A DNA stretch of 64,000 nt, from the NCBI GenBank assembly GCA_963715945.1, contig CAVQSL010000015.1, positions 270,955 through 334,954 of the forward strand. The letters run 5' to 3'. The position numbers were made by a program, and so were the translations under genes. The notes under the pieces were generated by a model. It was given only the letters and a program-made list of their open reading frames with translations. It ran no database searches and was not told the origin of the DNA. Origin of the DNA: an uncultured bacterium (GTDB lineage Bacteria; Fidelibacterota; Marinisomatia; Marinisomatales; JAHJCW01). Positions within the stretch are counted from its first letter, which is position 1; each line of letters opens with the position of its first letter. Of the stretch, positions 1 to 64,000 are shown piece by piece.

Positions 1-33
1 GTTGGAAACCAAATATTTAAATTCTTCACGCAT
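1..33 (-). CDS. unidentified gene, 5' end only (runs off the window)
   Basis: ATG at 33-31 lies 2 nt after the TAG (38-36) of the adaptor ORF. Only 11 codons (MREEFKYLVSN) are visible, so no product can be assigned. Confidence 0.2.
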   Translation of the reverse strand, partial: MREEFKYLVSN

Positions 34-35
34 TT

Positions 36-1085
36 CTAATTAATAAAATCCATAATCTGGTTAAACACTGAAGTTTTTCCAATATCAAACCTTCCTTTCA
101 CATATTGTCCAGGAAGGACATTTATTATCGGTTCCTCAATTTCAACAATTGTCAAAATGGTTGGTTTCCCTTTAAGTAATGTTATGTTTTTGTCAATAAT
201 TTTAACTAACCCGATCACTTTACTATGTCCAGGAAGTGTGATTTTGACTGACTGCCCCATGATAATAAAATCACATTTATCTAAAGGTACAGGGAAAATC
301 ACAACAAATCTGCTTTCACTACGTATTGATAAAATAGTTTCTAATAAATCGGGATATTCGACTATTCCATCAATAGGAGATATTAAAATACTATTATTGA
401 TTCGGTCATTAATTATTTTATGTTGTTCTTTTAAATTTTCAATCTTTTTTATTTGCAACTGAATCACTTCCGGTTTTAAGCCGATACTAACTGCATCTAA
501 ATGCGATTTAGCTATTTTAATATTATTTTCTGCTATTTGATATAAACTTTCTTGATATTCAAATTCCTCGTCTGATATTAAGCTATCGCTGTAAAGAGCT
601 AAATTCCGTTCAAATATACCTTTCTGATTATTAAATCTTGTAACAGATTGAATGTGCTCAAGCCTTGCTTCATCTATTAGGGGCTGTTTATCTCCTGATT
701 TAAACACTTTTAAATTTTGTTCTGCAGTTTCGAGTTCTCCCGCTATTGTTGATTTTAACATCAATAAATCATTCGATTCTATAGTACCCAGAGTATCACC
801 TTTATCAATGGTACTACCAACTTGCAGTTTTGGATTTAGATTAAGAATTGTTACGTCACCTCTTTCAAATGTTAAAATTCTATTGACACTGTTGCCAATC
901 TGTAAGCGATCATGATATTCTTGTGAATACACTTCAGGTGAATTTTTATTTAGATTCCACTCTTCCAGTGGGACTAATTTACCTTGGACAGTAATGTTAA
1001 ATGGTAGATTTATTTGTGAAACTAATAATAGGGCAAGGAGTAAAAGCACTAATGCAATATATTTGGTACTTTTTTTTAGATACAT
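36..1085 (-). CDS. HlyD-family periplasmic adaptor (membrane-fusion protein)
   Basis: 349-aa ORF. It has an N-terminal signal anchor (ALVLLLLALLLV), a lipoyl-like hairpin (GDTLGTIESNDL), a long coiled-coil centre and a C-terminal barrel segment (ISPIDGIV). Confidence 0.6.
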   Translation of the reverse strand: MYLKKSTKYIALVLLLLALLLVSQINLPFNITVQGKLVPLEEWNLNKNSPEVYSQEYHDRLQIGNSVNRILTFERGDVTILNLNPKLQVGSTIDKGDTLGTIESNDLLMLKSTIAGELETAEQNLKVFKSGDKQPLIDEARLEHIQSVTRFNNQKGIFERNLALYSDSLISDEEFEYQESLYQIAENNIKIAKSHLDAVSIGLKPEVIQLQIKKIENLKEQHKIINDRINNSILISPIDGIVEYPDLLETILSIRSESRFVVIFPVPLDKCDFIIMGQSVKITLPGHSKVIGLVKIIDKNITLLKGKPTILTIVEIEEPIINVLPGQYVKGRFDIGKTSVFNQIMDFIN

Positions 1086-1198
1086 TTTTAAAAATATAGT
1101 AGTTATTCTATTAAATCTTTATAGAATTTATTATTGAATTATTTAAAACTAGATTTGAATAAGGAAAGTTATTAAATAGTAAACTAACCTGCAATTAA

Positions 1199-3175
1199 AT
1201 GATTAAAAAAAGTAAATTAATTTTTTCGAATAATGCTAAAATCAGCATTTGTTTAATTCTTTTTGTTTTTTCTAAGGGTTTCGGCCAACTACCTTCTCTA
1301 GAAACAAAATTACCAATAGTAGTAATCAACACCTCAGGAAGAACAATAGTAGACGAACCTAAAATTGATGCTAGTATGGGTATCATTTATAATGGAGAGA
1401 ATGTTATAAATAAAAGTACTGATCAATTTAATAATTTTGATGGATTAATCGGCATTGAACTCCGCGGTGCATCATCCCAGTTATTGCCTAAAAATTCTTA
1501 TGCAATTGAAATCAGAGATCTGGATGGAAGCGATGCAAAAGCTTCTTTATTGTATATGCCTAGCGAGAGTGATTGGGTGTTATCGGGACCATATTCTGAT
1601 AAAACATTCTTAAGAAATGCAATTGCCTATAAACTTGCTAGGCAGGTTGGTAATTATGCCCCTCGAACAGAATTCTGCGAAGTAATTATAAATAACGAAT
1701 ATCTTGGAATATATCTTCTCATTGAAAAAATAACTCGCGATAATAATCGTGTAAATATATCAAAACTTCAGCCCGAAGATATAACTGGTAATGAATTAAC
1801 AGGTGGATATATTATAAAAATAGACAATATAGACGGTATAGAATCTGATGGTTGGTATTCTGCTTATCCTGCCATAGGAGTCACCGGAATAGGCCTTAAA
1901 TATCAGTATCACTACCCCAAAGCTTCTGATATTACAATAGAACAAAAACTGTATATTAAAAATTGGATATCGAAATTTGAAAATACTATGGCTAGTAATC
2001 AGCGGTATGATCAAAACCTAGGGTATTACAACCTAGTTGGTATGGAATCCATTGTTGATTATTTTATCATTAACGAAATTTGCAAGAATTACGATATGAG
2101 CTCGCGCAGTTTTTTCATGTATAAAAATAAGGATAGTCAAGACCCAAATCTGCACTTTGGACCAGTTTGGGATTTTGATCTGGCAATGGGCAATGCTTGG
2201 GATGAAAACGTTCGTTCTCCTGAAGGGTGGTACTCTGAAACATACTATCATCCGTGGGGTGCTCCACTTGGAAGACCATTTTGGTCCAAATTAATCTGGC
2301 AAGATAATAATTTTAAAAAACAATTTAAAGATCGAATAATATCAAAAAGAATTGGGACACTCTCTAATGCCAACATACTGTCCATAATTGATAATATGGC
2401 CAATGAGGTAGCTGAAGCTGCAAATAGAAATTTTAATCGGTGGCCCATTTTAGGAGTTAAGATTTGGCCAATGAACAATTATGATCATAATTTATATTTA
2501 TTTAATACATATAACGCGGAAATCAACTATTTAAAAGAATGGTTTAAGGAACGTTTAAATTGGATTGATACACAAATACCACCGGGAAAACCAAGTAATT
2601 TGACAGCTGTTTCTTATCAGGGTGGTATTTTATTACAATGGGGAAAAAATGCCGAAACGGACATCGCTTATTATAATATTTATAGAAATTCTGAACAAAA
2701 TTTTAATATAACAGGTCAATCAGATACTTTAGGTTACGTATCTAAAGATAAATCAACCTACTACGATGAAAATAATTTAGCAGTACACAAAACATATTAT
2801 TATAAAATTTCAGCAGTAGATAATTCAGGCAACGAGAGTTATTATTCTGATGAAATTTCTATTGCTACACTTGATGTTGAAGATATTAAAATAATAGACC
2901 GATTTAAATTGGAGCAAAATTATCCGAATCCCTTTAACCCGTCGACAATAATACACTATATCCTACCCGAAGAGACTGATGTTACGGTTTCTATATTTGA
3001 CATTCTTGGTAAAGAGGTGGTTCGGTTAGCATCATCAAAGCAACTACCAGGTAGTCATTCCGTCCAGTGGAATGGTATAGACAATCAAGGCAATCCTGTG
3101 GGTGCAGGGGTTTATATATATCAGCTTAAATCAAGTAATCATCTTGAAACAAAGAAAATGCTATTGTTGAGATAA
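1199..3175 (+). CDS. CotH kinase-family protein with FN3-like domain and T9SS C-terminal sorting domain
   Basis: 658-aa ORF with a signal peptide. CotH core motifs are present (LRNAIAYKLARQVGNYAPRTEFCEVIINNEYLGIYLLIEKITRDNNRVNISKL; GPVWDFDLAMGN). An FN3-like block follows (YYYKISAVDNSGNES), then a T9SS type-A tail (LEQNYPNPFNPSTII...GVYIYQLK...KKMLLLR). Confidence 0.8.
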   Translation: MIKKSKLIFSNNAKISICLILFVFSKGFGQLPSLETKLPIVVINTSGRTIVDEPKIDASMGIIYNGENVINKSTDQFNNFDGLIGIELRGASSQLLPKNSYAIEIRDLDGSDAKASLLYMPSESDWVLSGPYSDKTFLRNAIAYKLARQVGNYAPRTEFCEVIINNEYLGIYLLIEKITRDNNRVNISKLQPEDITGNELTGGYIIKIDNIDGIESDGWYSAYPAIGVTGIGLKYQYHYPKASDITIEQKLYIKNWISKFENTMASNQRYDQNLGYYNLVGMESIVDYFIINEICKNYDMSSRSFFMYKNKDSQDPNLHFGPVWDFDLAMGNAWDENVRSPEGWYSETYYHPWGAPLGRPFWSKLIWQDNNFKKQFKDRIISKRIGTLSNANILSIIDNMANEVAEAANRNFNRWPILGVKIWPMNNYDHNLYLFNTYNAEINYLKEWFKERLNWIDTQIPPGKPSNLTAVSYQGGILLQWGKNAETDIAYYNIYRNSEQNFNITGQSDTLGYVSKDKSTYYDENNLAVHKTYYYKISAVDNSGNESYYSDEISIATLDVEDIKIIDRFKLEQNYPNPFNPSTIIHYILPEETDVTVSIFDILGKEVVRLASSKQLPGSHSVQWNGIDNQGNPVGAGVYIYQLKSSNHLETKKMLLLR

Positions 3176-3311
3176 CGGCAATACAATAAAGCCAAATTTC
3201 CTGACAATAACGCAAGTAGCATTTAAGCCACCCGATCAAGGACCTCCTAATACCAGACACAAAAGAAGGCACAAGGCTGAAGAAACAGTTAATTTCTCTA
3301 TTTATATATTA

Positions 3312-3355
3312 AAGAAGAGCCGCTCTCACCATTGGGATTTTGAGCAGCTCTTCTT
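3312..3355. terminator. hairpin between convergent genes (probable bidirectional terminator)
   Basis: aagaagagc-cgctc (3312-3325) pairs with gagc-a-gctcttctt (3342-3355). It lies between the 3' ends of 1199..3175(+) and 3388..5886(-). Confidence 0.5.
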
Positions 3356-3387
3356 AATTACTTTCTATTCTTAATTATTTACAAGAT

Positions 3388-5886
3388 TTATTTAAACAAT
3401 TCATACATTATATTACCATTTCCGTAATTTTGATCAAATTGTAATAATTCTGCAGCTGTAGCGGATATATCAATTAATTCTCTCTTGACATTAGTAATTA
3501 ATCCATTCTTAAAGTCTGGCCCATAAGAATATAAATATATATGCCTACACCCTTCACAACTATCACCATGACCATAAAAACCATAAGGGATGCTATCTAC
3601 ATGTCTTCCATGATCGTTAGTTACAAACATTGTTGTTTTTCCCTTATAATTAGAATCATTGTTTATATAATTCCAAATTTGATAGATATATTCATCGGTA
3701 CTTCTTATTCCCTCCACATAATTTGCCCAGACTCCTGAGTGACCTGATTTATCCGGTTCTTGAAAATTGACAAGGACCAGGCGAGGGCGGTCATTCGATA
3801 AAACATCAATTACTTTATTATAAGTTTGGCCGTCATCCCTATTACCACCATAAATTCCACAACTGAGGGAAGGTATATACTTACCTTTCCAATCGTATTG
3901 TTGGCAGTCACCTAATACGTCTAATTTATGTTTACTAGTAATAACCCATGCCTTATTGCTTGTACTTGAATTTTCTTTGCGCCAGTATTGAAAAATCGAA
4001 GGATATTGCGGTAATTCATCACCCTCATTATTAATTACTTGATATATTCCAGTGGTAATACTAGTATGGCCGGAAGTAGTTTCAGTTGGACCATTATTAT
4101 AGAATTGGGTGCTTATGACTCCATAACTTGACATCCAGTCTAAACGAGGAATGTATTGATGACTGGGATCGCCCCAAGTTTCTGAATACCTTGCTCCATC
4201 CTGTACAACAATAATGACATTCTCAGTTTTATATCCTGTTTGTACATCTACATAGACAGCAGTTACTGATTTATCACCGTCCATATTAACCGTTGCGGGA
4301 TTAGCTGTACCTGTTAAATCACCTTCCCAATGATCAAATCCCCAGCCAGAATTAGGGGTTGCTATCAATCGGACCTGATCGCCAACATTATAGGTATTCT
4401 TATTGGGATCTTTTGTGATTGTTCCGCTTCCCGATACTTGCGTCGTCAAATAATATATTGGAACAAATACTGCTTCAATATTTTTATTGCCATTTATTGT
4501 CAAATTGTATGGATTTGTTGTTCCGGTAATATCTCCTTGCCATTTTTTAAACACCCAGCCTGTGGAGGGTTTGGCAGTAAGTTTAACAACCTCATTATAA
4601 TAATAGGTGCCTTTATTGGGATTTTTCTCAACCGAACCATTGCCCGTTATCGTAAAATTGACAGCGAAAGGAATTTTTACGAATACTGCTGTCACAGACT
4701 TATGACTGTCCATATTAACCGTTGCGGGATTAGCTGTACCTGTTAAATCACCTTCCCAATGATCAAATCCCCAGCCAGAATTAGGGGTTGCTGTCAATCG
4801 GACCTGATCGCCAACATTATAGGTATTCTTATTGGGATCTTTTGTGATTGTTCCGCTTCCCGATACTTGCGTCGTCAAATAATATATTGGAACAAATACT
4901 GCTTCAATATTTTTATTGCCATTTATTGTCAAATTGTATGGATTTGTTGTTCCGGTAATATCTCCTTGCCATTTTTTAAACACCCAGCCTGTGGAGGGTT
5001 TGGCAGTAAGTTTAACAACCTCATTATAATAATAGGTGCCTTTATTGGGATTTTTCTCAACCGAACCATTGCCCGTTATCGTAAAATTGACAGCGAAAGG
5101 AATTTTTACGAATACTGCTGTCACAGACTTATGACTGTCCATATTAACCGTTGCGGGATTAGCTGTACCTGTTAAATCACCTTCCCAATGATCAAATCCC
5201 CAGCCAGAATTAGGGGTTGCAAAAAGTCTAATATTTGACCCATGACCATAATCGGTCGTTTTACCTAGAACTATTTCTTCCGTTACATTTCCGTCCCCAA
5301 TTATTGATATAGATAATGGATATTGTAACAATTTAAATACTGCCGTCACAGACTTATGACCATCCATATTGATTGTTACGGGATTGTCTGTACCTGTTAA
5401 ATCACCTTCCCAATGATCAAATCCCCAGCCAGTGTCCGGGGTTGCAAAAAGTCTAATATTTGACCCATGACCATAATCGGTCGTTTTACCTAGAACTATT
5501 TCTTCCGTTACATTTCCGTCCCCAGTTGTTGAGACCGATAATGAATATGGTAACAATTTAAATACTGCAGTTATCGATAAATGACCATCCATCATTATCG
5601 TTGTTGGATTTTCTATACCTGTTAAATCGCCTTCCCAACGGTCAAATTTCAAGCCAGATTCTGATATGATTGCCGCAATACTTAATCTCTTTCCGTCTTT
5701 AATAAGTTTAGGGGTATCCAGGGTATCCACAACCGACCCATCGTCCAAAATTGCGATGTATCCACCATCAATATGTGATACAGCAGGAGTCAATACCCAT
5801 TCTTCAATTTTATCTTCACAGCTAATTACTAATAAACTGAAGAAAAACGCAAACATACCTGCAATTAATAAATATTTTTTTTTCAA
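3388..5886 (-). CDS. lipoprotein with about 8 InlB-B-repeat-like domains and a C-terminal alkaline-phosphatase/NPP-superfamily phosphoesterase domain
   Basis: 832-aa ORF with lipobox LLVISC|E. Repeated modules end in GWGFDHWEGDLTG..NP.T..MD..KSVTAVF. The C-terminal part carries NPP/AlkP-like motifs (ETTSGHTSITTG, EPDKSGHSG, VTNDHGRH). Confidence 0.65.
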   Translation of the reverse strand: MKKKYLLIAGMFAFFFSLLVISCEDKIEEWVLTPAVSHIDGGYIAILDDGSVVDTLDTPKLIKDGKRLSIAAIISESGLKFDRWEGDLTGIENPTTIMMDGHLSITAVFKLLPYSLSVSTTGDGNVTEEIVLGKTTDYGHGSNIRLFATPDTGWGFDHWEGDLTGTDNPVTINMDGHKSVTAVFKLLQYPLSISIIGDGNVTEEIVLGKTTDYGHGSNIRLFATPNSGWGFDHWEGDLTGTANPATVNMDSHKSVTAVFVKIPFAVNFTITGNGSVEKNPNKGTYYYNEVVKLTAKPSTGWVFKKWQGDITGTTNPYNLTINGNKNIEAVFVPIYYLTTQVSGSGTITKDPNKNTYNVGDQVRLTATPNSGWGFDHWEGDLTGTANPATVNMDSHKSVTAVFVKIPFAVNFTITGNGSVEKNPNKGTYYYNEVVKLTAKPSTGWVFKKWQGDITGTTNPYNLTINGNKNIEAVFVPIYYLTTQVSGSGTITKDPNKNTYNVGDQVRLIATPNSGWGFDHWEGDLTGTANPATVNMDGDKSVTAVYVDVQTGYKTENVIIVVQDGARYSETWGDPSHQYIPRLDWMSSYGVISTQFYNNGPTETTSGHTSITTGIYQVINNEGDELPQYPSIFQYWRKENSSTSNKAWVITSKHKLDVLGDCQQYDWKGKYIPSLSCGIYGGNRDDGQTYNKVIDVLSNDRPRLVLVNFQEPDKSGHSGVWANYVEGIRSTDEYIYQIWNYINNDSNYKGKTTMFVTNDHGRHVDSIPYGFYGHGDSCEGCRHIYLYSYGPDFKNGLITNVKRELIDISATAAELLQFDQNYGNGNIMYELFK
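4279..5220. repeat. near-identical tandem duplication, 429-bp unit, about 2.2 copies, inside the lipoprotein gene
   Basis: The string gtccatattaaccgttgcgggattagctgtacctgttaaatc recurs at 4279, 4708 and 5137. The antisense ORFs 4330..4746 and 4759..5175 differ by one residue. I saw a single substitution between the copies (gctatcaat versus gctgtcaat). Confidence 0.9.
5221..5670. repeat. older tandem repeat, 225-bp unit (2 copies), same gene
   Basis: aaaaagtctaatatttgacccatgaccataatcggtcgttttacctagaactatttcttccgttacatttccgtcccca occurs at 5221 and 5446. The copies diverge in their second halves. At the protein level each unit is 75 aa (GDGNVTEEIVLGKTTDYGHGSNIRLFATP...). Confidence 0.7.
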
Positions 5887-6152
5887 CTGGGCTCCTTAAT
5901 TATCAATGATTATGGTCGAAATATTTTTACTTTAAAATTTAAATACAAATTTACTTAAAGTAAAGGTTTAAATAAATCTATTACTATCGTCGTATTATTT
6001 AGCTATAAACCGGGCAATAAAATCGTGTTATGCGTGATCAAAGCTTTTATAGTTCGTTTAGATTAACAAATATGATACATTGACAGTCGCAACTTAAATA
6101 CTAAGCACCGACCTTTTGTTAACGGTAGACCTGATTTAATCAATAACAATTG

Positions 6153-6902
6153 TTATTGAAATGAATATTTATATAATCGGTTTCCATTTTCACTTACTAT
6201 GCATACAGTGTTAGAAACTATTGCAACACCCTCAGCTTTTGAATAGCCTGTATCATATATTTCTATTGCCCCCTGTTCTAAATTCCATAAAAATACTTTT
6301 TGATCCTCATCACTTAATATTATATAACTATCCTTTTCTTCAATGTAACAAATGGCAGAATAATCAGATGCGAAGTCTAAATAAAAGATATTTTTAATAG
6401 ATAAATTATCCAGATCAATTTCTATAATTGCACCGGGATTTTTCTCATTTAATAATATTAAATTATTTTTATTAATTGTTAATCCCTCTATTCTAATATC
6501 AACAAAAGTGCTTGGGAAAAAATCCAGATCTATTCTATTAAATGCAAATCCTTGTAAATCCAGATGTACTAACTGTAATAATGATTCTTCTGATACCCAG
6601 AGTGTAGAATCGTTGGGATTAAGGGTAATTCCCTCCAAATCATCTCCTTTATATTTAAGCGTCTCTATGATATTCCCATAAAAGTCAATTTTATGAACAT
6701 TTTCATTAGGAGAATCCGTTACAACATAAAGATATTCTGGTGAATTACCTGCTGTCAATCCAGATGGTTCATTTAATTTTAAGTCAATTGATTCAATTAG
6801 GGTAAGTTTATTTGATACAACACTATCATTTGAAACTGAATTACATGATAGAATTATTAACGCTATCAAAATTGTTAAATATTTATAAATCTTCGAATAC
6901 AT
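6153..6902 (-). CDS. SdiA-regulated/phytase-like beta-propeller lipoprotein
   Basis: 249-aa ORF with lipobox LIILSC|N. Motifs LNEPSGLT, DDLEGITL and LWVSEE resemble the SdiA-regulated (YjiK-like) family. Confidence 0.5.
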   Translation of the reverse strand: MYSKIYKYLTILIALIILSCNSVSNDSVVSNKLTLIESIDLKLNEPSGLTAGNSPEYLYVVTDSPNENVHKIDFYGNIIETLKYKGDDLEGITLNPNDSTLWVSEESLLQLVHLDLQGFAFNRIDLDFFPSTFVDIRIEGLTINKNNLILLNEKNPGAIIEIDLDNLSIKNIFYLDFASDYSAICYIEEKDSYIILSDEDQKVFLWNLEQGAIEIYDTGYSKAEGVAIVSNTVCIVSENGNRLYKYSFQ

Positions 6903-6908
6903 AAGTAA

Positions 6909-7142
6909 TTAATCTACCCTTATATTGTTGAATATATTTTTGGAATCTATTTCGAGTCTTGCTCCAATTTTTGCTGAGCTTAATTGCGATTGTGCAATTT
7001 TTACATCAGTTTCACTAATTTGAATTAAACTTTTTTGGATTTTAAGCTCTGGATCAGATATTAAGACATTTGGGGGGAAAGCACAGCTTCCTTTTAGGCT
7101 ATTATTTTGGTTCTTATATTTTTCGATTACCTGATTATACAT
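6909..7142 (-). pseudogene. remnant of a HlyD-type adaptor gene (coiled-coil segment only)
   Basis: The 77-aa ORF segment NVLISDPELKIQKSLIQISETDVKIAQSQLSSAKIGARLEIDSKNI aligns by eye with DSLISDEEFEYQESLYQIAENNIKIAKSHLDAVSIGLKPEVIQLQI of the 36..1085 product. It occupies the same position and orientation relative to a CotH gene. Confidence 0.4.
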
Positions 7143-7461
7143 TCGTTTTATTTCATTAATTACTGTGACAGGTTAGCGTAATAAAATTATTAATACAATA
7201 ATAAATTACCCCATTTTAGTATCGGGATAACACTAAGCTAAAGATTCTATCCCCATAGATTCGACTACAAAAATCAAGGCATAGCTTGCAAGAATACTTT
7301 CAGAAATGTAAATATTATTATGTAATTTAATGAGCTTATCTGCAAATATAAAAATAACTGAAACAGCAATGATTTAGTAATATTTTATATCGGACAAGTT
7401 CAATTAAAATTAATTTCTTTTGAAATATTTAATAATTGTATATATAGGGAATTGTAAATAA

Positions 7462-9447
7462 GTGCTAAAGGAAAATTCTAATTATACCGTTTACAAATTT
7501 ATTTTTATTCTACTTATTCCATTTATCGGAATTTCCCAAATCCCATACTTTGAGACAACACTTCCAATCATTATAATTAACACCAATGGTGTGAGTATTG
7601 TTGATGAACCCAAAATCAATGCCGCAATGGGTATTATTTACAATGGTACGGGAGAGGTTAATAAAACTACCGATTCATTTAACCATTACAATGGTAAAAT
7701 TGGTATTGAGATACGAGGAAATTCTTCACAAGCTTTTCCAAAAAAATCATATGCAGTAGAGACCAGAGATCAAAGTGGAGAAAATTTGGACGTATCTCTA
7801 CTGGGATTACCGAGCGACAATGATTGGGTACTATATGGCCCCTATAGTGATAAGACACTTATAAGAAATGCTATTGCTTACAAACTTGCCAGACAATTAG
7901 GGGAATATGCACCAAGAACAAAATTTTGTGAACTAATAATAAATAATGATTATATAGGACTTTACCTACTAATTGAAAAAATAAAACGTAGTGACAATCG
8001 AGTTAACATATCAAAATTAAAAGATACTGATATCTCTGACAATGAACTAACCGGAGGATATATCATAAAAATCGATAGATATGCCGGGACGGAAACTGGT
8101 GGTTGGGCTTCGAATTATCCACCTGAACTAGTTTCAGGTGTCGGACTTTGGTATCAGTATCATTATCCAAGTCAATCAGATATAATTCCTGAACAAAAGG
8201 AATATATTAAAAATTGGATCAGTAAATTTGAAAATACAATTTATGGCAACAATAAATATGATCAGAGTCTCGGATATTACAATTATTTAGATATGGATTC
8301 AGTAGTCGATTACTATGTGATTAATGAGATATGTAAAAATTATGATATATCTGTTGCAAGTTTTTTCCTATATAAAGACAAAGATAGCAAAGATCGACAT
8401 TTACATTTTGGACCGGTTTGGGATTTTAACTTAGCGATGGGCAATGCCTGGGATGAAGGTCCGCGCGCACCAAATGGATGGTATTCCGATTTTTACTTAC
8501 ATCCTTGGGGAGAACCTTTGGGCAGGCCTTTTTGGTCAAGATTAATTTGGGATGATGAATATTTTAGAAATTTGTTTAATTCAAGAATCAAATCTCTGAG
8601 GTCTGGCGCATTATCCTATTCATTCATAAATAATGTGATTAATGGAATGGTTAATGAAATTTCTGGTGCAGTAGATAGGAACTTCACTAGGTGGCCAATA
8701 TTAGGTACCGCAGTATGGCCAATGAATTATTATAATCACAACCTATATGTATTTGATACCCATGAAGAGGAAATTGATTATTTAAAACGGTGGTTTAAAG
8801 ATCGATTAACTTGGATTGACTCAGAAATTGGTACGGGTGGTGGTAATGTTGATCTAACGGGCCCTGCAATACCAACAAATTTCACTGCAATTAGTTACAA
8901 TGGATATGTGTTGTTATCATGGGATCCAAATAGTGAGGATGATATTTGGTCATATTCAATTTTCAGAGGAACTATTGATAATGGATGGAAAGATTTATTG
9001 ACAAATCCACCATTAGATAAGAGTATTACAAATTTTATGGATACTTCAATAGTGGCAAATACTACCTATTATTATCAGATTGCGGCACGAGATCAGTCAA
9101 ATAATCCAAGCCCAAGAAGTTCACAAATAAGTGCAACTACATTAAAGTTGCATAGTGAGGATTTGATTGGCAATTACTCCCTGAAACAGAATGCACCAAA
9201 TCCATTCAATTCAATTACAAGTATTATTTATTCAATATCAAATGAAGTCCCGGTTAATATTACTATTTTTGATTTATTTGGCAAAAAAATCAATATACTA
9301 ATAAATACAAATCAAGTCCCGGGTGAGTATTCAATAACTTGGGATGGAAATGACAGCAGAGGATGTTCAGTCAGTTCAGGTATATATCTTTATATGATTA
9401 GTGCTGGGGAATATCGACAAACAAGAAAAATGTTGTTACTTAAATAA
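7462..9447 (+). CDS. CotH kinase-family protein (paralog 2) with FN3-like domain and T9SS C-terminal sorting domain
   Basis: 661-aa ORF with a GTG start, collinear with 1199..3175 at roughly 60 percent identity by eye. Shared motifs include IRNAIAYKLARQLGEYAPRTKFCELIINNDYIGLYLLIEKIKRSDNRVNISKL and GPVWDFNLAMGN. The tail is LKQNAPNPFNSITSI...GIYLYMI...RKMLLLK. Confidence 0.8.
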   Translation: MLKENSNYTVYKFIFILLIPFIGISQIPYFETTLPIIIINTNGVSIVDEPKINAAMGIIYNGTGEVNKTTDSFNHYNGKIGIEIRGNSSQAFPKKSYAVETRDQSGENLDVSLLGLPSDNDWVLYGPYSDKTLIRNAIAYKLARQLGEYAPRTKFCELIINNDYIGLYLLIEKIKRSDNRVNISKLKDTDISDNELTGGYIIKIDRYAGTETGGWASNYPPELVSGVGLWYQYHYPSQSDIIPEQKEYIKNWISKFENTIYGNNKYDQSLGYYNYLDMDSVVDYYVINEICKNYDISVASFFLYKDKDSKDRHLHFGPVWDFNLAMGNAWDEGPRAPNGWYSDFYLHPWGEPLGRPFWSRLIWDDEYFRNLFNSRIKSLRSGALSYSFINNVINGMVNEISGAVDRNFTRWPILGTAVWPMNYYNHNLYVFDTHEEEIDYLKRWFKDRLTWIDSEIGTGGGNVDLTGPAIPTNFTAISYNGYVLLSWDPNSEDDIWSYSIFRGTIDNGWKDLLTNPPLDKSITNFMDTSIVANTTYYYQIAARDQSNNPSPRSSQISATTLKLHSEDLIGNYSLKQNAPNPFNSITSIIYSISNEVPVNITIFDLFGKKINILINTNQVPGEYSITWDGNDSRGCSVSSGIYLYMISAGEYRQTRKMLLLK

Positions 9448-9455
9448 TTGTACTT

Positions 9456-9986
9456 TCAGTTAACCTGCCCTGGTGTCGGATACTCAAAATATACCCAATC
9501 ATCACCGTTGCGTCCCATCGATACATCTGCTTTTTGATTACCAAATGTATATCCGTCAATAATAGTTTTTCCATCTCTATCAATCAGGATTACAGATTCA
9601 CCATTACCTGAAAGTTTTAAATTTATGTGAAGTGGACCTTGGTTCTCATCACCATCACACCACAGAACCAGAAATCCTTTGGGTGGTATAGTTGTATAAA
9701 CTGCATTTGAATCACAGATTTGATATGGCTTAGAGTCATTAACTTTATCACTAAAATACATTCCACCAATATTGACTGATTCATTGTTACTGTTATAAAT
9801 CTCTACCCAATCATCATACTCATCATACTCATCTGCACAACAGTTTTCATTAATGGCAAGGAATTCATTGATCATTATCCCCTCTAATAGCTCAGCTTTT
9901 TCATCACAATTAAATAGGGTGACAGATAAAATAATAATCAAAATGACTTGAGGAAATTTTGATAGTGGGGAAGCATTTTTAAACAT
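9456..9986 (-). CDS. lamin-tail-domain (LTD) lipoprotein
   Basis: 176-aa ORF with lipobox TLFNC|D. LTD-like pattern: IMINEFLA...DDWVEIYNSNNESVNIGGMYFSD...PPKGFLVLW...LSGNGESVILIDRDG. Confidence 0.65.
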   Translation of the reverse strand: MFKNASPLSKFPQVILIIILSVTLFNCDEKAELLEGIMINEFLAINENCCADEYDEYDDWVEIYNSNNESVNIGGMYFSDKVNDSKPYQICDSNAVYTTIPPKGFLVLWCDGDENQGPLHINLKLSGNGESVILIDRDGKTIIDGYTFGNQKADVSMGRNGDDWVYFEYPTPGQVN

Positions 9987-10178
9987 TAAAACCTCTTGAT
10001 TAAAACACAGTTCACACTGGTAATATTACAGCAATTATAAATTATCATCAAAATTAAATATTGATGCTATCTGCTTCCTTGACAAATGTTTAATTTAATA
10101 AGTTTGATTTTCAATTAGTTAATTTCCGCAACCTGGCGGGAAGGTGGCGGAATTTTTATATCTCTCGACGAGAAATAT

Positions 10179-10225
10179 GAGGCCTGAAAAGCCTTGTGTC
10201 GGTGGTTCGATTCCGCCCACAGCCG
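10179..10225 (+). other. tRNA-Phe(GAA)-like 3' half (anticodon arm to acceptor 3' strand) with no matching 5' half
   Basis: gaggc-ctgaaaa-gcctt forms an anticodon arm with loop CUGAAAA. It is followed by a 5-nt variable loop (gtgtc), the T arm ggtgg-ttcgatt-ccgcc, and cacagcc-g. The 26 nt upstream do not supply ggctgtg or a D arm. Confidence 0.4.
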
Positions 10226-10277
10226 TGGTTAATATCTAAACGAATGTTACTTAATGCGAGTCTGCTTTTGGCACTCG

Positions 10278-12263
10278 CTAATTCTTGATGGGTACTTCAA
10301 TATCTACGAATGTACCTTTACCACGCTTACTATTTATCTGCATATTGCCGCCAATGTAATCCATTCTTTCAATTAAGCTGAACAGACCAAATTTCATTTC
10401 GCTAACCGCCTTTTCTTTAGCGGCTTCCAAATCAAAACCAATTCCATCATCTATAAATTTAATTAGGTAACTTTCCTTATTAAGCTCAAAATTCACTGTA
10501 ATTTTATTCGCTTTTGCGTGTTTGATGACATTATTTATCAGCTCAACGATACAGCGGTACAGAACCACCTGAGTTCTTGTAGATAGCTGATAGGCATCGG
10601 TTTTATCAGTTAGTTTGATTTTTACACCTGCATCTTTTTGCACATCTTCAAGTTTCCATTCAATTGCTGACACCAAACCTAATTCGTATAAGGTTGGCGG
10701 ACTAAGTTCGTAGGTAGTTTTTCTGGTTGCATTGATAGCATGGTTCAGTGGTTTGATGAGATTTTTATATAATTTTTCATTTCCGGAACCGTTAATTTTC
10801 TTATTCAATTCGGACGCAGCCAATTTTACAGCCATCAATGATTGTCCCAATTCGTCGTGTAAATATTGTGCCATTTCGCGCTTTTGTTCTTCCTGTGTTT
10901 GGCTTAGTTGATACGTAAATGTTTTTAGTTCCTTGCGATACTTCTCTTGTTTGTTTTGGGCTTTGGTTAGCTCTGAAATATCCTCAATAATCCCATCAAC
11001 AGATATAACTTTTCCGGCATTGTTTTTTACAAGTGTAGAAGATATCAATCCATCAAACACAATTCCGTCCTTCTTTCTTAACTGCAATTTTTCTTGTAGT
11101 AAAAACCCTTTGTCATTCAAAATTTGTTCAACTCTATCCAGATCATCGGTATTGGCATATAGATCTGCTAATCTCCAGTAATCCAGATCAGATTTATTCT
11201 TAAATCCAAAAATTTTTAAAAATGCATGATTTACTTCATCAAATTTGCCGCTTTTTCCTGCGAATCTTCGATAAACGCCTACATTCAGGTTTTGTGTTAA
11301 TGTTTTGTATTTCCCTTCTCGGTCCATAAGCTCTTCAAGATACTCATTTTTCTCAGTTGTGTCCGTTGCAAATCCCATGAATTTAGTATTTGATAGTTTT
11401 ACAGAATTAACATTCCATACCCTAGTTTCTCCGCTTTTAGTTAGGAAGGGCACTTCTACAGCAGATTTCCCTGAATCTTTAAGATTTTTTAAATTAGATT
11501 GAAGTTCACTGTGTAAATTGGCTGGCGCCAAATCAGCCGGACCCATTGTAAGTAATTCTTTTCTACTATATCCTGTCATAAGCGAAGCAGCTTTATTTAC
11601 ATCTGTATATTTTCCTTTGGCATTTAAGATAAATATTCCGGTCGGGGCATGCTCAATATAACTTTTAAATTTTCCCTCACTAAATTTTAAAGCTCTAGCG
11701 GATTTTTCTTTGGTTTTTATCACCAAATCATTGTGAACTGCAAAGGACAAGTCCCCCACTAGTTCCTTGAAAATATCTAATTCATCCGGATCTTTAGCTA
11801 ATCTTTTATCGATGGATACCGTTATCGTACCAAAAAACTCTGAATCATATATTAATTGTGCAGAGTAGGCTGATTTTCCAACAAATAATTTGCTGATTGG
11901 GCAATCCTTACATTCTGAAATGGGATCGGAGATCACTGCTATTCCATCTTTTGCTAATGCTGCTTTTTGGCAATTGAGTATCTCAGCAGGACTTTTAGGG
12001 ATAACATGATCTTTCAATTGTCCATCCAGTCCGTAGCAAAATAATTTCTTCCTTTTTCCTCCCTTTTTAAAAAGTTCTATCCAGGCATTATGATAGCCGC
12101 GATTTTCAACTAATATTTTACAGGCTTCATCTAAGGTTTTATTAATATTTTTTTCTTTTGTGATTAATTGGTTGACCTTGCGCAGAGCGTTTATTGTGTT
12201 ATTTAAGCGAATGAGTTTTATTTTTATGCGGTCAGCTTGGCTGATACCCTGACTCACGTTCAT
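10278..12263 (-). CDS. sensor histidine kinase, GAF-PAS-PAS-HisKA_3-HATPase_c
   Basis: 661-aa ORF with no transmembrane segment seen. H-box YLHDELGQSL marks a HisKA_3 (NarX/DegS-type) kinase. The C-terminal ATPase has N and G boxes (LINNVIKHA, DDGIGFD, GGNMQINSKRGKGT). Confidence 0.8.
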   Translation of the reverse strand: MNVSQGISQADRIKIKLIRLNNTINALRKVNQLITKEKNINKTLDEACKILVENRGYHNAWIELFKKGGKRKKLFCYGLDGQLKDHVIPKSPAEILNCQKAALAKDGIAVISDPISECKDCPISKLFVGKSAYSAQLIYDSEFFGTITVSIDKRLAKDPDELDIFKELVGDLSFAVHNDLVIKTKEKSARALKFSEGKFKSYIEHAPTGIFILNAKGKYTDVNKAASLMTGYSRKELLTMGPADLAPANLHSELQSNLKNLKDSGKSAVEVPFLTKSGETRVWNVNSVKLSNTKFMGFATDTTEKNEYLEELMDREGKYKTLTQNLNVGVYRRFAGKSGKFDEVNHAFLKIFGFKNKSDLDYWRLADLYANTDDLDRVEQILNDKGFLLQEKLQLRKKDGIVFDGLISSTLVKNNAGKVISVDGIIEDISELTKAQNKQEKYRKELKTFTYQLSQTQEEQKREMAQYLHDELGQSLMAVKLAASELNKKINGSGNEKLYKNLIKPLNHAINATRKTTYELSPPTLYELGLVSAIEWKLEDVQKDAGVKIKLTDKTDAYQLSTRTQVVLYRCIVELINNVIKHAKANKITVNFELNKESYLIKFIDDGIGFDLEAAKEKAVSEMKFGLFSLIERMDYIGGNMQINSKRGKGTFVDIEVPIKN

Positions 12264-12479
12264 AATTCCCCCACTCTTTCTGCTTTTGCAAGGTTGATGA
12301 TTGCTTTTAACAGTTTATCTGCTTTTCCCCCGGCATTTAAAATTTGACTTTTTTTCATAATGAATCCATTATTAATAAATTTCTTGAGGTATAATACAGG
12401 TCATTAGCAGTAGCCACAATCACCACACAGGTGATTTTAATTTACTGAGAGGTTATTTTTTATATTTGTGGAGGAATTT

Positions 12480-13151
12480 CTAGTGGGAATTATTGTGCTC
12501 GGGCAAATCCATCTCCACTATGCCTTCTTTGATCGCAAGTTTTGTCAGCTCGGCAATATTCTTTACATTTAATTTTTTCATTAGGTTCTTGCGATGCGAT
12601 GAGGCGGTATCAACGCTGATAAAAAGCATTTCAGCAATCTCTTTGGTTTCGTATCCTTCTGCCAGTAACTGGAATATTTCGTTCTCCCTACCGGTCAATT
12701 CTCCTGATTTTGTGAAATATTTCCCATTTAACGATAGTCTTTTAAGGATGACCTTGGAGACTGCCGGACTCATGTACATATCACCGTTTACAATCGCTTT
12801 GATAGCGGTAATCAACTCCTCAGGAGCTGATTTTTTAACCAGATAACCATCGGCACCCACACCGATAGCCGAAAGGACATACTCTTTGGCCTCGTGGCGG
12901 CTAAGAATTAACACTTTAACAGAAGGATATTTTATTTTGATTTTTTCGGTCGTATAAATTCCGTTCAGTTTTGGCATCGATAAATCCATAATTATTAGGT
13001 CGGGCAACTCATTTGAAAGGTATTCCAGCACTTCGTAACCATTTTCTGCTTCATATATAATTTCGATGCCTGTTTCTTTTTCCAAAAGCGCCCGCAAACC
13101 CTTGCGGACAATGTTATGGTCATCTGCTAAAAGTACCTTAAGATTTTTCAT
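12480..13151 (-). CDS. NarL/FixJ-family response regulator (REC + LuxR-type HTH)
   Basis: 223-aa ORF. Receiver motifs are LLADDH and PDLIIMDLSMP. The C-terminal HTH region is LTGRENEIFQLLAEGYETKEIAEMLFISVDTASSHRKNLMKKL. Confidence 0.85.
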   Translation of the reverse strand: MKNLKVLLADDHNIVRKGLRALLEKETGIEIIYEAENGYEVLEYLSNELPDLIIMDLSMPKLNGIYTTEKIKIKYPSVKVLILSRHEAKEYVLSAIGVGADGYLVKKSAPEELITAIKAIVNGDMYMSPAVSKVILKRLSLNGKYFTKSGELTGRENEIFQLLAEGYETKEIAEMLFISVDTASSHRKNLMKKLNVKNIAELTKLAIKEGIVEMDLPEHNNSH

Positions 13152-13155
13152 ATCT

Positions 13156-16017
13156 TTATTTAGTTGGAATGGTTATTAAAGTTGTTGTACCCGTCTTTGG
13201 CTTAGAATCGATCTTAATTTGCCCACCAACAATTTTAACCCGCTCTCTGATGCCTAAAATACCAACCCGACCTGATTTATAGATGTAATCGTAAACCTTA
13301 TCTACATCGAATCCAATTCCATTATCCTTTATTGTAAGGTTTATATTTTCGTTTTTATCTTGAAAATCTATTTTAACTTTTGATGCTTTGGAATGTTTTT
13401 TAACGTTATTGAGTATTTCCTGCAGAATGCGGAACACTGCCGTGTTTATTTCAGCAGCATAACTCCGTTTTAATCCATGCATATTGATTTCACATTTGAT
13501 ATTTGTGGTTGCTTTAAAATTATTCACATACCACTCTAAGGTTGAGCGCAATCCCAATTCATCGAGCATGGGCGGTCGCAATTCGTAGGTCATATCATGT
13601 GTTAGTTTATCCAATTTTTCTGTGAGATCAAGGCTTTCTTTGATCAAGCGTGATTTGCTCCGCACTTTCATTTTTATTTACCTTGCTTCCAATTTCTTTG
13701 AGTTTAAGCTGTATTCCGGTAATGTTTTGACCAAGATGGTCGTGTAATTCAAGTGCGATGTTCCGTCTTTCATCCTCTTGCGTTTCGATTGTCTTTTTAT
13801 AAAGACTTGTCAATTTCAGCAGATTGTTTAGTTATTGTATCCTCTGCATTCTTTGTTTCGGTATGCAATATTGCATTAGCTAAACCAATTGAAACAGTGG
13901 CACTTATCGTTTCCAAAAATGCTGGATTCTTTTTCAAAATCATACTCCTCAAACTTTGCGAGACCAATAACGCCAATCACATCTTCACCTTTGAATAATG
14001 GTAGCGCGGCAAATGATTTAAGTCCGGCTTCCTTACATTCGTCCCAAGTGCATCTTAAATCTTCGAATATGTTTTTGGAATAGAGTGCCTTCTTCAATGT
14101 TACCGACAGGCCACACATACATTCACCAACATTATGTATTGGAATTTTACCTAATATATTTTTTGATTTAGTTGAATCTATACCACTAAGTATCAAATTA
14201 TCACCATCCCTTTGAAAAATAAAAACAAGGTCGGATTTTATTGTCTGCTTTAATAATTTTACCGAAGATTTGATTACCTCATTTAAATTGAGACTTTTAT
14301 TAATTTTTGAACTAAGCAAGTTAATTGCCCTCTGCTCACTATTAATTTTCTTGAGTTTTTCTTCAGATTTTTTGCGATTGGTGATATCTGTGTGGGTACC
14401 AACAATTCTAATCGCTTTTTCATCGTCGTCAAAAACTGCTTTCGCCCGCGAGAGAATATTTACCCAATGACCTTCTTTATGTTTCATTTTAAATTCCATC
14501 TCAAAGCGGTCAATTTGTTTTGAAATTAGCTTCTGCTGTAAATCCCAAGATTTCTTTACGTCTTCCTGCTCAGTTGTGTTTTCCCAAACAGAAAAATCAT
14601 TCGGAAGTTCATGATTCTCATATCCGAGCATCTTTTTCCACCCCGGAGAGTAATAGATATCGTTAGTTTCAAGATTCCAATCAAATAAACCATCACTAGA
14701 AGCATTCATTGCATGTCTAAATCTATCTTCACTTTCTTTCAACTTTGTTGCCGTCTGCTTGCTTTTAGTAATGTCAATAATAATGCCTTCAAAGTGGGTT
14801 ATTTTACCGTTTTCATCACGTCGTATATATGTTGTGTCCGCTACCCACTTAATATCACCATTTTTGTTAATTATTCGGTATGGTTCATGTATAAACGAGT
14901 TTTTATTTACCTGTTTACTATTAAGTGTCACTTCTTGAGTAACATATTCAGTATCTTCTTTGTGGATCGTTTCTGCGTAGGCAATTTTACCTGAGATAAA
15001 ATCAACTGAAGAATATCCAAACAACTTTTTTACATTCTCAGTTACAAATTCGACTGGCCAGCCCTCTTCATTTTTCCAAAGGAATGCAACCGCCGGACTG
15101 CGATTTATAATTGTGTTTGCTTCATAGAGTGTATTTTCAGCATGCATGATGTCATAACCAATCGTTTTTATTTCGCTAATAAATATTTTGTCAAAAGGGG
15201 AATTATTATCCTTATTTATTGAAGCGTTTTTAAGCATTACAACAAGCTTTTTAAATTGATTCGAAATAGATCTTGCAATGATAGCAGATATAAATACTAT
15301 TAGTATTATAACCAGAAAAATACCACCTATTATTGAAAATATTTGATGTTTTAAATCACTTTTTAATTCTTTTTCCAACAGATTTATTTCTGTTTCAAAA
15401 TTATCCAAATAATCTCCTGCACCGATAATCCAACTCCATTCATCGAATCCCATAATGTAGGACATCTTTGGATACAGAATTGTATCATTAATTTTTTTAA
15501 ATGAATATTGAAAAGAGCCACCTTCGGGTAACTTGGCTAATTCCATTTCTGTTTCATAAAAATTAAGGCCGCCAGGATAGCTTAGTTGCGACATGTTCTT
15601 CGGTTCTTCTAGTTTTTTGCCATCAAAAAGCAATGCCATGCCATCATAAGTGTTTACAAATACATAACCATCGTTTCCAAAGCGTATGCTTTCTAAGTAC
15701 CCTAAAGCCTCGTCTTTGATTTGTTCAATAGAATAATGTGTAGTATCTTTTTGCATAAATTTCAGATATACAATGTGTCTGGTTACCTCTGCTTTTAATT
15801 CTTCTTCTTTATTATCAATTTCTGTTTCTTTCAGTTCCTTGATTTTATTCTGAACTTCACGTGTCTCCATGTAAGCCCAATTTGCAGAAATTAACCCAAC
15901 AGAAATAATAGCAGTGGCTACAAGCACTATAATAGTAAGCTGATAAATGCTTAGACTCTTTATTTGAAAAATCCTAAATATAGAAGCCATAAGTTTATTA
16001 GAAGTATTTTTTGGCAT
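13156..16017 (-). pseudogene. membrane sensor histidine kinase (Cache-TM-PAS-PAS-GAF-HisKA_3-HATPase_c), reading frame broken about 3 times
   Basis: ORFs 13876..16017, 13628..13813 (H-box LELHDHLGQN) and 13156..13671 (ATPase) are consecutive parts of one kinase. Alternate frames bridge the gaps (NPAFLETISATVSIGLANAILHTETKNAEDTITKQSAEIDKSL). One break lies at a T5 run near 13930. Confidence 0.7.
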
Positions 16018-16459
16018 GATTATTTCAGATTATTAAGATAAAAATAGTGTGCTATACTTGCATTGTATATGGAAGCATTCAAAGATCTATATTTATCAAA
16101 TTTATACATTGATTTTATAGAGAAATAAAAATTACATACTCAAGATATAATTTACATGAATATTTCATTAAAGTATATCTAATTATTAAAATACAATCAT
16201 GAATAATCTCTCCATCAAAAATTAATTTATGATATCCCATCCTTGTGATGCTCTTTGATAAGTCATTATCTGACAGATGTTTAGGTCAATCACATTAAAT
16301 CAATCAGCATTTATCCTATAATCAATTGCATCATCTCCTGATATGAGAGATTCACAGTACGACATAATTTTTTATAGCATATTAGTTTGATATAATAACA
16401 AAAGTTTGTGCGAGATGGGGAGCGGGGGAAAACATTTTTGATAAGATAATAAGGATGAT

Positions 16460-16837
16460 GTGATGAAACAGTTAATAAATAATGAGCATGGTTTCACGTT
16501 GATTGAGCTTATCGTAGTTATTGCGATAATTGGCATCTTAGCCGCCGTGGCTGTACCGGCCTTTCTAAACGTAGTTGAAACCGCGCATGAAGCAAATATC
16601 GATGCTGTATCGGGAGTAGTTAACTCGGCAGTAATGTTAGCCGCTTCGGACAGTTTAGCAACCAATGGTGTTTGGAGAACACCTACAGCTGCACAGGTTA
16701 CAATTGCTAATATGGCACAAGAAATAAGTGGTGATTGGTCAGATGCTGCTGGAGTATGGACCTATGCTCCAACCGGCGGTACAATTACTTACGCTCGTGT
16801 TGGCAACAATGACTTTACAGTGACAGTCGCCTACTAA
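16460..16837 (+). CDS. type IV pilin / pseudopilin-like protein (prepilin N-terminal methylation motif)
   Basis: 125-aa ORF. The leader MMKQLINNEHG|FTLIELIVVIAIIGILAAVAVP is a classic class III signal. Confidence 0.75.
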   Translation: MMKQLINNEHGFTLIELIVVIAIIGILAAVAVPAFLNVVETAHEANIDAVSGVVNSAVMLAASDSLATNGVWRTPTAAQVTIANMAQEISGDWSDAAGVWTYAPTGGTITYARVGNNDFTVTVAY

Positions 16838-16855
16838 CACTAAGATTAAATACAA

Positions 16856-16890
16856 AAAAGATCTGCTTAAAATATCGAGCAGGTCTTTTG
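16856..16890. terminator. hairpin between convergent genes
   Basis: aaaagatctgc (16856-16866) pairs with gcaggtctttt (16879-16889), with one G-U pair. A and T runs flank it on both sides. Confidence 0.5.
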
Positions 16891-16900
16891 TGTATTAGGA

Positions 16901-17410
16901 TTACAAAACTTCTTTAATAAAAACTAATTTGTCATCATTGGGAGCATAAAAATTAGTGAATATCGCTTCTTGTTTATATCCGCACTTATTATACAACGTG
17001 CGCGCAGCATTATATTCTTCCCTACTGGATGTTTCAATATAGATTCTTGTTCCGCCAAGATCTCTAATTCGCTTTTCTGTCTCAGTTAATAAATATGTAC
17101 CTAGGCCTTGTCCATGAGCAATCTTATTAACAGCGATCCAGTATATATCATAACTGGATTGCGTACAGGGAATTGGTCCAAAACAGCAATAACCATCGAT
17201 TATATTATTTTTACCGGCTATAATAAAATTATAACCACTTGATATGCCCTTAGTCAATCTTTCGTCAATCAATTCTATGGCGGTATCTACTTCATAATTA
17301 TGGAAACAATTAGTGGATTCCAATATTTTTCGTATTTCTCCCCGGTCGGATATAGAAACATCCTCGCGTAGAGTGAAATTGTCCAAATTGTTATCTGAAT
17401 TTGTTTTCAT
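16901..17410 (-). CDS. GNAT-family N-acetyltransferase
   Basis: 169-aa ORF with acetyl-CoA motif A (IAHGQGLGTYLL) and a typical GNAT length. Confidence 0.75.
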   Translation of the reverse strand: MKTNSDNNLDNFTLREDVSISDRGEIRKILESTNCFHNYEVDTAIELIDERLTKGISSGYNFIIAGKNNIIDGYCCFGPIPCTQSSYDIYWIAVNKIAHGQGLGTYLLTETEKRIRDLGGTRIYIETSSREEYNAARTLYNKCGYKQEAIFTNFYAPNDDKLVFIKEVL

Positions 17411-17413
17411 TAA

Positions 17414-18402
17414 TTATTGATTTAAGGCTGCATCTAAAATTATTTTTACTAATACTGTATAATTCATTCCTTTATGTGAAGCAGCAGCTACTAAACCCGC
17501 ATCAGGTGATATGACAAGGATTGGCATTAATTTCTAACACATACGGAACACCTTTTGAATCCACTCTAAAATCTACTCGGGCGTATCCGGTTAGATCAAA
17601 TAATGACCAACAGTGTGTGGCAATAGATTCAAGTTGTGCAATTAAATCTGTATCATTAGGGCTAAAATCGAAGTGCCTTGTTGTATTTATATATTCAAAT
17701 GAATCCGGCATCCACTTTGCTTTGTAACCTAAAACTTTCGGCTTACCGTTATCATAATTAATAAAACGTATTTCAGCAGGCGGTAAAACTTCAAAACTAT
17801 GTATCTGTGCCCAAAACCCCAACATTCCATTCGCGACCGTCAATATATAATTCTGCAAACCAATCAGTACTCACTTTACCGCTCAGGGTTTTTACTTTTT
17901 TCATAAAATCTTCTCGATCAGCGATAAAGACAACTGAATCTTCGTCAACGCCCACCGATGCATCTTCACATACCGGTTTCAAAATATAGGTTCCCGGTTC
18001 ACAAATTTCATTTTCCGAACTGGTCTGTAGTGTGATTTCCTGTGGTGTTAAAACACCATTTTTTCTCAAGATAGCTTTTGATAATATTTTATCCGTAGTT
18101 GTAAGCATCGCTCTACTTTTTGTACCTGTGAAAGGAATATTAAGCTTTTCTAATAGTTCAGGAACTTTGTAGGCAAATTTACCGGAACCATCTATTGTTT
18201 CAACAAGATTTACTAACAAACTCGGTCTTTTGCTTATTAACTGTTTCTCAAGTTCTTTTAGATCTTTAGGTATCGACTGCGATGTTGAAGTATGCCCTAA
18301 CTCTTTTAGTGCATTCTGTACAGCTTCTACTTGGGTTATCACATCTAAAACGTCTGGAGCAGCGCAATTCGGAATATTGTCATAGATAATTAGGATATCC
18401 AT
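17414..18402 (-). pseudogene. D-Ala-D-Ala-ligase-like ATP-grasp enzyme (copy 2), two frame breaks
   Basis: ORFs 17797..18402 and 17502..17858 are the N and C halves (YARVDFRVDSKGVPYVLEINANP). The last 34 residues (SPDAGLVAAASHKGMNYTVLVKIILDAALNQ) continue in another frame to a TAA at 17414. Confidence 0.65.
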
Positions 18403-19460
18403 TAAGTTCTTTTTGTATGGAGTTTGATGCGTTCTTTGGCCGACTCCATTATCTGCTCAATTAGATATTTGTATGGAATGCCGGATAGATTGCAAGCAAT
18501 AGGTAGATCAGATCGAATTGGGTTTAGTCCTGCTAATGGATTTACCTCAAGGAAATGAGGTACTCCGTTATTATCACAACGGATATCAACTCGGCCCGCA
18601 TCACGACAAGATAACCCTTTCCAAACAGCTAATGCTACCTCTTTAACTTTTTCAGCAATTTCACCTTCTATTAAATGGTATTTGACAAGATCGTCATAAA
18701 ATTCTTTATTATGATATGAATAAACCTCGGCCTCAGCTCCCTCCCGTAGAACAACCTCCAAAACGCCACCAATTACTTGAGCTTTAGAACCGGTGCCAAT
18801 AATTCCTACTGTAAATTCTCGCCCGGGTAGAAAAACTTCCACAAGTGCGGGTTGTTGGAATTTATTTAACACCATTTTGCATTCTGTCGCCAGTTGATTT
18901 TTATCAACAACTTTAGATGCTTTGGTGATCCCCTTACCCGTTCCCTCGGCTACCGGTTTTACAAATAATGGAAAATGAAGGTTAATCTTATTTATGTCAT
19001 TTTCATCCTCAACTACGTAAAAATCCGGTGTAGAGATGCCGATATCTCTTATAACATGTTTTGCCAATCCTTTGTGTAATGAGAGTGCTAAAACGCATGG
19101 ATCAGAAAAGGTGTATGGGATCTCGTACGCTTCCAGGATTGCCGGTACCTGTGATTCGCGTCCAATACCACTCAATCCTTCCGCAATATTGAATACTAAA
19201 TCCCATCTATCACCTTTCACAAGACGAGAGGTAAGGGTGCGGATATGTCCGATACGATCGGTTCGGTATCCAAGTTGCTGTACTGTAGATTCAATTGCAT
19301 TTACAGTATCTTCGCTGTCAAACTCCGCAGTTTCTTCTTCACTGTAACCATTTTTCAGATATTCGGAACGCAGATCATAGGTCAATCCAATAATTAATTT
19401 GGAGTTCTCATCCATTTTCAACTTTGCTATCATTTCTATATCAATATTCATAGCTATCAT
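18402..19460 (-). CDS. D-Ala-D-Ala-ligase-like ATP-grasp enzyme (copy 1)
   Basis: 352-aa ORF with ATP-grasp features (FPLFVKPVAEGTGKGI, EVFLPGREFTVGIIG, AGRVDIRCDNNGVPHFLEVNPLAG). The start codon choice is uncertain; there are several in-frame Met codons. Confidence 0.75.
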   Translation of the reverse strand: MIAMNIDIEMIAKLKMDENSKLIIGLTYDLRSEYLKNGYSEEETAEFDSEDTVNAIESTVQQLGYRTDRIGHIRTLTSRLVKGDRWDLVFNIAEGLSGIGRESQVPAILEAYEIPYTFSDPCVLALSLHKGLAKHVIRDIGISTPDFYVVEDENDINKINLHFPLFVKPVAEGTGKGITKASKVVDKNQLATECKMVLNKFQQPALVEVFLPGREFTVGIIGTGSKAQVIGGVLEVVLREGAEAEVYSYHNKEFYDDLVKYHLIEGEIAEKVKEVALAVWKGLSCRDAGRVDIRCDNNGVPHFLEVNPLAGLNPIRSDLPIACNLSGIPYKYLIEQIMESAKERIKLHTKRT

Positions 19461-20737
19461 TTACTGAGAGTTGCTCGGGATATGAATATGTTTTCCCTTG
19501 ATAATTTCTGAGCTTCCAACCATTTTTGTCATTGCCAATTATAGTTTTGGGTGCAACAGCAATTTTGCCCCCGCCACCGGGGGCATCTACTACAAAAGTT
19601 GGAACTGCATAGCCGGTCGTAAATCCTCTTAGCTGTTCCATTATTTGCAGTCCTCTTTTTAATGGTGTTCTAAAGTGACTGCTACCCTGAATTGGATCAC
19701 ATTGATATAAATAGTAAGGACGAACACGTATTTTTAATAGTCCATGGAAAAGTTCTTTCAAAATTTCTGCTTGGTCGTTTATGCTCTTCAGCAAAACTGT
19801 TTGGCTACCAAGTGGTATTCCCGCATCGGCTAAACGTTCACAGGCTTTTGCAACCTCCATAGTCAGTTCATGAGGGTGTACAAAATTTATACTAATCCAA
19901 AGCGGATGGTAACGTTTTAACATACGAACTAAAGAAGGTGTAATTTTTTGAGGTAAAACAACAGGTACTTTTGTACCAATACGAATAAATTCTACATGTG
20001 GAATCGCTTTTAAGCGTTTAAGCAAATACTCCAAACGATCCTCGGCTAATGTCAGGGGATCTCCTCCGGAGATCAGTACGTCACGAATAGTTGGGGTTGC
20101 TTCAATATATTGTAAAGCTGCTTCCCACTGTGAAGTGCTAAAATTATAATCGCCGCCACCGCCGACAAGCCGTGAGCGGGTACAATAACGACAGAATACT
20201 GAGCAATAGTCAGTAATAAGAAACAGAACTCGATCAGGATAACGATGCACAATTCCGTGAACCGGACTACTATTTTCCTCACCTAATGGATCACTGGATT
20301 CCCCAGGTGACGTTATAAGTTCGCCATCTATTGGGATTACTGATTTGCGAATCGGGTCATGAGGATTATCACGATCAATAAGATGTGCATAATACGGTGT
20401 AATTGCGAGTGGTAGATTTCCCCCTTTTTGAATGTAAAGCGTTCTCCTCTTGCTCGGAAAGATTAACAATTCTTTTCAAATCATCAATTTTGCGAATCCT
20501 GTTTTGCAGCTGCCATTGCCAGCTATTCCAATCGGAAAAAGATGTTCCTGGATAGAAACGACGGCGGAATTCGCTGCATTTTTTATTTATTGGTTCTTTT
20601 GAGGTAACACTTTGAGTTTGTGGAAAGGATAGATTGACTTGCTGAAATTGGAGACTAGTTTTTTGCCTAAAATGTAAGTTTTTTTGTACATTTATAGACA
20701 ACAGTTGCTTGGTTACCAGAAGGAGGCTTTGAATCAT
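19441..20737 (-). CDS. kamA: KamA-family radical-SAM lysine 2,3-aminomutase-like enzyme (one frame break at a C5/T5 run near 20420-20430)
   Basis: CSVFCRYCTRS supplies the CX3CX2C motif, and ISGGDPL and YLYQCD are present. The N-terminal KamA signature FSDWNSWQWQLQNRI is in the overlapping ORF 20375..20737 and joins ITPYYAHLID after a 1-nt shift. Confidence 0.75.
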
Positions 20738-20818
20738 CCCTAAGATTATGTAACGATTTATTGGATTGTGATTCCATGATTTTTTTCCTTAATAATGAAA
20801 GTTTGGTCTATAATTGCC

Positions 20819-20842
20819 AACGCCTGAATTAATTCAGGCGTT
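20819..20842. other. perfect 24-bp palindrome (hairpin or operator) upstream of kamA
   Basis: aacgcctgaatt|aattcaggcgtt is an exact reverse complement. No clear T-run follows on either strand. Confidence 0.4.
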
Positions 20843-21096
20843 ATCTATTATATTTCTTATTGCCGATGATGTAATCATCTATAGCAAAATTGAGGGGAGG
20901 GATGTGCGAAGGGCTGCCTTTCACTGACACGCCTCCAATATTTGGAGTAGAGTAGTCTAACCAAAGATATATTTTCGTGTTTTTATTTTGTATGTAATAA
21001 AACATTTTTCGATAGCTAAAATTACATATTTATTAATGCGGATTTGCAAGATATATTTTCAAAAATAAAATATATTTTTATCTCGACAGAACACCA

Positions 21097-22467
21097 TTAT
21101 TTAGGAATTTTTATATAAAATATATTACCATTAGGTTTGTTTTGTTCAACTCCGGCATCAGCATTATGCGCCTTTGCAATACGGCTGACAATTGCTAATC
21201 CCAAACCGCTACCGCTAGTTTTTCCTAACTGAACTCTGCGCTTGAAAATGTTTTTGCGATCTTTTTTAGGGATCGTTTCACCAAAGTCGGTAACATTTAT
21301 TGTGATGTTATTCTTATCTTCGATTGCGTTTACTACTATCTTACCACCGGAACTTGCATATTTGATCGCATTGTTAATATAGTTCCTAAATACTTCTGCA
21401 ATTATTGGATTAGCCTTGATCTTTAATGGTTTTGTTAACTTCAGATTCAACTCCATATTGGCATATTTCAACGCAGAAGTAAATTCTTTCGATACGGTTC
21501 TGATCGTTTCAGTTATATCAATTTCTTTCATCTCTATTTCGTCTCCGGCACTGACCTTTGCCATAACTGTAGCATTCTCGATTACCTTTAAAAGATTATC
21601 GGTTCCAGATGAAATTTCTTGCAACATCTCATTTTTAGGATCATTCTCCAAAGCAATATCCGAAAATCCTTTTATCACACCGGCCGGATTCTTTAGATCG
21701 TGTGCAATAACATCTAATAACAATTCTTTCATTAAATTTAAATCGTTTAATTCTTCACTTAGTTGCCTATACTTGCGTTCACTGGCTTTCAGAGCGTTTT
21801 CAGATATTATTCTCTGTGTAATATCCTGCGCGGCTATTATTAATTCCTCCATTTTATTATTAGAATCCTTTACGCAAGAAATGCTTAATAAAACTGATAT
21901 TCTTTCACCTGCCTTTGTGATATATTTGGCATCTTGATTTGTTAACCACGAACCTTTACTGCATTTTTCCATATAATATTTAAATTTTTTATCCGTTCCA
22001 AATATTTTTTTTACAGGATGATCAATAAGTTCGTTTTCTTCAAATCCAAGTAAATTTAATGTGGCTTGATTTACCTTACTGATGCGTAGATCAGATCCGA
22101 CTTTTATTACTATTAGGGTATCAGCCATTGAATTAATTATGTTATCAAGATATTTCTTAGATACTGTAGTTCGACGAAAATCAGCTATTGTATCAAAGCC
22201 TACACGAACTACAAAATATACAAATAATGCCCCAAATAAAAATATTAACCCTTCGATTGACTGTAGTTTTTGAGAATGTCCAGAAAATATTACAGATACA
22301 AATATAAATAGATATCCTATAAAAAATAGTAGCATAAAATATTTTAAGATATTCCAGGCTTTTTGGTACTTCTTATTCAAGCGAAGTTTAGTTAACTGTT
22401 GCGTTTTATAAACCGCAAAAAGCATTATTATGCTACCTATTAATATTAAAATTGCATGTACTGACAT
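21097..22467 (-). CDS. membrane sensor histidine kinase (TM-PAS-HisKA-HATPase_c)
   Basis: 456-aa ORF with three N-terminal hydrophobic helices, H-box IAHDLKNP, and ATPase motifs NNAIKYA, DFGETIP and GSGLGLAI. Confidence 0.8.
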   Translation of the reverse strand: MSVHAILILIGSIIMLFAVYKTQQLTKLRLNKKYQKAWNILKYFMLLFFIGYLFIFVSVIFSGHSQKLQSIEGLIFLFGALFVYFVVRVGFDTIADFRRTTVSKKYLDNIINSMADTLIVIKVGSDLRISKVNQATLNLLGFEENELIDHPVKKIFGTDKKFKYYMEKCSKGSWLTNQDAKYITKAGERISVLLSISCVKDSNNKMEELIIAAQDITQRIISENALKASERKYRQLSEELNDLNLMKELLLDVIAHDLKNPAGVIKGFSDIALENDPKNEMLQEISSGTDNLLKVIENATVMAKVSAGDEIEMKEIDITETIRTVSKEFTSALKYANMELNLKLTKPLKIKANPIIAEVFRNYINNAIKYASSGGKIVVNAIEDKNNITINVTDFGETIPKKDRKNIFKRRVQLGKTSGSGLGLAIVSRIAKAHNADAGVEQNKPNGNIFYIKIPK

Positions 22468-22674
22468 CGCTTATTCCTATAAATTATTTTTTAATCACTA
22501 AGGTAGATAAATTTATCCCTTTGTTATAATTGGTTTTACCTATATTCTGCTTATTAAAATTAAAAATACAGAGTTATTGTCTTCTATAAGGAACATGCCC
22601 AATTGCTCATAGGGATATTCCTGACAACGTTATTAATAGTTCAAAGAATGTTAAAGACAATTATCTATAAAACA

Positions 22675-22717
22675 AATAAAAAAAAGCCTGTCTCATTTAA
22701 TCTTGAGGCAGGCTTTT
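22675..22717 (-). terminator. rho-independent terminator after the HmuY-like gene
   Basis: On the minus strand, gcctgcctca...tgagacaggc is followed by an 8-nt T run. It lies 30 nt after the stop at 22750. Confidence 0.65.
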
Positions 22718-22749
22718 AACCTATATTGATTGGAAATTAACGATTTTGA

Positions 22750-23278
22750 TTATTCAGATATATATTTCCATTCAATACTGAACACACCAGAATTCCCTTG
22801 TTCATCATAATAACTTGTTATTCTAAATGCAGGAAATTTTCCATCTGCAGTATTAACAATATAAACATTATCATTAGGAACTATTACATGAGCATCAGTT
22901 TCATCGTACCATTCCCCCAATTCGCTTACAAAATTGGTAACAAATTCTTCCATTGCTGGAACATTGGTCACTTCTTCTAAATTTGTATTATTTATTACCG
23001 CAATACTGATTCCATCCTTTGCTCTAAATCTTGGATCACTAATTACAGGAGCTTGTGGAGCGGGTTGCCACTGTACCGCATAAAACACAATATCATGTGC
23101 AGCAGAAACATCGCTTGAACCGGAATTGCTTTTAAAACTAAAATATTCGGTCGCAGTTTTTACATTCACGGTAGAATGTTCAAATTTATCACCATTATTA
23201 TTTGAATTAGTAGCATTTTTATCACAACCGGTTGTGATAAATGTAAATAGCCAAAAGTGCTGTGAGTAAGTATTTCAT
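22750..23278 (-). CDS. HmuY-like lipoprotein, accessory to the TonB-dependent receptor (one frame break in the signal peptide)
   Basis: ORF 22750..23169. An upstream ATG at 23278 gives MKYLLTALLAI, which shifts into IFITTGC|DKNATNSNN (lipobox). The body (YFSF...AHDIVFYAV...FRITSYYDEQGNSGVFSIEWK) resembles the HmuY family. Confidence 0.4.
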
Positions 23279-23291
23279 CTTGTTTCCTTTT

Positions 23292-25418
23292 TTATTTATT
23301 ATCTTGATTAAATCGTAAGCCTATATACCATTCACGGCCCGGCATAGGTCCCCAAACAGCATCATAGACATCTGTTAAATTGTTCACTCCTGCATGAATC
23401 TCTATTTTTTTCGTAACAGGAATACTGATATTTGTGTGTAGTAAAAAATATTCATCAATCCAGCTATCAGATATCTCACCTACTGCCAAGCCTTCATCAC
23501 CATAATAGCGTTCACCAACAAATTGACCACGGAAATTGTAATTTATTTGCAATGGTAATTGCATCCTTAGTTTGAAATTCCCCTTATGTTTTGCTTTTAA
23601 ATTGATAGGACTTTCGTTATCCACATCCCAAGTATCTAAGTAACTATATCCTATCGCAAATTCAATTTTGCGGGTAAAGAAGTATGTTAGGTCTATATCA
23701 AATCCTTTGGTAATGGCTTTGTAGATATTGGCTGTCTGCCAAACATGGAGTCCTTGCTCATCATATCCATGAGAAGCATAATCTATTAGATTATTTATTT
23801 CATTGTAGAAGACATTAATACGTCCATGATAAAGATTAGTATGCCATCGTTCTAGATCAAGAATAAGACTACTAGATCTCTCCGGCTCGAGTTCCGGATT
23901 ACCGATAACATAATATCCAACTTGTAATATTTTAAAATCTAAATAGAGTTCTTTAAAACTTGGTGCTTTAAATCCTTGACCATATGAAAAACGAACTCTA
24001 GAGATAGGTTCAGGTTTATACATAACTGAAAATTTTGGTGAAACATAATTTCCATATATCGAATGATTATCCAATCTTAGCCCGGTGAGAAATGTTAATT
24101 TTGGAGCGATTTGCCATTCGTCCTGACTAAATCCATAAATCAAATCAGAATTTTTATGTCCATCAGTAATTCTATTTGATTCGATTGATTCTCTCTCAAA
24201 ACCTACACCGCCATTCACCAAATGATCCTTTTTATTGTACTGAAAGGTCATATCGGTTTGAAATAAATCATCAATTGTTCTATCGCTAGATTTTTTATAA
24301 TCGGATGATATCACAAATTGTTCATATAAATGATCATAGTATGAATACTCAAGACCTGTTTTGTATTGCAGGTTTTCCCGATTGCCTTCGTATTCTAGTC
24401 GATTTGCAATTCGTAGGTTATCTGTTACATCTTCAAATATATTTTCAGTATTTAAAATTTGATTTTCAATAAATATATTACTCTCTAACCTGAGAATGCC
24501 TTTTAATATTTGCGGATTCTCTAAGCGCAAACCTGAATTATACTTTGTGTATTTGCTACCGTTTTCCCACAAACTATTATTATTTAGATCATTACCGCCA
24601 TATCTGCGAGTATTTAAATATAATTTTGATCGCCAATTCCCTAATCCTCCTGAAAGTGTCATATTTCCGTTAAAACGACCATAACTTCCGGCATCGCCAT
24701 TGGCAGAAAATCCAAACTTATCCTGTGGTTTTTTGGTAATTATATTTATAATTCCGCCCATCGCCTCGCTGCCATACAGAGCGGACGAAGCACCTTTTAC
24801 AACTTCAATTCTTTCAATTTGATCAGTAGGGATTTGAGAAATATCCAATTGTCCGTTTGTCCTCCCAAGAATTTCCATTCCGTCAACCATAACTAAAATA
24901 TGATCCGAACCAAAGCCGGACAGTTCAACTCCTGTCCCAAATTGATTTTCCACGACCGAGACACCCGTTAGTTCATTGAGTGCATGCGAGACATCGATTG
25001 CCCCTGATTCACGTAATTTCAACCCCTTTAGTACTTGTGTTGTTACAGGTACATCTTTTAAATATCTTTCTGTTCTAGTGCCTGTTATTACTATTGATGA
25101 CATTTCAATTAATGTTTTCTCTAAGTGTAATTTTATCGGTTTATGGATAGGAAACTGAATAGACTGTGTTACTGTTTCATATCCCATCATTGTCACTTTC
25201 AAGATTCCTATATCATATGGTATACCAAAAAATGAGAAATACCCTTCTTCATTTGTAGTTGTACCAATATCAGTTCCTTCAAAAAATACATTAGCAAATG
25301 CTAATGGTTCACCACTATCACCATCAGAAATATTGCCTGATAAATTATTCCCGGTTGCAAAAAGAATGAGTGGTAAAAATGTAATAATAAGTGTGGTGCG
25401 CATTATCTGAAATGTCAT
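23292..25418 (-). CDS. TonB-dependent receptor with N-terminal carboxypeptidase-regulatory-like domain
   Basis: 708-aa ORF. It has a CarbopepD_reg-like start (GNISDGDSGEPLAFANVFFEGTDIGTTTNEEGYFSF), plug motifs (IERIEVVKGASSALYGSEAMGGIINIITK) and a barrel with a C-terminal aromatic region. Confidence 0.85.
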   Translation of the reverse strand: MTFQIMRTTLIITFLPLILFATGNNLSGNISDGDSGEPLAFANVFFEGTDIGTTTNEEGYFSFFGIPYDIGILKVTMMGYETVTQSIQFPIHKPIKLHLEKTLIEMSSIVITGTRTERYLKDVPVTTQVLKGLKLRESGAIDVSHALNELTGVSVVENQFGTGVELSGFGSDHILVMVDGMEILGRTNGQLDISQIPTDQIERIEVVKGASSALYGSEAMGGIINIITKKPQDKFGFSANGDAGSYGRFNGNMTLSGGLGNWRSKLYLNTRRYGGNDLNNNSLWENGSKYTKYNSGLRLENPQILKGILRLESNIFIENQILNTENIFEDVTDNLRIANRLEYEGNRENLQYKTGLEYSYYDHLYEQFVISSDYKKSSDRTIDDLFQTDMTFQYNKKDHLVNGGVGFERESIESNRITDGHKNSDLIYGFSQDEWQIAPKLTFLTGLRLDNHSIYGNYVSPKFSVMYKPEPISRVRFSYGQGFKAPSFKELYLDFKILQVGYYVIGNPELEPERSSSLILDLERWHTNLYHGRINVFYNEINNLIDYASHGYDEQGLHVWQTANIYKAITKGFDIDLTYFFTRKIEFAIGYSYLDTWDVDNESPINLKAKHKGNFKLRMQLPLQINYNFRGQFVGERYYGDEGLAVGEISDSWIDEYFLLHTNISIPVTKKIEIHAGVNNLTDVYDAVWGPMPGREWYIGLRFNQDNK

Positions 25419-26014
25419 TGTTTATTCTTTTTTAGGAATTTAGTAAATAGATCTTCGACCTCTTCTTCGGTTATATTTTCACGATCTTTCCCCATTAAAA
25501 CCATACCATGGAAAATATAGCCCAATGCCTTTAATGTTATTTGACTGTCTATCTTTGGGAAATTCACCAGCTTCAATTCCTAATTCTATCAGCTTATGCA
25601 TTGTATTTGTTAATCTAACCTGATACTGTTTCCATTCGGGTTCAATATCTTCTGCTGATGGATGTGACTGTGGCGCAAAAAATAGAAACTCGTAGAGTGC
25701 CCTATCCTCGTTTACTAATTCAATTAATTTTTTAATTATTTTAATAAACTTTCTGACGCGGTGTAGTATTTAATTATGACGACATCTTCAATGCCATCCC
25801 ATAATGTGACCCAACCATTTAATAAGATAGTATTAAAAATCTCTTCTTTGGATTTAAAATAATAATATAAAGTAGCTTTACCGAAATCAGCCTCTAGGGC
25901 TATTTCGTCCATTGTTGCATGTTCTAGTCCTTTAGTTTTAAAAACTTTTAGGGCGCTATTTAATATAAGTTTTTTCCTTGCTTCTCTTTCTTCTTGTTTT
26001 CTAGATATAGTCAT
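25415..26014 (-). pseudogene. TetR-family transcriptional regulator, 2-3 frame breaks
   Basis: ORF 25736..26014 holds the TetR HTH (ILNSALKVFKTKGLEHATMDEIALEADFGKATLYYYFKSKEEIF). The ligand-domain remainder is readable in two other frames down to a TGA that overlaps the receptor ATG (ATGA at 25415-25418). Confidence 0.6.
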
Positions 26015-26042
26015 TATATTTATTCTTCAAATTAATGGTTTG

Positions 26043-26066
26043 TATTTCGAATCATAGGTCGAAATA
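26043..26066. promoter_or_regulatory. inverted repeat, candidate TetR operator
   Basis: tatttcga-N8-tcgaaata lies 29-52 nt upstream of the TetR start, in the divergent TetR/ccsB intergenic region. Confidence 0.3.
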
Positions 26067-26224
26067 TAAAGACCTTACTTGTCCTTTTATCAATAAATAT
26101 TTCAATATTGGTACAATATATCTATATTTAGCAATACATATATGCTTTAGTTCGAAGCGTTTGTATGTTATTTATTTTTATTTTTAAAAACAAACTATAG
26201 ACACTAATTTCCGCATCAATTTTT

Positions 26225-27385
26225 ATGGTAAAAAAACAAATGACTGAACCTTCTTTCGCTAGAAAACTTTATAGTACCTTAGTTTCTATGAAGTTTGCAA
26301 TAATTATACTGATTCTACTCGGCATAACTTCATTATTGTCAATGTTGATCAATGAATACCCATCATTTTTCTCAGAACATTCATTGTTACATTCAATATT
26401 TCAACAGCATTCCCCCTACGCTTCTTGGTGGTATTCCATATTATTGTGGTTGCTGGTTATATCGGTTTTATTGTGCGTGATACAAAATATTATGCCGGCT
26501 ATTAGATCAATTGTAACAACGCGGTTTCTGACAAGTGCCGATATCAAAAATATTCATGGCTCGGCACAGATAAAGACCAAACGCGCCATTCAATCTATTG
26601 AAATTAAAAAGTTGCTTAAGGGACGCTTATTTCATACTGTCGAATCTGAAACCAAAGGTGAAAAATTAATTTCTGCCCGAAAATATCGATGGAGTCATTT
26701 CGGTCATATCTTAACGCATATTTCCTTATTAATTATTGTACTTGGTAGTCTTATTTATACTAAGACAGGTCGTAAGGAATTCCGGTATATCATTGCCGAA
26801 GAATTTAAAGAAACTGAATACTTTGAGAATTTTCCTGACTTGTACCAATGGCATTTTGTGGTTTCGGAAACCATCCATCCAACAATGGTAGTTGATAGTT
26901 TTCGGGTACGGTATTATAATGAAGGGCATGGTCCTCGTATTTCAGATTTCCGTTCCTATGTCCGTCTCTTTGATCATGATGGAACCTTACTTGCTAAACA
27001 TGAGATAACCGTAAATAGTCCCCTCATTTACAAACATGTTTCGATACATCAATCGGATTATAAACCGCTTGTAAATGAATTTTTTATGAACATTCCAAAC
27101 CGTTCGCAAATTATTGGGCGCATGCAAAATGATCAAGAATTGCAAAAGAACGAAACAAATTGGATTACGGGTTTATCATTGCACGCCAATAATGGGATAC
27201 CTATTATTTTTGCCGGCATGTTCGTATCGGTTATCGGTTTAATGTTGTCATTTATGTTTTGGCCTCGACAAATTTGGATAGCTATCAATAAGAATACCAT
27301 AACAATTGGTGGACTCTCAATCAAAAATAAAATTGCATTTCAAAAAGAATTAGAAAACATCATTAAAAGGATAAGTAATGAATAA
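26225..27385 (+). CDS. ccsB: cytochrome c biogenesis protein ResB/CcsB (system II)
   Basis: 386-aa ORF. It has a ResB-like N terminus (LYSTLVSMKFAIIILILLGITSLLS), a large loop with VNSPLIYKHVSIHQSDY, and a C-terminal transmembrane helix. It sits immediately upstream of ccsA. Confidence 0.7.
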   Translation: MVKKQMTEPSFARKLYSTLVSMKFAIIILILLGITSLLSMLINEYPSFFSEHSLLHSIFQQHSPYASWWYSILLWLLVISVLLCVIQNIMPAIRSIVTTRFLTSADIKNIHGSAQIKTKRAIQSIEIKKLLKGRLFHTVESETKGEKLISARKYRWSHFGHILTHISLLIIVLGSLIYTKTGRKEFRYIIAEEFKETEYFENFPDLYQWHFVVSETIHPTMVVDSFRVRYYNEGHGPRISDFRSYVRLFDHDGTLLAKHEITVNSPLIYKHVSIHQSDYKPLVNEFFMNIPNRSQIIGRMQNDQELQKNETNWITGLSLHANNGIPIIFAGMFVSVIGLMLSFMFWPRQIWIAINKNTITIGGLSIKNKIAFQKELENIIKRISNE

Positions 27386-27860
27386 AAAATTAATTTACGC
27401 GCTTGGTGTAATTGTACTCGTGGTTTTAGGATATTTTGCCTTACAAAAAGAAGCTCCACAACAGGAGTCAATGCAAGCTCACAGTATGGAACAGAATTCT
27501 GAAAGTGGGTTAGAAATAGTTAAAGAGTCTGCCGTTATTCCATTTAAAAAATCATATTCGATTGATGAAGAATGGAGTTTAATGGTTAATCAATTTGAAC
27601 CAAATGCCAAAATTTCAGGTCCCGGCATGATCACCTCCGATTCGGACTTAGAGCAAAATCCTGCTATAAAAGTTGACTTTTACAAAAACGGGGAATTAAT
27701 TCACTATCAAATAGTTTTCAAAGAAATGCCCGGATTCCATTCGGTAAAACCCGATCAGAAATATTTATTAGATTTTATTAACTATGAAGGATTTAAAGTT
27801 TTAGGAGCAAATGGCTATACAATCGACTCCGCAAATTTAAAAATATGGAGAATTAAATGA
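27378..27860 (+). CDS. membrane-anchored protein of unknown function embedded in the ccs operon
   Basis: 160-aa ORF with one N-terminal transmembrane helix and no Cys or His motif. Its start overlaps the ccsB stop, and its TGA overlaps the ccsA ATG (ATGA at 27857-27860). Confidence 0.5.
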   Translation: MNKKLIYALGVIVLVVLGYFALQKEAPQQESMQAHSMEQNSESGLEIVKESAVIPFKKSYSIDEEWSLMVNQFEPNAKISGPGMITSDSDLEQNPAIKVDFYKNGELIHYQIVFKEMPGFHSVKPDQKYLLDFINYEGFKVLGANGYTIDSANLKIWRIK

Positions 27861-29164
27861 CCGAAGGACTATATCAAGATCTATTCTGGTACACTTTTAT
27901 ATTCTATTTAGGAGGATTCATTGCCTTCGCGATGTACTTTTCACTAAAAAAGGATTCCCTACATAAAATCGGTACGTTTTTATTGGTCATCGGTCTTCTA
28001 ATGCAAACAGGAGGGTTCATAGTCAAGTGGAGTCTCGTTGGACAAATCCGTTTCCAAAGTATGTTCGAATTCCTAATGCTTATGTCATGGGCCGGGGTTC
28101 TGCTAATTCTATATGGTATCACTAAATACAAGAGTCCTTTATTAGGTGTAGTTATTACTCCAATAATTGTAATGCTAAATGCAGCTGCAGCACTGTTAGA
28201 TAAATCTCCGGCAGAAAATCTAATGCCAGCATTACAAAGTAATTGGTTAACCATACATGTAGCACTTGCCGCCATTGGATCAGGCGCATTTGTAATAGCG
28301 GGCGCTGTCAGCTTATTCTACCTGTTAAGTAACCACAAATATAAAAAAGATGATAAAAAAGATTTTAATGGGTTTTTATCGATCGCTCTTATATATCTTA
28401 TTTATATACCAATTGCCTTATTCTTTATATTGAAGATTGTTGGATTAACACCACATCACACTGCTTTTCAATTCATGTCACAATTTGCCAGTCGTATGGA
28501 ATTCGAGAATGCTCGCACATTGCTTGGTCAATTGGTAATAGTACTCGGTTTAGTCTTTATTCCAATGATTGCTATTACGGGATATTTCTTTAAGAAAAAA
28601 ATTGCCGATTCAAAAAATTCAGGGTATGGTGGTGTATTATTTGCGATATTTGCTCTGAGTTTTGCCTTATCGAGCTTAATAGTAGGAATTTTAGTACACA
28701 ACAATATGATATTAATAACGCCACAAAGACATTTAGGAAGTATTTGGCGTTTCTTTGAATTTTTAGGTTCTGCTTATATTCTTACTTTAGCCGTTTTTGT
28801 ATTTTTATATTACTTGATATACCGCAAGTTGGGTTTATCCATTAATAAAATTTCTGATAAATTTGATCTATTAGATGAGATTAACTATCGTGCTGTTTCA
28901 TTAGGCTATCCTCTGTACACTGTTGGAGCACTTTTTGCCGGTGCAATTTGGGCAGAACAAGCTTGGGGAACATTTTGGAGCTGGGACCCTAAAGAAGTTG
29001 GCTCATTATTAGTATGGTTTTTCTATTCCGCAGTTCTGCATGCGCGCTACAATCGCGATTGGAAAGGTAGTCGTTTAGCGATATTATCGATAATCGGCAC
29101 ATCAATGATATTTATTACCTTTTACGGTAACTATTTCTTTGGTGGACTACACGCGTACGCTTAG
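27857..29164 (+). CDS. ccsA: cytochrome c biogenesis protein CcsA/ResC (system II heme handling)
   Basis: 435-aa polytopic ORF carrying the WWD signature WAEQAWGTFWSWDPKEVGSLLVWF. Confidence 0.85.
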   Translation: MTEGLYQDLFWYTFIFYLGGFIAFAMYFSLKKDSLHKIGTFLLVIGLLMQTGGFIVKWSLVGQIRFQSMFEFLMLMSWAGVLLILYGITKYKSPLLGVVITPIIVMLNAAAALLDKSPAENLMPALQSNWLTIHVALAAIGSGAFVIAGAVSLFYLLSNHKYKKDDKKDFNGFLSIALIYLIYIPIALFFILKIVGLTPHHTAFQFMSQFASRMEFENARTLLGQLVIVLGLVFIPMIAITGYFFKKKIADSKNSGYGGVLFAIFALSFALSSLIVGILVHNNMILITPQRHLGSIWRFFEFLGSAYILTLAVFVFLYYLIYRKLGLSINKISDKFDLLDEINYRAVSLGYPLYTVGALFAGAIWAEQAWGTFWSWDPKEVGSLLVWFFYSAVLHARYNRDWKGSRLAILSIIGTSMIFITFYGNYFFGGLHAYA

Positions 29165-29184
29165 TACTTAATCAAATATTCGCT

Positions 29185-30321
29185 TTATTTATGGATACCC
29201 GGAGAATATTCCGGGTATTCTATATCATCATGACAAATATTGCATGTTGGTTCAACTCTAAAATCACGATCTAGGTGGCAATTTTCACAATCCATTTCAA
29301 TATGAGAATCACTTAGGGTTAACCCTGTAACATTATGGTTAAATACGTCTACCTCCCAGTGAATATGACAATCATCACACTTAGTAGATGGAGTAACAAA
29401 ATTACTAACAGAGTTGTGACATTTATTGCAATCAACATTTTTATGATAATGACTCAGTTCAAATCCTGTAGAAGTATAATGGCTAAATGCTGGTTTTTCT
29501 TTTGCTGAATGACAAAATCCACAGTTCTTTTCTACATGACAATTACAACAAGTTTCTACATGCTCAATATTTTGTCTATTAACCGCTGGTTTATCAATAT
29601 CATGACAGCGGTTGCAGTTATCACCCTTATGGCAGTCAGTACAATTTAGCCCAAATAAATTAACATGATCGGTATGATGAAAGGTTACTATTGGACCTTT
29701 AGTATATTTTGTTTTATAAACATATTTTTCTTCAGCCTCAATCCGCGGATGTGGCACTCCAATAATGTCGGTCTTATCTTGTTTTACTGTTTTATCGGAT
29801 TTTTGTACTTCCACATGGCAAAATTGACATGCATTCCCATGACTCCACTCCTTATGACAACCTAAGCATTGTCTATGATATGCACCTTTTAAACTTGGCT
29901 GACTCAAGTTTGCTAAATATGGGTCAATCGTATGGCACTTGCTACAGGGTGGTATTTCACCTGATTTTTCGGAATAATGATGACACAGTGTACAACCACC
30001 ACTCATATCTGACATTGAAGCGTGCAATTCATGGGAGAATACAACCGCCTTGTATAATTTCATTAGTTTATCAATTAGTACAATTTTCGGCCCTGCTTTA
30101 TATGTTTGCTTACTTGAAAATTGACCACCTGGTCGAGCACATTGCATCAAACAGGGATTAAATTTGGTGGGGTTTTCACAAGAATGGCAGGATCGACAAT
30201 AATCATTCATTTCAGGGTTTATAACTTTATGATTATTGGGATGCTGTGGGTCAACAATTTGTCCACTTATAAATATCGTTGTAAATAATAGTGCAATGAC
30301 CAATTTAAAAAGCATTTTCAT
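29185..30321 (-). CDS. 13-heme c-type cytochrome (periplasmic)
   Basis: 378-aa ORF with a signal peptide and 13 CXXCH motifs: CRSCH, CTLCH, CSKCH, CLGCH, CQFCH, CTDCH, CNRCH, CCNCH, CGFCH, CNKCH, CDDCH, CENCH, CNICH. Confidence 0.85.
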   Translation of the reverse strand: MKMLFKLVIALLFTTIFISGQIVDPQHPNNHKVINPEMNDYCRSCHSCENPTKFNPCLMQCARPGGQFSSKQTYKAGPKIVLIDKLMKLYKAVVFSHELHASMSDMSGGCTLCHHYSEKSGEIPPCSKCHTIDPYLANLSQPSLKGAYHRQCLGCHKEWSHGNACQFCHVEVQKSDKTVKQDKTDIIGVPHPRIEAEEKYVYKTKYTKGPIVTFHHTDHVNLFGLNCTDCHKGDNCNRCHDIDKPAVNRQNIEHVETCCNCHVEKNCGFCHSAKEKPAFSHYTSTGFELSHYHKNVDCNKCHNSVSNFVTPSTKCDDCHIHWEVDVFNHNVTGLTLSDSHIEMDCENCHLDRDFRVEPTCNICHDDIEYPEYSPGIHK

Positions 30322-30324
30322 TAG

Positions 30325-31527
30325 TTAATTCTCCATATCCTCAATTACCGGGAAGTTCAATGCAAAAAATCTATATAGAAGTATAATTAGCGAAATAAAA
30401 CCAACCGTTACTGCTATTTCTGTCCAGGCTGGAATGTAGGGACCTTTCGCATAAAGTGGTGCATAGCCTGTAATAAATACATTGAACCGATTTAATGCTA
30501 CACCGAAAACTACCAAAGCAGCTCCCGAGAATAGCCAAACTGGATTCTTTCTATTTTTTTCAAACATTAAAATAATGAACGGTACTATAATGCCAAAAAC
30601 CATTTCTATTAAAAACATGATTCCTTCAATACTTCCATCAAACAAATATATGTATGTTTCTCTATTTACTATGTCCATCACCTTTGCTCCAAAATATACT
30701 ATTAGCAAAATTGGAATAAATCTTGCTAATCTACTTAACACCGTTATCTCAGGCTTTAACTTAAATGATCTTGATGCAATTAAACTTTCAAAAATCACCA
30801 TTGCAAAACCAACCACAAATGCAGATAACAGAAACAAAAGCGGTAAGACAGGTGTATGCCAAAGCGGATGAAGTTTAGTAGTAGCAATTGCCATCAGCGT
30901 ACCTAAAGATGATTGATGCATACAGGAAAGAACAACACCCAAAATAATAAATACCGACATGAATTTACTTAAAGTTTTATCAAAAATATTCAGTAGCCAT
31001 TCGAAAAATCTATTTAATCTTTTCAAACCGCCTGGCAAGTCTACCTTGCCCATGAATCGCTCTATCACTACCGGAATAAATTCAATATATAATACTGTAA
31101 CATATGCTAAAACGCATAGTCCTACTTCTAGAAGTACCGAATTAGGATTCCAATAAAACGGAATTAAAACATGCCAAATATTATAATACCTTCCAAGGTC
31201 AGAGAATACCCCCAAGGCAACAAAGGTATATCCCAACATAGCTGTTAAGATTGCCGGCCTAATTATACTTTTATATCCCTTCCCATGTATAACATGTGCA
31301 ATAAAAGCCGTCATAAACCCACCGGCTGCTAACGCTACTCCGCAAGCCACATCAATAGCAATCCATATACCCCATGGATATTGATCATCAAGATTGGTAA
31401 CGGCACCAATACCAAATACAAATCTCGCCAATAGCGATAATAAGCCGATAACCGCCAAAACTGTGATTACGATTACTGCCGGTGTAAAATAACGTGGTTT
31501 TTCATATGAAAGCGTACTATTCATCAC
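30325..31527 (-). CDS. NrfD/PsrC/HmcC-family integral membrane quinone-interacting subunit
   Basis: 400-aa ORF with about 10 transmembrane helices. It is translationally coupled to the upstream FeS subunit by an 11-nt overlap, which is the typical NrfC-NrfD pairing. Confidence 0.7.
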   Translation of the reverse strand: MMNSTLSYEKPRYFTPAVIVITVLAVIGLLSLLARFVFGIGAVTNLDDQYPWGIWIAIDVACGVALAAGGFMTAFIAHVIHGKGYKSIIRPAILTAMLGYTFVALGVFSDLGRYYNIWHVLIPFYWNPNSVLLEVGLCVLAYVTVLYIEFIPVVIERFMGKVDLPGGLKRLNRFFEWLLNIFDKTLSKFMSVFIILGVVLSCMHQSSLGTLMAIATTKLHPLWHTPVLPLLFLLSAFVVGFAMVIFESLIASRSFKLKPEITVLSRLARFIPILLIVYFGAKVMDIVNRETYIYLFDGSIEGIMFLIEMVFGIIVPFIILMFEKNRKNPVWLFSGAALVVFGVALNRFNVFITGYAPLYAKGPYIPAWTEIAVTVGFISLIILLYRFFALNFPVIEDMEN

Positions 31528-32404
31528 CTTCCTCCTTTTTCATCACTTTCATAATAATACCTAATAAACCAAACAACATAACCGGTCCTGCAAATCCTTT
31601 AAATATTCCGTGTTGAATTGTTTCGGTTAATTGAGCAGGACTTTTATCACCCAGTTCAGGAAAACCAATGTCTGTAAAAGGTTGGTTTGATAGATACATC
31701 CAAGATGTCCCACCTACCTCGTGTTCCCCATAAATATGATTAACATATCTATCAGGATGGGTTCTAATGCGCTCATTAGCCACCTCTAGTAGATCATTTC
31801 TATGTCCAAAAAGAATTGCCTCAGTTGGACACACTTCAACACAAGCGGGTAATTGACCATTTTTAATTGTTCTATCAAAACATAAAGTACATTTACGGAC
31901 TTGGGGCGTTAACACTTTTTCATATTCGTAAGCCGGAATTTGGAAAGGGCAGGCAATCATGCAATACCTACAACCAATGCATATATCAGGATTATAATTT
32001 ACCGGACCATTTGGGTCCTTGGTTAAGGCTCCAACAATGCAAGCTGAGGCACAAGCAGGATGTTCACAATGCATACATTGAACTTTTACAGTCAAGTCTC
32101 CGCCATTAATTCCTTTTTCGGTATACGAGTTTACAACAGTGTATTGTTCTGAAGTTGGTCTGCGCATATTTTCAAATACTGAAGTGTCAGAGAACGAATC
32201 TAACGGTTGATTCGGAAGCTCATTTGCTTCATTACATGCCCATTCACATCTACGACAACCTATGCAGTAGGTTAGATCAGACAACACACCAAATCTATCG
32301 GGGTTTAATTCATCATGGTGCTTTGCTTTTAGACTTGATACACCAGCTAATGATCCTGAAGCAATAGCTAATGTTTTTAAAAATTCTCTCCGTTCAATTC
32401 CCAT
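31517..32404 (-). CDS. Tat-exported 4Fe-4S ferredoxin-type subunit (NrfC/HybA/HmcB-like) with C-terminal membrane anchor
   Basis: 295-aa ORF with twin-arginine signal ERREFLK. Four Cys clusters are present (CIGCRRCEWAC, CMHCEHPACASAC, CIGCRYCMIACP, CTLCFDR...PACVEVCP). The C-terminal helix is PVMLFGLLGIIMKVM. Confidence 0.8.
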   Translation of the reverse strand: MGIERREFLKTLAIASGSLAGVSSLKAKHHDELNPDRFGVLSDLTYCIGCRRCEWACNEANELPNQPLDSFSDTSVFENMRRPTSEQYTVVNSYTEKGINGGDLTVKVQCMHCEHPACASACIVGALTKDPNGPVNYNPDICIGCRYCMIACPFQIPAYEYEKVLTPQVRKCTLCFDRTIKNGQLPACVEVCPTEAILFGHRNDLLEVANERIRTHPDRYVNHIYGEHEVGGTSWMYLSNQPFTDIGFPELGDKSPAQLTETIQHGIFKGFAGPVMLFGLLGIIMKVMKKEEGDE

Positions 32405-32548
32405 TATTTATTTCCTGTTTAAAGTTTTCTATTATATATCATATAAAAATAGTAGGCAAAGAATTTGGCCAAACAAGACACCTAACTCCTCTTTTAATGA
32501 ATTAAATATTACTAAGATAATATAATGGAATCAAGAGTATTAAGGAAT

Positions 32549-32581
32549 AAAAAAAACGGCTCCAAATAAAGAGCCGTTTTT
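32549..32581 (-). terminator. rho-independent terminator ending the long cytochrome operon
   Basis: On the minus strand, aaaaacggctc-tttatttg-gagccg is followed by T8. It lies 24 nt after the stop of 32605..33318. Confidence 0.75.
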
Positions 32582-32604
32582 ATCATAGATAGCTAATTTA
32601 TATA

Positions 32605-33318
32605 TTATTTATTGTCCTGATCTTTTTTAGAGATAGAGAGCGAATCCATTTCTTTCTTTAAAAAATCTTTTTCTTCTTTCTTGGCATCTTCCAAATGAAG
32701 TGGATGTTCACGTTTATACATGTCTTCCGGCATCTTTCCTGTTAACCAAGATGTATTCATTGGATAGACATGTGGGTTAAACAACGTTGAATATAAATGC
32801 CATACTCCAATAGCTAATGTTGCTAGCCATGCTTCCCAATAATGTATTATGAGTGACACATCAAGGAATCCTTTTGGTAGAAATAGACTAAAGTAGTTGT
32901 CAAACCAGAGGAATATTCCTGTTATTATCATTACAGCAGTTCCCCAAACCAGTGCCCAATACTCAGCTTTTTCTATATAACTAAAGCGTTTGAATTGTGG
33001 TGCCTTATCCCGCTTACCAAGATTATACATGATTCTTTCGTAGAATTGTCTAAAATCTACCAGATTTGGCCACATATCCTTGAAAAATGCCTTACCTCTT
33101 GGTGTAACTAAAATGAACAGTATGTGCCAAAGTACTGTAACGATAAATATAACTGCTGAGATCCTATGGATCAATCCTCTTAACTCAAATCCGCGTTCCC
33201 AACCAAAGAATAAATTTGTTATCCATGAATCACTAAAACGCAGTGCAAAACCTGAAATAACTAAAGCAATGAAACTAACCATTGTTAAAGTATGTTGCCA
33301 TACTTCGGAAGTTCTCAT
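32605..33318 (-). CDS. b-type cytochrome membrane subunit (FdnI/HydC-like, Ni_hydr_CYTB family)
   Basis: 237-aa ORF with 4-5 transmembrane helices carrying conserved His residues (WQHTL, LIHRISAVIFIVTVLWHILF, IIHYWEAWLATLAIGVWHLY). It starts 4 nt after the 11-heme gene. Confidence 0.7.
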   Translation of the reverse strand: MRTSEVWQHTLTMVSFIALVISGFALRFSDSWITNLFFGWERGFELRGLIHRISAVIFIVTVLWHILFILVTPRGKAFFKDMWPNLVDFRQFYERIMYNLGKRDKAPQFKRFSYIEKAEYWALVWGTAVMIITGIFLWFDNYFSLFLPKGFLDVSLIIHYWEAWLATLAIGVWHLYSTLFNPHVYPMNTSWLTGKMPEDMYKREHPLHLEDAKKEEKDFLKKEMDSLSISKKDQDNK

Positions 33319-33322
33319 TCTT

Positions 33323-34570
33323 CTAACTTGCGGCTTTCTGCATAGAGTTCACGATTTGCCGAATTAGATCTATGATCCAGTGAATTAACATAGCACCAAT
33401 GATTACAATTATTGCAATGATATATATTTTTTCTATCATATCGGCAATTGGAGTATGCAGACCGCGGTTGGTAAAACCATGTATTGGTGTAGCAGCTAAT
33501 CGTTCGGAAATCTTTGGATGGCATTCTCCGCAAGTATGCTGAAGATTCGTTGGATGGATGGATGACTCTTCGTTTTTACTGGGTAGTATTCTGTGAACAC
33601 CATGGCAACTAGCACAATTCGCAACATGCGTATCACCAGACTTACTTTTTAATCCGTGATAACTGTCTACAAAAGTACGCAATCTTCCAGCCGGCATACC
33701 ATATTTTTCGTTAAGTCGAGCAGAATCATGACAGGGGGCACAGGTCATTTCTGCAACTTTTGCTTTTGAAACGGGAGAACTTGGATCATCAGGAGAAATA
33801 ATTCCATGTTCACCGTGACAATGTGTACAAACGGGAGCATCTGTTTCTCCCCTTGCAGCCAATTGTCCATGAATTCCATCCCAATAATCTTTTTCAACAC
33901 CTTTATGACATTTACCACATGTTTTTGGAATGTTGAAATGGTTAATTGTAGACTCTGCATGGCCAGGTGAATATATCTTGTGTGCAGTTTCACCGGTGGA
34001 GTGACAGTCATTACATGTGGCAGCTACATATACTCCCCCCATAGAAGCCTGTCCATGTACACTTTTTTCATATATTTGTCCTGGGTGATCAATTAACATA
34101 TCATATCTAGCCGTAAGATCTAGGTCTTCATGGCATTTTCCACAGGTCGCTGGCAGATTTGTAGGATGTGCCATAGAATTTCGATCTTCTGATGGTAACA
34201 CATTATGATCGCCATGGCAATCAGCGCAATTTGGCATATCAGGAACTTCTCCAATTAGTGCAACACCATGAGCTTTGTATTGATCAGCGGCGTCTTTGTG
34301 ACAAGTTCTACAACCCTGGTCGGCAACCATAAAATTAGTAGCTTCACGATGTGGATCGGTATTTTTATCGCTATGACAATCTAAACAACCAAGACCCTTG
34401 TGTATCGAGCGCGAAATGTCCTTTTCTATATCAGTTCCGTGTGCACTCTCTTCATGACAATCAACACACGAATCTTCATCTATGTAGTCATAACCCGTAC
34501 CTTGAGAAAATAATAAGGATATTGGGACTATCAGAATGAGAGATAATATTATCTTATTTAATTTGTTCAT
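33323..34570 (-). CDS. 11-heme c-type cytochrome with C-terminal membrane helix (doubled-CXXCH type)
   Basis: 415-aa ORF with a signal peptide and 11 CXXCH motifs. Repeated CxxCH...H...P.S...TC..CH spacing is visible. The C-terminal helix is IYIIAIIVIIGAMLIHWII. Confidence 0.85.
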   Translation of the reverse strand: MNKLNKIILSLILIVPISLLFSQGTGYDYIDEDSCVDCHEESAHGTDIEKDISRSIHKGLGCLDCHSDKNTDPHREATNFMVADQGCRTCHKDAADQYKAHGVALIGEVPDMPNCADCHGDHNVLPSEDRNSMAHPTNLPATCGKCHEDLDLTARYDMLIDHPGQIYEKSVHGQASMGGVYVAATCNDCHSTGETAHKIYSPGHAESTINHFNIPKTCGKCHKGVEKDYWDGIHGQLAARGETDAPVCTHCHGEHGIISPDDPSSPVSKAKVAEMTCAPCHDSARLNEKYGMPAGRLRTFVDSYHGLKSKSGDTHVANCASCHGVHRILPSKNEESSIHPTNLQHTCGECHPKISERLAATPIHGFTNRGLHTPIADMIEKIYIIAIIVIIGAMLIHWIIDLIRQIVNSMQKAAS

Positions 34571-34587
34571 ATGCTACCTATCTTATT

Positions 34588-36555
34588 TTAATTAGAGATT
34601 TTACTTATTAAGTCTTTGTACTTGTCTAGCAATCCTGAAACTAATTCTATATTATGAACACCTAGACTTTTATCGTTTTCTATTTTTTCGATTCCATTTC
34701 TAATCGAATCGACTTTTTGCCGATTGGCTTTGTCCAAATCATAATATACTAAGTTATTTAAATTTTGCTTGATCTCAAAAATCATTGTTTCGGTATTATT
34801 CTGCCAATTCCTTACTAGTTCATCATAGTTAGACTCATGGCAATTACTGCAATTCTTTCCCTGCTCCGCGGATATTTTTTCTTCATCATCTTCATGACAA
34901 TTGTTACAGTCAATATCAGCTTCAAACATAACGTCCGGCAAGATTGTGTCAGAAATTTCTATTGTTCCATCATATAGATGTGCTTGAATTTGGTGACACT
35001 TTACACAATTAGTTTCTTCTTGTGAATGATGACAGGTTAAGCACGCATCCCTTGTAACTGTTGTTTCACCATGAGAAGTTTTATGAGAATGGCAGGAAAG
35101 GCATTCAAGTTTATTCTTTTGAATGTGCGTTTCATGATCAAATAGTATTCCAAATGCTTCAACTTTTTTATTTTCCTGCCCATAATGACAATTTTGGCAT
35201 TTTGATGGCTTTGCAGTATTATATAGCTGGAATGGCGGCAAAGACAAGTCAGAACCGACTGACTTTAATACTTTTTTGAGATTACCATAGGCATCTAAGA
35301 GCAACTGATCAGAATATGCCACATTATGAACTACATTTCCTGTTTCAACTAATTGATAATTATATGTAGCATCTTTTAATAGTTTTGTATTACTGCTGGA
35401 CATTTTTCCAACACTATTAATTTGGTCTAAGCCAAGCTTAACTAAACTTAGCTTTTCTTTCATATTGTCTTCCCATTGTTGATACAGTCTAGCATATCCT
35501 TGGCCATGACATTTTTCGCAGGATTTACCAGTAGCGCGTGTTTTGCCTGAAATACCAAATTCTGACTCATGGATAAATGTGACATGCTTTGCAATTTAGT
35601 CCTGCCGTGAACATGGGATTGGGATGATTGACAACATTTTTACCACCTGTTCCAGAGAAAAGATCAAACTGCGCTCTATGTGGTGTTTCATGACATTCTT
35701 GGCAGTCCGGGAATATATCTGCTGTGCGTGCAATAGATTTATGTTGAATTGGTATATGACAGTTTTCACATTCTACCTTGTGGTCTGTTACATGCATTTT
35801 GTGAATAAATTCTGGATCAGATATTTTTTCAAGCTTGCCTTTTTCTGCATGACATGAACTACAGCGACCTTCTAACACATCACCGGTTCCAATTACCATT
35901 CCACCATGACAATTTGTACACTCAATTTTTTGTGCGTTTACAAAACTGTGATCATATTTTACCGGTGAGTTACCACTAGCGACGGGAGCTATATGACACC
36001 AAGTACAATCATTCATGGATTTATCATCATCAACATTTTTAAAATGACATAGGAAACAAGTTGATTCTGTAACAGTCATGTGTTCGCCTTGAACAATTTG
36101 TGAATGGCAACTGGTACAGCGCAATTTTTTATTGCGTTTTAAGTTATTCAAATGAGAATTATGATTGAAATGGATATCTTGTTTAAATATTACATCCTTA
36201 TTTAATTGTTGCTCTGCATGACATCCTGAACGCAGACAGCTTGCATCTTCTATTTCTGCTAATGGTTTGCTCTTTTTGTACACTCCTGTAAAATAATTTA
36301 CAACCATAGATGCTGCAGTAAACTTTCCTTTGACTTTAGATTTGAATCCAGGTGGAAAATGACATTTTGTACAAGTTACATCTGAATGACTGGACGTTTT
36401 CCAGTCTTCAACATAAGGTTGCATGAAATGGCATGATGAACAAAAATTAGGTCTTGATGTTAATTCTGCAGCACCCCACAATAGTGCTAATAGCAATACA
36501 ATACTTGACAGAATGAGACGAAACTTATTTTTGCGATTTTACCGATACGACTCAT
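34588..36555 (-). CDS. about 17-heme cytochrome with NapC/NirT-type membrane-anchored N terminus (frame break near 35580; N terminus uncertain)
   Basis: ORF 35567..36496 has the NapC/NirT signature (TSRPNFCSSCHFMQPYVEDWKTSSHSDVTCTKCH) and 10 CXXCH. A bridging frame (FIHESEFGISGKTRATGKSCEKCHGQGYARLYQQWEDNM) joins it to ORF 34588..35463, which has 6 CXXCH. The ATG at 36555 (MSRIGKIAKISFVS) needs one more shift. Confidence 0.7.
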
Positions 36556-36683
36556 TAGCGGCTAGCCAAACGTACCAAATAAAATCAACACCAATAAAAT
36601 TAATCCGATTAATAAAAATGTATAACCAATAATGAAAGTATAAAATCTTTGCCCAACGAGGTAGTGGTGGAATTAACTTAGAC

Positions 36684-37374
36684 TTATATTCTATTTTTGT
36701 AAGACTCTGCAAATTCTAGGGATCTTTCTTCCTCAAATTTACCTTCAGGAATTCTACCCGGTAAAAATCACTTCGTCCATAGGGAAGGCTCCTGGTCTAA
36801 GATGAGTATTAAAGAAGTGGACTACAAAAATGAAACCAGTTGCTAATAATGCTTCTTCGGAATGAATTATATGAGCAGCATTAATTATCCATCCCGGGAA
36901 CAATGATGAGAACGCCTCAGGAAACCACAATGTTAATCCTGATGACCCAATAATTAACATACCCCAAACAACTGCAAAATAATCAAACTTCTCCCAATAT
37001 GTCCATTTACCCCAAGCCGGTTCTTCCTTTTTAATTCCAACAAAGTATGCCATGTGATTAAAGAAATCTTTTATGTCCTGAACTCTTGGGACCAAACTGT
37101 TGTACACCGGTGAATATACCTTTCTCTTGCTTTATAAATGCTTTATGAAAGACCTTTCCAAGATGGATAACAAATACAACACCCATAGTGAATGCCGCAA
37201 TTCTATGCAATAATGCTGCTTGCTCGAAACCAATGACATTATGCACCAACCATGTAGCCATTTTGGAATGGGCATATTTTAGTGGAAGACCTGTTCCGGC
37301 AAGTATTAAGAAATGAAAGTGCCATTAAAGAAATGTAGAATTCTTTCCAATATAGCAAATCTTTCAACTCGCAT
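36684..37374 (-). pseudogene. b-type cytochrome membrane subunit (paralog of 32605..33318), about 3 frame breaks
   Basis: The ATG at 37374 gives MRVERFAILERILHF. ORFs 37058..37261 and 36754..37107 carry the His-containing helices (LLHRIAAFTMGVVFVIHLG, IIHSEEALLATGFIFVVHFF). The tail GRIPEGKFEEERSLEFAESYKNRI ends at 36684. Confidence 0.6.
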
Positions 37375-37381
37375 TTTGGTT

Positions 37382-39076
37382 TTAATTAGGTTTTTTAATT
37401 GGACCATGTTTAATCCGTCGAATCATTAATCTTATTAACCAAAGAACGGTATGACTGCCAAATACTGTAACACACTCACCAAGCAACCATAACATAAAAG
37501 TGTTAATCCAGCTTAATACTTTGTTATCGGATTTTGTATGAGGTGTATAATGTTGCAAAAATTGAACAAAATTGTCATTAACATTATCATGGCATTGTGC
37601 GCACGTAGCAATTATATTATCTTTCCCAACGGAAGATGCTGGATCATCACTTGGTAATATTGAGTGATTATCATGACAGGATACACATGTAGCGAATTTT
37701 TCTCCTTGATATCCAAGCTGGTACATTTGTCCATGATAGGAAGTCTCATAACCTTCTACTACATCAGGATTTAATTGAAATTGCATAGTAAGATCACGAT
37801 CACCATGGCATCGGCTACATAATTCAACAATAGAGTGGCCGAAAAATTGCTCTTCTGATTTACTGATTCGTTTTTCATCATGACAATCAATACATCCTGG
37901 TGATTCTAAGTGACCTCTCGCACGAGTCACATAATGAGTAGAATTTTCGTACTGCTTTTGTTGCTCCTGATGACAATCAGCACATGATTTTTCTAATGCT
38001 CTATCTTTTTCATGTTCGGGTGCCATATAATGATATGTATGACAATCTCCACAATTTGATTCTTTACCCATGGCAACTTTAGCAATCTCTTCGCGATGAA
38101 TTGCGCCATGAGCTCTGTCTTCTTCAATTATTAAACTACCTTCATGACATTTAATACAAATTTCATCTAATTTTATGTCAAATACATTAGTAGCAACTGC
38201 CACCATGCATTTCTGTTTGGTGCCCCGTATGGCAAACAACACATGTTTCCAATCGAGGATCGTCATTTTCATCGTGGACGGTGAATTGAAGCTTCATACC
38301 CAGCATGGCAGTTCATACAAATTTTATCTAGCTTCGCAACCGATACAATGCTTTCAGTATCACGAGGTGACAAAACCCGATGTGTTGCGTGACAATCAGT
38401 ACAAATAGGAGCTTTTAGGTTTCCTGATGCTACTTGTTTATAGTGAGCACTATTATCATAGTTTTGCGACTTCTCGAGCATGGCATCCACGACACTCTTC
38501 TGTTATTTTTATTTTCCAATCTTTTTTTGAATAACGCTGATCTTTCATCTTTTTCATGCGGTGAGTGGCAAGAAACACAATTAAGATTATCATGTTTATT
38601 GGGCAATCCCCAATGTGCAGAGTTTAAAAAATCATCTAATACATCTTTATGGCAAATTCCGCAGACTTGTCGTGGCTCACCTTTCCAGGTAACTGAATGT
38701 GTACCATGACAATCAGTACAAGTTGGAATAGATTTATAACCTTTCTTTCTTAAGCGGATCAAAAAAGTGATCGATAAATTCTTCTTGGGCACCTTCGTGG
38801 CAATTTCCGCAGAAAGGTAAGTCTAAATTTTTTGCATGCGGAAAATTCTTCTACACCATATAGATCCTCATGACAATCTACACATGCAAATCCTTCGTGT
38901 GGAGAGTTCTCGAGGTGTTCATCGGTTACATAAAGTGATACTTCAATTCCTCTAAGAACTTTTGTTAGCGTATCATCTTCATGGCAAGATACACAAACAT
39001 CATTATCTTGTGAGAATAGAAGAAGGGGAATTCCAATAAACAATACTAATTTTTTGAAATTCCCCATCAAAGTCAC
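37382..39076 (-). pseudogene. about 17-heme c-type cytochrome with C-terminal membrane helix (longer paralog of 33323..34570), at least 6 frame breaks
   Basis: Fragments 38759..39076 (signal peptide plus 2 CXXCH), 38430..38792, 38269..38490 and 37382..38272 are collinear. Additional CXXCH motifs (CGNCH, CRGCH, CVVCH) are readable only in bridging frames. One break sits on a T7 run at 38522-38528. Confidence 0.65.
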
Positions 39077-39090
39077 TTAAAAATTATATT

Positions 39091-39676
39091 TTATTTAGAC
39101 GGATTCGGATGAGCGAATTCAGCAACCTTTTCATCGTATTTGAATGGTTTGTGGGTTGGACTGTTTTCATTATGACATGCAGTACATGTTGCTTTGTTAA
39201 CTTTTAATAAACCAACCGAAGCGGCTGTAATTTCACCGGCAAGAATTGCCTTTTTGACTTTACTTGATTTAAATTCGCTACCAGCTCCATGACAAGCTTC
39301 ACAACCAACGGCTTGTAATCCTTCCATTCTTTTCACTGCTTTTGCACCGTCTTTATCATCTGCTGTAGGATTCCAGAAAGTGTCACCTTTTACTTCATAA
39401 CCACCTTTCCCAAATCCGGTTGTATGGCATTTTAAACATTCAGGTGCTTTCCATGCTTCAACTTTAATTCCTTTTTCCTTTGGCAATTTTAGCCGATTTC
39501 TCGGATTTTAACGTTTCAAAAGCCTTAGCATGAACACTTGCTTCCCATTTTGTGAATTGAGCGCCTTTTTCAGTTTTATTATGGCACATTTTGCAGCTGG
39601 CACTTCCAACATATTCGAAACCCTGCGCAAGTATAAAAGTCGATAATGTTAGAAACACGATAATTAATTTTTTCAT
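39091..39676 (-). CDS. tetraheme cytochrome c (cytochrome c554-like family), one frame break at a T5 run near 39475
   Basis: ORFs 39464..39676 (signal peptide, CKMCH) and 39091..39486 (CLKCH, CEACH, CTACH) together give about 195 aa. Confidence 0.7.
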
Positions 39677-39696
39677 TCTGTCTCCTTAATCTATTT

Positions 39697-40096
39697 CTAT
39701 AGTTCGTTATGACATGCAAAGCAACTTACTTCAGCAACCCCACCAGATAAATCTTGTTCCATGACAAGCTTTACATGTCTGAATATCTTCTTTGCCGTGA
39801 AAGTTAGCACCATCAGGTAATCCCACCCAAATACTAAATGCCGGATGCCCGCTTGGTCCACCAGCATGGCATTTATAACATGATACACCGCTAGTACCAC
39901 CAAAATAATCATGTTTTTCTAGTCCACCATGGCAAGCTTTACATTCTTCAGTTCCTGTTACAGCAATTTTTGCCATATGCGAATTTTCGGAACTAGGGTC
40001 ATTCCAATCACTTGGATGCATTGTTGGTTCGCCAAGCTTTGTACAGCCTGTTACAAGAAATATTATAAAAGATAATATTAGAATTTTTTTCATCAT
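39697..40096 (-). CDS. tetraheme cytochrome c lipoprotein, one frame break near 39740
   Basis: The start MMKKILILSFIIFLVTGC|T contains a lipobox, and its ATG overlaps the upstream TGA. Heme motifs are CKACH, CYKCH and CKACH, with CFACH in the terminal fragment (ORF 39697..39912). Confidence 0.65.
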
Positions 40097-40938
40097 CAAT
40101 CTCCTGTATGGCATTTTAGACAAGAGGAATCTTTTGATGGAATGTGACAAGTGGCACAGAGTTCAGCTTCACTTGCCGCAAATTCTCCGTGTAATCCGCC
40201 ACCTTTAACAGTGACCCAATTATGAAAATTATGATTCATCGGCATTACTTGATTCTCGACATGGCAGGAATAACAATCTTCAATAATTTCATGACAAGTT
40301 GAACATTCCATAACACCTGCTTTTGCCTCAAAACCGTGCGTAAACATATAATCAACCGGATGTGTTTCCGGTGTGTACTGTTGAAGCTGATGACATTCTT
40401 CACAACTATTATTGGTATGGCATAATGCACAATTGCTTTCGGTGCTGCTATTCATTTCTGCGCCATGTATTTCTTTCCATGCTAAATTATGAGTTTTTGG
40501 ACCTTTATCTAAATTCATATGGCAGGACTGACAGTCGGATTCATTCCAAACATTTGGATATCCAATTTCACTGTCATTATCAATATAGCTATGGCACTTA
40601 CTACAATCATCAGTATTTGCTAAATGAACATTGTGTGAAAAACCAAGGTTACTAGTCGTCCAACTTTTGCTGATTGGCAACGGTCCATCAGGATTTGCGT
40701 GGCAATATTCACAATGCTCCTGTGGCAGTATCTCCGTCATGACACTCTATACATAAATCCATCTTCGGGAAAATAGTCCATGACTGTCCCTCTGCTTCAG
40801 CAACACCGGTGTGACATTCACTGCAGGACAATTCCATGTCCTCTACATGTAAACTATGTTGGAAGAGTATCCGTCTTTATCTTGACCAAAAACAAAAATT
40901 AACGGTATTAAAAATACACTTATCTTAAAACGCCACAT
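40096..40938 (-). pseudogene. 11-heme periplasmic c-type cytochrome (MtrA-like heme density), two frame breaks
   Basis: The ATG at 40938 gives signal peptide MWRFKISVFLIPLIFVFGQ. A bridging frame carries CSECH and CIECH. ORF 40096..40740 carries 9 more CXXCH. The whole protein is about 280 aa. Confidence 0.65.
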
Positions 40939-42131
40939 TTATTATTATACCTCCTCTTCCATCTTGTTCAAAGTAGGGATTTGTTGAAAATCGTCCGTAT
41001 AGTTTCAACATTATAAAATCTTTTGGTTGCCAACCTACCCATCCATAAGCACCTGATGATGATTTAAGATCGGCAAAATCGCCATAATCTAAAGCATTTA
41101 ATGATACGCTTCCACCAAAACTTAACGGTCCACTCAGTTTATGTGTAGCGCCCAAAATTAGTCCGAACATCTTATTATCGCCTTCAAGTCCGCCCAATAT
41201 TGAAGCCTGAATTTTTTTATAATTGACAGAGCTGACTAAAAAACTTTTTCCCTCTTCCGCAAGGCGATAGGAAAGTTGATTGCGCCATAATAAATCATTG
41301 GCAATCAAAGAATTAACATCAAATGTGATAGTGGGGGCAATCCCAATCTTATCACTAAGTGTTTCAAAATCAGTAAAATATTCAAATCTTTTTTGTCGGA
41401 AACCTAAACCTAAAGTATGGTCTCCAATTTTTTTACTAAGGCGAATCCTTGCATAATTTAATTTTGTTTCGCCTATATCAAATGCTATCGCATTAGAAAT
41501 GCGGATGCCAAATTTTGATGTATTAAAATATATTCCAGTAAATGGGTTAATTCCATCAGCATCGCCTTTCATCCAAAAGGATACTGCAAGATTCTTTCCT
41601 ATGCGTCCTTTTGACCAAGCTGCCATGAAATATGTATTATCTGTAAATAATGTGTCGCTAAAATCTGTTACTGCTTTTAATCCGCCGATCAAACTAAGAG
41701 TGCCTAATTTTTCTGTATTTAGGTCAAACTGTGCACCATCAACACGAGTATTCTGCAATGCGTTCCAAATTGCAATGCGGCCAACTGATAGTTCATGCTT
41801 GCCAATATCAAGATCGGCTGTTAAATGATGAACTCGGAGAGGATTTTGGAAATGATCGTTCTCAGAGCCATATTCGAACAATGCATCAACCCCAAACTTA
41901 CTGCCGAATTTCTGATCGTAGCTGAACTAGACTGCGCCAATGTGCCTGTTCTTCTGCGTCTGTCATACTAAGGCGCGGATACATAGCGGATGATGAAATT
42001 GATATATTTGGTTTTGAACCAAATACAGTTGAAACATTAAGAATAACAATTAACAAAAGGAGTTTTGTTGACAATATGATTTTTCTTTTTGATTTCAATT
42101 TAAAATATTTCATCATCCGCCTATTTTTCAT
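40925..42131 (-). CDS. outer-membrane beta-barrel protein (porin-like, about 400 aa), one frame break near 41920
   Basis: ORF 41898..42131 supplies the signal sequence (LLLLIVILNVSTVFG). ORF 40925..41881 shows alternating hydrophobic strands, is Gly/aromatic-rich, and ends in ...GGIIINVAF, the C-terminal Phe typical of barrel proteins. Confidence 0.55.
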
Positions 42132-42143
42132 TTTAATTATATA

Positions 42144-43121
42144 TTAAGACCCAGTTACATAGTTAAACTCACCAGGTGCGGACCACTTATGACTTTGTAA
42201 ATCGTCATAAATCATGCCATTTGCACTGAATTTGAGAGTTTTAGCATTATAACCTAGGGCGTTTAACCACGCTGCAATCACTGAAGCAGTTTGTCCTGAC
42301 CAACAATAGATAACAATTTCTGCATCAGGATCCAATATGTTTAAATTTGCAATATTCAACTCACCCGGTGTAAGCTGGTACGCTCCAGCAATATGTCCAT
42401 AAAGGTCCCAATCGGCTTTGCTCCAATAACAATATATATCGAAGGCTGATGGGTTTGCCAGAACATCTGTATTATTAATTCCATTAAGACCGTCAACCAC
42501 TGAATTTGCAATCTGATAATCAAGAATTGCCGCGCCATCTTCAGAGCCTGAATCCAATTCAGGTGTGTCATCATAATTTGGTAATGTAGTTGAGGCATCA
42601 TCATCTATCCAACTACCAGGATAATCATTAGCTTTATTACCAATCAAATTATCCCACAAATTGAAATCACTGTGCCAACTGCTCATACCCCAGAGTAATG
42701 ATTGAGCAGATACGCCAGCTAAACGTAATGCTGCAACACCATGACCTGAATCGTGACCACTATAACAAGCAACAACAACTGGTAGGTTGTTAGTGTTATT
42801 TGCAGCTTCATATGCAACCACATCAGCAAGTGCTACACTGTGAGCTCCTGTTATATGTCCATCTTCAAAATCTGGAGTACCTGCAAAGTATTTGTCACCT
42901 TTGCGAATATCCATGATGAAGTAGCCTGCCGGATTGGCATTCACAGTTGCTGCAGATACGCCCCAACCATTTAATATTTCTGGTAGGTCTAAATTGTTCT
43001 CAAGCATGAAATCAACCATTTCATCAAACTCAACAACACCATCTTCATTTTTATCGCAACCCGCCATGAAAAAAGCGAACATCACGATCAATATGAAATA
43101 CAATACTTTTTTTGTTTTCAT
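42144..43121 (-). CDS. periplasmic lipoprotein with two rhodanese-like domains
   Basis: 325-aa ORF with lipobox FFMAGC|D. There are two active-site-loop-like segments, VVVACYSGHDSGHG and IVIYCWSGQTASV. Confidence 0.7.
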   Translation of the reverse strand: MKTKKVLYFILIVMFAFFMAGCDKNEDGVVEFDEMVDFMLENNLDLPEILNGWGVSAATVNANPAGYFIMDIRKGDKYFAGTPDFEDGHITGAHSVALADVVAYEAANNTNNLPVVVACYSGHDSGHGVAALRLAGVSAQSLLWGMSSWHSDFNLWDNLIGNKANDYPGSWIDDDASTTLPNYDDTPELDSGSEDGAAILDYQIANSVVDGLNGINNTDVLANPSAFDIYCYWSKADWDLYGHIAGAYQLTPGELNIANLNILDPDAEIVIYCWSGQTASVIAAWLNALGYNAKTLKFSANGMIYDDLQSHKWSAPGEFNYVTGS

Positions 43122-43148
43122 TTATTATTTGTTCCTATCTTTTGTTTA

Positions 43149-44600
43149 TTAAGGTTTTTGCCAAGTATTTGGCACTTTATCATCAACTACTACAGATGTA
43201 TTTGCTATCACTTCATCTGGATAATCACTTTCTACATCACTTTTCCATAAGAATAATTCCGAATTTGCATCTGCATTGATACCCTGGGCATGGCAATTTA
43301 AAAAACAATAACCGCCGCCTGTAGTATCGGTTTGTTGTGTAAATCTTTTTATGTTATGCGGGCTTGAATATTCCCAAGTTGGACGCACATCATAATTTGC
43401 TAATTGGTCGTGCCCCCAAGGTCTATAGCTATCTCTAACTATCGGGATATGCCGTACAACGATAAATTTTCCGTCGTGTAAATCTTGGTTATAATTGTAA
43501 CCAATTTTAAAATCAGGATATTCTTTATAATCTCCTGCTCCGGTATGTACATCAGTTTCATCATGAGATTCTGCATAACCTGTTTGCCACCATTCGGATA
43601 AATCTCCACTAGGATCTTTAGTATGACAGCTATTGCAGTTCCTATATGGTTGCGAATGGCACACAAAGCATGCCAACCCTTCCCCCTGTCCCGGCCAGTG
43701 TACCTGATGATAAAAGTTTGGTGTCTCTAAATAGCTATGACAGTCTTCGCAATTTGGAAGGTCAGGCAGATGATAACGTGTAGCACTACCACTTGCATCA
43801 GCATGCATATTTTCCTTATGGCAATCCAAACATGTCATATATTTTGTTGAATGAATATCAGGATCGTTCCCTACCAAATGTCCTTCAAAATCAGTTGCAA
43901 TTCTGCTACCATGACAAGCAAGGCAGTTGTTGGTTTGGTCCGGTGACTTTTTAAAACGATGACTTTCTATAAATCCGCCTGCAGCACTGTTAGGTCTACT
44001 TACGTGGCATTGTCCGCAAGTAGTATGACAACTCATACACTCCCTATCAAATCCTTCGGTTAACTCTGCCGGCAATCCATTAAAATTATTATGGTCTTTG
44101 TCTGCCCCCAACTCCCGCTGAGCAATGGTTGTTTGTTCTCCCCAAAGCTTAGAGTGCATACTATTGGCATTGGTAGCGACTATATCTTTATGGCAAGGAC
44201 TACAATTAGATTCAGCATCCATTGAGGGATCTCTTACAAAACCAAAATTTTCAGCGTCATGAGCTGTAGCAAATTCTGCCGGTTCTTTACCGCCGTGGCA
44301 CGTTACACAGCCAATTAAAGCATGCGCTTTATCAATATCTGCGTATGATTTTTGTCTTCCAACCAATTTGATAAAAACTTTTTCCCATGGTTCCAACGGA
44401 ACCACTTCGCCGCCTCATCCACCACCACTGCCACCTGTTGCTTCACCCGTTGCGTACATTTTTAAAGTTGATTCACTAGTGTGGCAACCTTCGCAAGTTG
44501 ATGGGTCTCCCAAATCAACTGTTTCGTGACCGGGATCACAAGCAATCCACAAAAGTGATAATAAAGGAACGGCTATTATTTTAATTTTTTTCATCATCAT
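43149..44600 (-). CDS. decaheme c-type cytochrome lipoprotein, interrupted by one in-frame TGA (44415-44417)
   Basis: ORF 44415..44600 (lipobox LLWIAC|D, CEGCH) and ORF 43149..44405 (9 CXXCH plus one CFLNCH) are in the same frame. They are separated only by GGSGGG-TGA-GGE. Confidence 0.75.
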
Positions 44601-45033
44601 CTATTACAACATACATTTTATTTAGTTTACCTGCGCTGCAGGCATATTTATATACTTCGCAATCGCGACAGCTCGATTCACGACAAACTTTTGAACCTTG
44701 GTCGGTTAATGTCCAACATACTACCAGGCCATTTTTATATGCTTTACAGGCCTCACAGTCTGTTTTAGAACATTTACTTTTTATTTTCCAACACGGCATT
44801 AAAGCTAACAATGTGCGGACACCTGCAATGTTCATCTTGTTCTCAGTTATCTGCTCGCGGAAACACTGTATCCATTCTAGATCTCTTTCGGAATAAAGTC
44901 GGTGACCCGATGGGGTTTTATGGGCAATTACTAACCCTTCCCTTTCATATAGTCGCAATAATTCTGGAGAAACACCAAGTTTACTGGCAGCCATGCCGAT
45001 ACCAAGCAACGGTTCGTTTGAATCAAATGTCAT
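44581..45033 (-). CDS. MerR-family transcriptional regulator with Cys-rich C-terminal domain
   Basis: 150-aa ORF with a MerR HTH (IGMAASKLGVSPELLRLYEREGLV...SGHRLYSERDL). There are 10 Cys in the last 85 aa or so, including a duplicated CX4CX2C motif (CSKTDCEAC, CRESSCRDC). Confidence 0.75.
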   Translation of the reverse strand: MTFDSNEPLLGIGMAASKLGVSPELLRLYEREGLVIAHKTPSGHRLYSERDLEWIQCFREQITENKMNIAGVRTLLALMPCWKIKSKCSKTDCEACKAYKNGLVVCWTLTDQGSKVCRESSCRDCEVYKYACSAGKLNKMYVVIDDDEKN

Positions 45034-45070
45034 ATTTTTCTCACTACTATACGTTTTTTAATAAACTAAA

Positions 45071-45099
45071 AGCATATACTGTTGGAAAGTTAAAGTCAA
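45071..45099 (-). promoter_or_regulatory. candidate sigma70-type promoter of the MerR/cytochrome operon
   Basis: On the minus strand, TTGACT (45099-45094) and TATGCT (45076-45071) are separated by a 17-nt spacer. The element lies about 40 nt upstream of the MerR ATG. Promoter consensus for this lineage is unknown. Confidence 0.3.
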
Positions 45100-45110
45100 C
45101 AATACAGATA

Positions 45111-45134
45111 ATACAAGATTTATTTATCTTGTAT
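45111..45134. other. 9-bp-stem hairpin just downstream of the DUF4249-like gene (weak terminator candidate)
   Basis: atacaagat (45111-45119) pairs with atcttgtat (45126-45134). There is no strong T-run. Confidence 0.3.
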
Positions 45135-45139
45135 TCGTA

Positions 45140-46234
45140 TTATAAATTTATATTTCTTACGTATAGATTTGTAAGGGTGGCCGAACCAACAATGCCGAGA
45201 ATTACTTTGCCGTTTTTATCTCGTATATTGGACAATGCCTCATCTCGAAGGGGTAAACTTGATATAAAATATTGACTATAAAAACTGTCAAGAATTGATA
45301 CCGTTACTTGTGATAATCCTAGGGGGAACATACTCGGAACTAATTCAAAAATTGAGTATCCGAGTTGGTCAGATATGCTCGGTGGGAAAAATGCGCTGTG
45401 TGAAAAAATTAATGAATCACTATTTATAACTTCTCTAAATGTAAAATTACCAAGCGATACATTATCGTTAGTTAAAAATTGAACTAAATCATTCGCATTA
45501 GACCTTAGCAATAGAGTGTCAGCCTCCCAAGTAGTTCCCTCCAAAACCAGTTCTGCCGGAGGGAGCGGAATTGTACTGCCGGTAATTATATTATTGTCTG
45601 CCGTTGTGATTTGAAATTCATATTCTTTTCCAAATTCAATTTGAACGTTTACATATTGTTCTAAGGGTTTGTATCCGCCGTAAGTAAATAGTTCTATGTA
45701 ATCAATTACTTCTTGAGACTCAGATCCAATGCTAACTTCACGACGGAATTCTTCAATTGTACCAGCGTTTTTCTTCCATCCAAATTCTGCAATTAAATTA
45801 CCGGAAGACTTCTCAATTAATAAAATCGATGTCATGGTCGAATCATGAATTAAGGGTAGAATCTCTGCATAATCATCCACATGCGGCTCACCCTTGTTGG
45901 GGATGCCATTACCTCTACCACCATCTTTGCCGCCAACATCATCATTTAGCGGCTCGCCCTCGTCCCATTTTCCATTACCGTTCTCATCAGTATAGCCGAC
46001 CCAATCTCCATTATCATCTAAACCGTTAAATAATGATGTGTCGGTAACTAGAATTGTTTTATCAACACGAACAATCGAATTCATAAAGTCAGTCGGATTT
46101 AAAATTGCTTCGACGCGCAATTCACTAGTGTATGAACTAAAATCATCTGAAAATTCGGCAATACTAAGCTCCTTTCTACAACCGCTAATTCCAATTAATA
46201 TTGATATAATCAGTATTTTACGAATTACTTTCAT
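45140..46234 (-). CDS. DUF4249-like lipoprotein partnered with a TonB-dependent receptor
   Basis: 364-aa ORF with lipobox LIGISGC|R, an Asp/Gly-rich calcium-binding-like stretch (DDNGDWVGYTDENGNGKWDEGEPLNDD), and a start that overlaps the receptor stop. Confidence 0.4.
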   Translation of the reverse strand: MKVIRKILIISILIGISGCRKELSIAEFSDDFSSYTSELRVEAILNPTDFMNSIVRVDKTILVTDTSLFNGLDDNGDWVGYTDENGNGKWDEGEPLNDDVGGKDGGRGNGIPNKGEPHVDDYAEILPLIHDSTMTSILLIEKSSGNLIAEFGWKKNAGTIEEFRREVSIGSESQEVIDYIELFTYGGYKPLEQYVNVQIEFGKEYEFQITTADNNIITGSTIPLPPAELVLEGTTWEADTLLLRSNANDLVQFLTNDNVSLGNFTFREVINSDSLIFSHSAFFPPSISDQLGYSIFELVPSMFPLGLSQVTVSILDSFYSQYFISSLPLRDEALSNIRDKNGKVILGIVGSATLTNLYVRNINL

Positions 46235-48612
46235 CAGAATTTAAATTCCACTCCTAATGACGGAAAAAATGGGAACATACCAATAGCCGTAACTGAATCG
46301 TTCTCTAAGTCCCAATCATATAATAATGTATTAAAATGATTAGTAACATTGATAATCTGAAATTTGAAATTGCCATCCCAACCAAAAGGAGTTATTTTGC
46401 GTGCCCAACTCACATCTAAACGAAGATACATCGGGTATCGTGCGGAATTTTTCAAGCCAGTCAATTCAACTAAATTTCCATAAGGATTATTATAAGTATC
46501 GCCGCCACCTTGTCCCGAACTTAAATTTTGTGTATATGTATAACCGACCGTTGGAGTGTAGGGTCGGCCGCTGCTATTACTGATTGTAAATCCAAAATTA
46601 TTTTTTTTGTTTAACGAGTAATTTGCAATAACATTTAAGGTATGAGGTTGGTCGGATTGCGGTGCGAATATTTCACCAAATTCTTCGGTAATTTTATCAT
46701 CGCTGTTAAAATCATATTTTTGACGATTGTAGATATAAGAATAACCAATCCAACCCGTTAGCTTACCAATGTTTTTACGTAATAAAAGTTCAATGCCATA
46801 TACTTCCCCAGTTCCCTCGATATAATCATCATTCAGATCAATCGGATTATTATTTGGATTATTTGTAAGCACATTATCATATGGTTTATAATATCCTTCT
46901 AGACTTGCAAAATAACCGCTTCCAAGCCATTGCTCAATGCCTAAAATATATTGCTGCATTGATTTTGCTTTATAATTTTCAGGAATCGGCTGCCAAAAAT
47001 CAACTATATTTAAAATTGCGTCATCATCATTTGTCGTAAATATAAATTGATTGTATTTGCCCCAGGCTCCTTTCAAGGCCAAATTTTCATTTAATAAATA
47101 TTTAAAACCTATGCGAGGCTCAAGGTAATAATTGTCATGTAATTCATATTTTGAAATTCGCAAACCAGGTTGAAATGTTAACAATGGGGATATTTGCCAC
47201 TTGTCCTGTAAATAGGAACTAAAGATATATGGTTTTTGATTTTGATTAAAATATGTTACATCATCTACACCAAACTTAAATTGCATACCTAATTGTTTAT
47301 ATTCAAAACCTGCGGTAAGAGTGTGTTTATTAGATATGTACCAATCCAATTTTTCTTTCACGGTCCAATCATTTATTTCGTTAAAAACGACGATCCTACT
47401 TGTTTGAGTATTGCCGACAGAATCTTGTTCAGAAATACTTAAATTCACATCGAATTGAAAATTTGTATTGGCAATCGATAACGTTGATAGGAATTTCGAA
47501 TTTGGTACATAACGCCATTGCAGGCTATTGGTGAAATTTCCCCAATCCCAATCAAAATTGACTTTATCATCGGATTCACCCAAGTTCATACTTAAAACAT
47601 CACGTCCTAGGTAGGTAGAAAATGTCAATCTGTTTTTCGATGACATATTATGAATGAATTTGCCCTGCGTATCCCAAAAATAATATTTCCAATCCAAATC
47701 GCTAGAATTTGGTTTAATTCTATAATATAGTCCGGCTAACTTATCAAAATAAGTCCGCCGATATGACCACATCCATGAACCTTTATATAGCGGTCCTTCG
47801 ACAAGGATCTTTGAACTCAGCAAACTAACTTCTCCTTGCAATTGACTTATATCCCAATATTTGCCAAAACCTTTGCCGTTAAATAATTTGCCGTTCTTTG
47901 AGTTGCCTTCTTTCGATGTGATTTGCAAAACAGATGAAACTCGGTTTCCAAAATTCGCCGGAAAACCACCGGCGACGAACTCTGCGTCGGAAATCGCATT
48001 TGCATTAAAAGTAGAAAACACTCCGCCTAAATGATATGGATTATATAGCTCGATGCCATCCAATAAAATCAGATTCTCGTCGGTACTACCGCCGCGCACA
48101 ACCAAGGCTGATGAAAAATCATTTGTCGAAGTTACACCAGGCAAAAGCTGAAGTGTGCGGAACAGGTCAGCTTCTACAAATGCAGGGGCATTTTTTATCT
48201 CACGCAACCCTAGATTAATTCTGCTGACTTCTACCTTTTCTTTAAAGCGCTGACGTTCAGCAGTAACGGTTATATCTTCCCCAGTTATTACAGTTGTTGA
48301 AAGTTCAAAGTCATGACGTTGGTCATCATTGGAAGAAATATTTAGCTCTAATGATTCTGTTTTATAACCCATCATCATGATCTTAAGGTTATGTTCACCG
48401 GTGGGTATATTTGTGATTACAAAGTATCCATGATTGTCTGAAGCTGTTCCTAGGTCAGTTCCCCCCAATACCACATTGGCATACATTATCGGCTCACCAG
48501 TAGAAGCATCTTTTAAGTAACCGCTAATTCGACCAAAATCACTCTGGGCACTTAAGATTGTTATCCAAGCGATAATAATAGCTATTGTTTTTGAATATTT
48601 TAAGAAAATCAT
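46234..48612 (-). CDS. TonB-dependent receptor with carboxypeptidase-regulatory-like N-terminal domain
   Basis: 792-aa ORF. Motifs include GYLKDASTGEPIMYANVVLGGTDLGTASDNHGYFVI and the plug segment (VVRGGSTDENLILLDGIELYNPYHLGG). The long barrel ends in ...GVEFKF. Confidence 0.8.
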   Translation of the reverse strand: MIFLKYSKTIAIIIAWITILSAQSDFGRISGYLKDASTGEPIMYANVVLGGTDLGTASDNHGYFVITNIPTGEHNLKIMMMGYKTESLELNISSNDDQRHDFELSTTVITGEDITVTAERQRFKEKVEVSRINLGLREIKNAPAFVEADLFRTLQLLPGVTSTNDFSSALVVRGGSTDENLILLDGIELYNPYHLGGVFSTFNANAISDAEFVAGGFPANFGNRVSSVLQITSKEGNSKNGKLFNGKGFGKYWDISQLQGEVSLLSSKILVEGPLYKGSWMWSYRRTYFDKLAGLYYRIKPNSSDLDWKYYFWDTQGKFIHNMSSKNRLTFSTYLGRDVLSMNLGESDDKVNFDWDWGNFTNSLQWRYVPNSKFLSTLSIANTNFQFDVNLSISEQDSVGNTQTSRIVVFNEINDWTVKEKLDWYISNKHTLTAGFEYKQLGMQFKFGVDDVTYFNQNQKPYIFSSYLQDKWQISPLLTFQPGLRISKYELHDNYYLEPRIGFKYLLNENLALKGAWGKYNQFIFTTNDDDAILNIVDFWQPIPENYKAKSMQQYILGIEQWLGSGYFASLEGYYKPYDNVLTNNPNNNPIDLNDDYIEGTGEVYGIELLLRKNIGKLTGWIGYSYIYNRQKYDFNSDDKITEEFGEIFAPQSDQPHTLNVIANYSLNKKNNFGFTISNSSGRPYTPTVGYTYTQNLSSGQGGGDTYNNPYGNLVELTGLKNSARYPMYLRLDVSWARKITPFGWDGNFKFQIINVTNHFNTLLYDWDLENDSVTAIGMFPFFPSLGVEFKF

Positions 48613-48787
48613 ATTTTCATAATTATTAAGGAATCTAATTAAAACTTACACATTAATTTAGACCATGTTCCATTTTAATAATGATGGAAAATCATCATGA
48701 TAGATTCAATTAGTATTAATATTCTATAAAATAGTTGAAACGAATAGGTGTGTTACGGTTAAATTTTGAATCTTTTTAATAGATTAC

Positions 48788-51660
48788 ATGTACAAGCAAA
48801 CCTATAAATATAAATTATTTGCGATCTATTTAATCATAATTGCTTTCATTGGTCAAGTCAATGCTCAAGTTAAATGTTGCTTTGTGTCGGCAATAGCATA
48901 ACTTGGGGAAGCGGGTTACAGAATCCCGGCGTTGAAAGTTATCCGTCTCAGTTAAAAGTGCTCTTGGGAAGTGACTATATTGTAGCAAATCGCGGAGCAC
49001 CCGGCAGAACCTTACTTAAATACACTTCACTACCATACATCGGATCACAGCAATGGACATATTCAATCGCGACTCCTCATGACATCGTAATTATTCTATT
49101 GGGAACCAATGACAGCGATGAAGACAATTGGGTCGAAAGGGATCATTTTAAAGAAGACTACTATGAATTGATAGACGATTACAAGAATTTCCCCGGCAGT
49201 GAAGATCCCATATTTATTCTTGGATTACCACCTCCTGTCTTTGATGAATCGGCGGGACATAGAAACGCCCCTATTATTGATGAAATTATTCCTATGATAA
49301 AACAGATTGCTAGTGAATTAAATTTAACAATTGCAAACTTTTATAATGCATTAGATGGGAAACCTGAACTTTTCATTGATGGCGTACATCCAAATGCGGA
49401 AGGGGCTGCTATAATGGCATTAGTTGCATATAATGCAATACAAGAGGCCATTTCAATATCTGACCCACCACCGGATACACCCACAGGACTAAAAACCATA
49501 TCAGGAAATTCCAACATTAGTCTTGAATGGCATGCAAATACAGAGGACTGATCTTTTTTCATATACGATATTTCGATCACTAGAAAAAGATGGTGTGCAA
49601 GATTATATTGGAACCACACTAAACCAGACACTACCTTTACCGATAATAATGTTATTATTAAATCATATCTATTATTATTCAATTGATGCAATGGATATTC
49701 ATAAGCACGCCAGTAAAAGAACAACCCCAGTCGCAGGGAAAACAATTGACCAAATCGCTCCTATAGCCCCGAGTGGATTACAGGTATTTCTCGAAGCCGA
49801 TTCAGTAAAAATTGATTGGATACCAAACCCTGAAATTGATTTGGAAAAATATTATATATATCGCAATCCTATATTGGGTGATATTCAACAACCTTCAAGT
49901 ATTGTTGGAACTGTTTATGCACCTAAAAGTGATTTTATTGATTTAGACTACGTTTCAGCAACAAACTACTATTATGGAATTAAAGCAGTTGACATCTCCG
50001 GGAACCAGGGTCCAATATCAAATATAGCAAATGTCACTACCCAATCTAGGCCATTAAGTTCAGATATTACATTAAATTTATACGAGGATATTCAACATTC
50101 ATTCAGTGAATTGGATTTTCCGTTTTCTGATGCAGATGGTCATAATTTAGATAAAATAATTTTTTATAATACTAATTATCTAAATTATTTTTCTTATGAT
50201 AGTGTTTTAGTTGAATATTCAATTACCTGCGATGATATCTCAAAACTTGCATTTGACCCCATTCTTAATGAATTTGGTAATAGCTATGCCACATTTGGAT
50301 TTAAGGTTGTAGATAGCTTTGGCAGCGCAAGTAAAGACACAAGTATGGCAATAATCAATTTAAACCCCGTTAATGACGCTCCCCACATCGACTCGATTAT
50401 AGATTTACATTTTATGGAAGACTCAAAAAATATTTTAATCCCAATATCAGGCATTAATGCTGGTCCTGAAAATGAAATACAAACTCTCTCAGTTACAGCA
50501 TTTGATGATAAAGTCTTTTATCAGCATCAGGGATATTCAATATATTAGTGCTGAAGATACCGGATTTGTCATATTAGATCCAGTAGATAATATATTCGGA
50601 ACCATACCTGTGACTGTTATGGTAATTGACGATGGTGGGGCGGACAATGGTGGTATAGATACATTTTCAACAAAATTTAATCTACATATTTCACCGATAA
50701 ACGACCCTCCACTATTCAATTTGCTGGATAATATACAAATCCCCGAGGATTCAGAAACAAGCGTAGAACTAACCAGCGTTAAGGCTGGACCTTGGGAAAC
50801 CGGTCAGCAAATAAGTATCAGTGTCCAGTCCAATAATACTAATATTTTACCGCATCCAACTCTAAACTATTTTAGTCCTGATACAACTGCAATTTTAATT
50901 TTCTCAACAATTTCTAACATTTTTGGTACTACATCAATTACAATAACTATGTCTGATGATGGTGGTGCTGATTTTGGGGGGAATGATTCAACATCATACA
51001 CGATACCTGTCGAAGTCACATCAGTCAATGATTCACCGATAAACTTTAATATAGTTACACCATCAGTTGATTCAACTCTAATAATTAATAAGTCTAATTA
51101 TTTAAACACTTTTTCTGTCAGTTGGGAACCGTCTACTGACATCGAAAACGATCCTATTTTTTATGATGTTATCTTTAGTGGGAATTTATCAAAACTTTCA
51201 CGTTATGGTTTGAGTTCAACTAATTCTGAATATGTTTTAAAAGACATTCTATCCAGCACCGATACGATATCTGTTACTCATGGTGAGATTTCTATAGTGG
51301 CATCTGATGGCGAGTCGCAAACATATGCCCTGAATTCTGGAATCCCGATAACTATTGATGGTCGTTCATTCGCTCCGGCAAAATTACATCTTGATCAAAA
51401 TTATCCTAATCCATTCAACCATACTACTTTAATTGGATTTGATCTACCAAAACAAACAAATGTTTCTATAATTATCTATGATTTATTAGGAGAAGAAATC
51501 ATCAAATTAATAGATAATAAAAAACATGATCGCGGTTATAATACAATAACATGGACATGGACTTGACAAACACAATAACAATGTTACAGCAGGCATTTAT
51601 ATTGTACAAATTCGAATGGGAAGCGAAATTAAAAATAAAAAATTGGTGTTTTTAAAGTAA
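48788..51660 (+). pseudogene. large secreted SGNH hydrolase-FN3-FN3-cadherin-like-repeat protein with T9SS tail, at least 4 frame breaks
   Basis: The ATG at 48788 starts a signal peptide (MYKQTYKYKLFAIYLIIIAFIGQVNAQ). Downstream are an SGNH block I (LLCVGNSITWGSG), FN3 signatures (YYYGIKAVDISGNQGPIS) and repeated PVNDAP/SVNDSP modules. The T9SS tail (LDQNYPNPFNHTTLIGF...) is completed in another frame (AGIYIVQIRMGSEIKNKKLVFLK, stop at 51658-51660). Confidence 0.65.
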
Positions 51661-51767
51661 TTGTTGATATTGCTTTGAGAATTAATCGTGGAGATTTTTA
51701 TCAGTAATCAAAATTAATTTTTAGTAACTTTATTTGCTTATAATTACATAATAGGAGAAAAACTGTC

Positions 51768-52942
51768 ATGAAAAAGATCATCTTATTAACTGCGATGGCC
51801 ATATTAATCGCAGGTTGCGCCTCATCATTAAAACAATTACAGCGTGGAGATTATGATGAAGCTACTCAAAACAGCCGTGAAAAAATTAAGAGTAGACAAT
51901 ACAGACCAAGAACAAATTGAGGTGTTGGACAAAGCTTATTTGTTGGCAAATCAACAAGATTACGACCGAATTAAATTTTTAAAAGAAGAGGGGAGTCCAT
52001 ATAATTGGGACGAAATATTTGAAAAATATTCAAATTTAAAAGATCGACAAGCTTTGGTTAGCACGGTTTTACCCTTACAATTGGGTGGTCAAGTTATTGA
52101 CTACCAATATATTGATTATGATTCAGAGATAATTAACGCCAAGAAAAAAGCTGCCGATTACTTCTGGAATCACGCTAACGAATTAATGAAAAAGGAGGAC
52201 AAAGAATCCTACCGCCAAGCATATTATGAATTTCAGAAAGCCAAGGAATATGCAGGAAATATCAAAATATCAATCAATTAATTGAAGAATGCACATTGGA
52301 AAGGAATTAGCCAGGATTTTTGTATCATTTGAGAACAAAACTCAGCTAAATCTACCTGAGCAATTTAAAAATGATTTAATGGCGTTCGGTGTTACGGATT
52401 TTAATTCGGAATGGATCGAGTTCCACGCAATCACCAATCCAATTGATAACCCTTACTATGATTATTTTACAATCATAAATCTGAAGAAAATAGAAGTGTC
52501 TCCCGAACAGGTACAGCAAAAAGATCGTATGGAGACTAAAGAGATCGAAGATGGTTGGGAATATTTACTGGACGATAAGGGCAATGTTGTGAAAGATTCG
52601 GAAGGTAATGATATCAAGATTACTAAAAAACGTACGATTTCATGCACCTTAATTGAGACACATCAACTTAAAGCTGCCAAACTGGAAGGGGATATTGAAC
52701 TGGTACAAAATAAACCACGTAAAGTTATTAAACAAATACCGGTTGGAGCTGAAAGTGTTTTCGAACATATTTCTGCTCGCGCGGTTGGGGATGTAAATGC
52801 ATTGTCCAACGAATCGAAGGAGTTACTTAAGAATACTTCGGTTCCATTTCCTAATGATGTGGATTTAATTATTGACGGGGCAGAAACCTTAAAGAAAAGT
52901 ATCCGCGAAGGTTTAGGCAATTTAAGAAGTTTAATTAAATAA
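51768..52942 (+). pseudogene. lipoprotein of unknown function, two frame breaks
   Basis: An RBS (aggag) precedes the ATG at 51768, which gives MKKIILLTAMAILIAGC|ASS. The protein continues in ORFs 51844..52281 and 52289..52942. Confidence 0.4.
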
Positions 52943-52945
52943 TAT

Positions 52946-53434
52946 TTACGATTTCGATTTATCTTTCAAAGATAAAGTTAAAATAAATTCCGCCACCGGT
53001 TCATTTCCTGATAATTCAGGAACGGTGGCGGTTATTTTTAATGGCATGTTTACCCGTTCACCGGTGCTGATGGCAGACTCAATCAATTTTTTTACAGCTT
53101 GTCCATCGTTGCAGGTAAAGTGAGTGTCACCTTCGGGACGTTTTAAGAATTCTGCCTTAAAATCTTTAAATACCAATGAAATATTATGTCTGCTTTTACG
53201 AATTAAATCCATTGCCAATACGCCACCGGCAACATCTGCACCAATTGATAAAGCACCAAAGTACATTGATTTAAGGTGATTTTTATTCCTACGCTTAAAT
53301 GGGATTTTAATAATAGCTGTTTTGTTATTTAACTCAATAACAGAAGGTCTACAATAAAATATTAACGGAACCTTGCTTAATCCAAAATATCTTATAAACC
53401 ATGTTGCTTTAATTTTCTTTGATATAAGTTTCAT
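52946..53434 (-). CDS. hotdog-fold protein, DUF4442/YiiD-C-terminal-like thioesterase candidate
   Basis: 162-aa ORF. The pattern RRNKNHLKSMYFGALSIGADVAGG resembles the PaaI/DUF4442 hotdog family. Confidence 0.4.
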   Translation of the reverse strand: MKLISKKIKATWFIRYFGLSKVPLIFYCRPSVIELNNKTAIIKIPFKRRNKNHLKSMYFGALSIGADVAGGVLAMDLIRKSRHNISLVFKDFKAEFLKRPEGDTHFTCNDGQAVKKLIESAISTGERVNMPLKITATVPELSGNEPVAEFILTLSLKDKSKS

Positions 53435-54076
53435 TGTTTAATAAACCATCCTTTAAATTCATATAAATTATTAAATACTCTCCTGCCGGAAGCTATTAGT
53501 CGATCATAGGTGGCATGACCTTGAGCAATTAACACACATTTTGTTCCAATTTCATCTGCTACTTCAACATCGTGTATTGTATCACCAATTAATAATATTT
53601 CATTTGGTTCAAATTGTAATTCGTTTATCCACGAACGACCAATATCGACCTTACTATTTGCATAATGATTATCCAATCCCGATATTTTTATAAAATACTT
53701 TTCCAGTTTGTGATACTTCATTAAGTCTTCTAACATTTTTTGCTTTGCGGCAGAAAGTAACGATTGAGAAATCCCCATTTCAGAAAATTTTTCCAACAGT
53801 TTCTCTAGCACCATCCTGCAATTGAGCATCATACATTCGCTTGGTATATTCATCAATAAACTCGGTTCCGACTATGTTAAACGGTATTTTTTCGAAATCG
53901 AAACCCAATTTTTTATAATAATTAATCACAGGAAAAGTAAAAAATTCTAAATACTTCTCCTTTTCCACTGCAGGTAGTCCATACTTGAGCAATAAAATGT
54001 TTATTGCTTTGATTGACAACCAATTGTCATTCAGAAGCGTACCATTCCAATCCCACACAATGTGCTTTATTTTCAT
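53431..54076 (-). CDS. HAD-superfamily hydrolase (one frame break near 53800-53850)
   Basis: ORF 53780..54076 has HAD motif I (HIVWDWNGTLLND). ORF 53431..53856 has motifs III/IV (LLIGDTIHDVEVADEIG). Confidence 0.6.
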
Positions 54077-54141
54077 AAATAGACAGTTATTCGTATTTTA
54101 GTATAATTAATGATAATTTTAAGTATCAAGATATTACAAAT

Positions 54142-54772
54142 TTGATGGACATTAATACACTAATAGAAAAACTAAAAAATAATTGCAGCACTAATTTGCC
54201 AGGTAAACCAGCACAAAATGCGATGTTAGCCAAGCCGCGAGTTAATATTTCTTTTCCAAATACTTTGGAACATGCAATACCTTCTGCTGTCTTGATTTTA
54301 TTATATCCCGATAAAGATGATATCCGTTTTATTCTTACTGAGCGTACAAATGTTGTCCAACACCATAAAGGTCAGATATCGTTTCCGGGCGGCTCGTGGG
54401 AAGATGGTGAACATCTACATGAAACTGCGATGCGTGAGACAGAGGAGGAAATAGGTGTTCCCATAGATGAAATTGATCTCGTTTGCGAGCTCACGCCACT
54501 ATTTGTAAAAGTTACCGGTTATATGATTCACCCTTTTGTCGGATTTGTTCAGCAAAAACCAAATATCTACTCCCCAACCGGAAGAGGTAAGCAATGTTTT
54601 TAGTGCCTCGATTTCCGACTTGCTTAGTAAAAGAAATTCACAAATGGAATTACGAAACATTAGAGATATACCAGTTGATGTACCGTTTTTTAAATTTGGT
54701 GAACATAAAGTTTGGGGTGCAACAGCGATGATACTTTCAGAATTTAAGCATTGTCTTGAGGGAATAATTTGA
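54142..54772 (+). CDS. NUDIX hydrolase, CoA-pyrophosphatase-like (one frame break near 54560-54600)
   Basis: Nudix box GQISFPGGSWEDGEHLHETAMRETEEEIGV. The C-terminal part continues in ORF 54536..54772. Confidence 0.7.
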
Positions 54773-55657
54773 ACCGAATCGGTATTGACTTAGGCGGTAC
54801 AAAAATTGAAGGAATTCTTCTTGATAAAACAGGGTAATGTTTTAGAAAGAAAACGTATTCCAACCAATCGTACAAAAGGTTATGAATATATAGTAAACAA
54901 TATTGCAGATTTGATTAAAGAATTACAAGGAATTTCAAAAACAGATACTTCTATTGGAATTTGTACACCTGGAGCAATTTCGCCACATACTGGCAGAATA
55001 AAGAACAGCAATACAATTTGTTTGATAGGTCAGCCATTAAAAGAAGATATCGAAGCGAGAATTGCTTGCCAAATCAAAATGGATAATGACGCAAATTGTT
55101 TTGCAATAGCTGAATCAAAATTAGGTGCTGCGAGGAGGTATAATGTTGTATTTGGTGTAATAATCGGCACAGGAGTCGGCGGTGGTATTGTAATCAATGG
55201 TAAAATTCATCATGGCAGGATGTCTATTGCCGGGGAATGGGGTCATCATACTTTATTTCCTAATGGCAATCAATGTTACTGTGGTAGAAAGGGTTGTGTG
55301 GAAACCTACATTAGCGGACCATCTTTGGAAAAGCGTTGGGAGACATTGACTGGCGAGACCAAATCACTACGTGACATCATCGCCACCGCGGAACAATTAC
55401 CAATCAATATGCAAAAACATTATATTAAGTGGAAAGAGGAATTGATCAGTAATTTTGGCATTGCATTAGCTAATGTAATAGACATTTTAGATCCCGATGC
55501 AATTGTATTGGGCGGAGGTGTATCAAATATTCCAATATTATATGACGAAGGGATCAAGTCGGTATATGAAAACGTGTTCAACGATGAAGTTGACACTCCC
55601 ATTTTAAAAAATAAACTCGGTGATTCAGCCGGTGTTTTTGGAGCAGCATATTTATAA
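54769..55657 (+). CDS. ROK-family sugar kinase (N-acetylglucosamine/glucose kinase-like), one frame break near 54830
   Basis: A TTG at 54769 gives LNRIGIDLGGTKIEGILLDKTG, the ATP-binding motif. The ROK zinc motif CYCGRKGCVETYISG is in ORF 54806..55657. Confidence 0.7.
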
Positions 55658-55669
55658 CAAGGATATTTA

Positions 55670-55933
55670 ATGAAGTTTAGTCAATGGTTGAATTCTTTAG
55701 GTTTTGTTGAATTTATAGCATTATTAATTATTTTGGGCATGTCAATGTATCTTTCGAATCTCAGTTTTTTAGTTTTTAAAAACTGGTATACAAATAAGCA
55801 AAAAAATAATCCCTTCGCAGAAGAAATTCGGATAAGTCCATTTTTATTCGTCGGAATTACAATCCCGTTTCTGTTAATTATATATAGCATATTGTATCGT
55901 CACTTACATGCCTTATTGTCGAAGATATTTTAA
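55670..55933 (+). CDS. small membrane protein, unknown function
   Basis: 87-aa ORF with two hydrophobic helices, located 12 nt after the kinase gene. Confidence 0.35.
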   Translation: MKFSQWLNSLGFVEFIALLIILGMSMYLSNLSFLVFKNWYTNKQKNNPFAEEIRISPFLFVGITIPFLLIIYSILYRHLHALLSKIF

Positions 55934-56031
55934 TTAATCACACCTAGAAATATAACAAAAAATAGCAAGACAACTATTTCCTGCTATTTTTGTCAAAGAT
56001 ATATTTACCAATAATTTTTATTGAGGATCAT

Positions 56032-58689
56032 ATGCGCAAACTTATACTCTTGATTTCAGTTGCAACTCTCATTCAAGCTCAAACTGAAGTGTTTAATCCT
56101 GAGAACTACCGGAATAGAGAAATAACAGCTGTACGATTAGAAGAACCTTTAAATATCGATGGAATATTAGACGAAGCGCTTTATTCAACCAAAGCTAATG
56201 ATTCATTTGTTCAGTATGAACCCAACAATGGAATTCCTGGGAGTGAAGACACCGAGTTTTGGATAGGCTATGATGACAATGCACTATATGTTGGTGCAAT
56301 GATGTTTGATAGCAATCCTGATTCAATTGTCGCCAGAATGAGCAGACGCGACCCACAAGGAGAATCATCAGATATTTTATATATAGTAATAGATTCTTAT
56401 TATGATAAGCGTTCAGGATTTTGGTTTGGCATCAACCCAATAGGCTCTATTGCTGATGGAACAATATCAAATGATAGCAATTTTGATGACTCATGGGACG
56501 GCATATGGGATGGACAGGGAAGGATCAGCGAGAAGGGCTGGAGTATTGAAATTAGAGTTCCATTTTCACAATTAAGATTTAATAAAGCCATCGAAAATAT
56601 AATGGGAATTGGTTTAGGCAGACGGATTCACCGAAAAGAAGAAATGGATTTCTTTACTTACATTGCTCGTGATGAATCCGGTATGGTTTCTCACTTTGCA
56701 ACCATTAGAGGCATTAAAAATATCCAACCTCCCAAAAGATTGGAAATGACACCTTACGTTACTGGAAATTATGGGATTTTAAAAACTGAAGATGAAAATC
56801 CTTTTTATGACGGCAGAGATTCAAGAATTAATATTGGTACTGATCTAAAAGTTGGCATTGGAAATAATCTAACAATTGATGCCACTATTTACCCTGATTT
56901 TGGTCAAGTAGAAGTCGATCCCTCTGAATTAAACTTATCTGCATTTGAAACTTATTATCAAGAAAAAAGACCATTTTTTATTGAGGGGGCCGGAATTTTC
57001 AGGTTTGGAGTAGGAGGTCCAACCAATCGCATGAATTTTGGAACGATGGAACCCACCTTCTTTTATAGTAGGCGAATTGGTAAATATCCTAGTTATGGTT
57101 ATGATGTCGAGGGCGATTGGTTAAAGGTTCCCTCAGCCACTTCCATTCTTGGAGCCACAAAAATTAGCGGAAAAATCACTGATTCTTGGGCAATTGGCGG
57201 AGTTTCTGCTATAACTCGTAGAGAATTTGCAAAAGTTAGAATTGATGATGAAGACTCTGAAGTAGAAGTTGAACCATTCACTTCTTATAATCTATTCAGA
57301 ACTTTAAAGGAATTTAATCAAGGTAGACAAGGATTGGGATTAGTTACCACTTATGTTAATCGTCAATTTGATGATGAATCATTAAGGGATTTATTATCTG
57401 ACAATAGCACTGTAATAGGATTAGACGGGTGGACGTTTCTCAATCATAGCAAGGACTGGGTAATTGGCGGATTCTTGGGTTATTCAAATGTGGTTGGCTC
57501 CAAAGATTTTATATATGATCTTCAACAAAGCTCTGCACGTTATTATCAGCGTCCCGATGCAGACCATGTGGAACTTGATCCAGATAGAACAAATCTTGAA
57601 GGGTTTGTTGGAAAAGCAATAATCAATAAAGAAACAGGTAAATGGAGCTTTAACTCAGCGATACAACTTGTATCACCAGGATTTGAAAACAATGATATGG
57701 GATTGAACTTCAGAGCAGATAAAATTAATAAACATATCTCATTTGGATATAAATGGCTAGAGCCTGGCAAGTTTTTTCAGCGAGCCATGCTAAATACTGC
57801 ATATATGACCAATCATAATTTTGCAGGAGATAAATTAAGTGAGATGCTATTTCTTTTTGGTTTTGCGCGATTTAACAATTTTTGGACTATTAATCCAATT
57901 ATTGGTATTGGTCCTAGGACATTTAGTGACCAAACGCTTCGTGGCGGTCCCTTGGTAATTGAACCATCAGGAATGTGGTCAAGAGTTTTTGCTAGAACAG
58001 ATTCTCGAAAATCCGTTATATATGAATTGGGTGTAGAATATCAAAAATCTGAAAATGGCACTTATTCAATGCATGTGTCCCCCGAAATAGAGGTTAATCT
58101 CGGAACTAGATTACGGATTGCATTTGACCCCGGATTTAATAATCAGGTTCAAATTGACCAATATCTTGATTCATTTGAGGATGAGACAGCAGTCGAAATG
58201 TTTGGCACCAGACACATTGTTGCTCAAATGGATAGAAAAACCATATCCGCCGAATTGAGAGTTGATTATACGTTTACACCAAAACTTTCATTCCAGGCTT
58301 ATGTTCAACCGTATATGACAGTCGGTTCATATTCTAGATTCAAGGAATTCACCAAACCTGAGAGCTATGATTTTGTAGAGTATGGCGTTGATAATGGTAT
58401 GGAAATCATTGAGGACACTGATGGCAATTATGAGCTATATCCTAACGGTATCGATGATAATTCGTTTTATATAGAAAATCCTGATTTCAACTACAAAGCA
58501 TTGGTGGGTAGCGCAGTGTTGCGATGGGAGTTTCGTCCGGGTTCAACCCTGTTTTTAGTTTGGACACGCAACGGTTCTGATGATAATAATCCAGGCAATT
58601 TCAACTTCAATAGAGATACGAAAGATTTATTTCAAGCAGATGCCGATAATGCCTTTGCAGTTAAACTAACTTATTGGATTGGTAAATAA
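56032..58689 (+). CDS. large secreted/outer-membrane protein, DUF5916 / CBM9-like family candidate
   Basis: The ATG at 56032 gives signal peptide MRKLILLISVATLIQAQ. N-terminal motifs (IDGILDEALY...EFWIGYDDNALYVGAMMFD) resemble the carbohydrate-binding family 9-like/DUF5916 group. The C-terminal region is rich in beta strands. Confidence 0.45.
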   Translation: MRKLILLISVATLIQAQTEVFNPENYRNREITAVRLEEPLNIDGILDEALYSTKANDSFVQYEPNNGIPGSEDTEFWIGYDDNALYVGAMMFDSNPDSIVARMSRRDPQGESSDILYIVIDSYYDKRSGFWFGINPIGSIADGTISNDSNFDDSWDGIWDGQGRISEKGWSIEIRVPFSQLRFNKAIENIMGIGLGRRIHRKEEMDFFTYIARDESGMVSHFATIRGIKNIQPPKRLEMTPYVTGNYGILKTEDENPFYDGRDSRINIGTDLKVGIGNNLTIDATIYPDFGQVEVDPSELNLSAFETYYQEKRPFFIEGAGIFRFGVGGPTNRMNFGTMEPTFFYSRRIGKYPSYGYDVEGDWLKVPSATSILGATKISGKITDSWAIGGVSAITRREFAKVRIDDEDSEVEVEPFTSYNLFRTLKEFNQGRQGLGLVTTYVNRQFDDESLRDLLSDNSTVIGLDGWTFLNHSKDWVIGGFLGYSNVVGSKDFIYDLQQSSARYYQRPDADHVELDPDRTNLEGFVGKAIINKETGKWSFNSAIQLVSPGFENNDMGLNFRADKINKHISFGYKWLEPGKFFQRAMLNTAYMTNHNFAGDKLSEMLFLFGFARFNNFWTINPIIGIGPRTFSDQTLRGGPLVIEPSGMWSRVFARTDSRKSVIYELGVEYQKSENGTYSMHVSPEIEVNLGTRLRIAFDPGFNNQVQIDQYLDSFEDETAVEMFGTRHIVAQMDRKTISAELRVDYTFTPKLSFQAYVQPYMTVGSYSRFKEFTKPESYDFVEYGVDNGMEIIEDTDGNYELYPNGIDDNSFYIENPDFNYKALVGSAVLRWEFRPGSTLFLVWTRNGSDDNNPGNFNFNRDTKDLFQADADNAFAVKLTYWIGK

Positions 58690-58704
58690 TTAATGCCAAC
58701 AAAA

Positions 58705-58738
58705 CCCCTCAAAGTTTAAAAAAACTTGAGGGGTTTTT
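58705..58738. terminator. bidirectional rho-independent terminator
   Basis: cccctcaa (58705-58712) pairs with ttgagggg (58726-58733). It is flanked by A4 upstream and T5 downstream and lies between convergent genes. Confidence 0.75.
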
Positions 58739-59684
58739 ATATCAAATTCATATAAGTTAAAATCATCAGCCCAAGTGGAATTGTGATTGCCGAAGCAAGG
58801 GTGGTTGTTAATACAATATTTCCTGCAATTTCTCCATGCGGCGTCATCGCATCAGCTAAAACAAAACTAATAATAGCGGTTGGGCAGGCAAATATTATAA
58901 AAAGTATTCCCAAGTCGATATCAGTATAACCAATAAAATAACCTACCGTAATAGCTAGCATAGGCGAGATTAACAATTTAATTATTAACGCCCCCAATGT
59001 GATAAATGAAGTATTTTTTAACAGCTTTATCTTTAATGTACCACCGAGGCCGATTAATGCCAATGGAAGAGTAATGGCTGCTAAATAGTTACCCGTATTT
59101 ATCAATGCATTAGGTATTGGGAACCGAATTAATGAAAAAACAATTGCAAATATTGCTGCAATTATCACTGGATTCAGTGCAATTGATTTAATCATATCAA
59201 GCATGGCTTTGCTTCTTTTCTCTTTTCTGTCGGAAATTGTTAAGGCAATAACAGACAACATATAATCTAACGGTATTAAAAATATTAATATCATAACCAT
59301 TTTTGAAACTGCATCTTCACCGAAAATATTCATTACAAGCGCTAGACCAATAATTACATTATTCGGCCAAAAACCACCCTGGATAAAAACTCCTCTTCCT
59401 TCCCCTCTTTTTATAAGAGCCTTTGAAAGTATCCAGCCCAAAAAGAAAATTATTAACATGCAGCCATAAACTATAATAATGATTTTACCATCAAATAATT
59501 TATTAAAATCCACAGTTGCTAATTTTAAAAATACAAGTATTGGTAGTGGTACATGAAACACAAATTTAATAGATTGCTTAATAAACTCTTCATTTATCAC
59601 ACCAATTTTTCGCAATACCCAACCCAAAATAACAATTAAGAATATCGGACTTACGGTATTGATAATAAAAATAATGTTATTCAT
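58737..59684 (-). CDS. AEC-family (auxin efflux carrier) transporter
   Basis: 315-aa polytopic ORF with an N terminus (IINTVSPIFLIVILGWVLRKIGVINEEF) typical of the Mem_trans family. Confidence 0.65.
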   Translation of the reverse strand: MNNIIFIINTVSPIFLIVILGWVLRKIGVINEEFIKQSIKFVFHVPLPILVFLKLATVDFNKLFDGKIIIIVYGCMLIIFFLGWILSKALIKRGEGRGVFIQGGFWPNNVIIGLALVMNIFGEDAVSKMVMILIFLIPLDYMLSVIALTISDRKEKRSKAMLDMIKSIALNPVIIAAIFAIVFSLIRFPIPNALINTGNYLAAITLPLALIGLGGTLKIKLLKNTSFITLGALIIKLLISPMLAITVGYFIGYTDIDLGILFIIFACPTAIISFVLADAMTPHGEIAGNIVLTTTLASAITIPLGLMILTYMNLI

Positions 59685-59995
59685 TGGGTACTTTTATTTT
59701 TTATCGATTTAATCTTATTTTTATAATATTTGAATGTGAAGAATCTATTATATTTGTCAACATATTGCTTTCCCGCCCAAGCTATTCCCAATAAAAATGG
59801 AAACCAAGAAAAAAGATATACAATTATAGAAATTTTTCTTAAAAAAATATTGGTGTAATAGAAAAAAAATACCGCTTGAGTTATTTTGCCAACAATCAAG
59901 CTTATTATTATTAACCAAATACCAATATAGAATTTTTTTGTGAATTTATTGGGCGGGGAACCGTAATTAATCTTTTTGATGCTAAATTTTGTCAT
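59681..59995 (-). CDS. small membrane protein, unknown function
   Basis: 104-aa ORF with 2-3 hydrophobic helices. Its stop overlaps the AEC transporter start. Confidence 0.35.
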   Translation of the reverse strand: MTKFSIKKINYGSPPNKFTKKFYIGIWLIIISLIVGKITQAVFFFYYTNIFLRKISIIVYLFSWFPFLLGIAWAGKQYVDKYNRFFTFKYYKNKIKSIKNKSTQ

Positions 59996-60043
59996 AATTA
60001 TTAAAAATATTAAGTAAATATATTTTGCAACGTTATAAACTAA

Positions 60044-60892
60044 TTATTTTTTGCCCCTTGCTTTCTTACTTATTGCTTTCCACATCAACTTTGGAATTTT
60101 TTCCAATTCATTAAATTCACCGGCGCCTTTTAACCATTCTCCACCATCAATTGTGATCACGTCACCGTTAATATACCCCGCTTCATCACTCACTAAATAC
60201 GCGGCCAAATTAGCTAATTCAATGTGTTCTCCAAAGCGTTTTAGTGGAATCCTCTCCTTCATCTTTTTCTCGACTCCGAAGCCGGGTGGAGCCAATCGTT
60301 TCCATGCTCCCTTTGTTGGAAATGGTCCCGGGGCTATTGCCACATGCCTGATACCATATTTTGCCCATTCCACCGCAAGTGATTTTGTTATTGCCAAAAC
60401 TCCAGCTTTCGCCGCCGCTGAGGGGACAACGTAACCTGAGCCAGTCCAGGCATACGTAGTAACAATGTTTAAAACTGTGCCATTTTTTGCTTTTATCATT
60501 TCTTTGCCGACGGCTTGTGTAAAATTAAATGTCCCGTTTAATACAATATCAACGACTACTTTAAAGCCACCAGGTGTTAATAATTCTGTCGGACTAATGA
60601 AATTCCCTGCAGCATTATTTACTAAAATATCAATTTTACCAAATTTATTAATTGTTTCATCAACCACACCTTGTACTTCATTCGGTTTGCGAACATCACA
60701 AGCAATTGGCAAAACTTCTGCACCAGTTTCCCGTAATTCTACTGCTGCTTCATCTAAAATTTCTTGCTTTCTGCTGGTAATAACTAAATTTGCGCCCAAT
60801 TCTCCAAAGCGCATCGCCATCGATTTTCCTAATCCAGTACCGCCACCAGTTATGATAATCGTTTTATTGTTTAATAAATCTTTTTGGAACAT
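60044..60892 (-). CDS. SDR-family oxidoreductase, 2,4-dienoyl-CoA reductase-like
   Basis: NAD(P) motif TGGGTGLGKSMA, plus LVNNAAGNF and SAAAKAGVLAITKSLAVEW. The start is placed at MFQKDLL; the ORF itself opens at 60943. Confidence 0.8.
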   Translation of the reverse strand: MFQKDLLNNKTIIITGGGTGLGKSMAMRFGELGANLVITSRKQEILDEAAVELRETGAEVLPIACDVRKPNEVQGVVDETINKFGKIDILVNNAAGNFISPTELLTPGGFKVVVDIVLNGTFNFTQAVGKEMIKAKNGTVLNIVTTYAWTGSGYVVPSAAAKAGVLAITKSLAVEWAKYGIRHVAIAPGPFPTKGAWKRLAPPGFGVEKKMKERIPLKRFGEHIELANLAAYLVSDEAGYINGDVITIDGGEWLKGAGEFNELEKIPKLMWKAISKKARGKK

Positions 60893-61043
60893 GATTTTCC
60901 TTTCCTTTTTAAAATAAGAGTGCGAATTTATTAAAAAAGTCATGTAAGGTAATCATTATTATATAATCACTGACTTGTGTTCTGTAGTCACATCATGTAA
61001 ATTAATTGTTATAATTATAGGATTATTACAAAAAGGAAATATC

Positions 61044-61451
61044 ATGAACGAAAAAGATAAAATAATATTCGATTTGGATTCAGAAGGATTTTTCATTTTA
61101 GATAAATTGTCAAAATGGAATAAGATTATTGGAATGTTCCTGATTGTTATGGGAATAATTACTCTACTAGGCATTTTTGCTGATAGCTCCAACTTGGCAT
61201 TAGCCACTTTAACAATACTAATTAGCGTTTTTATGGTCTATCTTGGAACGCGACTAAATTCAGCGGCTTCCAATTTTAAACATAGTATTTATGAGGAAGA
61301 TTCGGAAGGTTTAAAAATCGGATTGAACAATCTCCGACAGTATTTTATGATAACTGGGATAACCTATATTGTGGTGATTATTTTTATGATAATCGCGATG
61401 GTCGCAGCAGCATTTTTCGGATTTGCTGTTGATGAATTTTCAGACTTTTAA
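61044..61451 (+). CDS. membrane protein, unknown function
   Basis: The ATG at 61044 follows aaggaaa. The product is about 135 aa with three hydrophobic helices. Confidence 0.4.
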   Translation: MNEKDKIIFDLDSEGFFILDKLSKWNKIIGMFLIVMGIITLLGIFADSSNLALATLTILISVFMVYLGTRLNSAASNFKHSIYEEDSEGLKIGLNNLRQYFMITGITYIVVIIFMIIAMVAAAFFGFAVDEFSDF

Positions 61452-61453
61452 AA

Positions 61454-61795
61454 CTAGTCACCGCTAAAAAAATCTTCTAACTTATCCATAAACGTTTTTT
61501 TAGCCTTTTCCTTAACTGCTTCTTCGATGTCTTCTTTATTTTCTTTTACGTTTTCTTTACTGCTCGAAACAGTTTCTTTAACGCTTTCTTTAATTTCATC
61601 AAAAGATTTGGGAATACTGCGTCCGGTCCACAATAGAAAAGCACTATAAATAACAAATGCGGTTAGAACAATCATAGCTAGCTTGAATAATCTCTTAATC
61701 ACGCCCCATACGATCAGCACTGCAATTATTACTGCCAAAATTAAAAAGAAAGGATTATGCAATAAATTGGTGAAGGTTTCAATCCATCCGTTCAT
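61454..61795 (-). CDS. small membrane protein with charged C-terminal tail
   Basis: 113-aa ORF with two transmembrane helices and a Lys/Glu-rich tail. Confidence 0.35.
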   Translation of the reverse strand: MNGWIETFTNLLHNPFFLILAVIIAVLIVWGVIKRLFKLAMIVLTAFVIYSAFLLWTGRSIPKSFDEIKESVKETVSSSKENVKENKEDIEEAVKEKAKKTFMDKLEDFFSGD

Positions 61796-61878
61796 TTAAA
61801 AGTTCTCCTGTTTATGCAATCTTTTTACTGTAAATAATAATAATGTTTTGTAAAATTCCGTAACCAATTTAAAACAAG

Positions 61879-62520
61879 TTGCCAGTGAAGAGAAACCATT
61901 TAAAATCCACAATAATATTCATGCTTTTCGCATTAGCGATATCATTTGGTCAGTCAAAATATCCGGCTGATACGCTATTGATATCAAAAGATGTGTCGCT
62001 GTTAAAAAAAATGGGGATTCTACCAATTGCCGCGTTTCAGCGATTTTCCTACAATGCGCATGGACTAAATTGCCAATTCTACCCAAGTTGCAGTAATTAC
62101 GGCGCTCAAGCAATTAGAGATTACGGTATCTTGCGCGGAAGTTTTATGGCATCGGATCGTATAGTCCGCTGTAATCCGAGTTCGTCGGAGGATCATTTAA
62201 AACATGGCGGGGAATTTCAACCTACTGACTTGCGATTGATTGACCCTGTTCATCTACCAAAACCATTAATTCGTAAAAAATCACCTGCTTTGGCGGCATC
62301 GTTTTCAGCAGTAATTCCAGGCAGCGGCAGAATGTACGCCAACCGGTGGTTTGATGGATTTATGGGATTATCGCAATTCTTGCTATATGCAGCCATTACC
62401 AACTATGCCTATCAAAATGATTGGAAAGCGTTAACTGTAATTTCCGGAGGAGTTACCTTTATTATATATGGTGGAGAAATTTACGGGGCGTATCGCACGG
62501 CTAAATATTATCAACCGTAA
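61879..62520 (+). CDS. YidD-domain (membrane protein insertion efficiency factor-like) protein with a C-terminal membrane extension
   Basis: 213-aa ORF. YidD signature: FQRFSYNAHGLNCQFYPSCSNYGAQAIRDYGILRGSFMASDRIVRCNP. About 90 extra C-terminal residues contain two hydrophobic helices. Confidence 0.6.
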   Translation: MPVKRNHLKSTIIFMLFALAISFGQSKYPADTLLISKDVSLLKKMGILPIAAFQRFSYNAHGLNCQFYPSCSNYGAQAIRDYGILRGSFMASDRIVRCNPSSSEDHLKHGGEFQPTDLRLIDPVHLPKPLIRKKSPALAASFSAVIPGSGRMYANRWFDGFMGLSQFLLYAAITNYAYQNDWKALTVISGGVTFIIYGGEIYGAYRTAKYYQP

Positions 62521-62521
62521 T

Positions 62522-62863
62522 TTAGTGTGTAACAATTAAAACTGCAATTGCAATACCTACACCATTGGCTAGCATGTCGCCCCAATCAAACCGCTTTTTT
62601 CTGGTATGACTATCATTTAATTCTTTTGCCATTCCAAGCGATATAGCTGAACCTATCGAGTAAGATAGTGCATTATCCTGACCAAAGTCTGATTTATTCT
62701 CTAATATATATTGACTACTTAATGTCCATAAACAACTGAAAGCAACGTGTTGAATTTTATCATAACCAATTGTCTTGTGATGTGTCTTTAAACTGTCCGG
62801 TGTTACATTTTGACTAAAGCAAATGCTAAATATTATTATAATTGCTACAGTAACTGCTTTCAT
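62522..62863 (-). CDS. small exported/membrane protein, DUF2279 (YfiM)-like candidate
   Basis: 113-aa ORF with a signal sequence, a DKIQH motif and a C-terminal GDMLANGVGIAIA helix. Confidence 0.3.
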   Translation of the reverse strand: MKAVTVAIIIIFSICFSQNVTPDSLKTHHKTIGYDKIQHVAFSCLWTLSSQYILENKSDFGQDNALSYSIGSAISLGMAKELNDSHTRKKRFDWGDMLANGVGIAIAVLIVTH

Positions 62864-63022
62864 ATAATGACCATTATTTCATCAGAATTTATATTTTAAA
62901 ATTGTAATTTTCATAACACAAATCATTTTGTTCTCAATATTTTTATGTATAGTAAAAACTTAAATTAAAAGAAAATGATTAAATTGATTTTAATTAACTA
63001 TCTGGTTTTAAAAAACTAACTT

Positions 63023-63451
63023 ATGGTGAAAATTGGTTACACGACAGGGGTTTTTGATTTATTTCATATTGGTCATTTGAATATCTTGCGTAATGCAAAA
63101 CTTGAATGCGATTATCTTATTGTTGGCATAACAACCGATGAATTGTCATTAAAGGAAAAAGGCAGAACACCCGTTATTCCTTTTTCTGAGAGGATGACTA
63201 TAGTTGAAAGTATCAAATATGTGGATTCTGTTGTCCCTCAGGTAAATTATGACAAAATTGAAGCGTGGAATAATTTAAAATTTAATATAATGTTCGTAGG
63301 TGATGATTGGAAGGGAACAGAAAAATGGAACACGTTAGACTATAAATTTAAAAATCTTGGAGTCAAAATATCCTATTTCCCGTATACTCAGCAAACTTCT
63401 AGTAGCAAAATCAGAAAAATTTTAGATTTAATCTATGAAGATAATAAATAA
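63023..63451 (+). CDS. tagD: glycerol-3-phosphate cytidylyltransferase
   Basis: 142-aa ORF. GYTTGVFDLFHIGHLNILRNAK supplies the HxGH motif, RTPVIPFSERMTIVESIKYVD is present, and the size is typical of TagD. Confidence 0.8.
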   Translation: MVKIGYTTGVFDLFHIGHLNILRNAKLECDYLIVGITTDELSLKEKGRTPVIPFSERMTIVESIKYVDSVVPQVNYDKIEAWNNLKFNIMFVGDDWKGTEKWNTLDYKFKNLGVKISYFPYTQQTSSSKIRKILDLIYEDNK

Positions 63452-63465
63452 TTGGAATTATATTT

Positions 63466-64000
63466 TTGTCCGGTAATTTAAAATTAGTTGGGGAATTGCA
63501 TACTACTGCAAAAAAAATGCTTAGAAAAGTGTGCGGGATTCTAGACAAATACAACATACCATATGTTCTTGAGGGTGGAACTCTTTTAGGTATCATCAGG
63601 GAAAACAGATTGTTACCGTGGGACAATGATCTGGATTTAACAATAACTGAACAAAACATGGACAATGTTTTAAAATTAAAAAGAGTTTTTTGGTGGGCCG
63701 GATATAAAATTAGACCAAGAAAATCCAAAAAGGAGATGCCTCACTTTCCAGTTAATTCTGTTCGTTTGTTAAAAATTAAAAGGAAAAAATATTTTTTCGC
63801 TACAGGAATCGGTTTAATGGATATCTTTGTTAAGAAAAAAATTAATGGCAAATATTATTGGATAGTTGGACAACATGATCACGTATTAAAGTCCGTCCCG
63901 TCTCATTTTTATGAGAACTTTACCAGATACAATTTCGAAGGATATGAGTATTCTATCCCTGCTGAATATGAGGAATATCTTACTTATCGTTATGGGGATT
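63466..64000 (+). CDS. LicD-family phosphotransferase (partial; runs off the window)
   Basis: The frame is open from 63448 to the end of the window, with a candidate TTG start at 63466. LicD motifs are YNIPYVLEGGTLLGIIRENRLLPWDNDLDL and YLTYRYGD. Confidence 0.65.
   Translation, partial: MSGNLKLVGELHTTAKKMLRKVCGILDKYNIPYVLEGGTLLGIIRENRLLPWDNDLDLTITEQNMDNVLKLKRVFWWAGYKIRPRKSKKEMPHFPVNSVRLLKIKRKKYFFATGIGLMDIFVKKKINGKYYWIVGQHDHVLKSVPSHFYENFTRYNFEGYEYSIPAEYEEYLTYRYGD

Follow-up and report, generated by a model that had tools for sequence, protein, structure and literature searches.

Does a chain of cytochromes that seems to lead from the quinone pool to the cell surface end in a passive heme wire or in an enzyme? 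The question is raised by an island of multiheme cytochrome genes, about 16 kb long, in a Marinimicrobia genome (FCB group). The island lies within the window, as the whole 64,000-nucleotide stretch of DNA analysed here is called. The original prediction described an electron conduit in a non-proteobacterial background, lacking any terminal catalytic subunit and serving an insoluble or extracellular acceptor or donor. That interpretation is partly supported.

Organisation of the island

The island between 29185 and 45033 is real and its gene order is as first described, judging from Pfam domains, heme motifs and conserved relatives; the full order is intact in related Marinimicrobia (L001, L002, L003, L005, L008, L009, L013 and L015). 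The genes (Table 1) are tightly packed, as had been noted, with intergenic spacings of 2-27 nt except at the barrel and 11-heme genes, which share 14 nt here and in L001 and L002 alike. The MerR gene, which is kept upstream of the decaheme cytochrome gene in most Marinimicrobia-type loci, overlaps the start of the latter by 20 nt. The expected hairpin terminator, a strong one, divides the island into two units, the second of which lies downstream of it and converges on ccsB/ccsA; orthologues of these maturation genes in L001 and L002 carry PF05140 ResB and PF01578 Cytochrom_C_asm, and the region is colinear at 78% nucleotide identity. A MarR gene lies between the units in L001, L002 and L008, and is absent from the window and from the near-identical contig L084. 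Unit 1 holds ten genes and not the twelve originally listed, because each cytochrome b is fused to a multiheme domain: the supposedly separate cytochrome b genes are, in all relatives, the C-terminal domains of proteins of ~650 and ~830 aa.

After frame repair the eight cytochromes contain 87 CXXCH motifs (10+11+4+4+17+17+11+13, in the order of Table 1), the number first reported, and the intact orthologues of L002 likewise total 87. Counted in any frame, the motif occurs 88 times on the minus strand from 28 to 46 kb and 0-1 times per 2 kb in the rest of the window. As predicted, the eight repaired proteins contain no CXXCK.

Table 1. Features of the island and its surroundings, in order of transcription on the minus strand
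Feature	Position	Strand	Remarks
MerR-family regulator, Cys-rich C-terminal domain	44581..45033	-	Pfam MerR_1 6.8e-13, MerR 1.4e-10
Lipoprotein multiheme cytochrome, predicted selenoprotein, ~482 aa	43149..44600	-	10 CXXCH and one invariant CX3CH
SECIS-like hairpin, 7-8 bp stem, apical loop G-U-U	44387..44405	-	begins 10-11 nt past the UGA
Tandem-rhodanese (sulfurtransferase-type) lipoprotein	42144..43121	-	Pfam Rhodanese, 2 stretches
Predicted outer-membrane beta-barrel, ~395 aa, ~22 strands	40925..42131	-	signal peptide; C-terminal end ...NVAF
Periplasmic 11-heme cytochrome, 279 aa, Sec signal peptide	40096..40938	-	start overlaps barrel stop
Small tetraheme lipoprotein, 131 aa	39697..40093	-	lipobox LVTGC
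Soluble periplasmic tetraheme, cytochrome c554 type, 194 aa	39091..39676	-	Pfam Cytochrome_C554 on orthologues
17-heme periplasmic domain with C-terminal FdnI/HydC-type cytochrome b membrane domain, 831 aa	36562..39076	-	Ni_hydr_CYTB in orthologues
NapC/NirT-type membrane-anchored 17-heme cytochrome, ~652 aa	34588..36555	-	Pfam Cytochrom_NNT 35.4 bits
11-heme periplasmic domain fused to cytochrome b, ~653 aa	32605..34570	-	CbcL-like architecture
Intrinsic terminator between unit 1 and unit 2	32552..32581	-	12-bp stem, 5 GC pairs, then T run
NrfC-type 4Fe-4S protein, Tat-exported	31517..32404	-	Pfam Fer4_11 2.7e-20; twin-arginine ERREFLK
NrfD-type integral membrane quinone-interacting subunit	30325..31527	-	Pfam NrfD 4.9e-28, full length
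13-heme periplasmic cytochrome, HmcA/c3-like domain	29185..30321	-	Pfam Cytochrom_CIII 9e-15
System II cytochrome c maturation: resB/ccsB, 160-aa ORF, ccsA	26225..29164	+	converge on unit 2

Pfam confirmed the predicted MerR, double rhodanese, NrfD, Fer4_11 (with its RR Tat motif), Ni_hydr_CYTB and Cytochrom_NNT domains, the last above its cut-off of 24.1 bits. At the inner membrane, the NapC/NirT-type protein also matches NCBIfam NrfH (4.7e-15), orthologues of the 17-heme-cytochrome b are single proteins of 831-833 aa, and the 11-heme-cytochrome b has more than 6900 homologues, the closest named ones being fusions of ~650 aa with the annotation ‘cytochrome b/b6 domain-containing protein’. Both fusions resemble CbcL in architecture. 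The 13-heme cytochrome gives a partial match to NCBIfam HmcA (6e-13), and the c554-type tetraheme matches Cyt554 (1e-11) and the cytochrome domain of a UshA-like selenoprotein (1e-17). None of the large cytochromes matched NrfA, HAO/Otr or MccA in profile and structure-database searches, which agrees with the original view of them.

The predicted model (AF2) of the barrel orthologue P0241 is all-beta, with moderate confidence (pLDDT 75), and Foldseek relates it to outer-membrane barrels (ushers, Occ porins, VDAC; E ~1e-6); conduit barrels in particular, MtrB for example, are not among its matches. The barrel family reaches Calditrichota and Ignavibacteria, and its gene is always directly upstream of a periplasmic cytochrome gene. 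At the level of sequence, the overlapping barrel and 11-heme genes have a porin-cytochrome layout. Domain content, barrel model and 14-nt coupling thus uphold the claim that three types of quinol gate are clustered with periplasmic cytochromes and an outer-membrane module, in which lipoprotein cytochromes join the barrel and its translationally coupled 11-heme partner. The background is indeed non-proteobacterial; the novelty is smaller than implied, as the barrel family extends to Ignavibacteria, where Pcc-type clusters have already been reported (PMC4245776, PMC7399161).

Frame breaks in seven genes

Frameshift-aware alignment places 21 frame breaks in seven genes, from 33340 to 41927. There is one +1 break in the barrel gene (~41927), a compensating pair in the periplasmic 11-heme gene (~40875 and ~40717), one break each in the genes of the small tetraheme lipoprotein (~39757) and the c554-type tetraheme (~39481), 13 in the 17-heme-cytochrome b gene, two in the NapC/NirT-type gene (~36513 and ~35572), and a +1 insertion at 33340 that cuts the 11-heme-cytochrome b into pieces of 415 and 237 aa. 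The decaheme, rhodanese, FeS, NrfD and 13-heme genes have none. Thirteen breaks in one gene is an odd density even for assembly error.

If the breaks were real mutations, the island in this strain would be a decaying pseudogene cluster. They are present in the deposited assembly, with truncated products (P0001, P0301 and P0295) on record from a 700,548-bp contig, and they are concentrated in 8.6 kb, the parts of the flanks that align to relatives (10 kb and 4.5 kb) being free of them. Decay is nonetheless considered unlikely. Gene decay in bacteria is biased to deletions, whereas 19 of the 21 breaks are single-base +1 insertions. The repaired frames contain neither nonsense codons nor large deletions, although several stop codons would be expected, by our estimate, after so many indels under neutral decay. 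The identity of the repaired genes to their orthologues (67-87%) is little below that of the three intact unit-2 genes (78-92%). Furthermore, short-read contigs from populations of 95-97.5% DNA identity have intact genes at the exact break sites, and the NapC/NirT-type gene is intact in L084 (95% DNA identity). Because the lesions are nearly all +1, nonsense codons are absent and close relatives are intact, the 21 breaks are most likely assembly errors.

A candidate selenocysteine cytochrome and its rhodanese partner

An apparent break in the decaheme gene turned out to be an in-frame TGA (44417-44415) within the motif GGG-U-GGE, and not a frameshift. The encoded lipoprotein (lipobox LWIAC) belongs to a family found in at least 597 species-level genomes, in the FCB group and beyond, for which searches gave no NCBIfam family at curated cut-off and no PDB match. 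The window, L001 and L002 all have the TGA, which 45 of 80 related loci retain, and Cys takes that position in 31 others; the Cys homologues align around a shared motif, G-x-G-G-[E/D/S] (G-U/C-G-G-E). Just past the codon lies a SECIS-like hairpin, of which at least six of the eight pairs can form in 41 of 46 TGA loci, compared with mostly two to five in Cys loci; it is essentially missing where the codon is TGC or TGT. Compensatory changes occur in five of its seven pairs. Hairpin cells are paired in 86.8% of cases, as against 37-47% with the partner slid, and none of 500 shuffles reached the observed pairing. Because of this TGA/Cys conservation, and a hairpin with compensatory changes, the decaheme lipoprotein is read as a selenoprotein. 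The predicted selenocysteine of this putative outer-membrane cytochrome had previously gone unnoticed.

Next to it is a tandem-rhodanese lipoprotein with both active-site cysteines (CYSGHDS and CWSGQTA), each in a six-residue loop of the sulfurtransferase type. Among orthologues these cysteines are kept in 69/69 and 68/69 and the lipobox Cys in 68/69. The residues at +2 to +6 after the lipid Cys are acidic, a stretch that we take to resemble the surface-export signal of Bacteroidetes, and the protein is probably surface-exposed. The rhodanese gene adjoins the Sec/Cys cytochrome gene in 75 of 75 loci, whereas loci without Sec/Cys (L017, L028, L032, L086, L087 and L088) have no rhodanese. Sec/Cys thus covaries perfectly with the neighbouring rhodanese, as would be expected of a catalytic enzyme that handles chalcogens; the earlier statement that no terminal catalytic subunit is present is therefore not supported.

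The decaheme could instead be the terminal wire of a pure conduit that delivers electrons to insoluble Fe(III)/Mn(IV) oxides or electrodes, or takes them up from there, its Sec/Cys being merely a heme ligand or redox tuner. The layout is porin-cytochrome-like, and the six loci without Sec/Cys and rhodanese still have the barrel gene, other cytochrome genes of the cluster, or both, so the decaheme can work without that chemistry. Melioribacter roseus, whose locus (L049) encodes a Cys-type homologue and a rhodanese, is reported to respire Fe(III), arsenate and nitrite, with no stimulation of growth by S0 or thiosulfate (PMC3534657), an observation that also counts against sulfur respiration by such clusters. 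Anodes enrich Ignavibacteria with Pcc clusters (PMC7399161), and Geobacter with extHIJKL alone reduced 50-75% of the wild-type amount of Fe/Mn oxide (PMC6148476). A pure conduit is held to be improbable all the same: it leaves unexplained a costly and almost always catalytic Sec in 45 of 80 loci, and an active tandem sulfurtransferase in every Sec/Cys locus and in none without the residue.

A chain to the outer membrane and its known counterparts

The reading that we favour, at about an even chance, is that these genes specify a respiratory chain that starts at the quinone pool, reaches the outer membrane and ends in a catalytic selenoenzyme and not in a passive heme wire. Domain content supports electron exchange with quinol by four inner-membrane modules, namely the two cytochrome b fusions (17-heme and 11-heme), the NapC/NirT-type 17-heme protein, and NrfC/NrfD with the 13-heme cytochrome. 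The c554-type tetraheme and the 11-heme periplasmic cytochrome would carry electrons over the periplasm, the latter sitting within the ~22-strand barrel in porin-cytochrome style, as gene coupling and the barrel model suggest, and touching the lipoprotein cytochromes. There the decaheme would present selenocysteine 62 on a glycine-rich tether to its rhodanese partner. The SECIS element, the conserved Sec/Cys and its unfailing rhodanese neighbour point to a catalytic step in which the rhodanese would take sulfane sulfur (or selenium) from S0 or polysulfide (or selenite) as a persulfide and pass it to the Sec; the heme chain would then reduce the Se-S adduct, releasing sulfide. Compounds of the sulfur type, reduced at the cell envelope, are thus the probable substrates of the Sec cytochrome, which would be more than a plain wire to metals.

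Lipoproteins of many Gram-negative bacteria face the periplasm by default. In a Geobacter-like topology the selenoenzyme chemistry would be kept, with Sec cytochrome and rhodanese facing the periplasm and the barrel acting as a polysulfide or selenite channel, so that no electrons cross the outer membrane. The Foldseek matches include substrate-specific Occ/Opd porins, MccSep is periplasmic, and ExtI, implicated in selenite/tellurite reduction, has been proposed to be such a channel (PMC13510729, PMC5877670). We regard this topology as doubtful, since the 14-nt overlap, and a pairing kept across phyla, are typical of MtrA/MtrB- or OmaB/OmbB-type pairs, the rhodanese has the acidic segment of surface-exported FCB lipoproteins, and the heme in the locus far exceeds the need of a soluble periplasmic reductase.

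Modules of the NrfD and cytochrome b types can run both ways. Sec cytochrome and rhodanese might oxidise sulfide, S0, thiosulfate or metal sulfides at the outer membrane, with electrons passing inward, either into the quinone pool or on to oxidases and N-oxide reductases. The His/Cys-heme enzymes TsdA and SoxAX are oxidative, and the MccSep mechanism is described as akin to their reverse reaction (PMC13510729); Marinimicrobia inhabit sulfidic or oxygen-minimum gradients (PMC5688066). The oxidative direction is nevertheless very unlikely in our estimation, as Sox, Dsr and Sqr partners were not found in the locus, the sole characterised analogue is reductive, and the sequence does not fix which way the electrons flow.

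For the favoured reductive chain, the likeliest role in the cell is to respire elemental sulfur or polysulfide; oxyanions of selenium or tellurium might serve as substrates instead. The only characterised analogue, Geobacter MccSep (ExtKL), is a polysulfide reductase that depends on Sec and heme and is required for S0 respiration (PMC13510729). The Sec cytochrome family of the island does not match the MccSep model, is not homologous to it at the HMM level, and has no second conserved cysteine outside the heme motifs equivalent to C239; its chemistry could therefore differ. The closest known system is nonetheless Geobacter ExtHIJKL, in which a Sec multiheme cytochrome goes with a rhodanese lipoprotein and a porin-like barrel (PMC5877670, PMC6148476). 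The parallel between ExtH/ExtKL and the rhodanese/Sec cytochrome pair shifts the balance from the acceptor first favoured: a soluble or colloidal form of sulfur or selenium becomes no less likely as the substrate than Fe/Mn oxides or electrodes.

The decaheme lipoprotein and its rhodanese neighbour

The second gene of the island, which encodes a decaheme lipoprotein, has an apparent break. A single in-frame TGA parts a 61-codon ORF, carrying the lipoprotein signal and the first heme motif, from a 418-codon ORF. As both lie in one frame with the TGA between them, a frameshift can be ruled out. The sequence around the codon, GGSGGG-TGA-GGEVVPLEPWEK, is arranged in the same way in two loci retrieved from relatives, L001 and L002. 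A change in the genetic code can also be dismissed: no second site of this kind occurs in the window, where TGA serves as the stop codon of other genes. The 64 kb contain no other candidate selenocysteine (Sec) site and no tRNA gene, and an Rfam scan of them was likewise empty. The full product, referred to here as the Sec decaheme, has about 482 residues, with Sec62 in a Gly-rich N-terminal tether (GUGGE), ten CXXCH motifs, an invariant CX3CH and a lipobox. The family alignment contains no extra invariant Cys beyond the heme motifs and lipobox.

When a homology search was run with U replaced by C, many of the products recovered were cut at that position. Full-length homologues were also found, some with a Cys aligned in the same motif (GCGGE) and others with neither Sec nor Cys. 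A scan of one genome per GTDB species identified at least 597 loci of the decaheme, and 80 were retrieved. An in-frame TGA is present in 45 of these, from Marinimicrobia, Calditrichota, Lentisphaeria, Gemmatimonadota, Myxococcales, Eisenbacteria and others. TGC or TGT occupies the position in 31, within the motif GCGG[E/D], from Ignavibacteria, including Melioribacter roseus, and Bacteroidota; another residue is found in four.

A SECIS-like hairpin lies 10-11 nt past the TGA, its sequence in the window being GUGGUUCC-GUU-GGAACCAU. At least six of eight hairpin pairs are present in 41 of 46 TGA sequences, whereas Cys-codon homologues mostly have two to five and essentially lack the hairpin. Across a 38-sequence alignment 86.8% of cells are paired, compared with 37-47% when the 3' partner is slid. 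Compensatory changes on both sides occur at five of seven pairs, in 32 cells, and the observed covariation was reached by none of 500 shuffles. A conserved UGA, a SECIS-like element and Cys homologues are the standard marks of a bacterial selenoprotein, and on these sequence grounds the decaheme lipoprotein is predicted to be one. A homologue at L040 2169, in a MAG labelled Actinomycetota, has a TGT Cys codon yet a perfect 8/8 SECIS-type hairpin, and looks like a recent Sec-to-Cys conversion. Gene calls seen for Sec-type loci split the gene at the UGA; consequently, heme-count surveys for 'EET cytochromes' mislabel the Sec decaheme.

In each of the 75 Sec/Cys loci whose flanking DNA was long enough, a tandem-rhodanese gene adjoins the cytochrome gene, almost always immediately downstream; it is missing from loci with neither Sec nor Cys (Fisher p ~1e-5, uncorrected for phylogeny). 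Three further loci without Sec/Cys were also compared. In L086 and L087 the order MerR, decaheme, barrel, 11-heme, tetraheme, c554 is kept and the rhodanese is precisely missing; the 17-heme-cytochrome b gene comes next in L086. In L088/L089 the MerR, decaheme and other cytochrome genes are kept, again with the rhodanese missing. That residue and neighbouring gene are gained and lost together argues strongly, on comparative grounds, for joint action of Sec/Cys62 and the sulfurtransferase. In L088 (10310-13554) the Sec/Cys-free decaheme homologue is followed by NHL-repeat proteins and a 691-aa cytochrome with an MtrC-like domain, a different outer module on the same scaffold.

The catalytic Cys residues of the rhodanese are conserved in 69 of 69 and 68 of 69 sequences, and lie in six-residue sulfurtransferase-type loops (CY[ST]GQ[TS]A and C[YW]TGQTS). 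The lipid-anchor Cys, conserved in 68 of 69, is followed by strongly acidic residues (consensus C-S-D-D-D-D), a stretch that we take to resemble the surface-export signal of Bacteroidetes lipoproteins. The rhodanese ORFs are much longer in L018, L020, L037, L039, L048 and L083. The Sec/Cys decaheme homologues P0135, P0140, P0146, P0213, P0223 and P0237 bear the JGI name 'thiosulfate/3-mercaptopyruvate sulfurtransferase', although every Pfam domain listed for them is of cytochrome type; the adjacent rhodanese, or fused forms, may be the source of the name.

No NCBIfam family matches the Sec cytochrome at E<=0.01, and its matches to Pfam c7/c554 models are weak. A PDB profile search returned nothing significant (E 0.005-0.14 to NrfB/NrfA fragments). 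Foldseek found no fold match, a weak negative given that the model is heme-free with a pLDDT of 69.5. More widely, no island protein passes the curated cut-off of any catalytic multiheme family, and CXXCK is absent from the eight frame-repaired cytochromes. Matches of the large cytochromes to NrfA, HAO/Otr or MccA would have been at odds with the original prediction, and HMM searches gave none over the cut-off. Nothing that fits the Sec decaheme family appears in a 2026 review of prokaryotic selenoproteins, which names ExtKL, an Otr-family octaheme, a GSU2204-family protein and UshA-like proteins (PMC13188914). Nor was a Sec decaheme paired with a rhodanese, or such a cluster in Marinimicrobia, found described in the literature. 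What stands out is a predicted, undescribed and widespread family of Sec/Cys multiheme lipoproteins locked to a rhodanese.

Gene content and assembly of the island

The window has a G+C content of about 35%. On its minus strand 88 CXXCH motifs in any frame lie between 28 and 46 kb, and the rest of the 64 kb carries none or one per 2 kb. Exactly 87 fall in the eight frame-repaired cytochromes, the number originally counted, and the intact orthologous cluster of L002 also has 87. ORF listing and Pfam bore out the gene content that had been predicted (table), with the exception of the two separate cytochrome b genes of a twelve-gene first unit. In relatives each forms the C-terminal domain of a larger fused protein, of 831-833 residues in one case and 652-656 in the other, and unit 1, from the MerR gene to the terminator, therefore comprises ten genes.

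Features of the island and its surroundings, with frame breaks per gene
Feature	Coordinates	Strand	Description or basis	Frame breaks
MerR regulator	44581-45033	minus	Pfam	
Multiheme lipoprotein (Sec decaheme)	43149-44600	minus	after MerR in unit 1; ORF listing and Pfam	
In-frame TGA of Sec decaheme	44417-44415	minus		
Double-rhodanese lipoprotein	42144-43121	minus	two Pfam Rhodanese stretches	
Barrel (~395 aa)	40925-42131	minus	unit 1; Pfam domain: none	1
11-heme periplasmic cytochrome	40096-40938	minus	unit 1	2
Lipoprotein tetraheme		minus	unit 1	1
c554-type tetraheme	39091-39676	minus	unit 1	1
17-heme-cytochrome b fusion		minus	unit 1; 2.5-kb gene; Ni_hydr_CYTB cytochrome b domain	13
NapC/NirT-type 17-heme protein		minus	unit 1	2
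Tetraheme module of NapC/NirT-type protein	35567-36496	minus	Cytochrom_NNT, PF03264	
11-heme-cytochrome b fusion		minus	unit 1; Ni_hydr_CYTB cytochrome b domain	1
Terminator	32581-32552	minus	between units 1 and 2; 12-bp stem and T run; strong	
Unit 2	32404-29185	minus	Tat-signal Fer4_11 protein, NrfD protein, 13-heme protein; converges on resB/ccsA	
System II genes resB and ccsA	23292-27385			
Radical SAM gene and preceding ORF	19441-20737			
Two overlapping ORFs	49523-51566			

Homologues of the 11-heme-cytochrome b protein number more than 6900, and the nearest of those with a name are multiheme-cytochrome b fusions of about 650 residues from Candidatus Neomarinimicrobiota, Marinimicrobia and Fidelibacterota MAGs. 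The tetraheme module forming the N-terminal anchor of the NapC/NirT-type protein scores 35.4 bits against a cut-off of 24.1, and the L002 orthologue matches the NrfH model at 4.7e-15, under the equivalog cut-off. In unit 2, an NrfCD-type module is indicated by Fer4_11 (2.7e-20, with an RR motif) and NrfD (4.9e-28) matches. The best NCBIfam match of the c554-type tetraheme (1e-17) is to the C-terminal cytochrome domain of a UshA-like (seleno)protein, NF041198, another selenoprotein context.

A search of relatives found the same gene order in the syntenic loci L001 (GCA_003934915.1), L002 (GCA_028282845.1) and L003, with every cytochrome, barrel and rhodanese gene intact; the NapC-type gene is missing from L001. 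A MarR gene lies between the two units in L001, L002 and L008 and is missing from the window. The MerR protein heading the island ends in a Cys-rich domain, as does the inter-unit MarR of relatives (L001 12069-12617; L002 12104-12646), and both may be redox or sulfur sensors. In the window and at the equivalent positions of L001 and L002, the System II cytochrome c maturation genes resB and ccsA, with a conserved 160-aa ORF that has no Pfam domain, adjoin the island. Genes for a TetR regulator, a TonB-dependent receptor and an HmuY-like heme-binding protein are also nearby; together with the maturation genes, they may reflect heme supply.

Frameshift-aware protein-to-DNA alignment to orthologues located 21 frame breaks in the window, all within 33340-41927 (8.6 kb). 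The selenoprotein, rhodanese, FeS, NrfD and 13-heme genes are free of breaks, as are the flanks that align to relatives (23-33.3 kb and 42-46.5 kb). Because truncated products are on record from the 700,548-bp public contig, the breaks belong to the deposited assembly. So many breaks could be read as a locus in decay. Of the 21, however, 19 are +1 insertions, and the repaired frames contain no nonsense codons. Identity to orthologues is 67-87% for the repaired genes and 78-92% for the three intact unit 2 genes. In the short-read contigs L084 (95% DNA identity) and L085 (97.5%), which come from another sample and share the arrangement of the window without MarR, the genes are intact at exactly these sites. 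The breaks are probably insertion errors of an unpolished long-read assembly rather than decay, and their confinement to 8.6 kb suggests a locally unpolished stretch. Homopolymer slippage is ruled out as their cause, as most of the insertions lie outside such runs, and programmed frameshifting by the absence of the extra bases from relatives.

Other candidate breaks were seen. The Tat FeS gene of L002 (12649-13536) is split into ORFs of 74 and 205 residues; the island is thus broken at least once in that assembly as well. Elsewhere in the window, a lysine-2,3-aminomutase-like radical SAM protein is preceded by an overlapping 120-aa ORF on the same strand, and a further pair of ORFs overlap on the same strand, the second with a terminal T9SS Por_Secre_tail; each may be a frame-broken gene.

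The outer-membrane module and a possible route for electrons

The 395-aa product of the barrel gene has a signal peptide and the C-terminus ...NVAF. No Pfam or NCBIfam model matches it, its sequence family is small, and a PDB sequence search returned nothing significant. Its orthologue P0241, modelled with AlphaFold2 from 30 aligned sequences, is predicted to fold into an all-beta barrel with about 22 strands (pLDDT 75, pTM 0.61). Foldseek matched the model exclusively to outer-membrane barrels, namely FimD/PapC ushers (including 24-strand), OccD/OpdK porins and VDAC (TM ~0.45, E ~1e-6). These matches are generic, which rules out assignment to a specific family; as modelled, the barrel would be large enough to house a cytochrome.

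An iterated HMM search over the fetched loci extended the barrel family to Calditrichota, Ignavibacteria and M. roseus, in which the gene always lies directly upstream of a periplasmic multiheme gene. The end of the barrel gene shares 14 nt with the start of the 11-heme gene in the window and in L001 and L002, and the 11-heme protein has a Sec-pathway signal peptide. Two lipobox cytochromes are encoded in unit 1 alongside this pair. The predicted combination of barrel, 11-heme protein and lipoprotein cytochromes is that of a porin-cytochrome complex. The extracellular conduit of the original prediction is partly supported by this layout and its barrel/11-heme pair, and has to be revised in that a Sec cytochrome locked to a rhodanese forms part of it. 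The view that the island has no terminal catalytic subunit is probably wrong, since the decaheme lipoprotein is a predicted Sec protein coupled to rhodanese.

Domain composition, conservation, selenoprotein status and the coupling of Sec to rhodanese are established from comparison of sequences; we infer the topology, the complex itself, the direction of electron flow and the substrate. Electrons would leave the quinone pool through up to four modules: each of the two fusions of a multiheme domain to cytochrome b, the NapC/NirT-type protein, and NrfCD acting with the 13-heme protein. To cross the periplasm they would use the c554-type tetraheme and the 11-heme protein, and to cross the outer membrane the barrel-11-heme complex, so reaching the lipoprotein tetraheme and the Sec decaheme. 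There, the rhodanese would capture sulfane sulfur as a persulfide and hand it to Sec62, and the heme chain would reduce the Se-S adduct to sulfide.

A multiheme selenoenzyme is already known. In August 2026 the Geobacter protein ExtKL, renamed MccSep, was shown to reduce polysulfide as a tetramer in the periplasm and to be indispensable for respiration of S0 (PMC13510729). It is tentatively proposed, at rather less than even confidence, that the decaheme lipoprotein is the founding member of a second family of multiheme selenoenzymes, which evolved independently. It would be anchored at the outer face of the outer membrane, fed by a porin-cytochrome conduit and, with an extracellular tandem rhodanese, would reduce solid or colloidal S0 and polysulfide (or Se and Te species) outside the cell. 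If true, the Sec decaheme would be the surface counterpart of MccSep.

Several rivals have to be weighed. The island could be a conduit purely to metals or electrodes. Since homologues that lack both Sec and the rhodanese retain the conduit, the decaheme can also serve as a plain terminal cytochrome. M. roseus, whose locus L049 is a Cys-type cluster, respires Fe(III), arsenate and nitrite, and its growth is unstimulated by S0 or thiosulfate (PMC3534657), which is evidence against S0 as a universal substrate. A pure conduit would leave aside the strict pairing of Sec/Cys62 with the sulfurtransferase. The cytochrome could also be a periplasmic enzyme, as MccSep is, with the barrel as its substrate porin; the barrel/11-heme gene pair and the acidic stretch after the lipid Cys of the rhodanese speak against this. 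Finally, the same chain could operate oxidatively, with quinone-linked modules and conduit unchanged and the flow of electrons reversed.

Respiration of insoluble S0 was unresolved until the MccSep work, which left open how sulfur species get to the periplasmic enzyme (PMC13510729). Surface reduction of S0 by the Sec decaheme family could answer this differently, with a selenoenzyme and a sulfurtransferase at the cell surface wired through the outer membrane. Hosts of the Sec/Cys decaheme are widespread in the FCB superphylum, from abundant ocean Marinimicrobia to cultivable Ignavibacteria. If true, the proposal would mean that selenocysteine was recruited to a multiheme scaffold a second time, by convergence. 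It would also give a function to a cluster in hundreds of uncultured FCB-group genomes, including oxygen-minimum-zone Marinimicrobia, and link marine selenium demand to sulfur cycling. As cultured Melioribacter and Ignavibacterium carry Cys-type versions, the idea is directly testable.

Comparison with known systems

The inner-membrane modules resemble known quinol gates. As in CbcL, a multiheme c domain is fused to an FdnI/HydC-type cytochrome b; as in ImcH and CymA, there is an N-terminal NapC/NirT anchor (PF03264); and as in NrfCD/Hmc, a Tat FeS protein and NrfD accompany a c3-like multiheme. The heme counts are far higher, however, with 11 and 17 in the fusions against 9 in CbcL, and 17 in the NapC-type protein against 4-7 in CymA/ImcH. 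Unlike the known gates, all of the types occur in one locus.

In functional logic the outer module is like Shewanella MtrCAB, in which a decaheme periplasmic protein sits in a barrel and a decaheme lipoprotein lies outside. The barrel is smaller, with ~22 strands and 395 residues compared with 26 strands and roughly 700 residues in MtrB, and MtrB is not among the top Foldseek matches of its model. The OmcA/MtrC and DmsE/MtrA decaheme models do not match the Sec decaheme, the barrel or the 11-heme protein; other island cytochromes give weak, sub-threshold matches to the DmsE/MtrC models.

The porin-cytochrome (Pcc) clusters of Geobacter (OmaB-OmbB-OmcB) and Ignavibacteria also place a periplasmic multiheme gene beside genes for a porin-like barrel and a lipoprotein multiheme, and inner-membrane and periplasmic cytochromes go with them; the window's barrel family itself reaches M. 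roseus and Ignavibacteria loci. As such clusters were already reported in Ignavibacterium album and M. roseus (PMC4245776, PMC7399161), it is not in itself new to find a conduit outside the Proteobacteria. The outer cytochrome of the island, however, is of Sec/Cys type and coupled to a rhodanese, a pairing that was not found described for Pcc clusters. Heme numbers also differ, with 11 in the periplasmic and 10 in the outer cytochrome where Pcc has 8 and 12, and the barrel matches no recognised family model.

The closest known system is the extHIJKL(MNOPQS) cluster of G. sulfurreducens, in which ExtJ is a small protein and ExtKL a cytochrome that carries five hemes and a single selenocysteine (PMC5877670, PMC6148476). 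Both clusters encode a rhodanese-family lipoprotein, a porin-like outer-membrane barrel (~45 kDa, roughly 21 strands) and a ~50 kDa multiheme c cytochrome with one Sec (PMC5877670, PMC6148476, PMC13510729). In both, an in-frame UGA specifies Sec and a SECIS-like hairpin lies after it, Sec-type and Cys-type homologues are known, and further multiheme cytochromes and a cytochrome b-type membrane module are present. The latter is a Rieske/cytochrome b pair in the ext cluster, as opposed to the cytochrome b fusions, NapC/NirT and NrfCD of the island.

The cytochromes themselves differ. MccSep has five CXXCH motifs. Its Sec325 belongs to a DGUP loop in an Ig-like domain at the C-terminus and works next to a heme with His/Cys ligation; selenite is a poorer substrate (PMC13510729). 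The Sec decaheme family has ten CXXCH and CX3CH, Sec at residue 62 in the GUGGE tether, and no separate conserved heme-ligating Cys. MccSep is soluble in the periplasm, whereas the Sec decaheme has a lipobox. Desulfobacterota and Nitrospirota are the main hosts of the MccSep family (PMC13510729); the Sec decaheme family occurs in Marinimicrobia, Calditrichota, Ignavibacteria and Bacteroidota. As judged by the NCBIfam model for ExtKL/MccSep, NF040886, which matched neither the window protein nor two Cys homologues even at E<=10, the Sec decaheme is placed outside that family. By analogy, the Sec decaheme module would work like ExtH/ExtI/ExtKL, but it appears to be an independent invention.

Follow-up and report, generated by a model that had tools for sequence, protein, structure and literature searches.

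The window analyzed here, a 64-kb stretch of DNA, carries a multiheme locus on its minus strand, where approximately 88 CXXCH motifs lie between 28 and 44.6 kb; the remaining window holds four on both strands together, and this clustering rules out chance. The operon is headed by a gene for a regulator of the MerR family whose C-terminus carries a Cys-rich extension (44581..45033; Pfam MerR_1, 6.8e-13); this gene overlaps the start of the adjacent cytochrome gene by about 20 nt and occupies the matching position in the relatives L001, L002, L004, L005, L006, L088 and L089. It is followed, likewise on the minus strand, by genes for a lipoprotein multiheme cytochrome that we predict to be a selenoprotein (43149..44600; 483 codons including one in-frame TGA), a tandem-domain rhodanese lipoprotein (42144..43121; 325 aa; Pfam Rhodanese 1.2e-16, in two stretches), an outer-membrane beta-barrel protein (40925..42131; 395 aa in intact homologs, with a likely true start at 42113) and a periplasmic 11-heme cytochrome with a Sec-type signal peptide (40096..40938; approximately 280 aa). 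An earlier note on this DNA had taken the cytochrome, barrel and 11-heme genes for an MtrCAB/Pcc-like module and proposed checking their co-occurrence in relatives. The operon is indeed conserved, and is kept as a whole in Marinimicrobia and Calditrichota, but none of the three genes forms an uninterrupted ORF in the window: the first contains the TGA, the barrel gene one indel and the 11-heme gene two. The rhodanese gene, which lies between cytochrome and barrel, had been missed.

Compared with the 97.5%-identical contig L087, the barrel gene has one extra base at position 41928, and the 11-heme gene lacks a base at approximately 40873 and has gained one at 40716. Because these genes are intact in that strain as well as in more distant relatives, the indels in the window are probably assembly errors. 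If the frameshifts were real instead, the cluster would be a decaying and non-functional pseudogene array in this genome, a reading to which three uncompensated single-base indels within 2.2 kb, none of them in a homopolymer, and many further indels between 32.6 and 40 kb lend some weight. We regard such decay as quite unlikely, however, since genes beyond the cluster are broken too (a GDSL lipase in three pieces, a HAD and a NUDIX gene shortened), which together with the 700-kb contig fits a long-read consensus with indel errors, and since the substitutions, at 97% amino acid identity, resemble purifying selection.

The lipoprotein cytochrome had been described as an MtrC-like decaheme protein. 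Its lipobox (LLWIAC|D) and 10 CXXCH motifs are present, but the frame holds a TGA, and the mechanical ORF covers just 43149..44405. The TGA (44415..44417, minus strand) stands in the context SGGG*GGEV and corresponds to residue 62 in the motif G-U-G-G-E. Coding sequence is conserved on both sides of it, the part behind it encodes nine CXXCH motifs without a signal peptide, and relatives show the identical split; of the 32 long ORFs in the window, four are ended by TGA as an ordinary stop. Across 81 species-level homologous loci, the codon at this position is TGA in about 56, a Cys codon (TGC/TGT) in 20 and neither in four or five. Beginning 9 nt past the TGA we find a SECIS-like hairpin, GUGGUUCC-GUU-GGAACCAU (44387..44405, minus strand), which is the MFE hairpin and reaches a covariation score of 0.389 versus 0.131 in shuffles (0/500), with 46 versus 15 compensatory cells. 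Stems of 5 bp or more are found at 39 of the 56 TGA loci and 2 of the 20 Cys loci, and the Cys-type locus L049 retains the hairpin. Its folding energy by itself is unremarkable (z = -1.6), Rfam contains no SECIS model matching it, and its position within coding sequence means that its conservation is partly protein-driven. Because the TGA is conserved, is replaced by Cys in 20 loci and is followed by a covarying hairpin, we predict from sequence that it encodes selenocysteine; selA, selB, selD and tRNA-Sec are all absent from the 64-kb window.

An extra conserved CX3CH motif (CFLNCH) brings the cytochrome to 11 heme sites. Set against nine conserved His residues outside these motifs, the 11 sites suggest that two hemes lack a conserved His ligand, which gives the protein an enzyme-like look. 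It matches no NCBIfam family and has no significant relative in the PDB, and the AF2 model is poor (pLDDT 63). The comparison with MtrC is not supported: the protein falls outside the OmcA/MtrC family (NCBIfam), has 11 heme sites and is a predicted selenoprotein. We found no published description of this seleno-cytochrome family.

The neighboring rhodanese lipoprotein (lipobox FMAGC|D) has two active-site cysteines, C119 and C273, both 100% conserved in 55 homologs. Its gene lies directly downstream of the Sec/Cys cytochrome in 69 of 72 loci and within the locus in all 72, and it occurs in none of the six loci without Sec/Cys, which keep the MerR-cytochrome-barrel-MHC operon including the barrel and 11-heme pair. 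Sec/Cys and rhodanese have been gained and lost together among these loci; because the loci are related by descent, Fisher p-values exaggerate how independent they are, and the lineages without Sec/Cys count as about four independent ones. This shared presence and absence of Sec/Cys and a two-active-site rhodanese across many phyla argues for sulfane sulfur or selenium chemistry, and a Sec cytochrome beside a rhodanese lipoprotein points to respiration of a sulfur-type compound at the cell surface rather than to another metal reducer of the Shewanella kind. The same joint pattern, together with the enzyme-like look of the two hemes without conserved His ligands, speaks against an accessory role of Sec and rhodanese (redox protection, maturation) in a plain MtrCAB/Pcc analog with Fe(III), Mn(IV) or some other insoluble compound as its electron acceptor. 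We consider such a metal-oxide conduit improbable, although its lipoprotein cytochrome, barrel and heme-dense periplasmic cytochrome would be arranged as in Pcc-type conduits, the operon versions without Sec/Cys and rhodanese may be generic electron conduits, and a Cys-type homolog (L058) comes from a MAG labeled Melioribacter roseus, a species cited in culture as an Fe(III) reducer (PMC10376724).

For the barrel, the signal sequence and C-terminal ...IIINVAF reported earlier hold, but the span of 1207 nt is not a multiple of three, and the N-terminal 77 codons are out of frame with the ORF 40925..41881. Modeled with AF2 through its 84%-identical homolog P0002 (pLDDT 82), the barrel has 22 strands, lacks a plug and has loops no longer than about 19 residues. 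Neither Pfam nor NCBIfam has a family for it, its own family is narrow (49 clusters among 1.84e9 representatives), and its best structural match is the 24-stranded FimD usher; no substrate porin is a close structural relative. The earlier note had named in advance a narrow barrel of substrate-porin type as evidence against a conduit; with 22 predicted strands, no plug and no porin family, the modeled barrel is not of that kind. The proposed profile comparison with MtrB/PioB gave no Pfam match.

The 11 CXXCH motifs ascribed to the periplasmic cytochrome are recovered when its two frameshifts are read through, as in the intact homologs of relatives, but the ORF 40096..40740 alone has nine, CSECH and CIECH falling in another frame. 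As first noted, its ATG at 40938 gives a 14-nt overlap with the end of the barrel gene (stop at 40927..40925), and the 11-heme gene adjoins or overlaps the barrel gene, immediately behind it, in 19/19 loci; the two genes are translationally coupled. The protein had been likened to MtrA, from which it is far more distant (E 7e-4) than from its best PDB relative, the elongated c7-polymer 'nanowire' cytochrome GSU1996 (E 1.2e-25). Alternatively, the barrel could be a substrate channel that admits polysulfide or selenite to the periplasm, with both lipoproteins facing the periplasm, all cytochromes periplasmic and no wire. Deletion of Geobacter ExtI, a suggested uptake porin, impairs selenite and tellurite reduction (PMC5877670), and MccSep acts in the periplasm with an unknown route of polysulfide entry (10.1101/2025.11.18.688581). 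We nevertheless find a substrate channel unlikely here, since a small anion would hardly need an opening as wide as that of a plug-less, short-loop barrel of 22 strands, since the barrel gene is so strictly tied to the 11-heme gene, and since its retention where Sec/Cys and rhodanese are lost is more in keeping with a structural role beside the cytochrome than with a sulfur or selenium channel.

Further downstream, the minus strand encodes a small lipoprotein cytochrome with three CXXCH (39731..40093; homologous to a 128-131-aa gene of relatives), a frameshifted periplasmic multiheme cytochrome (approximately 39091..39700; homolog of about 195 aa), fragments of a multiheme cytochrome fused to cytochrome b (approximately 36500..39076; Ni_hydr_CYTB; 831-aa homolog; several frameshifts), which is a putative CbcL-like quinol oxidoreductase, a NapC/NirT-type multiheme cytochrome (34588..36496; 660-aa homolog; frameshift near 35572; Pfam Cytochrom_NNT 1.1e-8) and a multiheme cytochrome with 11 CXXCH fused to cytochrome b (32605..34570; 654-aa homolog; split near 33339). 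A 4Fe-4S protein, an NrfD/PsrC-like membrane protein and a 12-heme cytochrome (29185..32404, minus strand) form a second quinone-interacting module. These quinone modules leave the direction of electron flow unfixed, and extracellular sulfide, elemental sulfur, thiosulfate or metal sulfides could in principle be oxidized with electrons passing inward to the quinone pool. The His/Cys-heme enzymes TsdA and SoxAX oxidize thiosulfate, and MccSep chemistry resembles their reverse according to its authors (10.1101/2025.11.18.688581), while in Acidithiobacillus the oxidation of metal sulfides has been tied to an exported rhodanese (cited in PMC6148476). However, the sole characterized Sec-multiheme/rhodanese/porin cluster is reductive and no feature of the window is peculiar to oxidative sulfur metabolism, which makes the reverse direction very improbable.

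We therefore favor, with a probability of roughly 0.6, a porin-cytochrome electron conduit with a chalcogen-specialized outer end. The trans-outer-membrane wire proposed in the earlier note is thus supported by the barrel model, the barrel/11-heme adjacency and the conservation of the operon, but its nearest counterpart is a different one. Electrons would leave the quinone pool, probably through the cytochrome-b-fused and NapC/NirT-type multiheme proteins directly downstream, and enter the 11-heme cytochrome, which is most likely inserted in and sheathed by the 22-strand barrel. From there they would be handed to the Sec lipoprotein cytochrome, which would work with the rhodanese lipoprotein, presumably also at the surface. 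The rhodanese cysteines may trap sulfane sulfur from elemental sulfur, polysulfide, thiosulfate or selenium analogs as persulfides; the U62 selenolate would then attack the persulfide, and a neighboring heme without a conserved distal histidine could reduce the Se-S intermediate to sulfide.

Among known systems, Geobacter ExtHIJKL/MccSep stands closest to the locus, ahead of MtrCAB and Pcc. There, ExtH is a rhodanese lipoprotein and ExtI a porin-like protein of about 21 strands (PMC5877670, PMC6148476, 10.1101/2025.11.18.688581), and ExtKL is MccSep, a multiheme polysulfide reductase that depends on Sec (PMC5877670, PMC6148476, 10.1101/2025.11.18.688581 / PMC13510729). Like the operon described here, G. 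sulfurreducens ExtHIJKL(MNOPQS) combines a rhodanese-family lipoprotein, a Sec multiheme cytochrome, further 10-12-heme cytochromes, cytochrome b and an outer-membrane protein with 21-22 strands in about 400 aa, the barrel and ExtI being matched by size and strand count; both families also include Sec/Cys variants and a SECIS-like hairpin after the UGA. However, our seleno-cytochrome does not match NCBIfam NF040886 (ExtKL), has 11 rather than five heme sites, carries Sec near the N-terminus (residue 62, G-U-G-G-E, versus 325, D-G-U-P) and lacks a second conserved non-heme-motif Cys equivalent to ExtKL C239. It is also a lipoprotein, whereas MccSep is reported to be periplasmic, so the Geobacter analog does not demonstrate surface chemistry. 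Moreover, the barrel is coupled to a heme-dense cytochrome where ExtHIJKL has the small heme-free ExtJ, and the operon belongs to the Fibrobacterota-Chlorobiota-Bacteroidota (FCB) group rather than to Desulfobacterota/Nitrospirota. The 11-heme protein shares c7-type triheme-like modules and a similar heme density with the dodecaheme GSU1996 (PDB 3ov0), which, unlike it, occurs free in the periplasm and has no barrel encoded alongside. With Shewanella MtrCAB the locus shares the logic of surface lipoprotein cytochrome, barrel sheath and heme-dense periplasmic cytochrome, but its proteins do not match MtrB/PioB (Pfam) or the DmsE/MtrA and OmcA/MtrC families, the gene order differs, and rhodanese and Sec are added. 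MtrB has 26 strands, compared with the 22 predicted here. Geobacter Pcc (OmaB/OmbB/OmcB) and Ignavibacteria-type clusters likewise have a small barrel of about 400 aa directly before a multiheme cytochrome, and a lipoprotein cytochrome close by, and Ignavibacteria and Melioribacter loci hold a 422-aa heme-free outer-membrane-like protein and a 14-heme protein beside the Cys-type cytochrome and its rhodanese; sequence kinship of our barrel with the Ignavibacteria one is not demonstrable by hhalign (probability 18%). Finally, in the Sud/Psr system of Wolinella succinogenes a periplasm-exposed rhodanese-type carrier passes polysulfide sulfur to a terminal reductase, there an inner-membrane molybdoenzyme, whereas the terminal reductase proposed here would be a multiheme lipoprotein with Sec, connected to a barrel in the outer membrane.

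The genes under study all lie on the minus strand of the window, whose GC content is low (about 35-38%) and whose closest homologues carry the labels Candidatus Marinimicrobia or Neomarinimicrobiota. By motif count, the minus strand carries about 88 CXXCH sequences from 28 to 44.6 kb and the rest of the window 4, and the three genes that an earlier note had read as an MtrCAB/Pcc-like module form the upstream end of this very large cytochrome island. Every motif named in that note is present, including the lipobox (LLWIAC followed by D) and 10 CXXCH of the lipoprotein cytochrome (44600..43149, minus strand) and the 14-nt overlap between the ATG of the 11-heme gene and the stop of the barrel gene. 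However, each of the three reading frames is interrupted: an in-frame TGA (44417..44415, minus strand) interrupts the cytochrome, the barrel gene (42131..40925, minus strand, a span of 1207 nt) switches frame after about 77 codons, and the 11-heme gene (40938..40096, minus strand) yields its 11 CXXCH only if two frame changes are crossed. The three-gene set also left out a gene between the cytochrome and the barrel, which encodes a 325-aa lipoprotein with two rhodanese domains (42144..43121, minus strand). In all relatives the operon is headed by a MerR-family regulator (44581..45033), the C-terminal extension of which carries about 12 cysteines (CWKIKSKCSKTDCEACK...CRESSCRDCEVYKYAC) and could act as a metal, redox or sulfur sensor.

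Our analyses strongly support the reading of the TGA in the cytochrome gene as a predicted selenocysteine codon. The 61 codons 5' of it specify the lipoprotein signal as well as the first heme motif, while the 418 codons 3' of it encode the remaining heme motifs, nine of them CXXCH, without a signal peptide, so that the downstream part alone could not be exported or heme-loaded. Gene callers cut the homologue into pieces of 60-63 aa and 408-418 aa in every close relative, and most database homologues begin directly after the TGA. A one-genome-per-species scan returned 593 related loci, the best 80 of which were analysed together with the window. In-frame translation upstream of the match gave G-(TGA)-G-G in about 55 of these best 80 loci plus the window and G-C-G-G (TGC or TGT) in 20 of the best 80, mostly from Ignavibacteria, Melioribacter, Bacteroidota and Chlorobiota; in 4-5 of the best 80 neither selenocysteine nor cysteine is encoded, and such members carry Y, Q, L, H, D or R at this column. 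Termination at the TGA to give two proteins is unlikely, because the downstream part would lack a signal peptide and full-length cysteine homologues exist. An alternative code in which TGA specifies Gly or Trp is ruled out, since TGA is the ordinary stop of 4 of the 32 long ORFs in the window; one of these is the 11-heme gene, which shares the operon, and another encodes a TonB receptor whose length is normal. Neither selA, selB, selD nor tRNA-Sec was detected within the 64-kb window, where a tRNA scan found nothing, and KSB1, a phylum with TGA-type members, has been reported to carry selABD (PMC9012183). Most selenocysteine-type members have been annotated wrongly as two ORFs, of 60 aa and about 415 aa.

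The RNA following the UGA also bears on this reading. A hairpin, GUGGUUCC-GUU-GGAACCAU, lies 9-27 nt past the UGA (window 44405..44387), and its apical loop, which reads GUU, GGU or GGA, contains the G looked for in a SECIS loop. Across 56 TGA sequences the stem covariation score was 0.389, compared with 0.131 in shuffles (0 of 500 reaching the observed value) and 0.05-0.14 in slid controls, and the stem contained 46 double-sided compensatory cells where 15 were expected. Residues change in ways that preserve pairing, as in V-V-P...L-E-P, which becomes V-V-P...L-A-P where GTT becomes GTG. Of the 56 TGA loci, 39 have an unbroken stem of 5 bp or more, compared with only 2 of the 20 cysteine loci. 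Rfam, which holds no fitting SECIS model, gave no match at the gathering threshold anywhere in the window, and none around the TGA even at E<=10. The only cysteine-type (TGT) locus to keep a perfect 8-bp SECIS-like hairpin, L049 from an Actinomycetota-labelled MAG, also retains the selenocysteine-type flanking peptide GCGGAVSPLEAW and looks like a recent conversion from selenocysteine to cysteine.

The presence of selenocysteine or cysteine at this position goes together with the rhodanese. Where a locus extends far enough downstream, the tandem rhodanese directly follows the cytochrome in 49 of 52 selenocysteine-type and 20 of 20 cysteine-type cases, and it is found somewhere in the locus in all 72; it is absent from every locus that has neither residue (L020, L037, L042 and L088-L090). 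In the last three of these, the cytochromes are 53-56% identical to the window protein and the order of MerR regulator, cytochrome, barrel, 274-276-aa multiheme cytochrome and downstream genes is kept, with just the rhodanese missing. Fisher's test for the adjacency gives 3e-7, a value which, as the loci are related, is to be read as about four independent lineages instead of a true probability. The rhodanese belongs to PF00581, with two domains that each have an active-site cysteine loop; 55 homologues without exception keep the active-site residues C119 and C273, and conservation of the lipobox cysteine is 96%.

Within the cytochrome family itself, the 74 full-length members share 11 conserved heme-binding motifs, only nine conserved histidines outside these motifs and, apart from the lipid anchor, a single further conserved cysteine position, U/C62. 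At least two hemes would therefore be without a conserved histidine as distal ligand, a pattern found in catalytic multiheme enzymes. The so-called decaheme probably has an eleventh heme, attached at an unusual CX3CH motif; this motif, CFLNCH, lies at 43307..43290 (residue 432) and is kept in 71 of the 74 members. The AF2 model of the seleno-cytochrome is poor (pLDDT 63) and gave no Foldseek match below E 0.3, and the family profile found only marginal NrfB/NrfA matches among PDB sequences. Six homologues (P0082, P0087, P0093, P0160, P0170 and P0184) are named 'thiosulfate/3-mercaptopyruvate sulfurtransferase' by JGI, a wrong name for these multiheme cytochromes and probably a bleed-over from the annotation of the adjoining rhodanese; a Dethiobacter study likewise describes a multiheme cytochrome encoded with rhodanese genes and 'misidentified as a thiosulfate sulfurtransferase' (PMC10376724).

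Unlike the TGA, the frame changes in the barrel and 11-heme genes are most likely consensus indel errors. Indels were called against L087, a short-read contig from another sample that is 97.5% identical to the window over 2.16 kb, since blastn against the 75%-identical locus L001 was too noisy for this. Exactly three single-base indels separate the window from L087 (+1 at 41928, -1 at about 40873 and +1 at 40716), and both genes are intact there; the more distant loci L001, L002, L004 and L005 and a JGI contig likewise have the barrel (395 aa) and the 11-heme protein (279-280 aa) in intact form. The downstream cytochrome genes of the window are likewise in fragments. Since genes outside the cytochrome cluster are broken too, single-base indel errors throughout the contig are suggested, and its length of 700 kb also favours consensus errors; real pseudogenisation is a less probable cause. 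The genes concerned outside the cluster encode a GDSL lipase/T9SS protein (48874..51566, plus strand; three ORFs where relatives have 950-960 aa), a HAD hydrolase (53431..53856; 141 aa versus 214 in relatives), a NUDIX protein (54142..54603; 153 aa versus 209 in relatives) and a D-Ala-D-Ala-ligase-like protein, the gene for which is in pieces (17502..19460).

The barrel falls into no family of Pfam or NCBIfam, and when 1.84 billion representatives were searched exhaustively with its profile, only 49 clusters came up, all of about 375-420 aa. In the AF2 model of P0002, an 84%-identical intact homologue, a signal helix is followed by 22 strands (pLDDT 82, pTM 0.68); the longest loop has about 19 residues, and there is neither a plug nor a long constriction loop. 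Foldseek gave no close relative: the best match was the barrel of the 24-strand FimD usher, at a TM of 0.5, while 16-18-strand porins reached 0.3-0.45 and MtrB was not within the top 50 structural matches. In 19 of 19 loci where both were detected, the 11-heme gene directly follows the barrel, either with an overlap or at a distance of no more than 11 nt. The family profile of the 11-heme protein finds GSU1996, an elongated c7-polymer cytochrome, at E 1e-25; it also finds ActA, from alternative complex III, whereas its match to MtrA in the PDB is marginal (E 6.6e-4). The barrel had been proposed as a sheath rather than a substrate porin, and the 22 strands, the missing plug and the co-inheritance agree with this. 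It also has the features of a generic porin-cytochrome conduit, namely at least about 20 strands, no plug, a position beside both cytochrome types and co-inheritance, which supports a trans-outer-membrane module in which, we infer, the 11-heme cytochrome sits docked inside the barrel. In Ignavibacteria and Melioribacter, at L061 (4633..7113) and L058 (1526..4006), a 422-aa heme-free outer-membrane-like ORF ending in ...NTNF or NTNL lies no more than 10 nt ahead of the gene for a 14-heme cytochrome of 402 aa, after which comes a 7-heme lipoprotein; this second porin-cytochrome-like set is 3 kb from the cysteine-type cytochrome and rhodanese; hhalign of the window barrel family with the 422-aa protein gave a probability of 18%.

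Downstream of the 11-heme gene follow two small cytochromes, multiheme proteins of 831 aa and 654 aa that are each fused to a cytochrome b domain, and a 660-aa NapC/NirT-type cytochrome. These genes, with the module described next, plausibly provide a link to the quinone pool and fit either direction of electron flow. Within 26225..32404 lies a minus-strand module of a 4Fe-4S protein, an NrfD-like membrane protein and a 12-heme cytochrome, which resembles the Qrc/ACIII/Psr membrane anchor and is adjoined by plus-strand System II cytochrome c maturation genes (ResB/CcsB and CcsA). An HmuY-like protein encoded beside a TonB-dependent receptor with a carboxypeptidase-regulatory domain (22750..25418, minus strand) likely forms a heme-uptake pair next to the cytochrome island. 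Elsewhere, two paralogous CotH-kinase-domain proteins with FlgD-Ig and T9SS C-terminal sorting domains (1199..3175 and 7462..9447, both plus strand) flank a large InlB-B-repeat/phosphodiesterase protein (3388..5886).

Taken together, the 11-heme lipoprotein with selenocysteine or cysteine and the tandem rhodanese may represent an undescribed and widespread family of multiheme selenoenzymes, evolved independently of Geobacter MccSep, which would sit on a porin-cytochrome conduit and reduce elemental sulfur, polysulfide or selenium at the cell surface; we give this reading a probability of roughly one in three. At least 593 matches came up among one-genome-per-species contigs, from Marinimicrobia, Calditrichota, Ignavibacteria, KSB1, Eisenbacteria, Krumholzibacteria and others. 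If the reading is true, anoxic marine water and sediments would have a major route of sulfur respiration that has gone unrecognised. Marinimicrobia (SAR406), which abound in ocean water deficient in oxygen, have had their part in sulfur cycling inferred for the most part from genes for polysulfide reductase. Operons that lack both the selenocysteine or cysteine and the rhodanese would serve as natural 'knock-outs', which makes extracellular sulfur or selenium respiration a testable hypothesis. In addition, hundreds of genes are flagged as mis-called in two ORFs or mis-named 'thiosulfate sulfurtransferase'.

Finally, comparison with known systems places the cluster apart from MtrCAB and nearer to a system described in Geobacter. 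As family membership the MtrCAB analogy fails for all three parts: the barrel has no match to MtrB/PioB PF11854 in Pfam and NCBIfam, the 11-heme protein none to the MtrA/DmsE family in NCBIfam, and the lipoprotein cytochrome none to OmcA/MtrC TIGR03507 nor any in the PDB by sequence or fold. Of the systems described so far, the extHIJKLMNOPQS cluster of Geobacter sulfurreducens comes nearest. In it, ExtH is a lipoprotein of the rhodanese family, ExtI resembles a porin (about 45 kDa, 21 strands), ExtJ is small, and ExtKL is a pentaheme cytochrome with selenocysteine; cytochromes with 10 and 12 hemes and one of the b type are also encoded (PMC5877670; PMC6148476). ExtKL is MccSep, a polysulfide reductase that is essential for elemental sulfur respiration, uses U325 plus a Cys-ligated heme, and belongs to a family reported mainly from Desulfobacterota and Nitrospirota (10.1101/2025.11.18.688581; PMC13510729). 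It was not until 2025-2026 that an enzyme of this type, a multiheme polysulfide reductase dependent on selenocysteine, was demonstrated, namely in Geobacter. The window protein is placed outside the ExtKL/MccSep family by NF040886, to which, as to every other NCBIfam model, it has no match (E<=0.01), and by the published descriptions: it has 11 hemes where ExtKL has 5, its predicted selenocysteine lies at residue 62 in G-U-G-G-E, and it has a lipoprotein anchor and no second conserved cysteine. A 2026 review of prokaryotic selenoproteins lists as heme proteins only ExtKL, the GSU2204 family and an OTR-type octaheme (PMC13188914), and the literature searched yielded no prior description of a selenocysteine multiheme cytochrome in Marinimicrobia, Calditrichota or Ignavibacteria, which is not proof of absence. 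The trans-membrane module proposed in the earlier note thus stands, but its closest analogue is ExtHIJKL/MccSep rather than MtrCAB, and the seleno-enzyme/rhodanese character of the terminal cytochrome and the interruption of the genes had escaped that note. The likeness to the ExtHIJKL-type cluster is one of composition only, a rhodanese lipoprotein, a barrel of about 400 aa and a selenocysteine cytochrome in one operon, and the same ingredients, with a seleno-cytochrome of a different protein family, a rhodanese lipoprotein, a wide barrel and quinol-linked cytochromes, recur in unrelated phyla.
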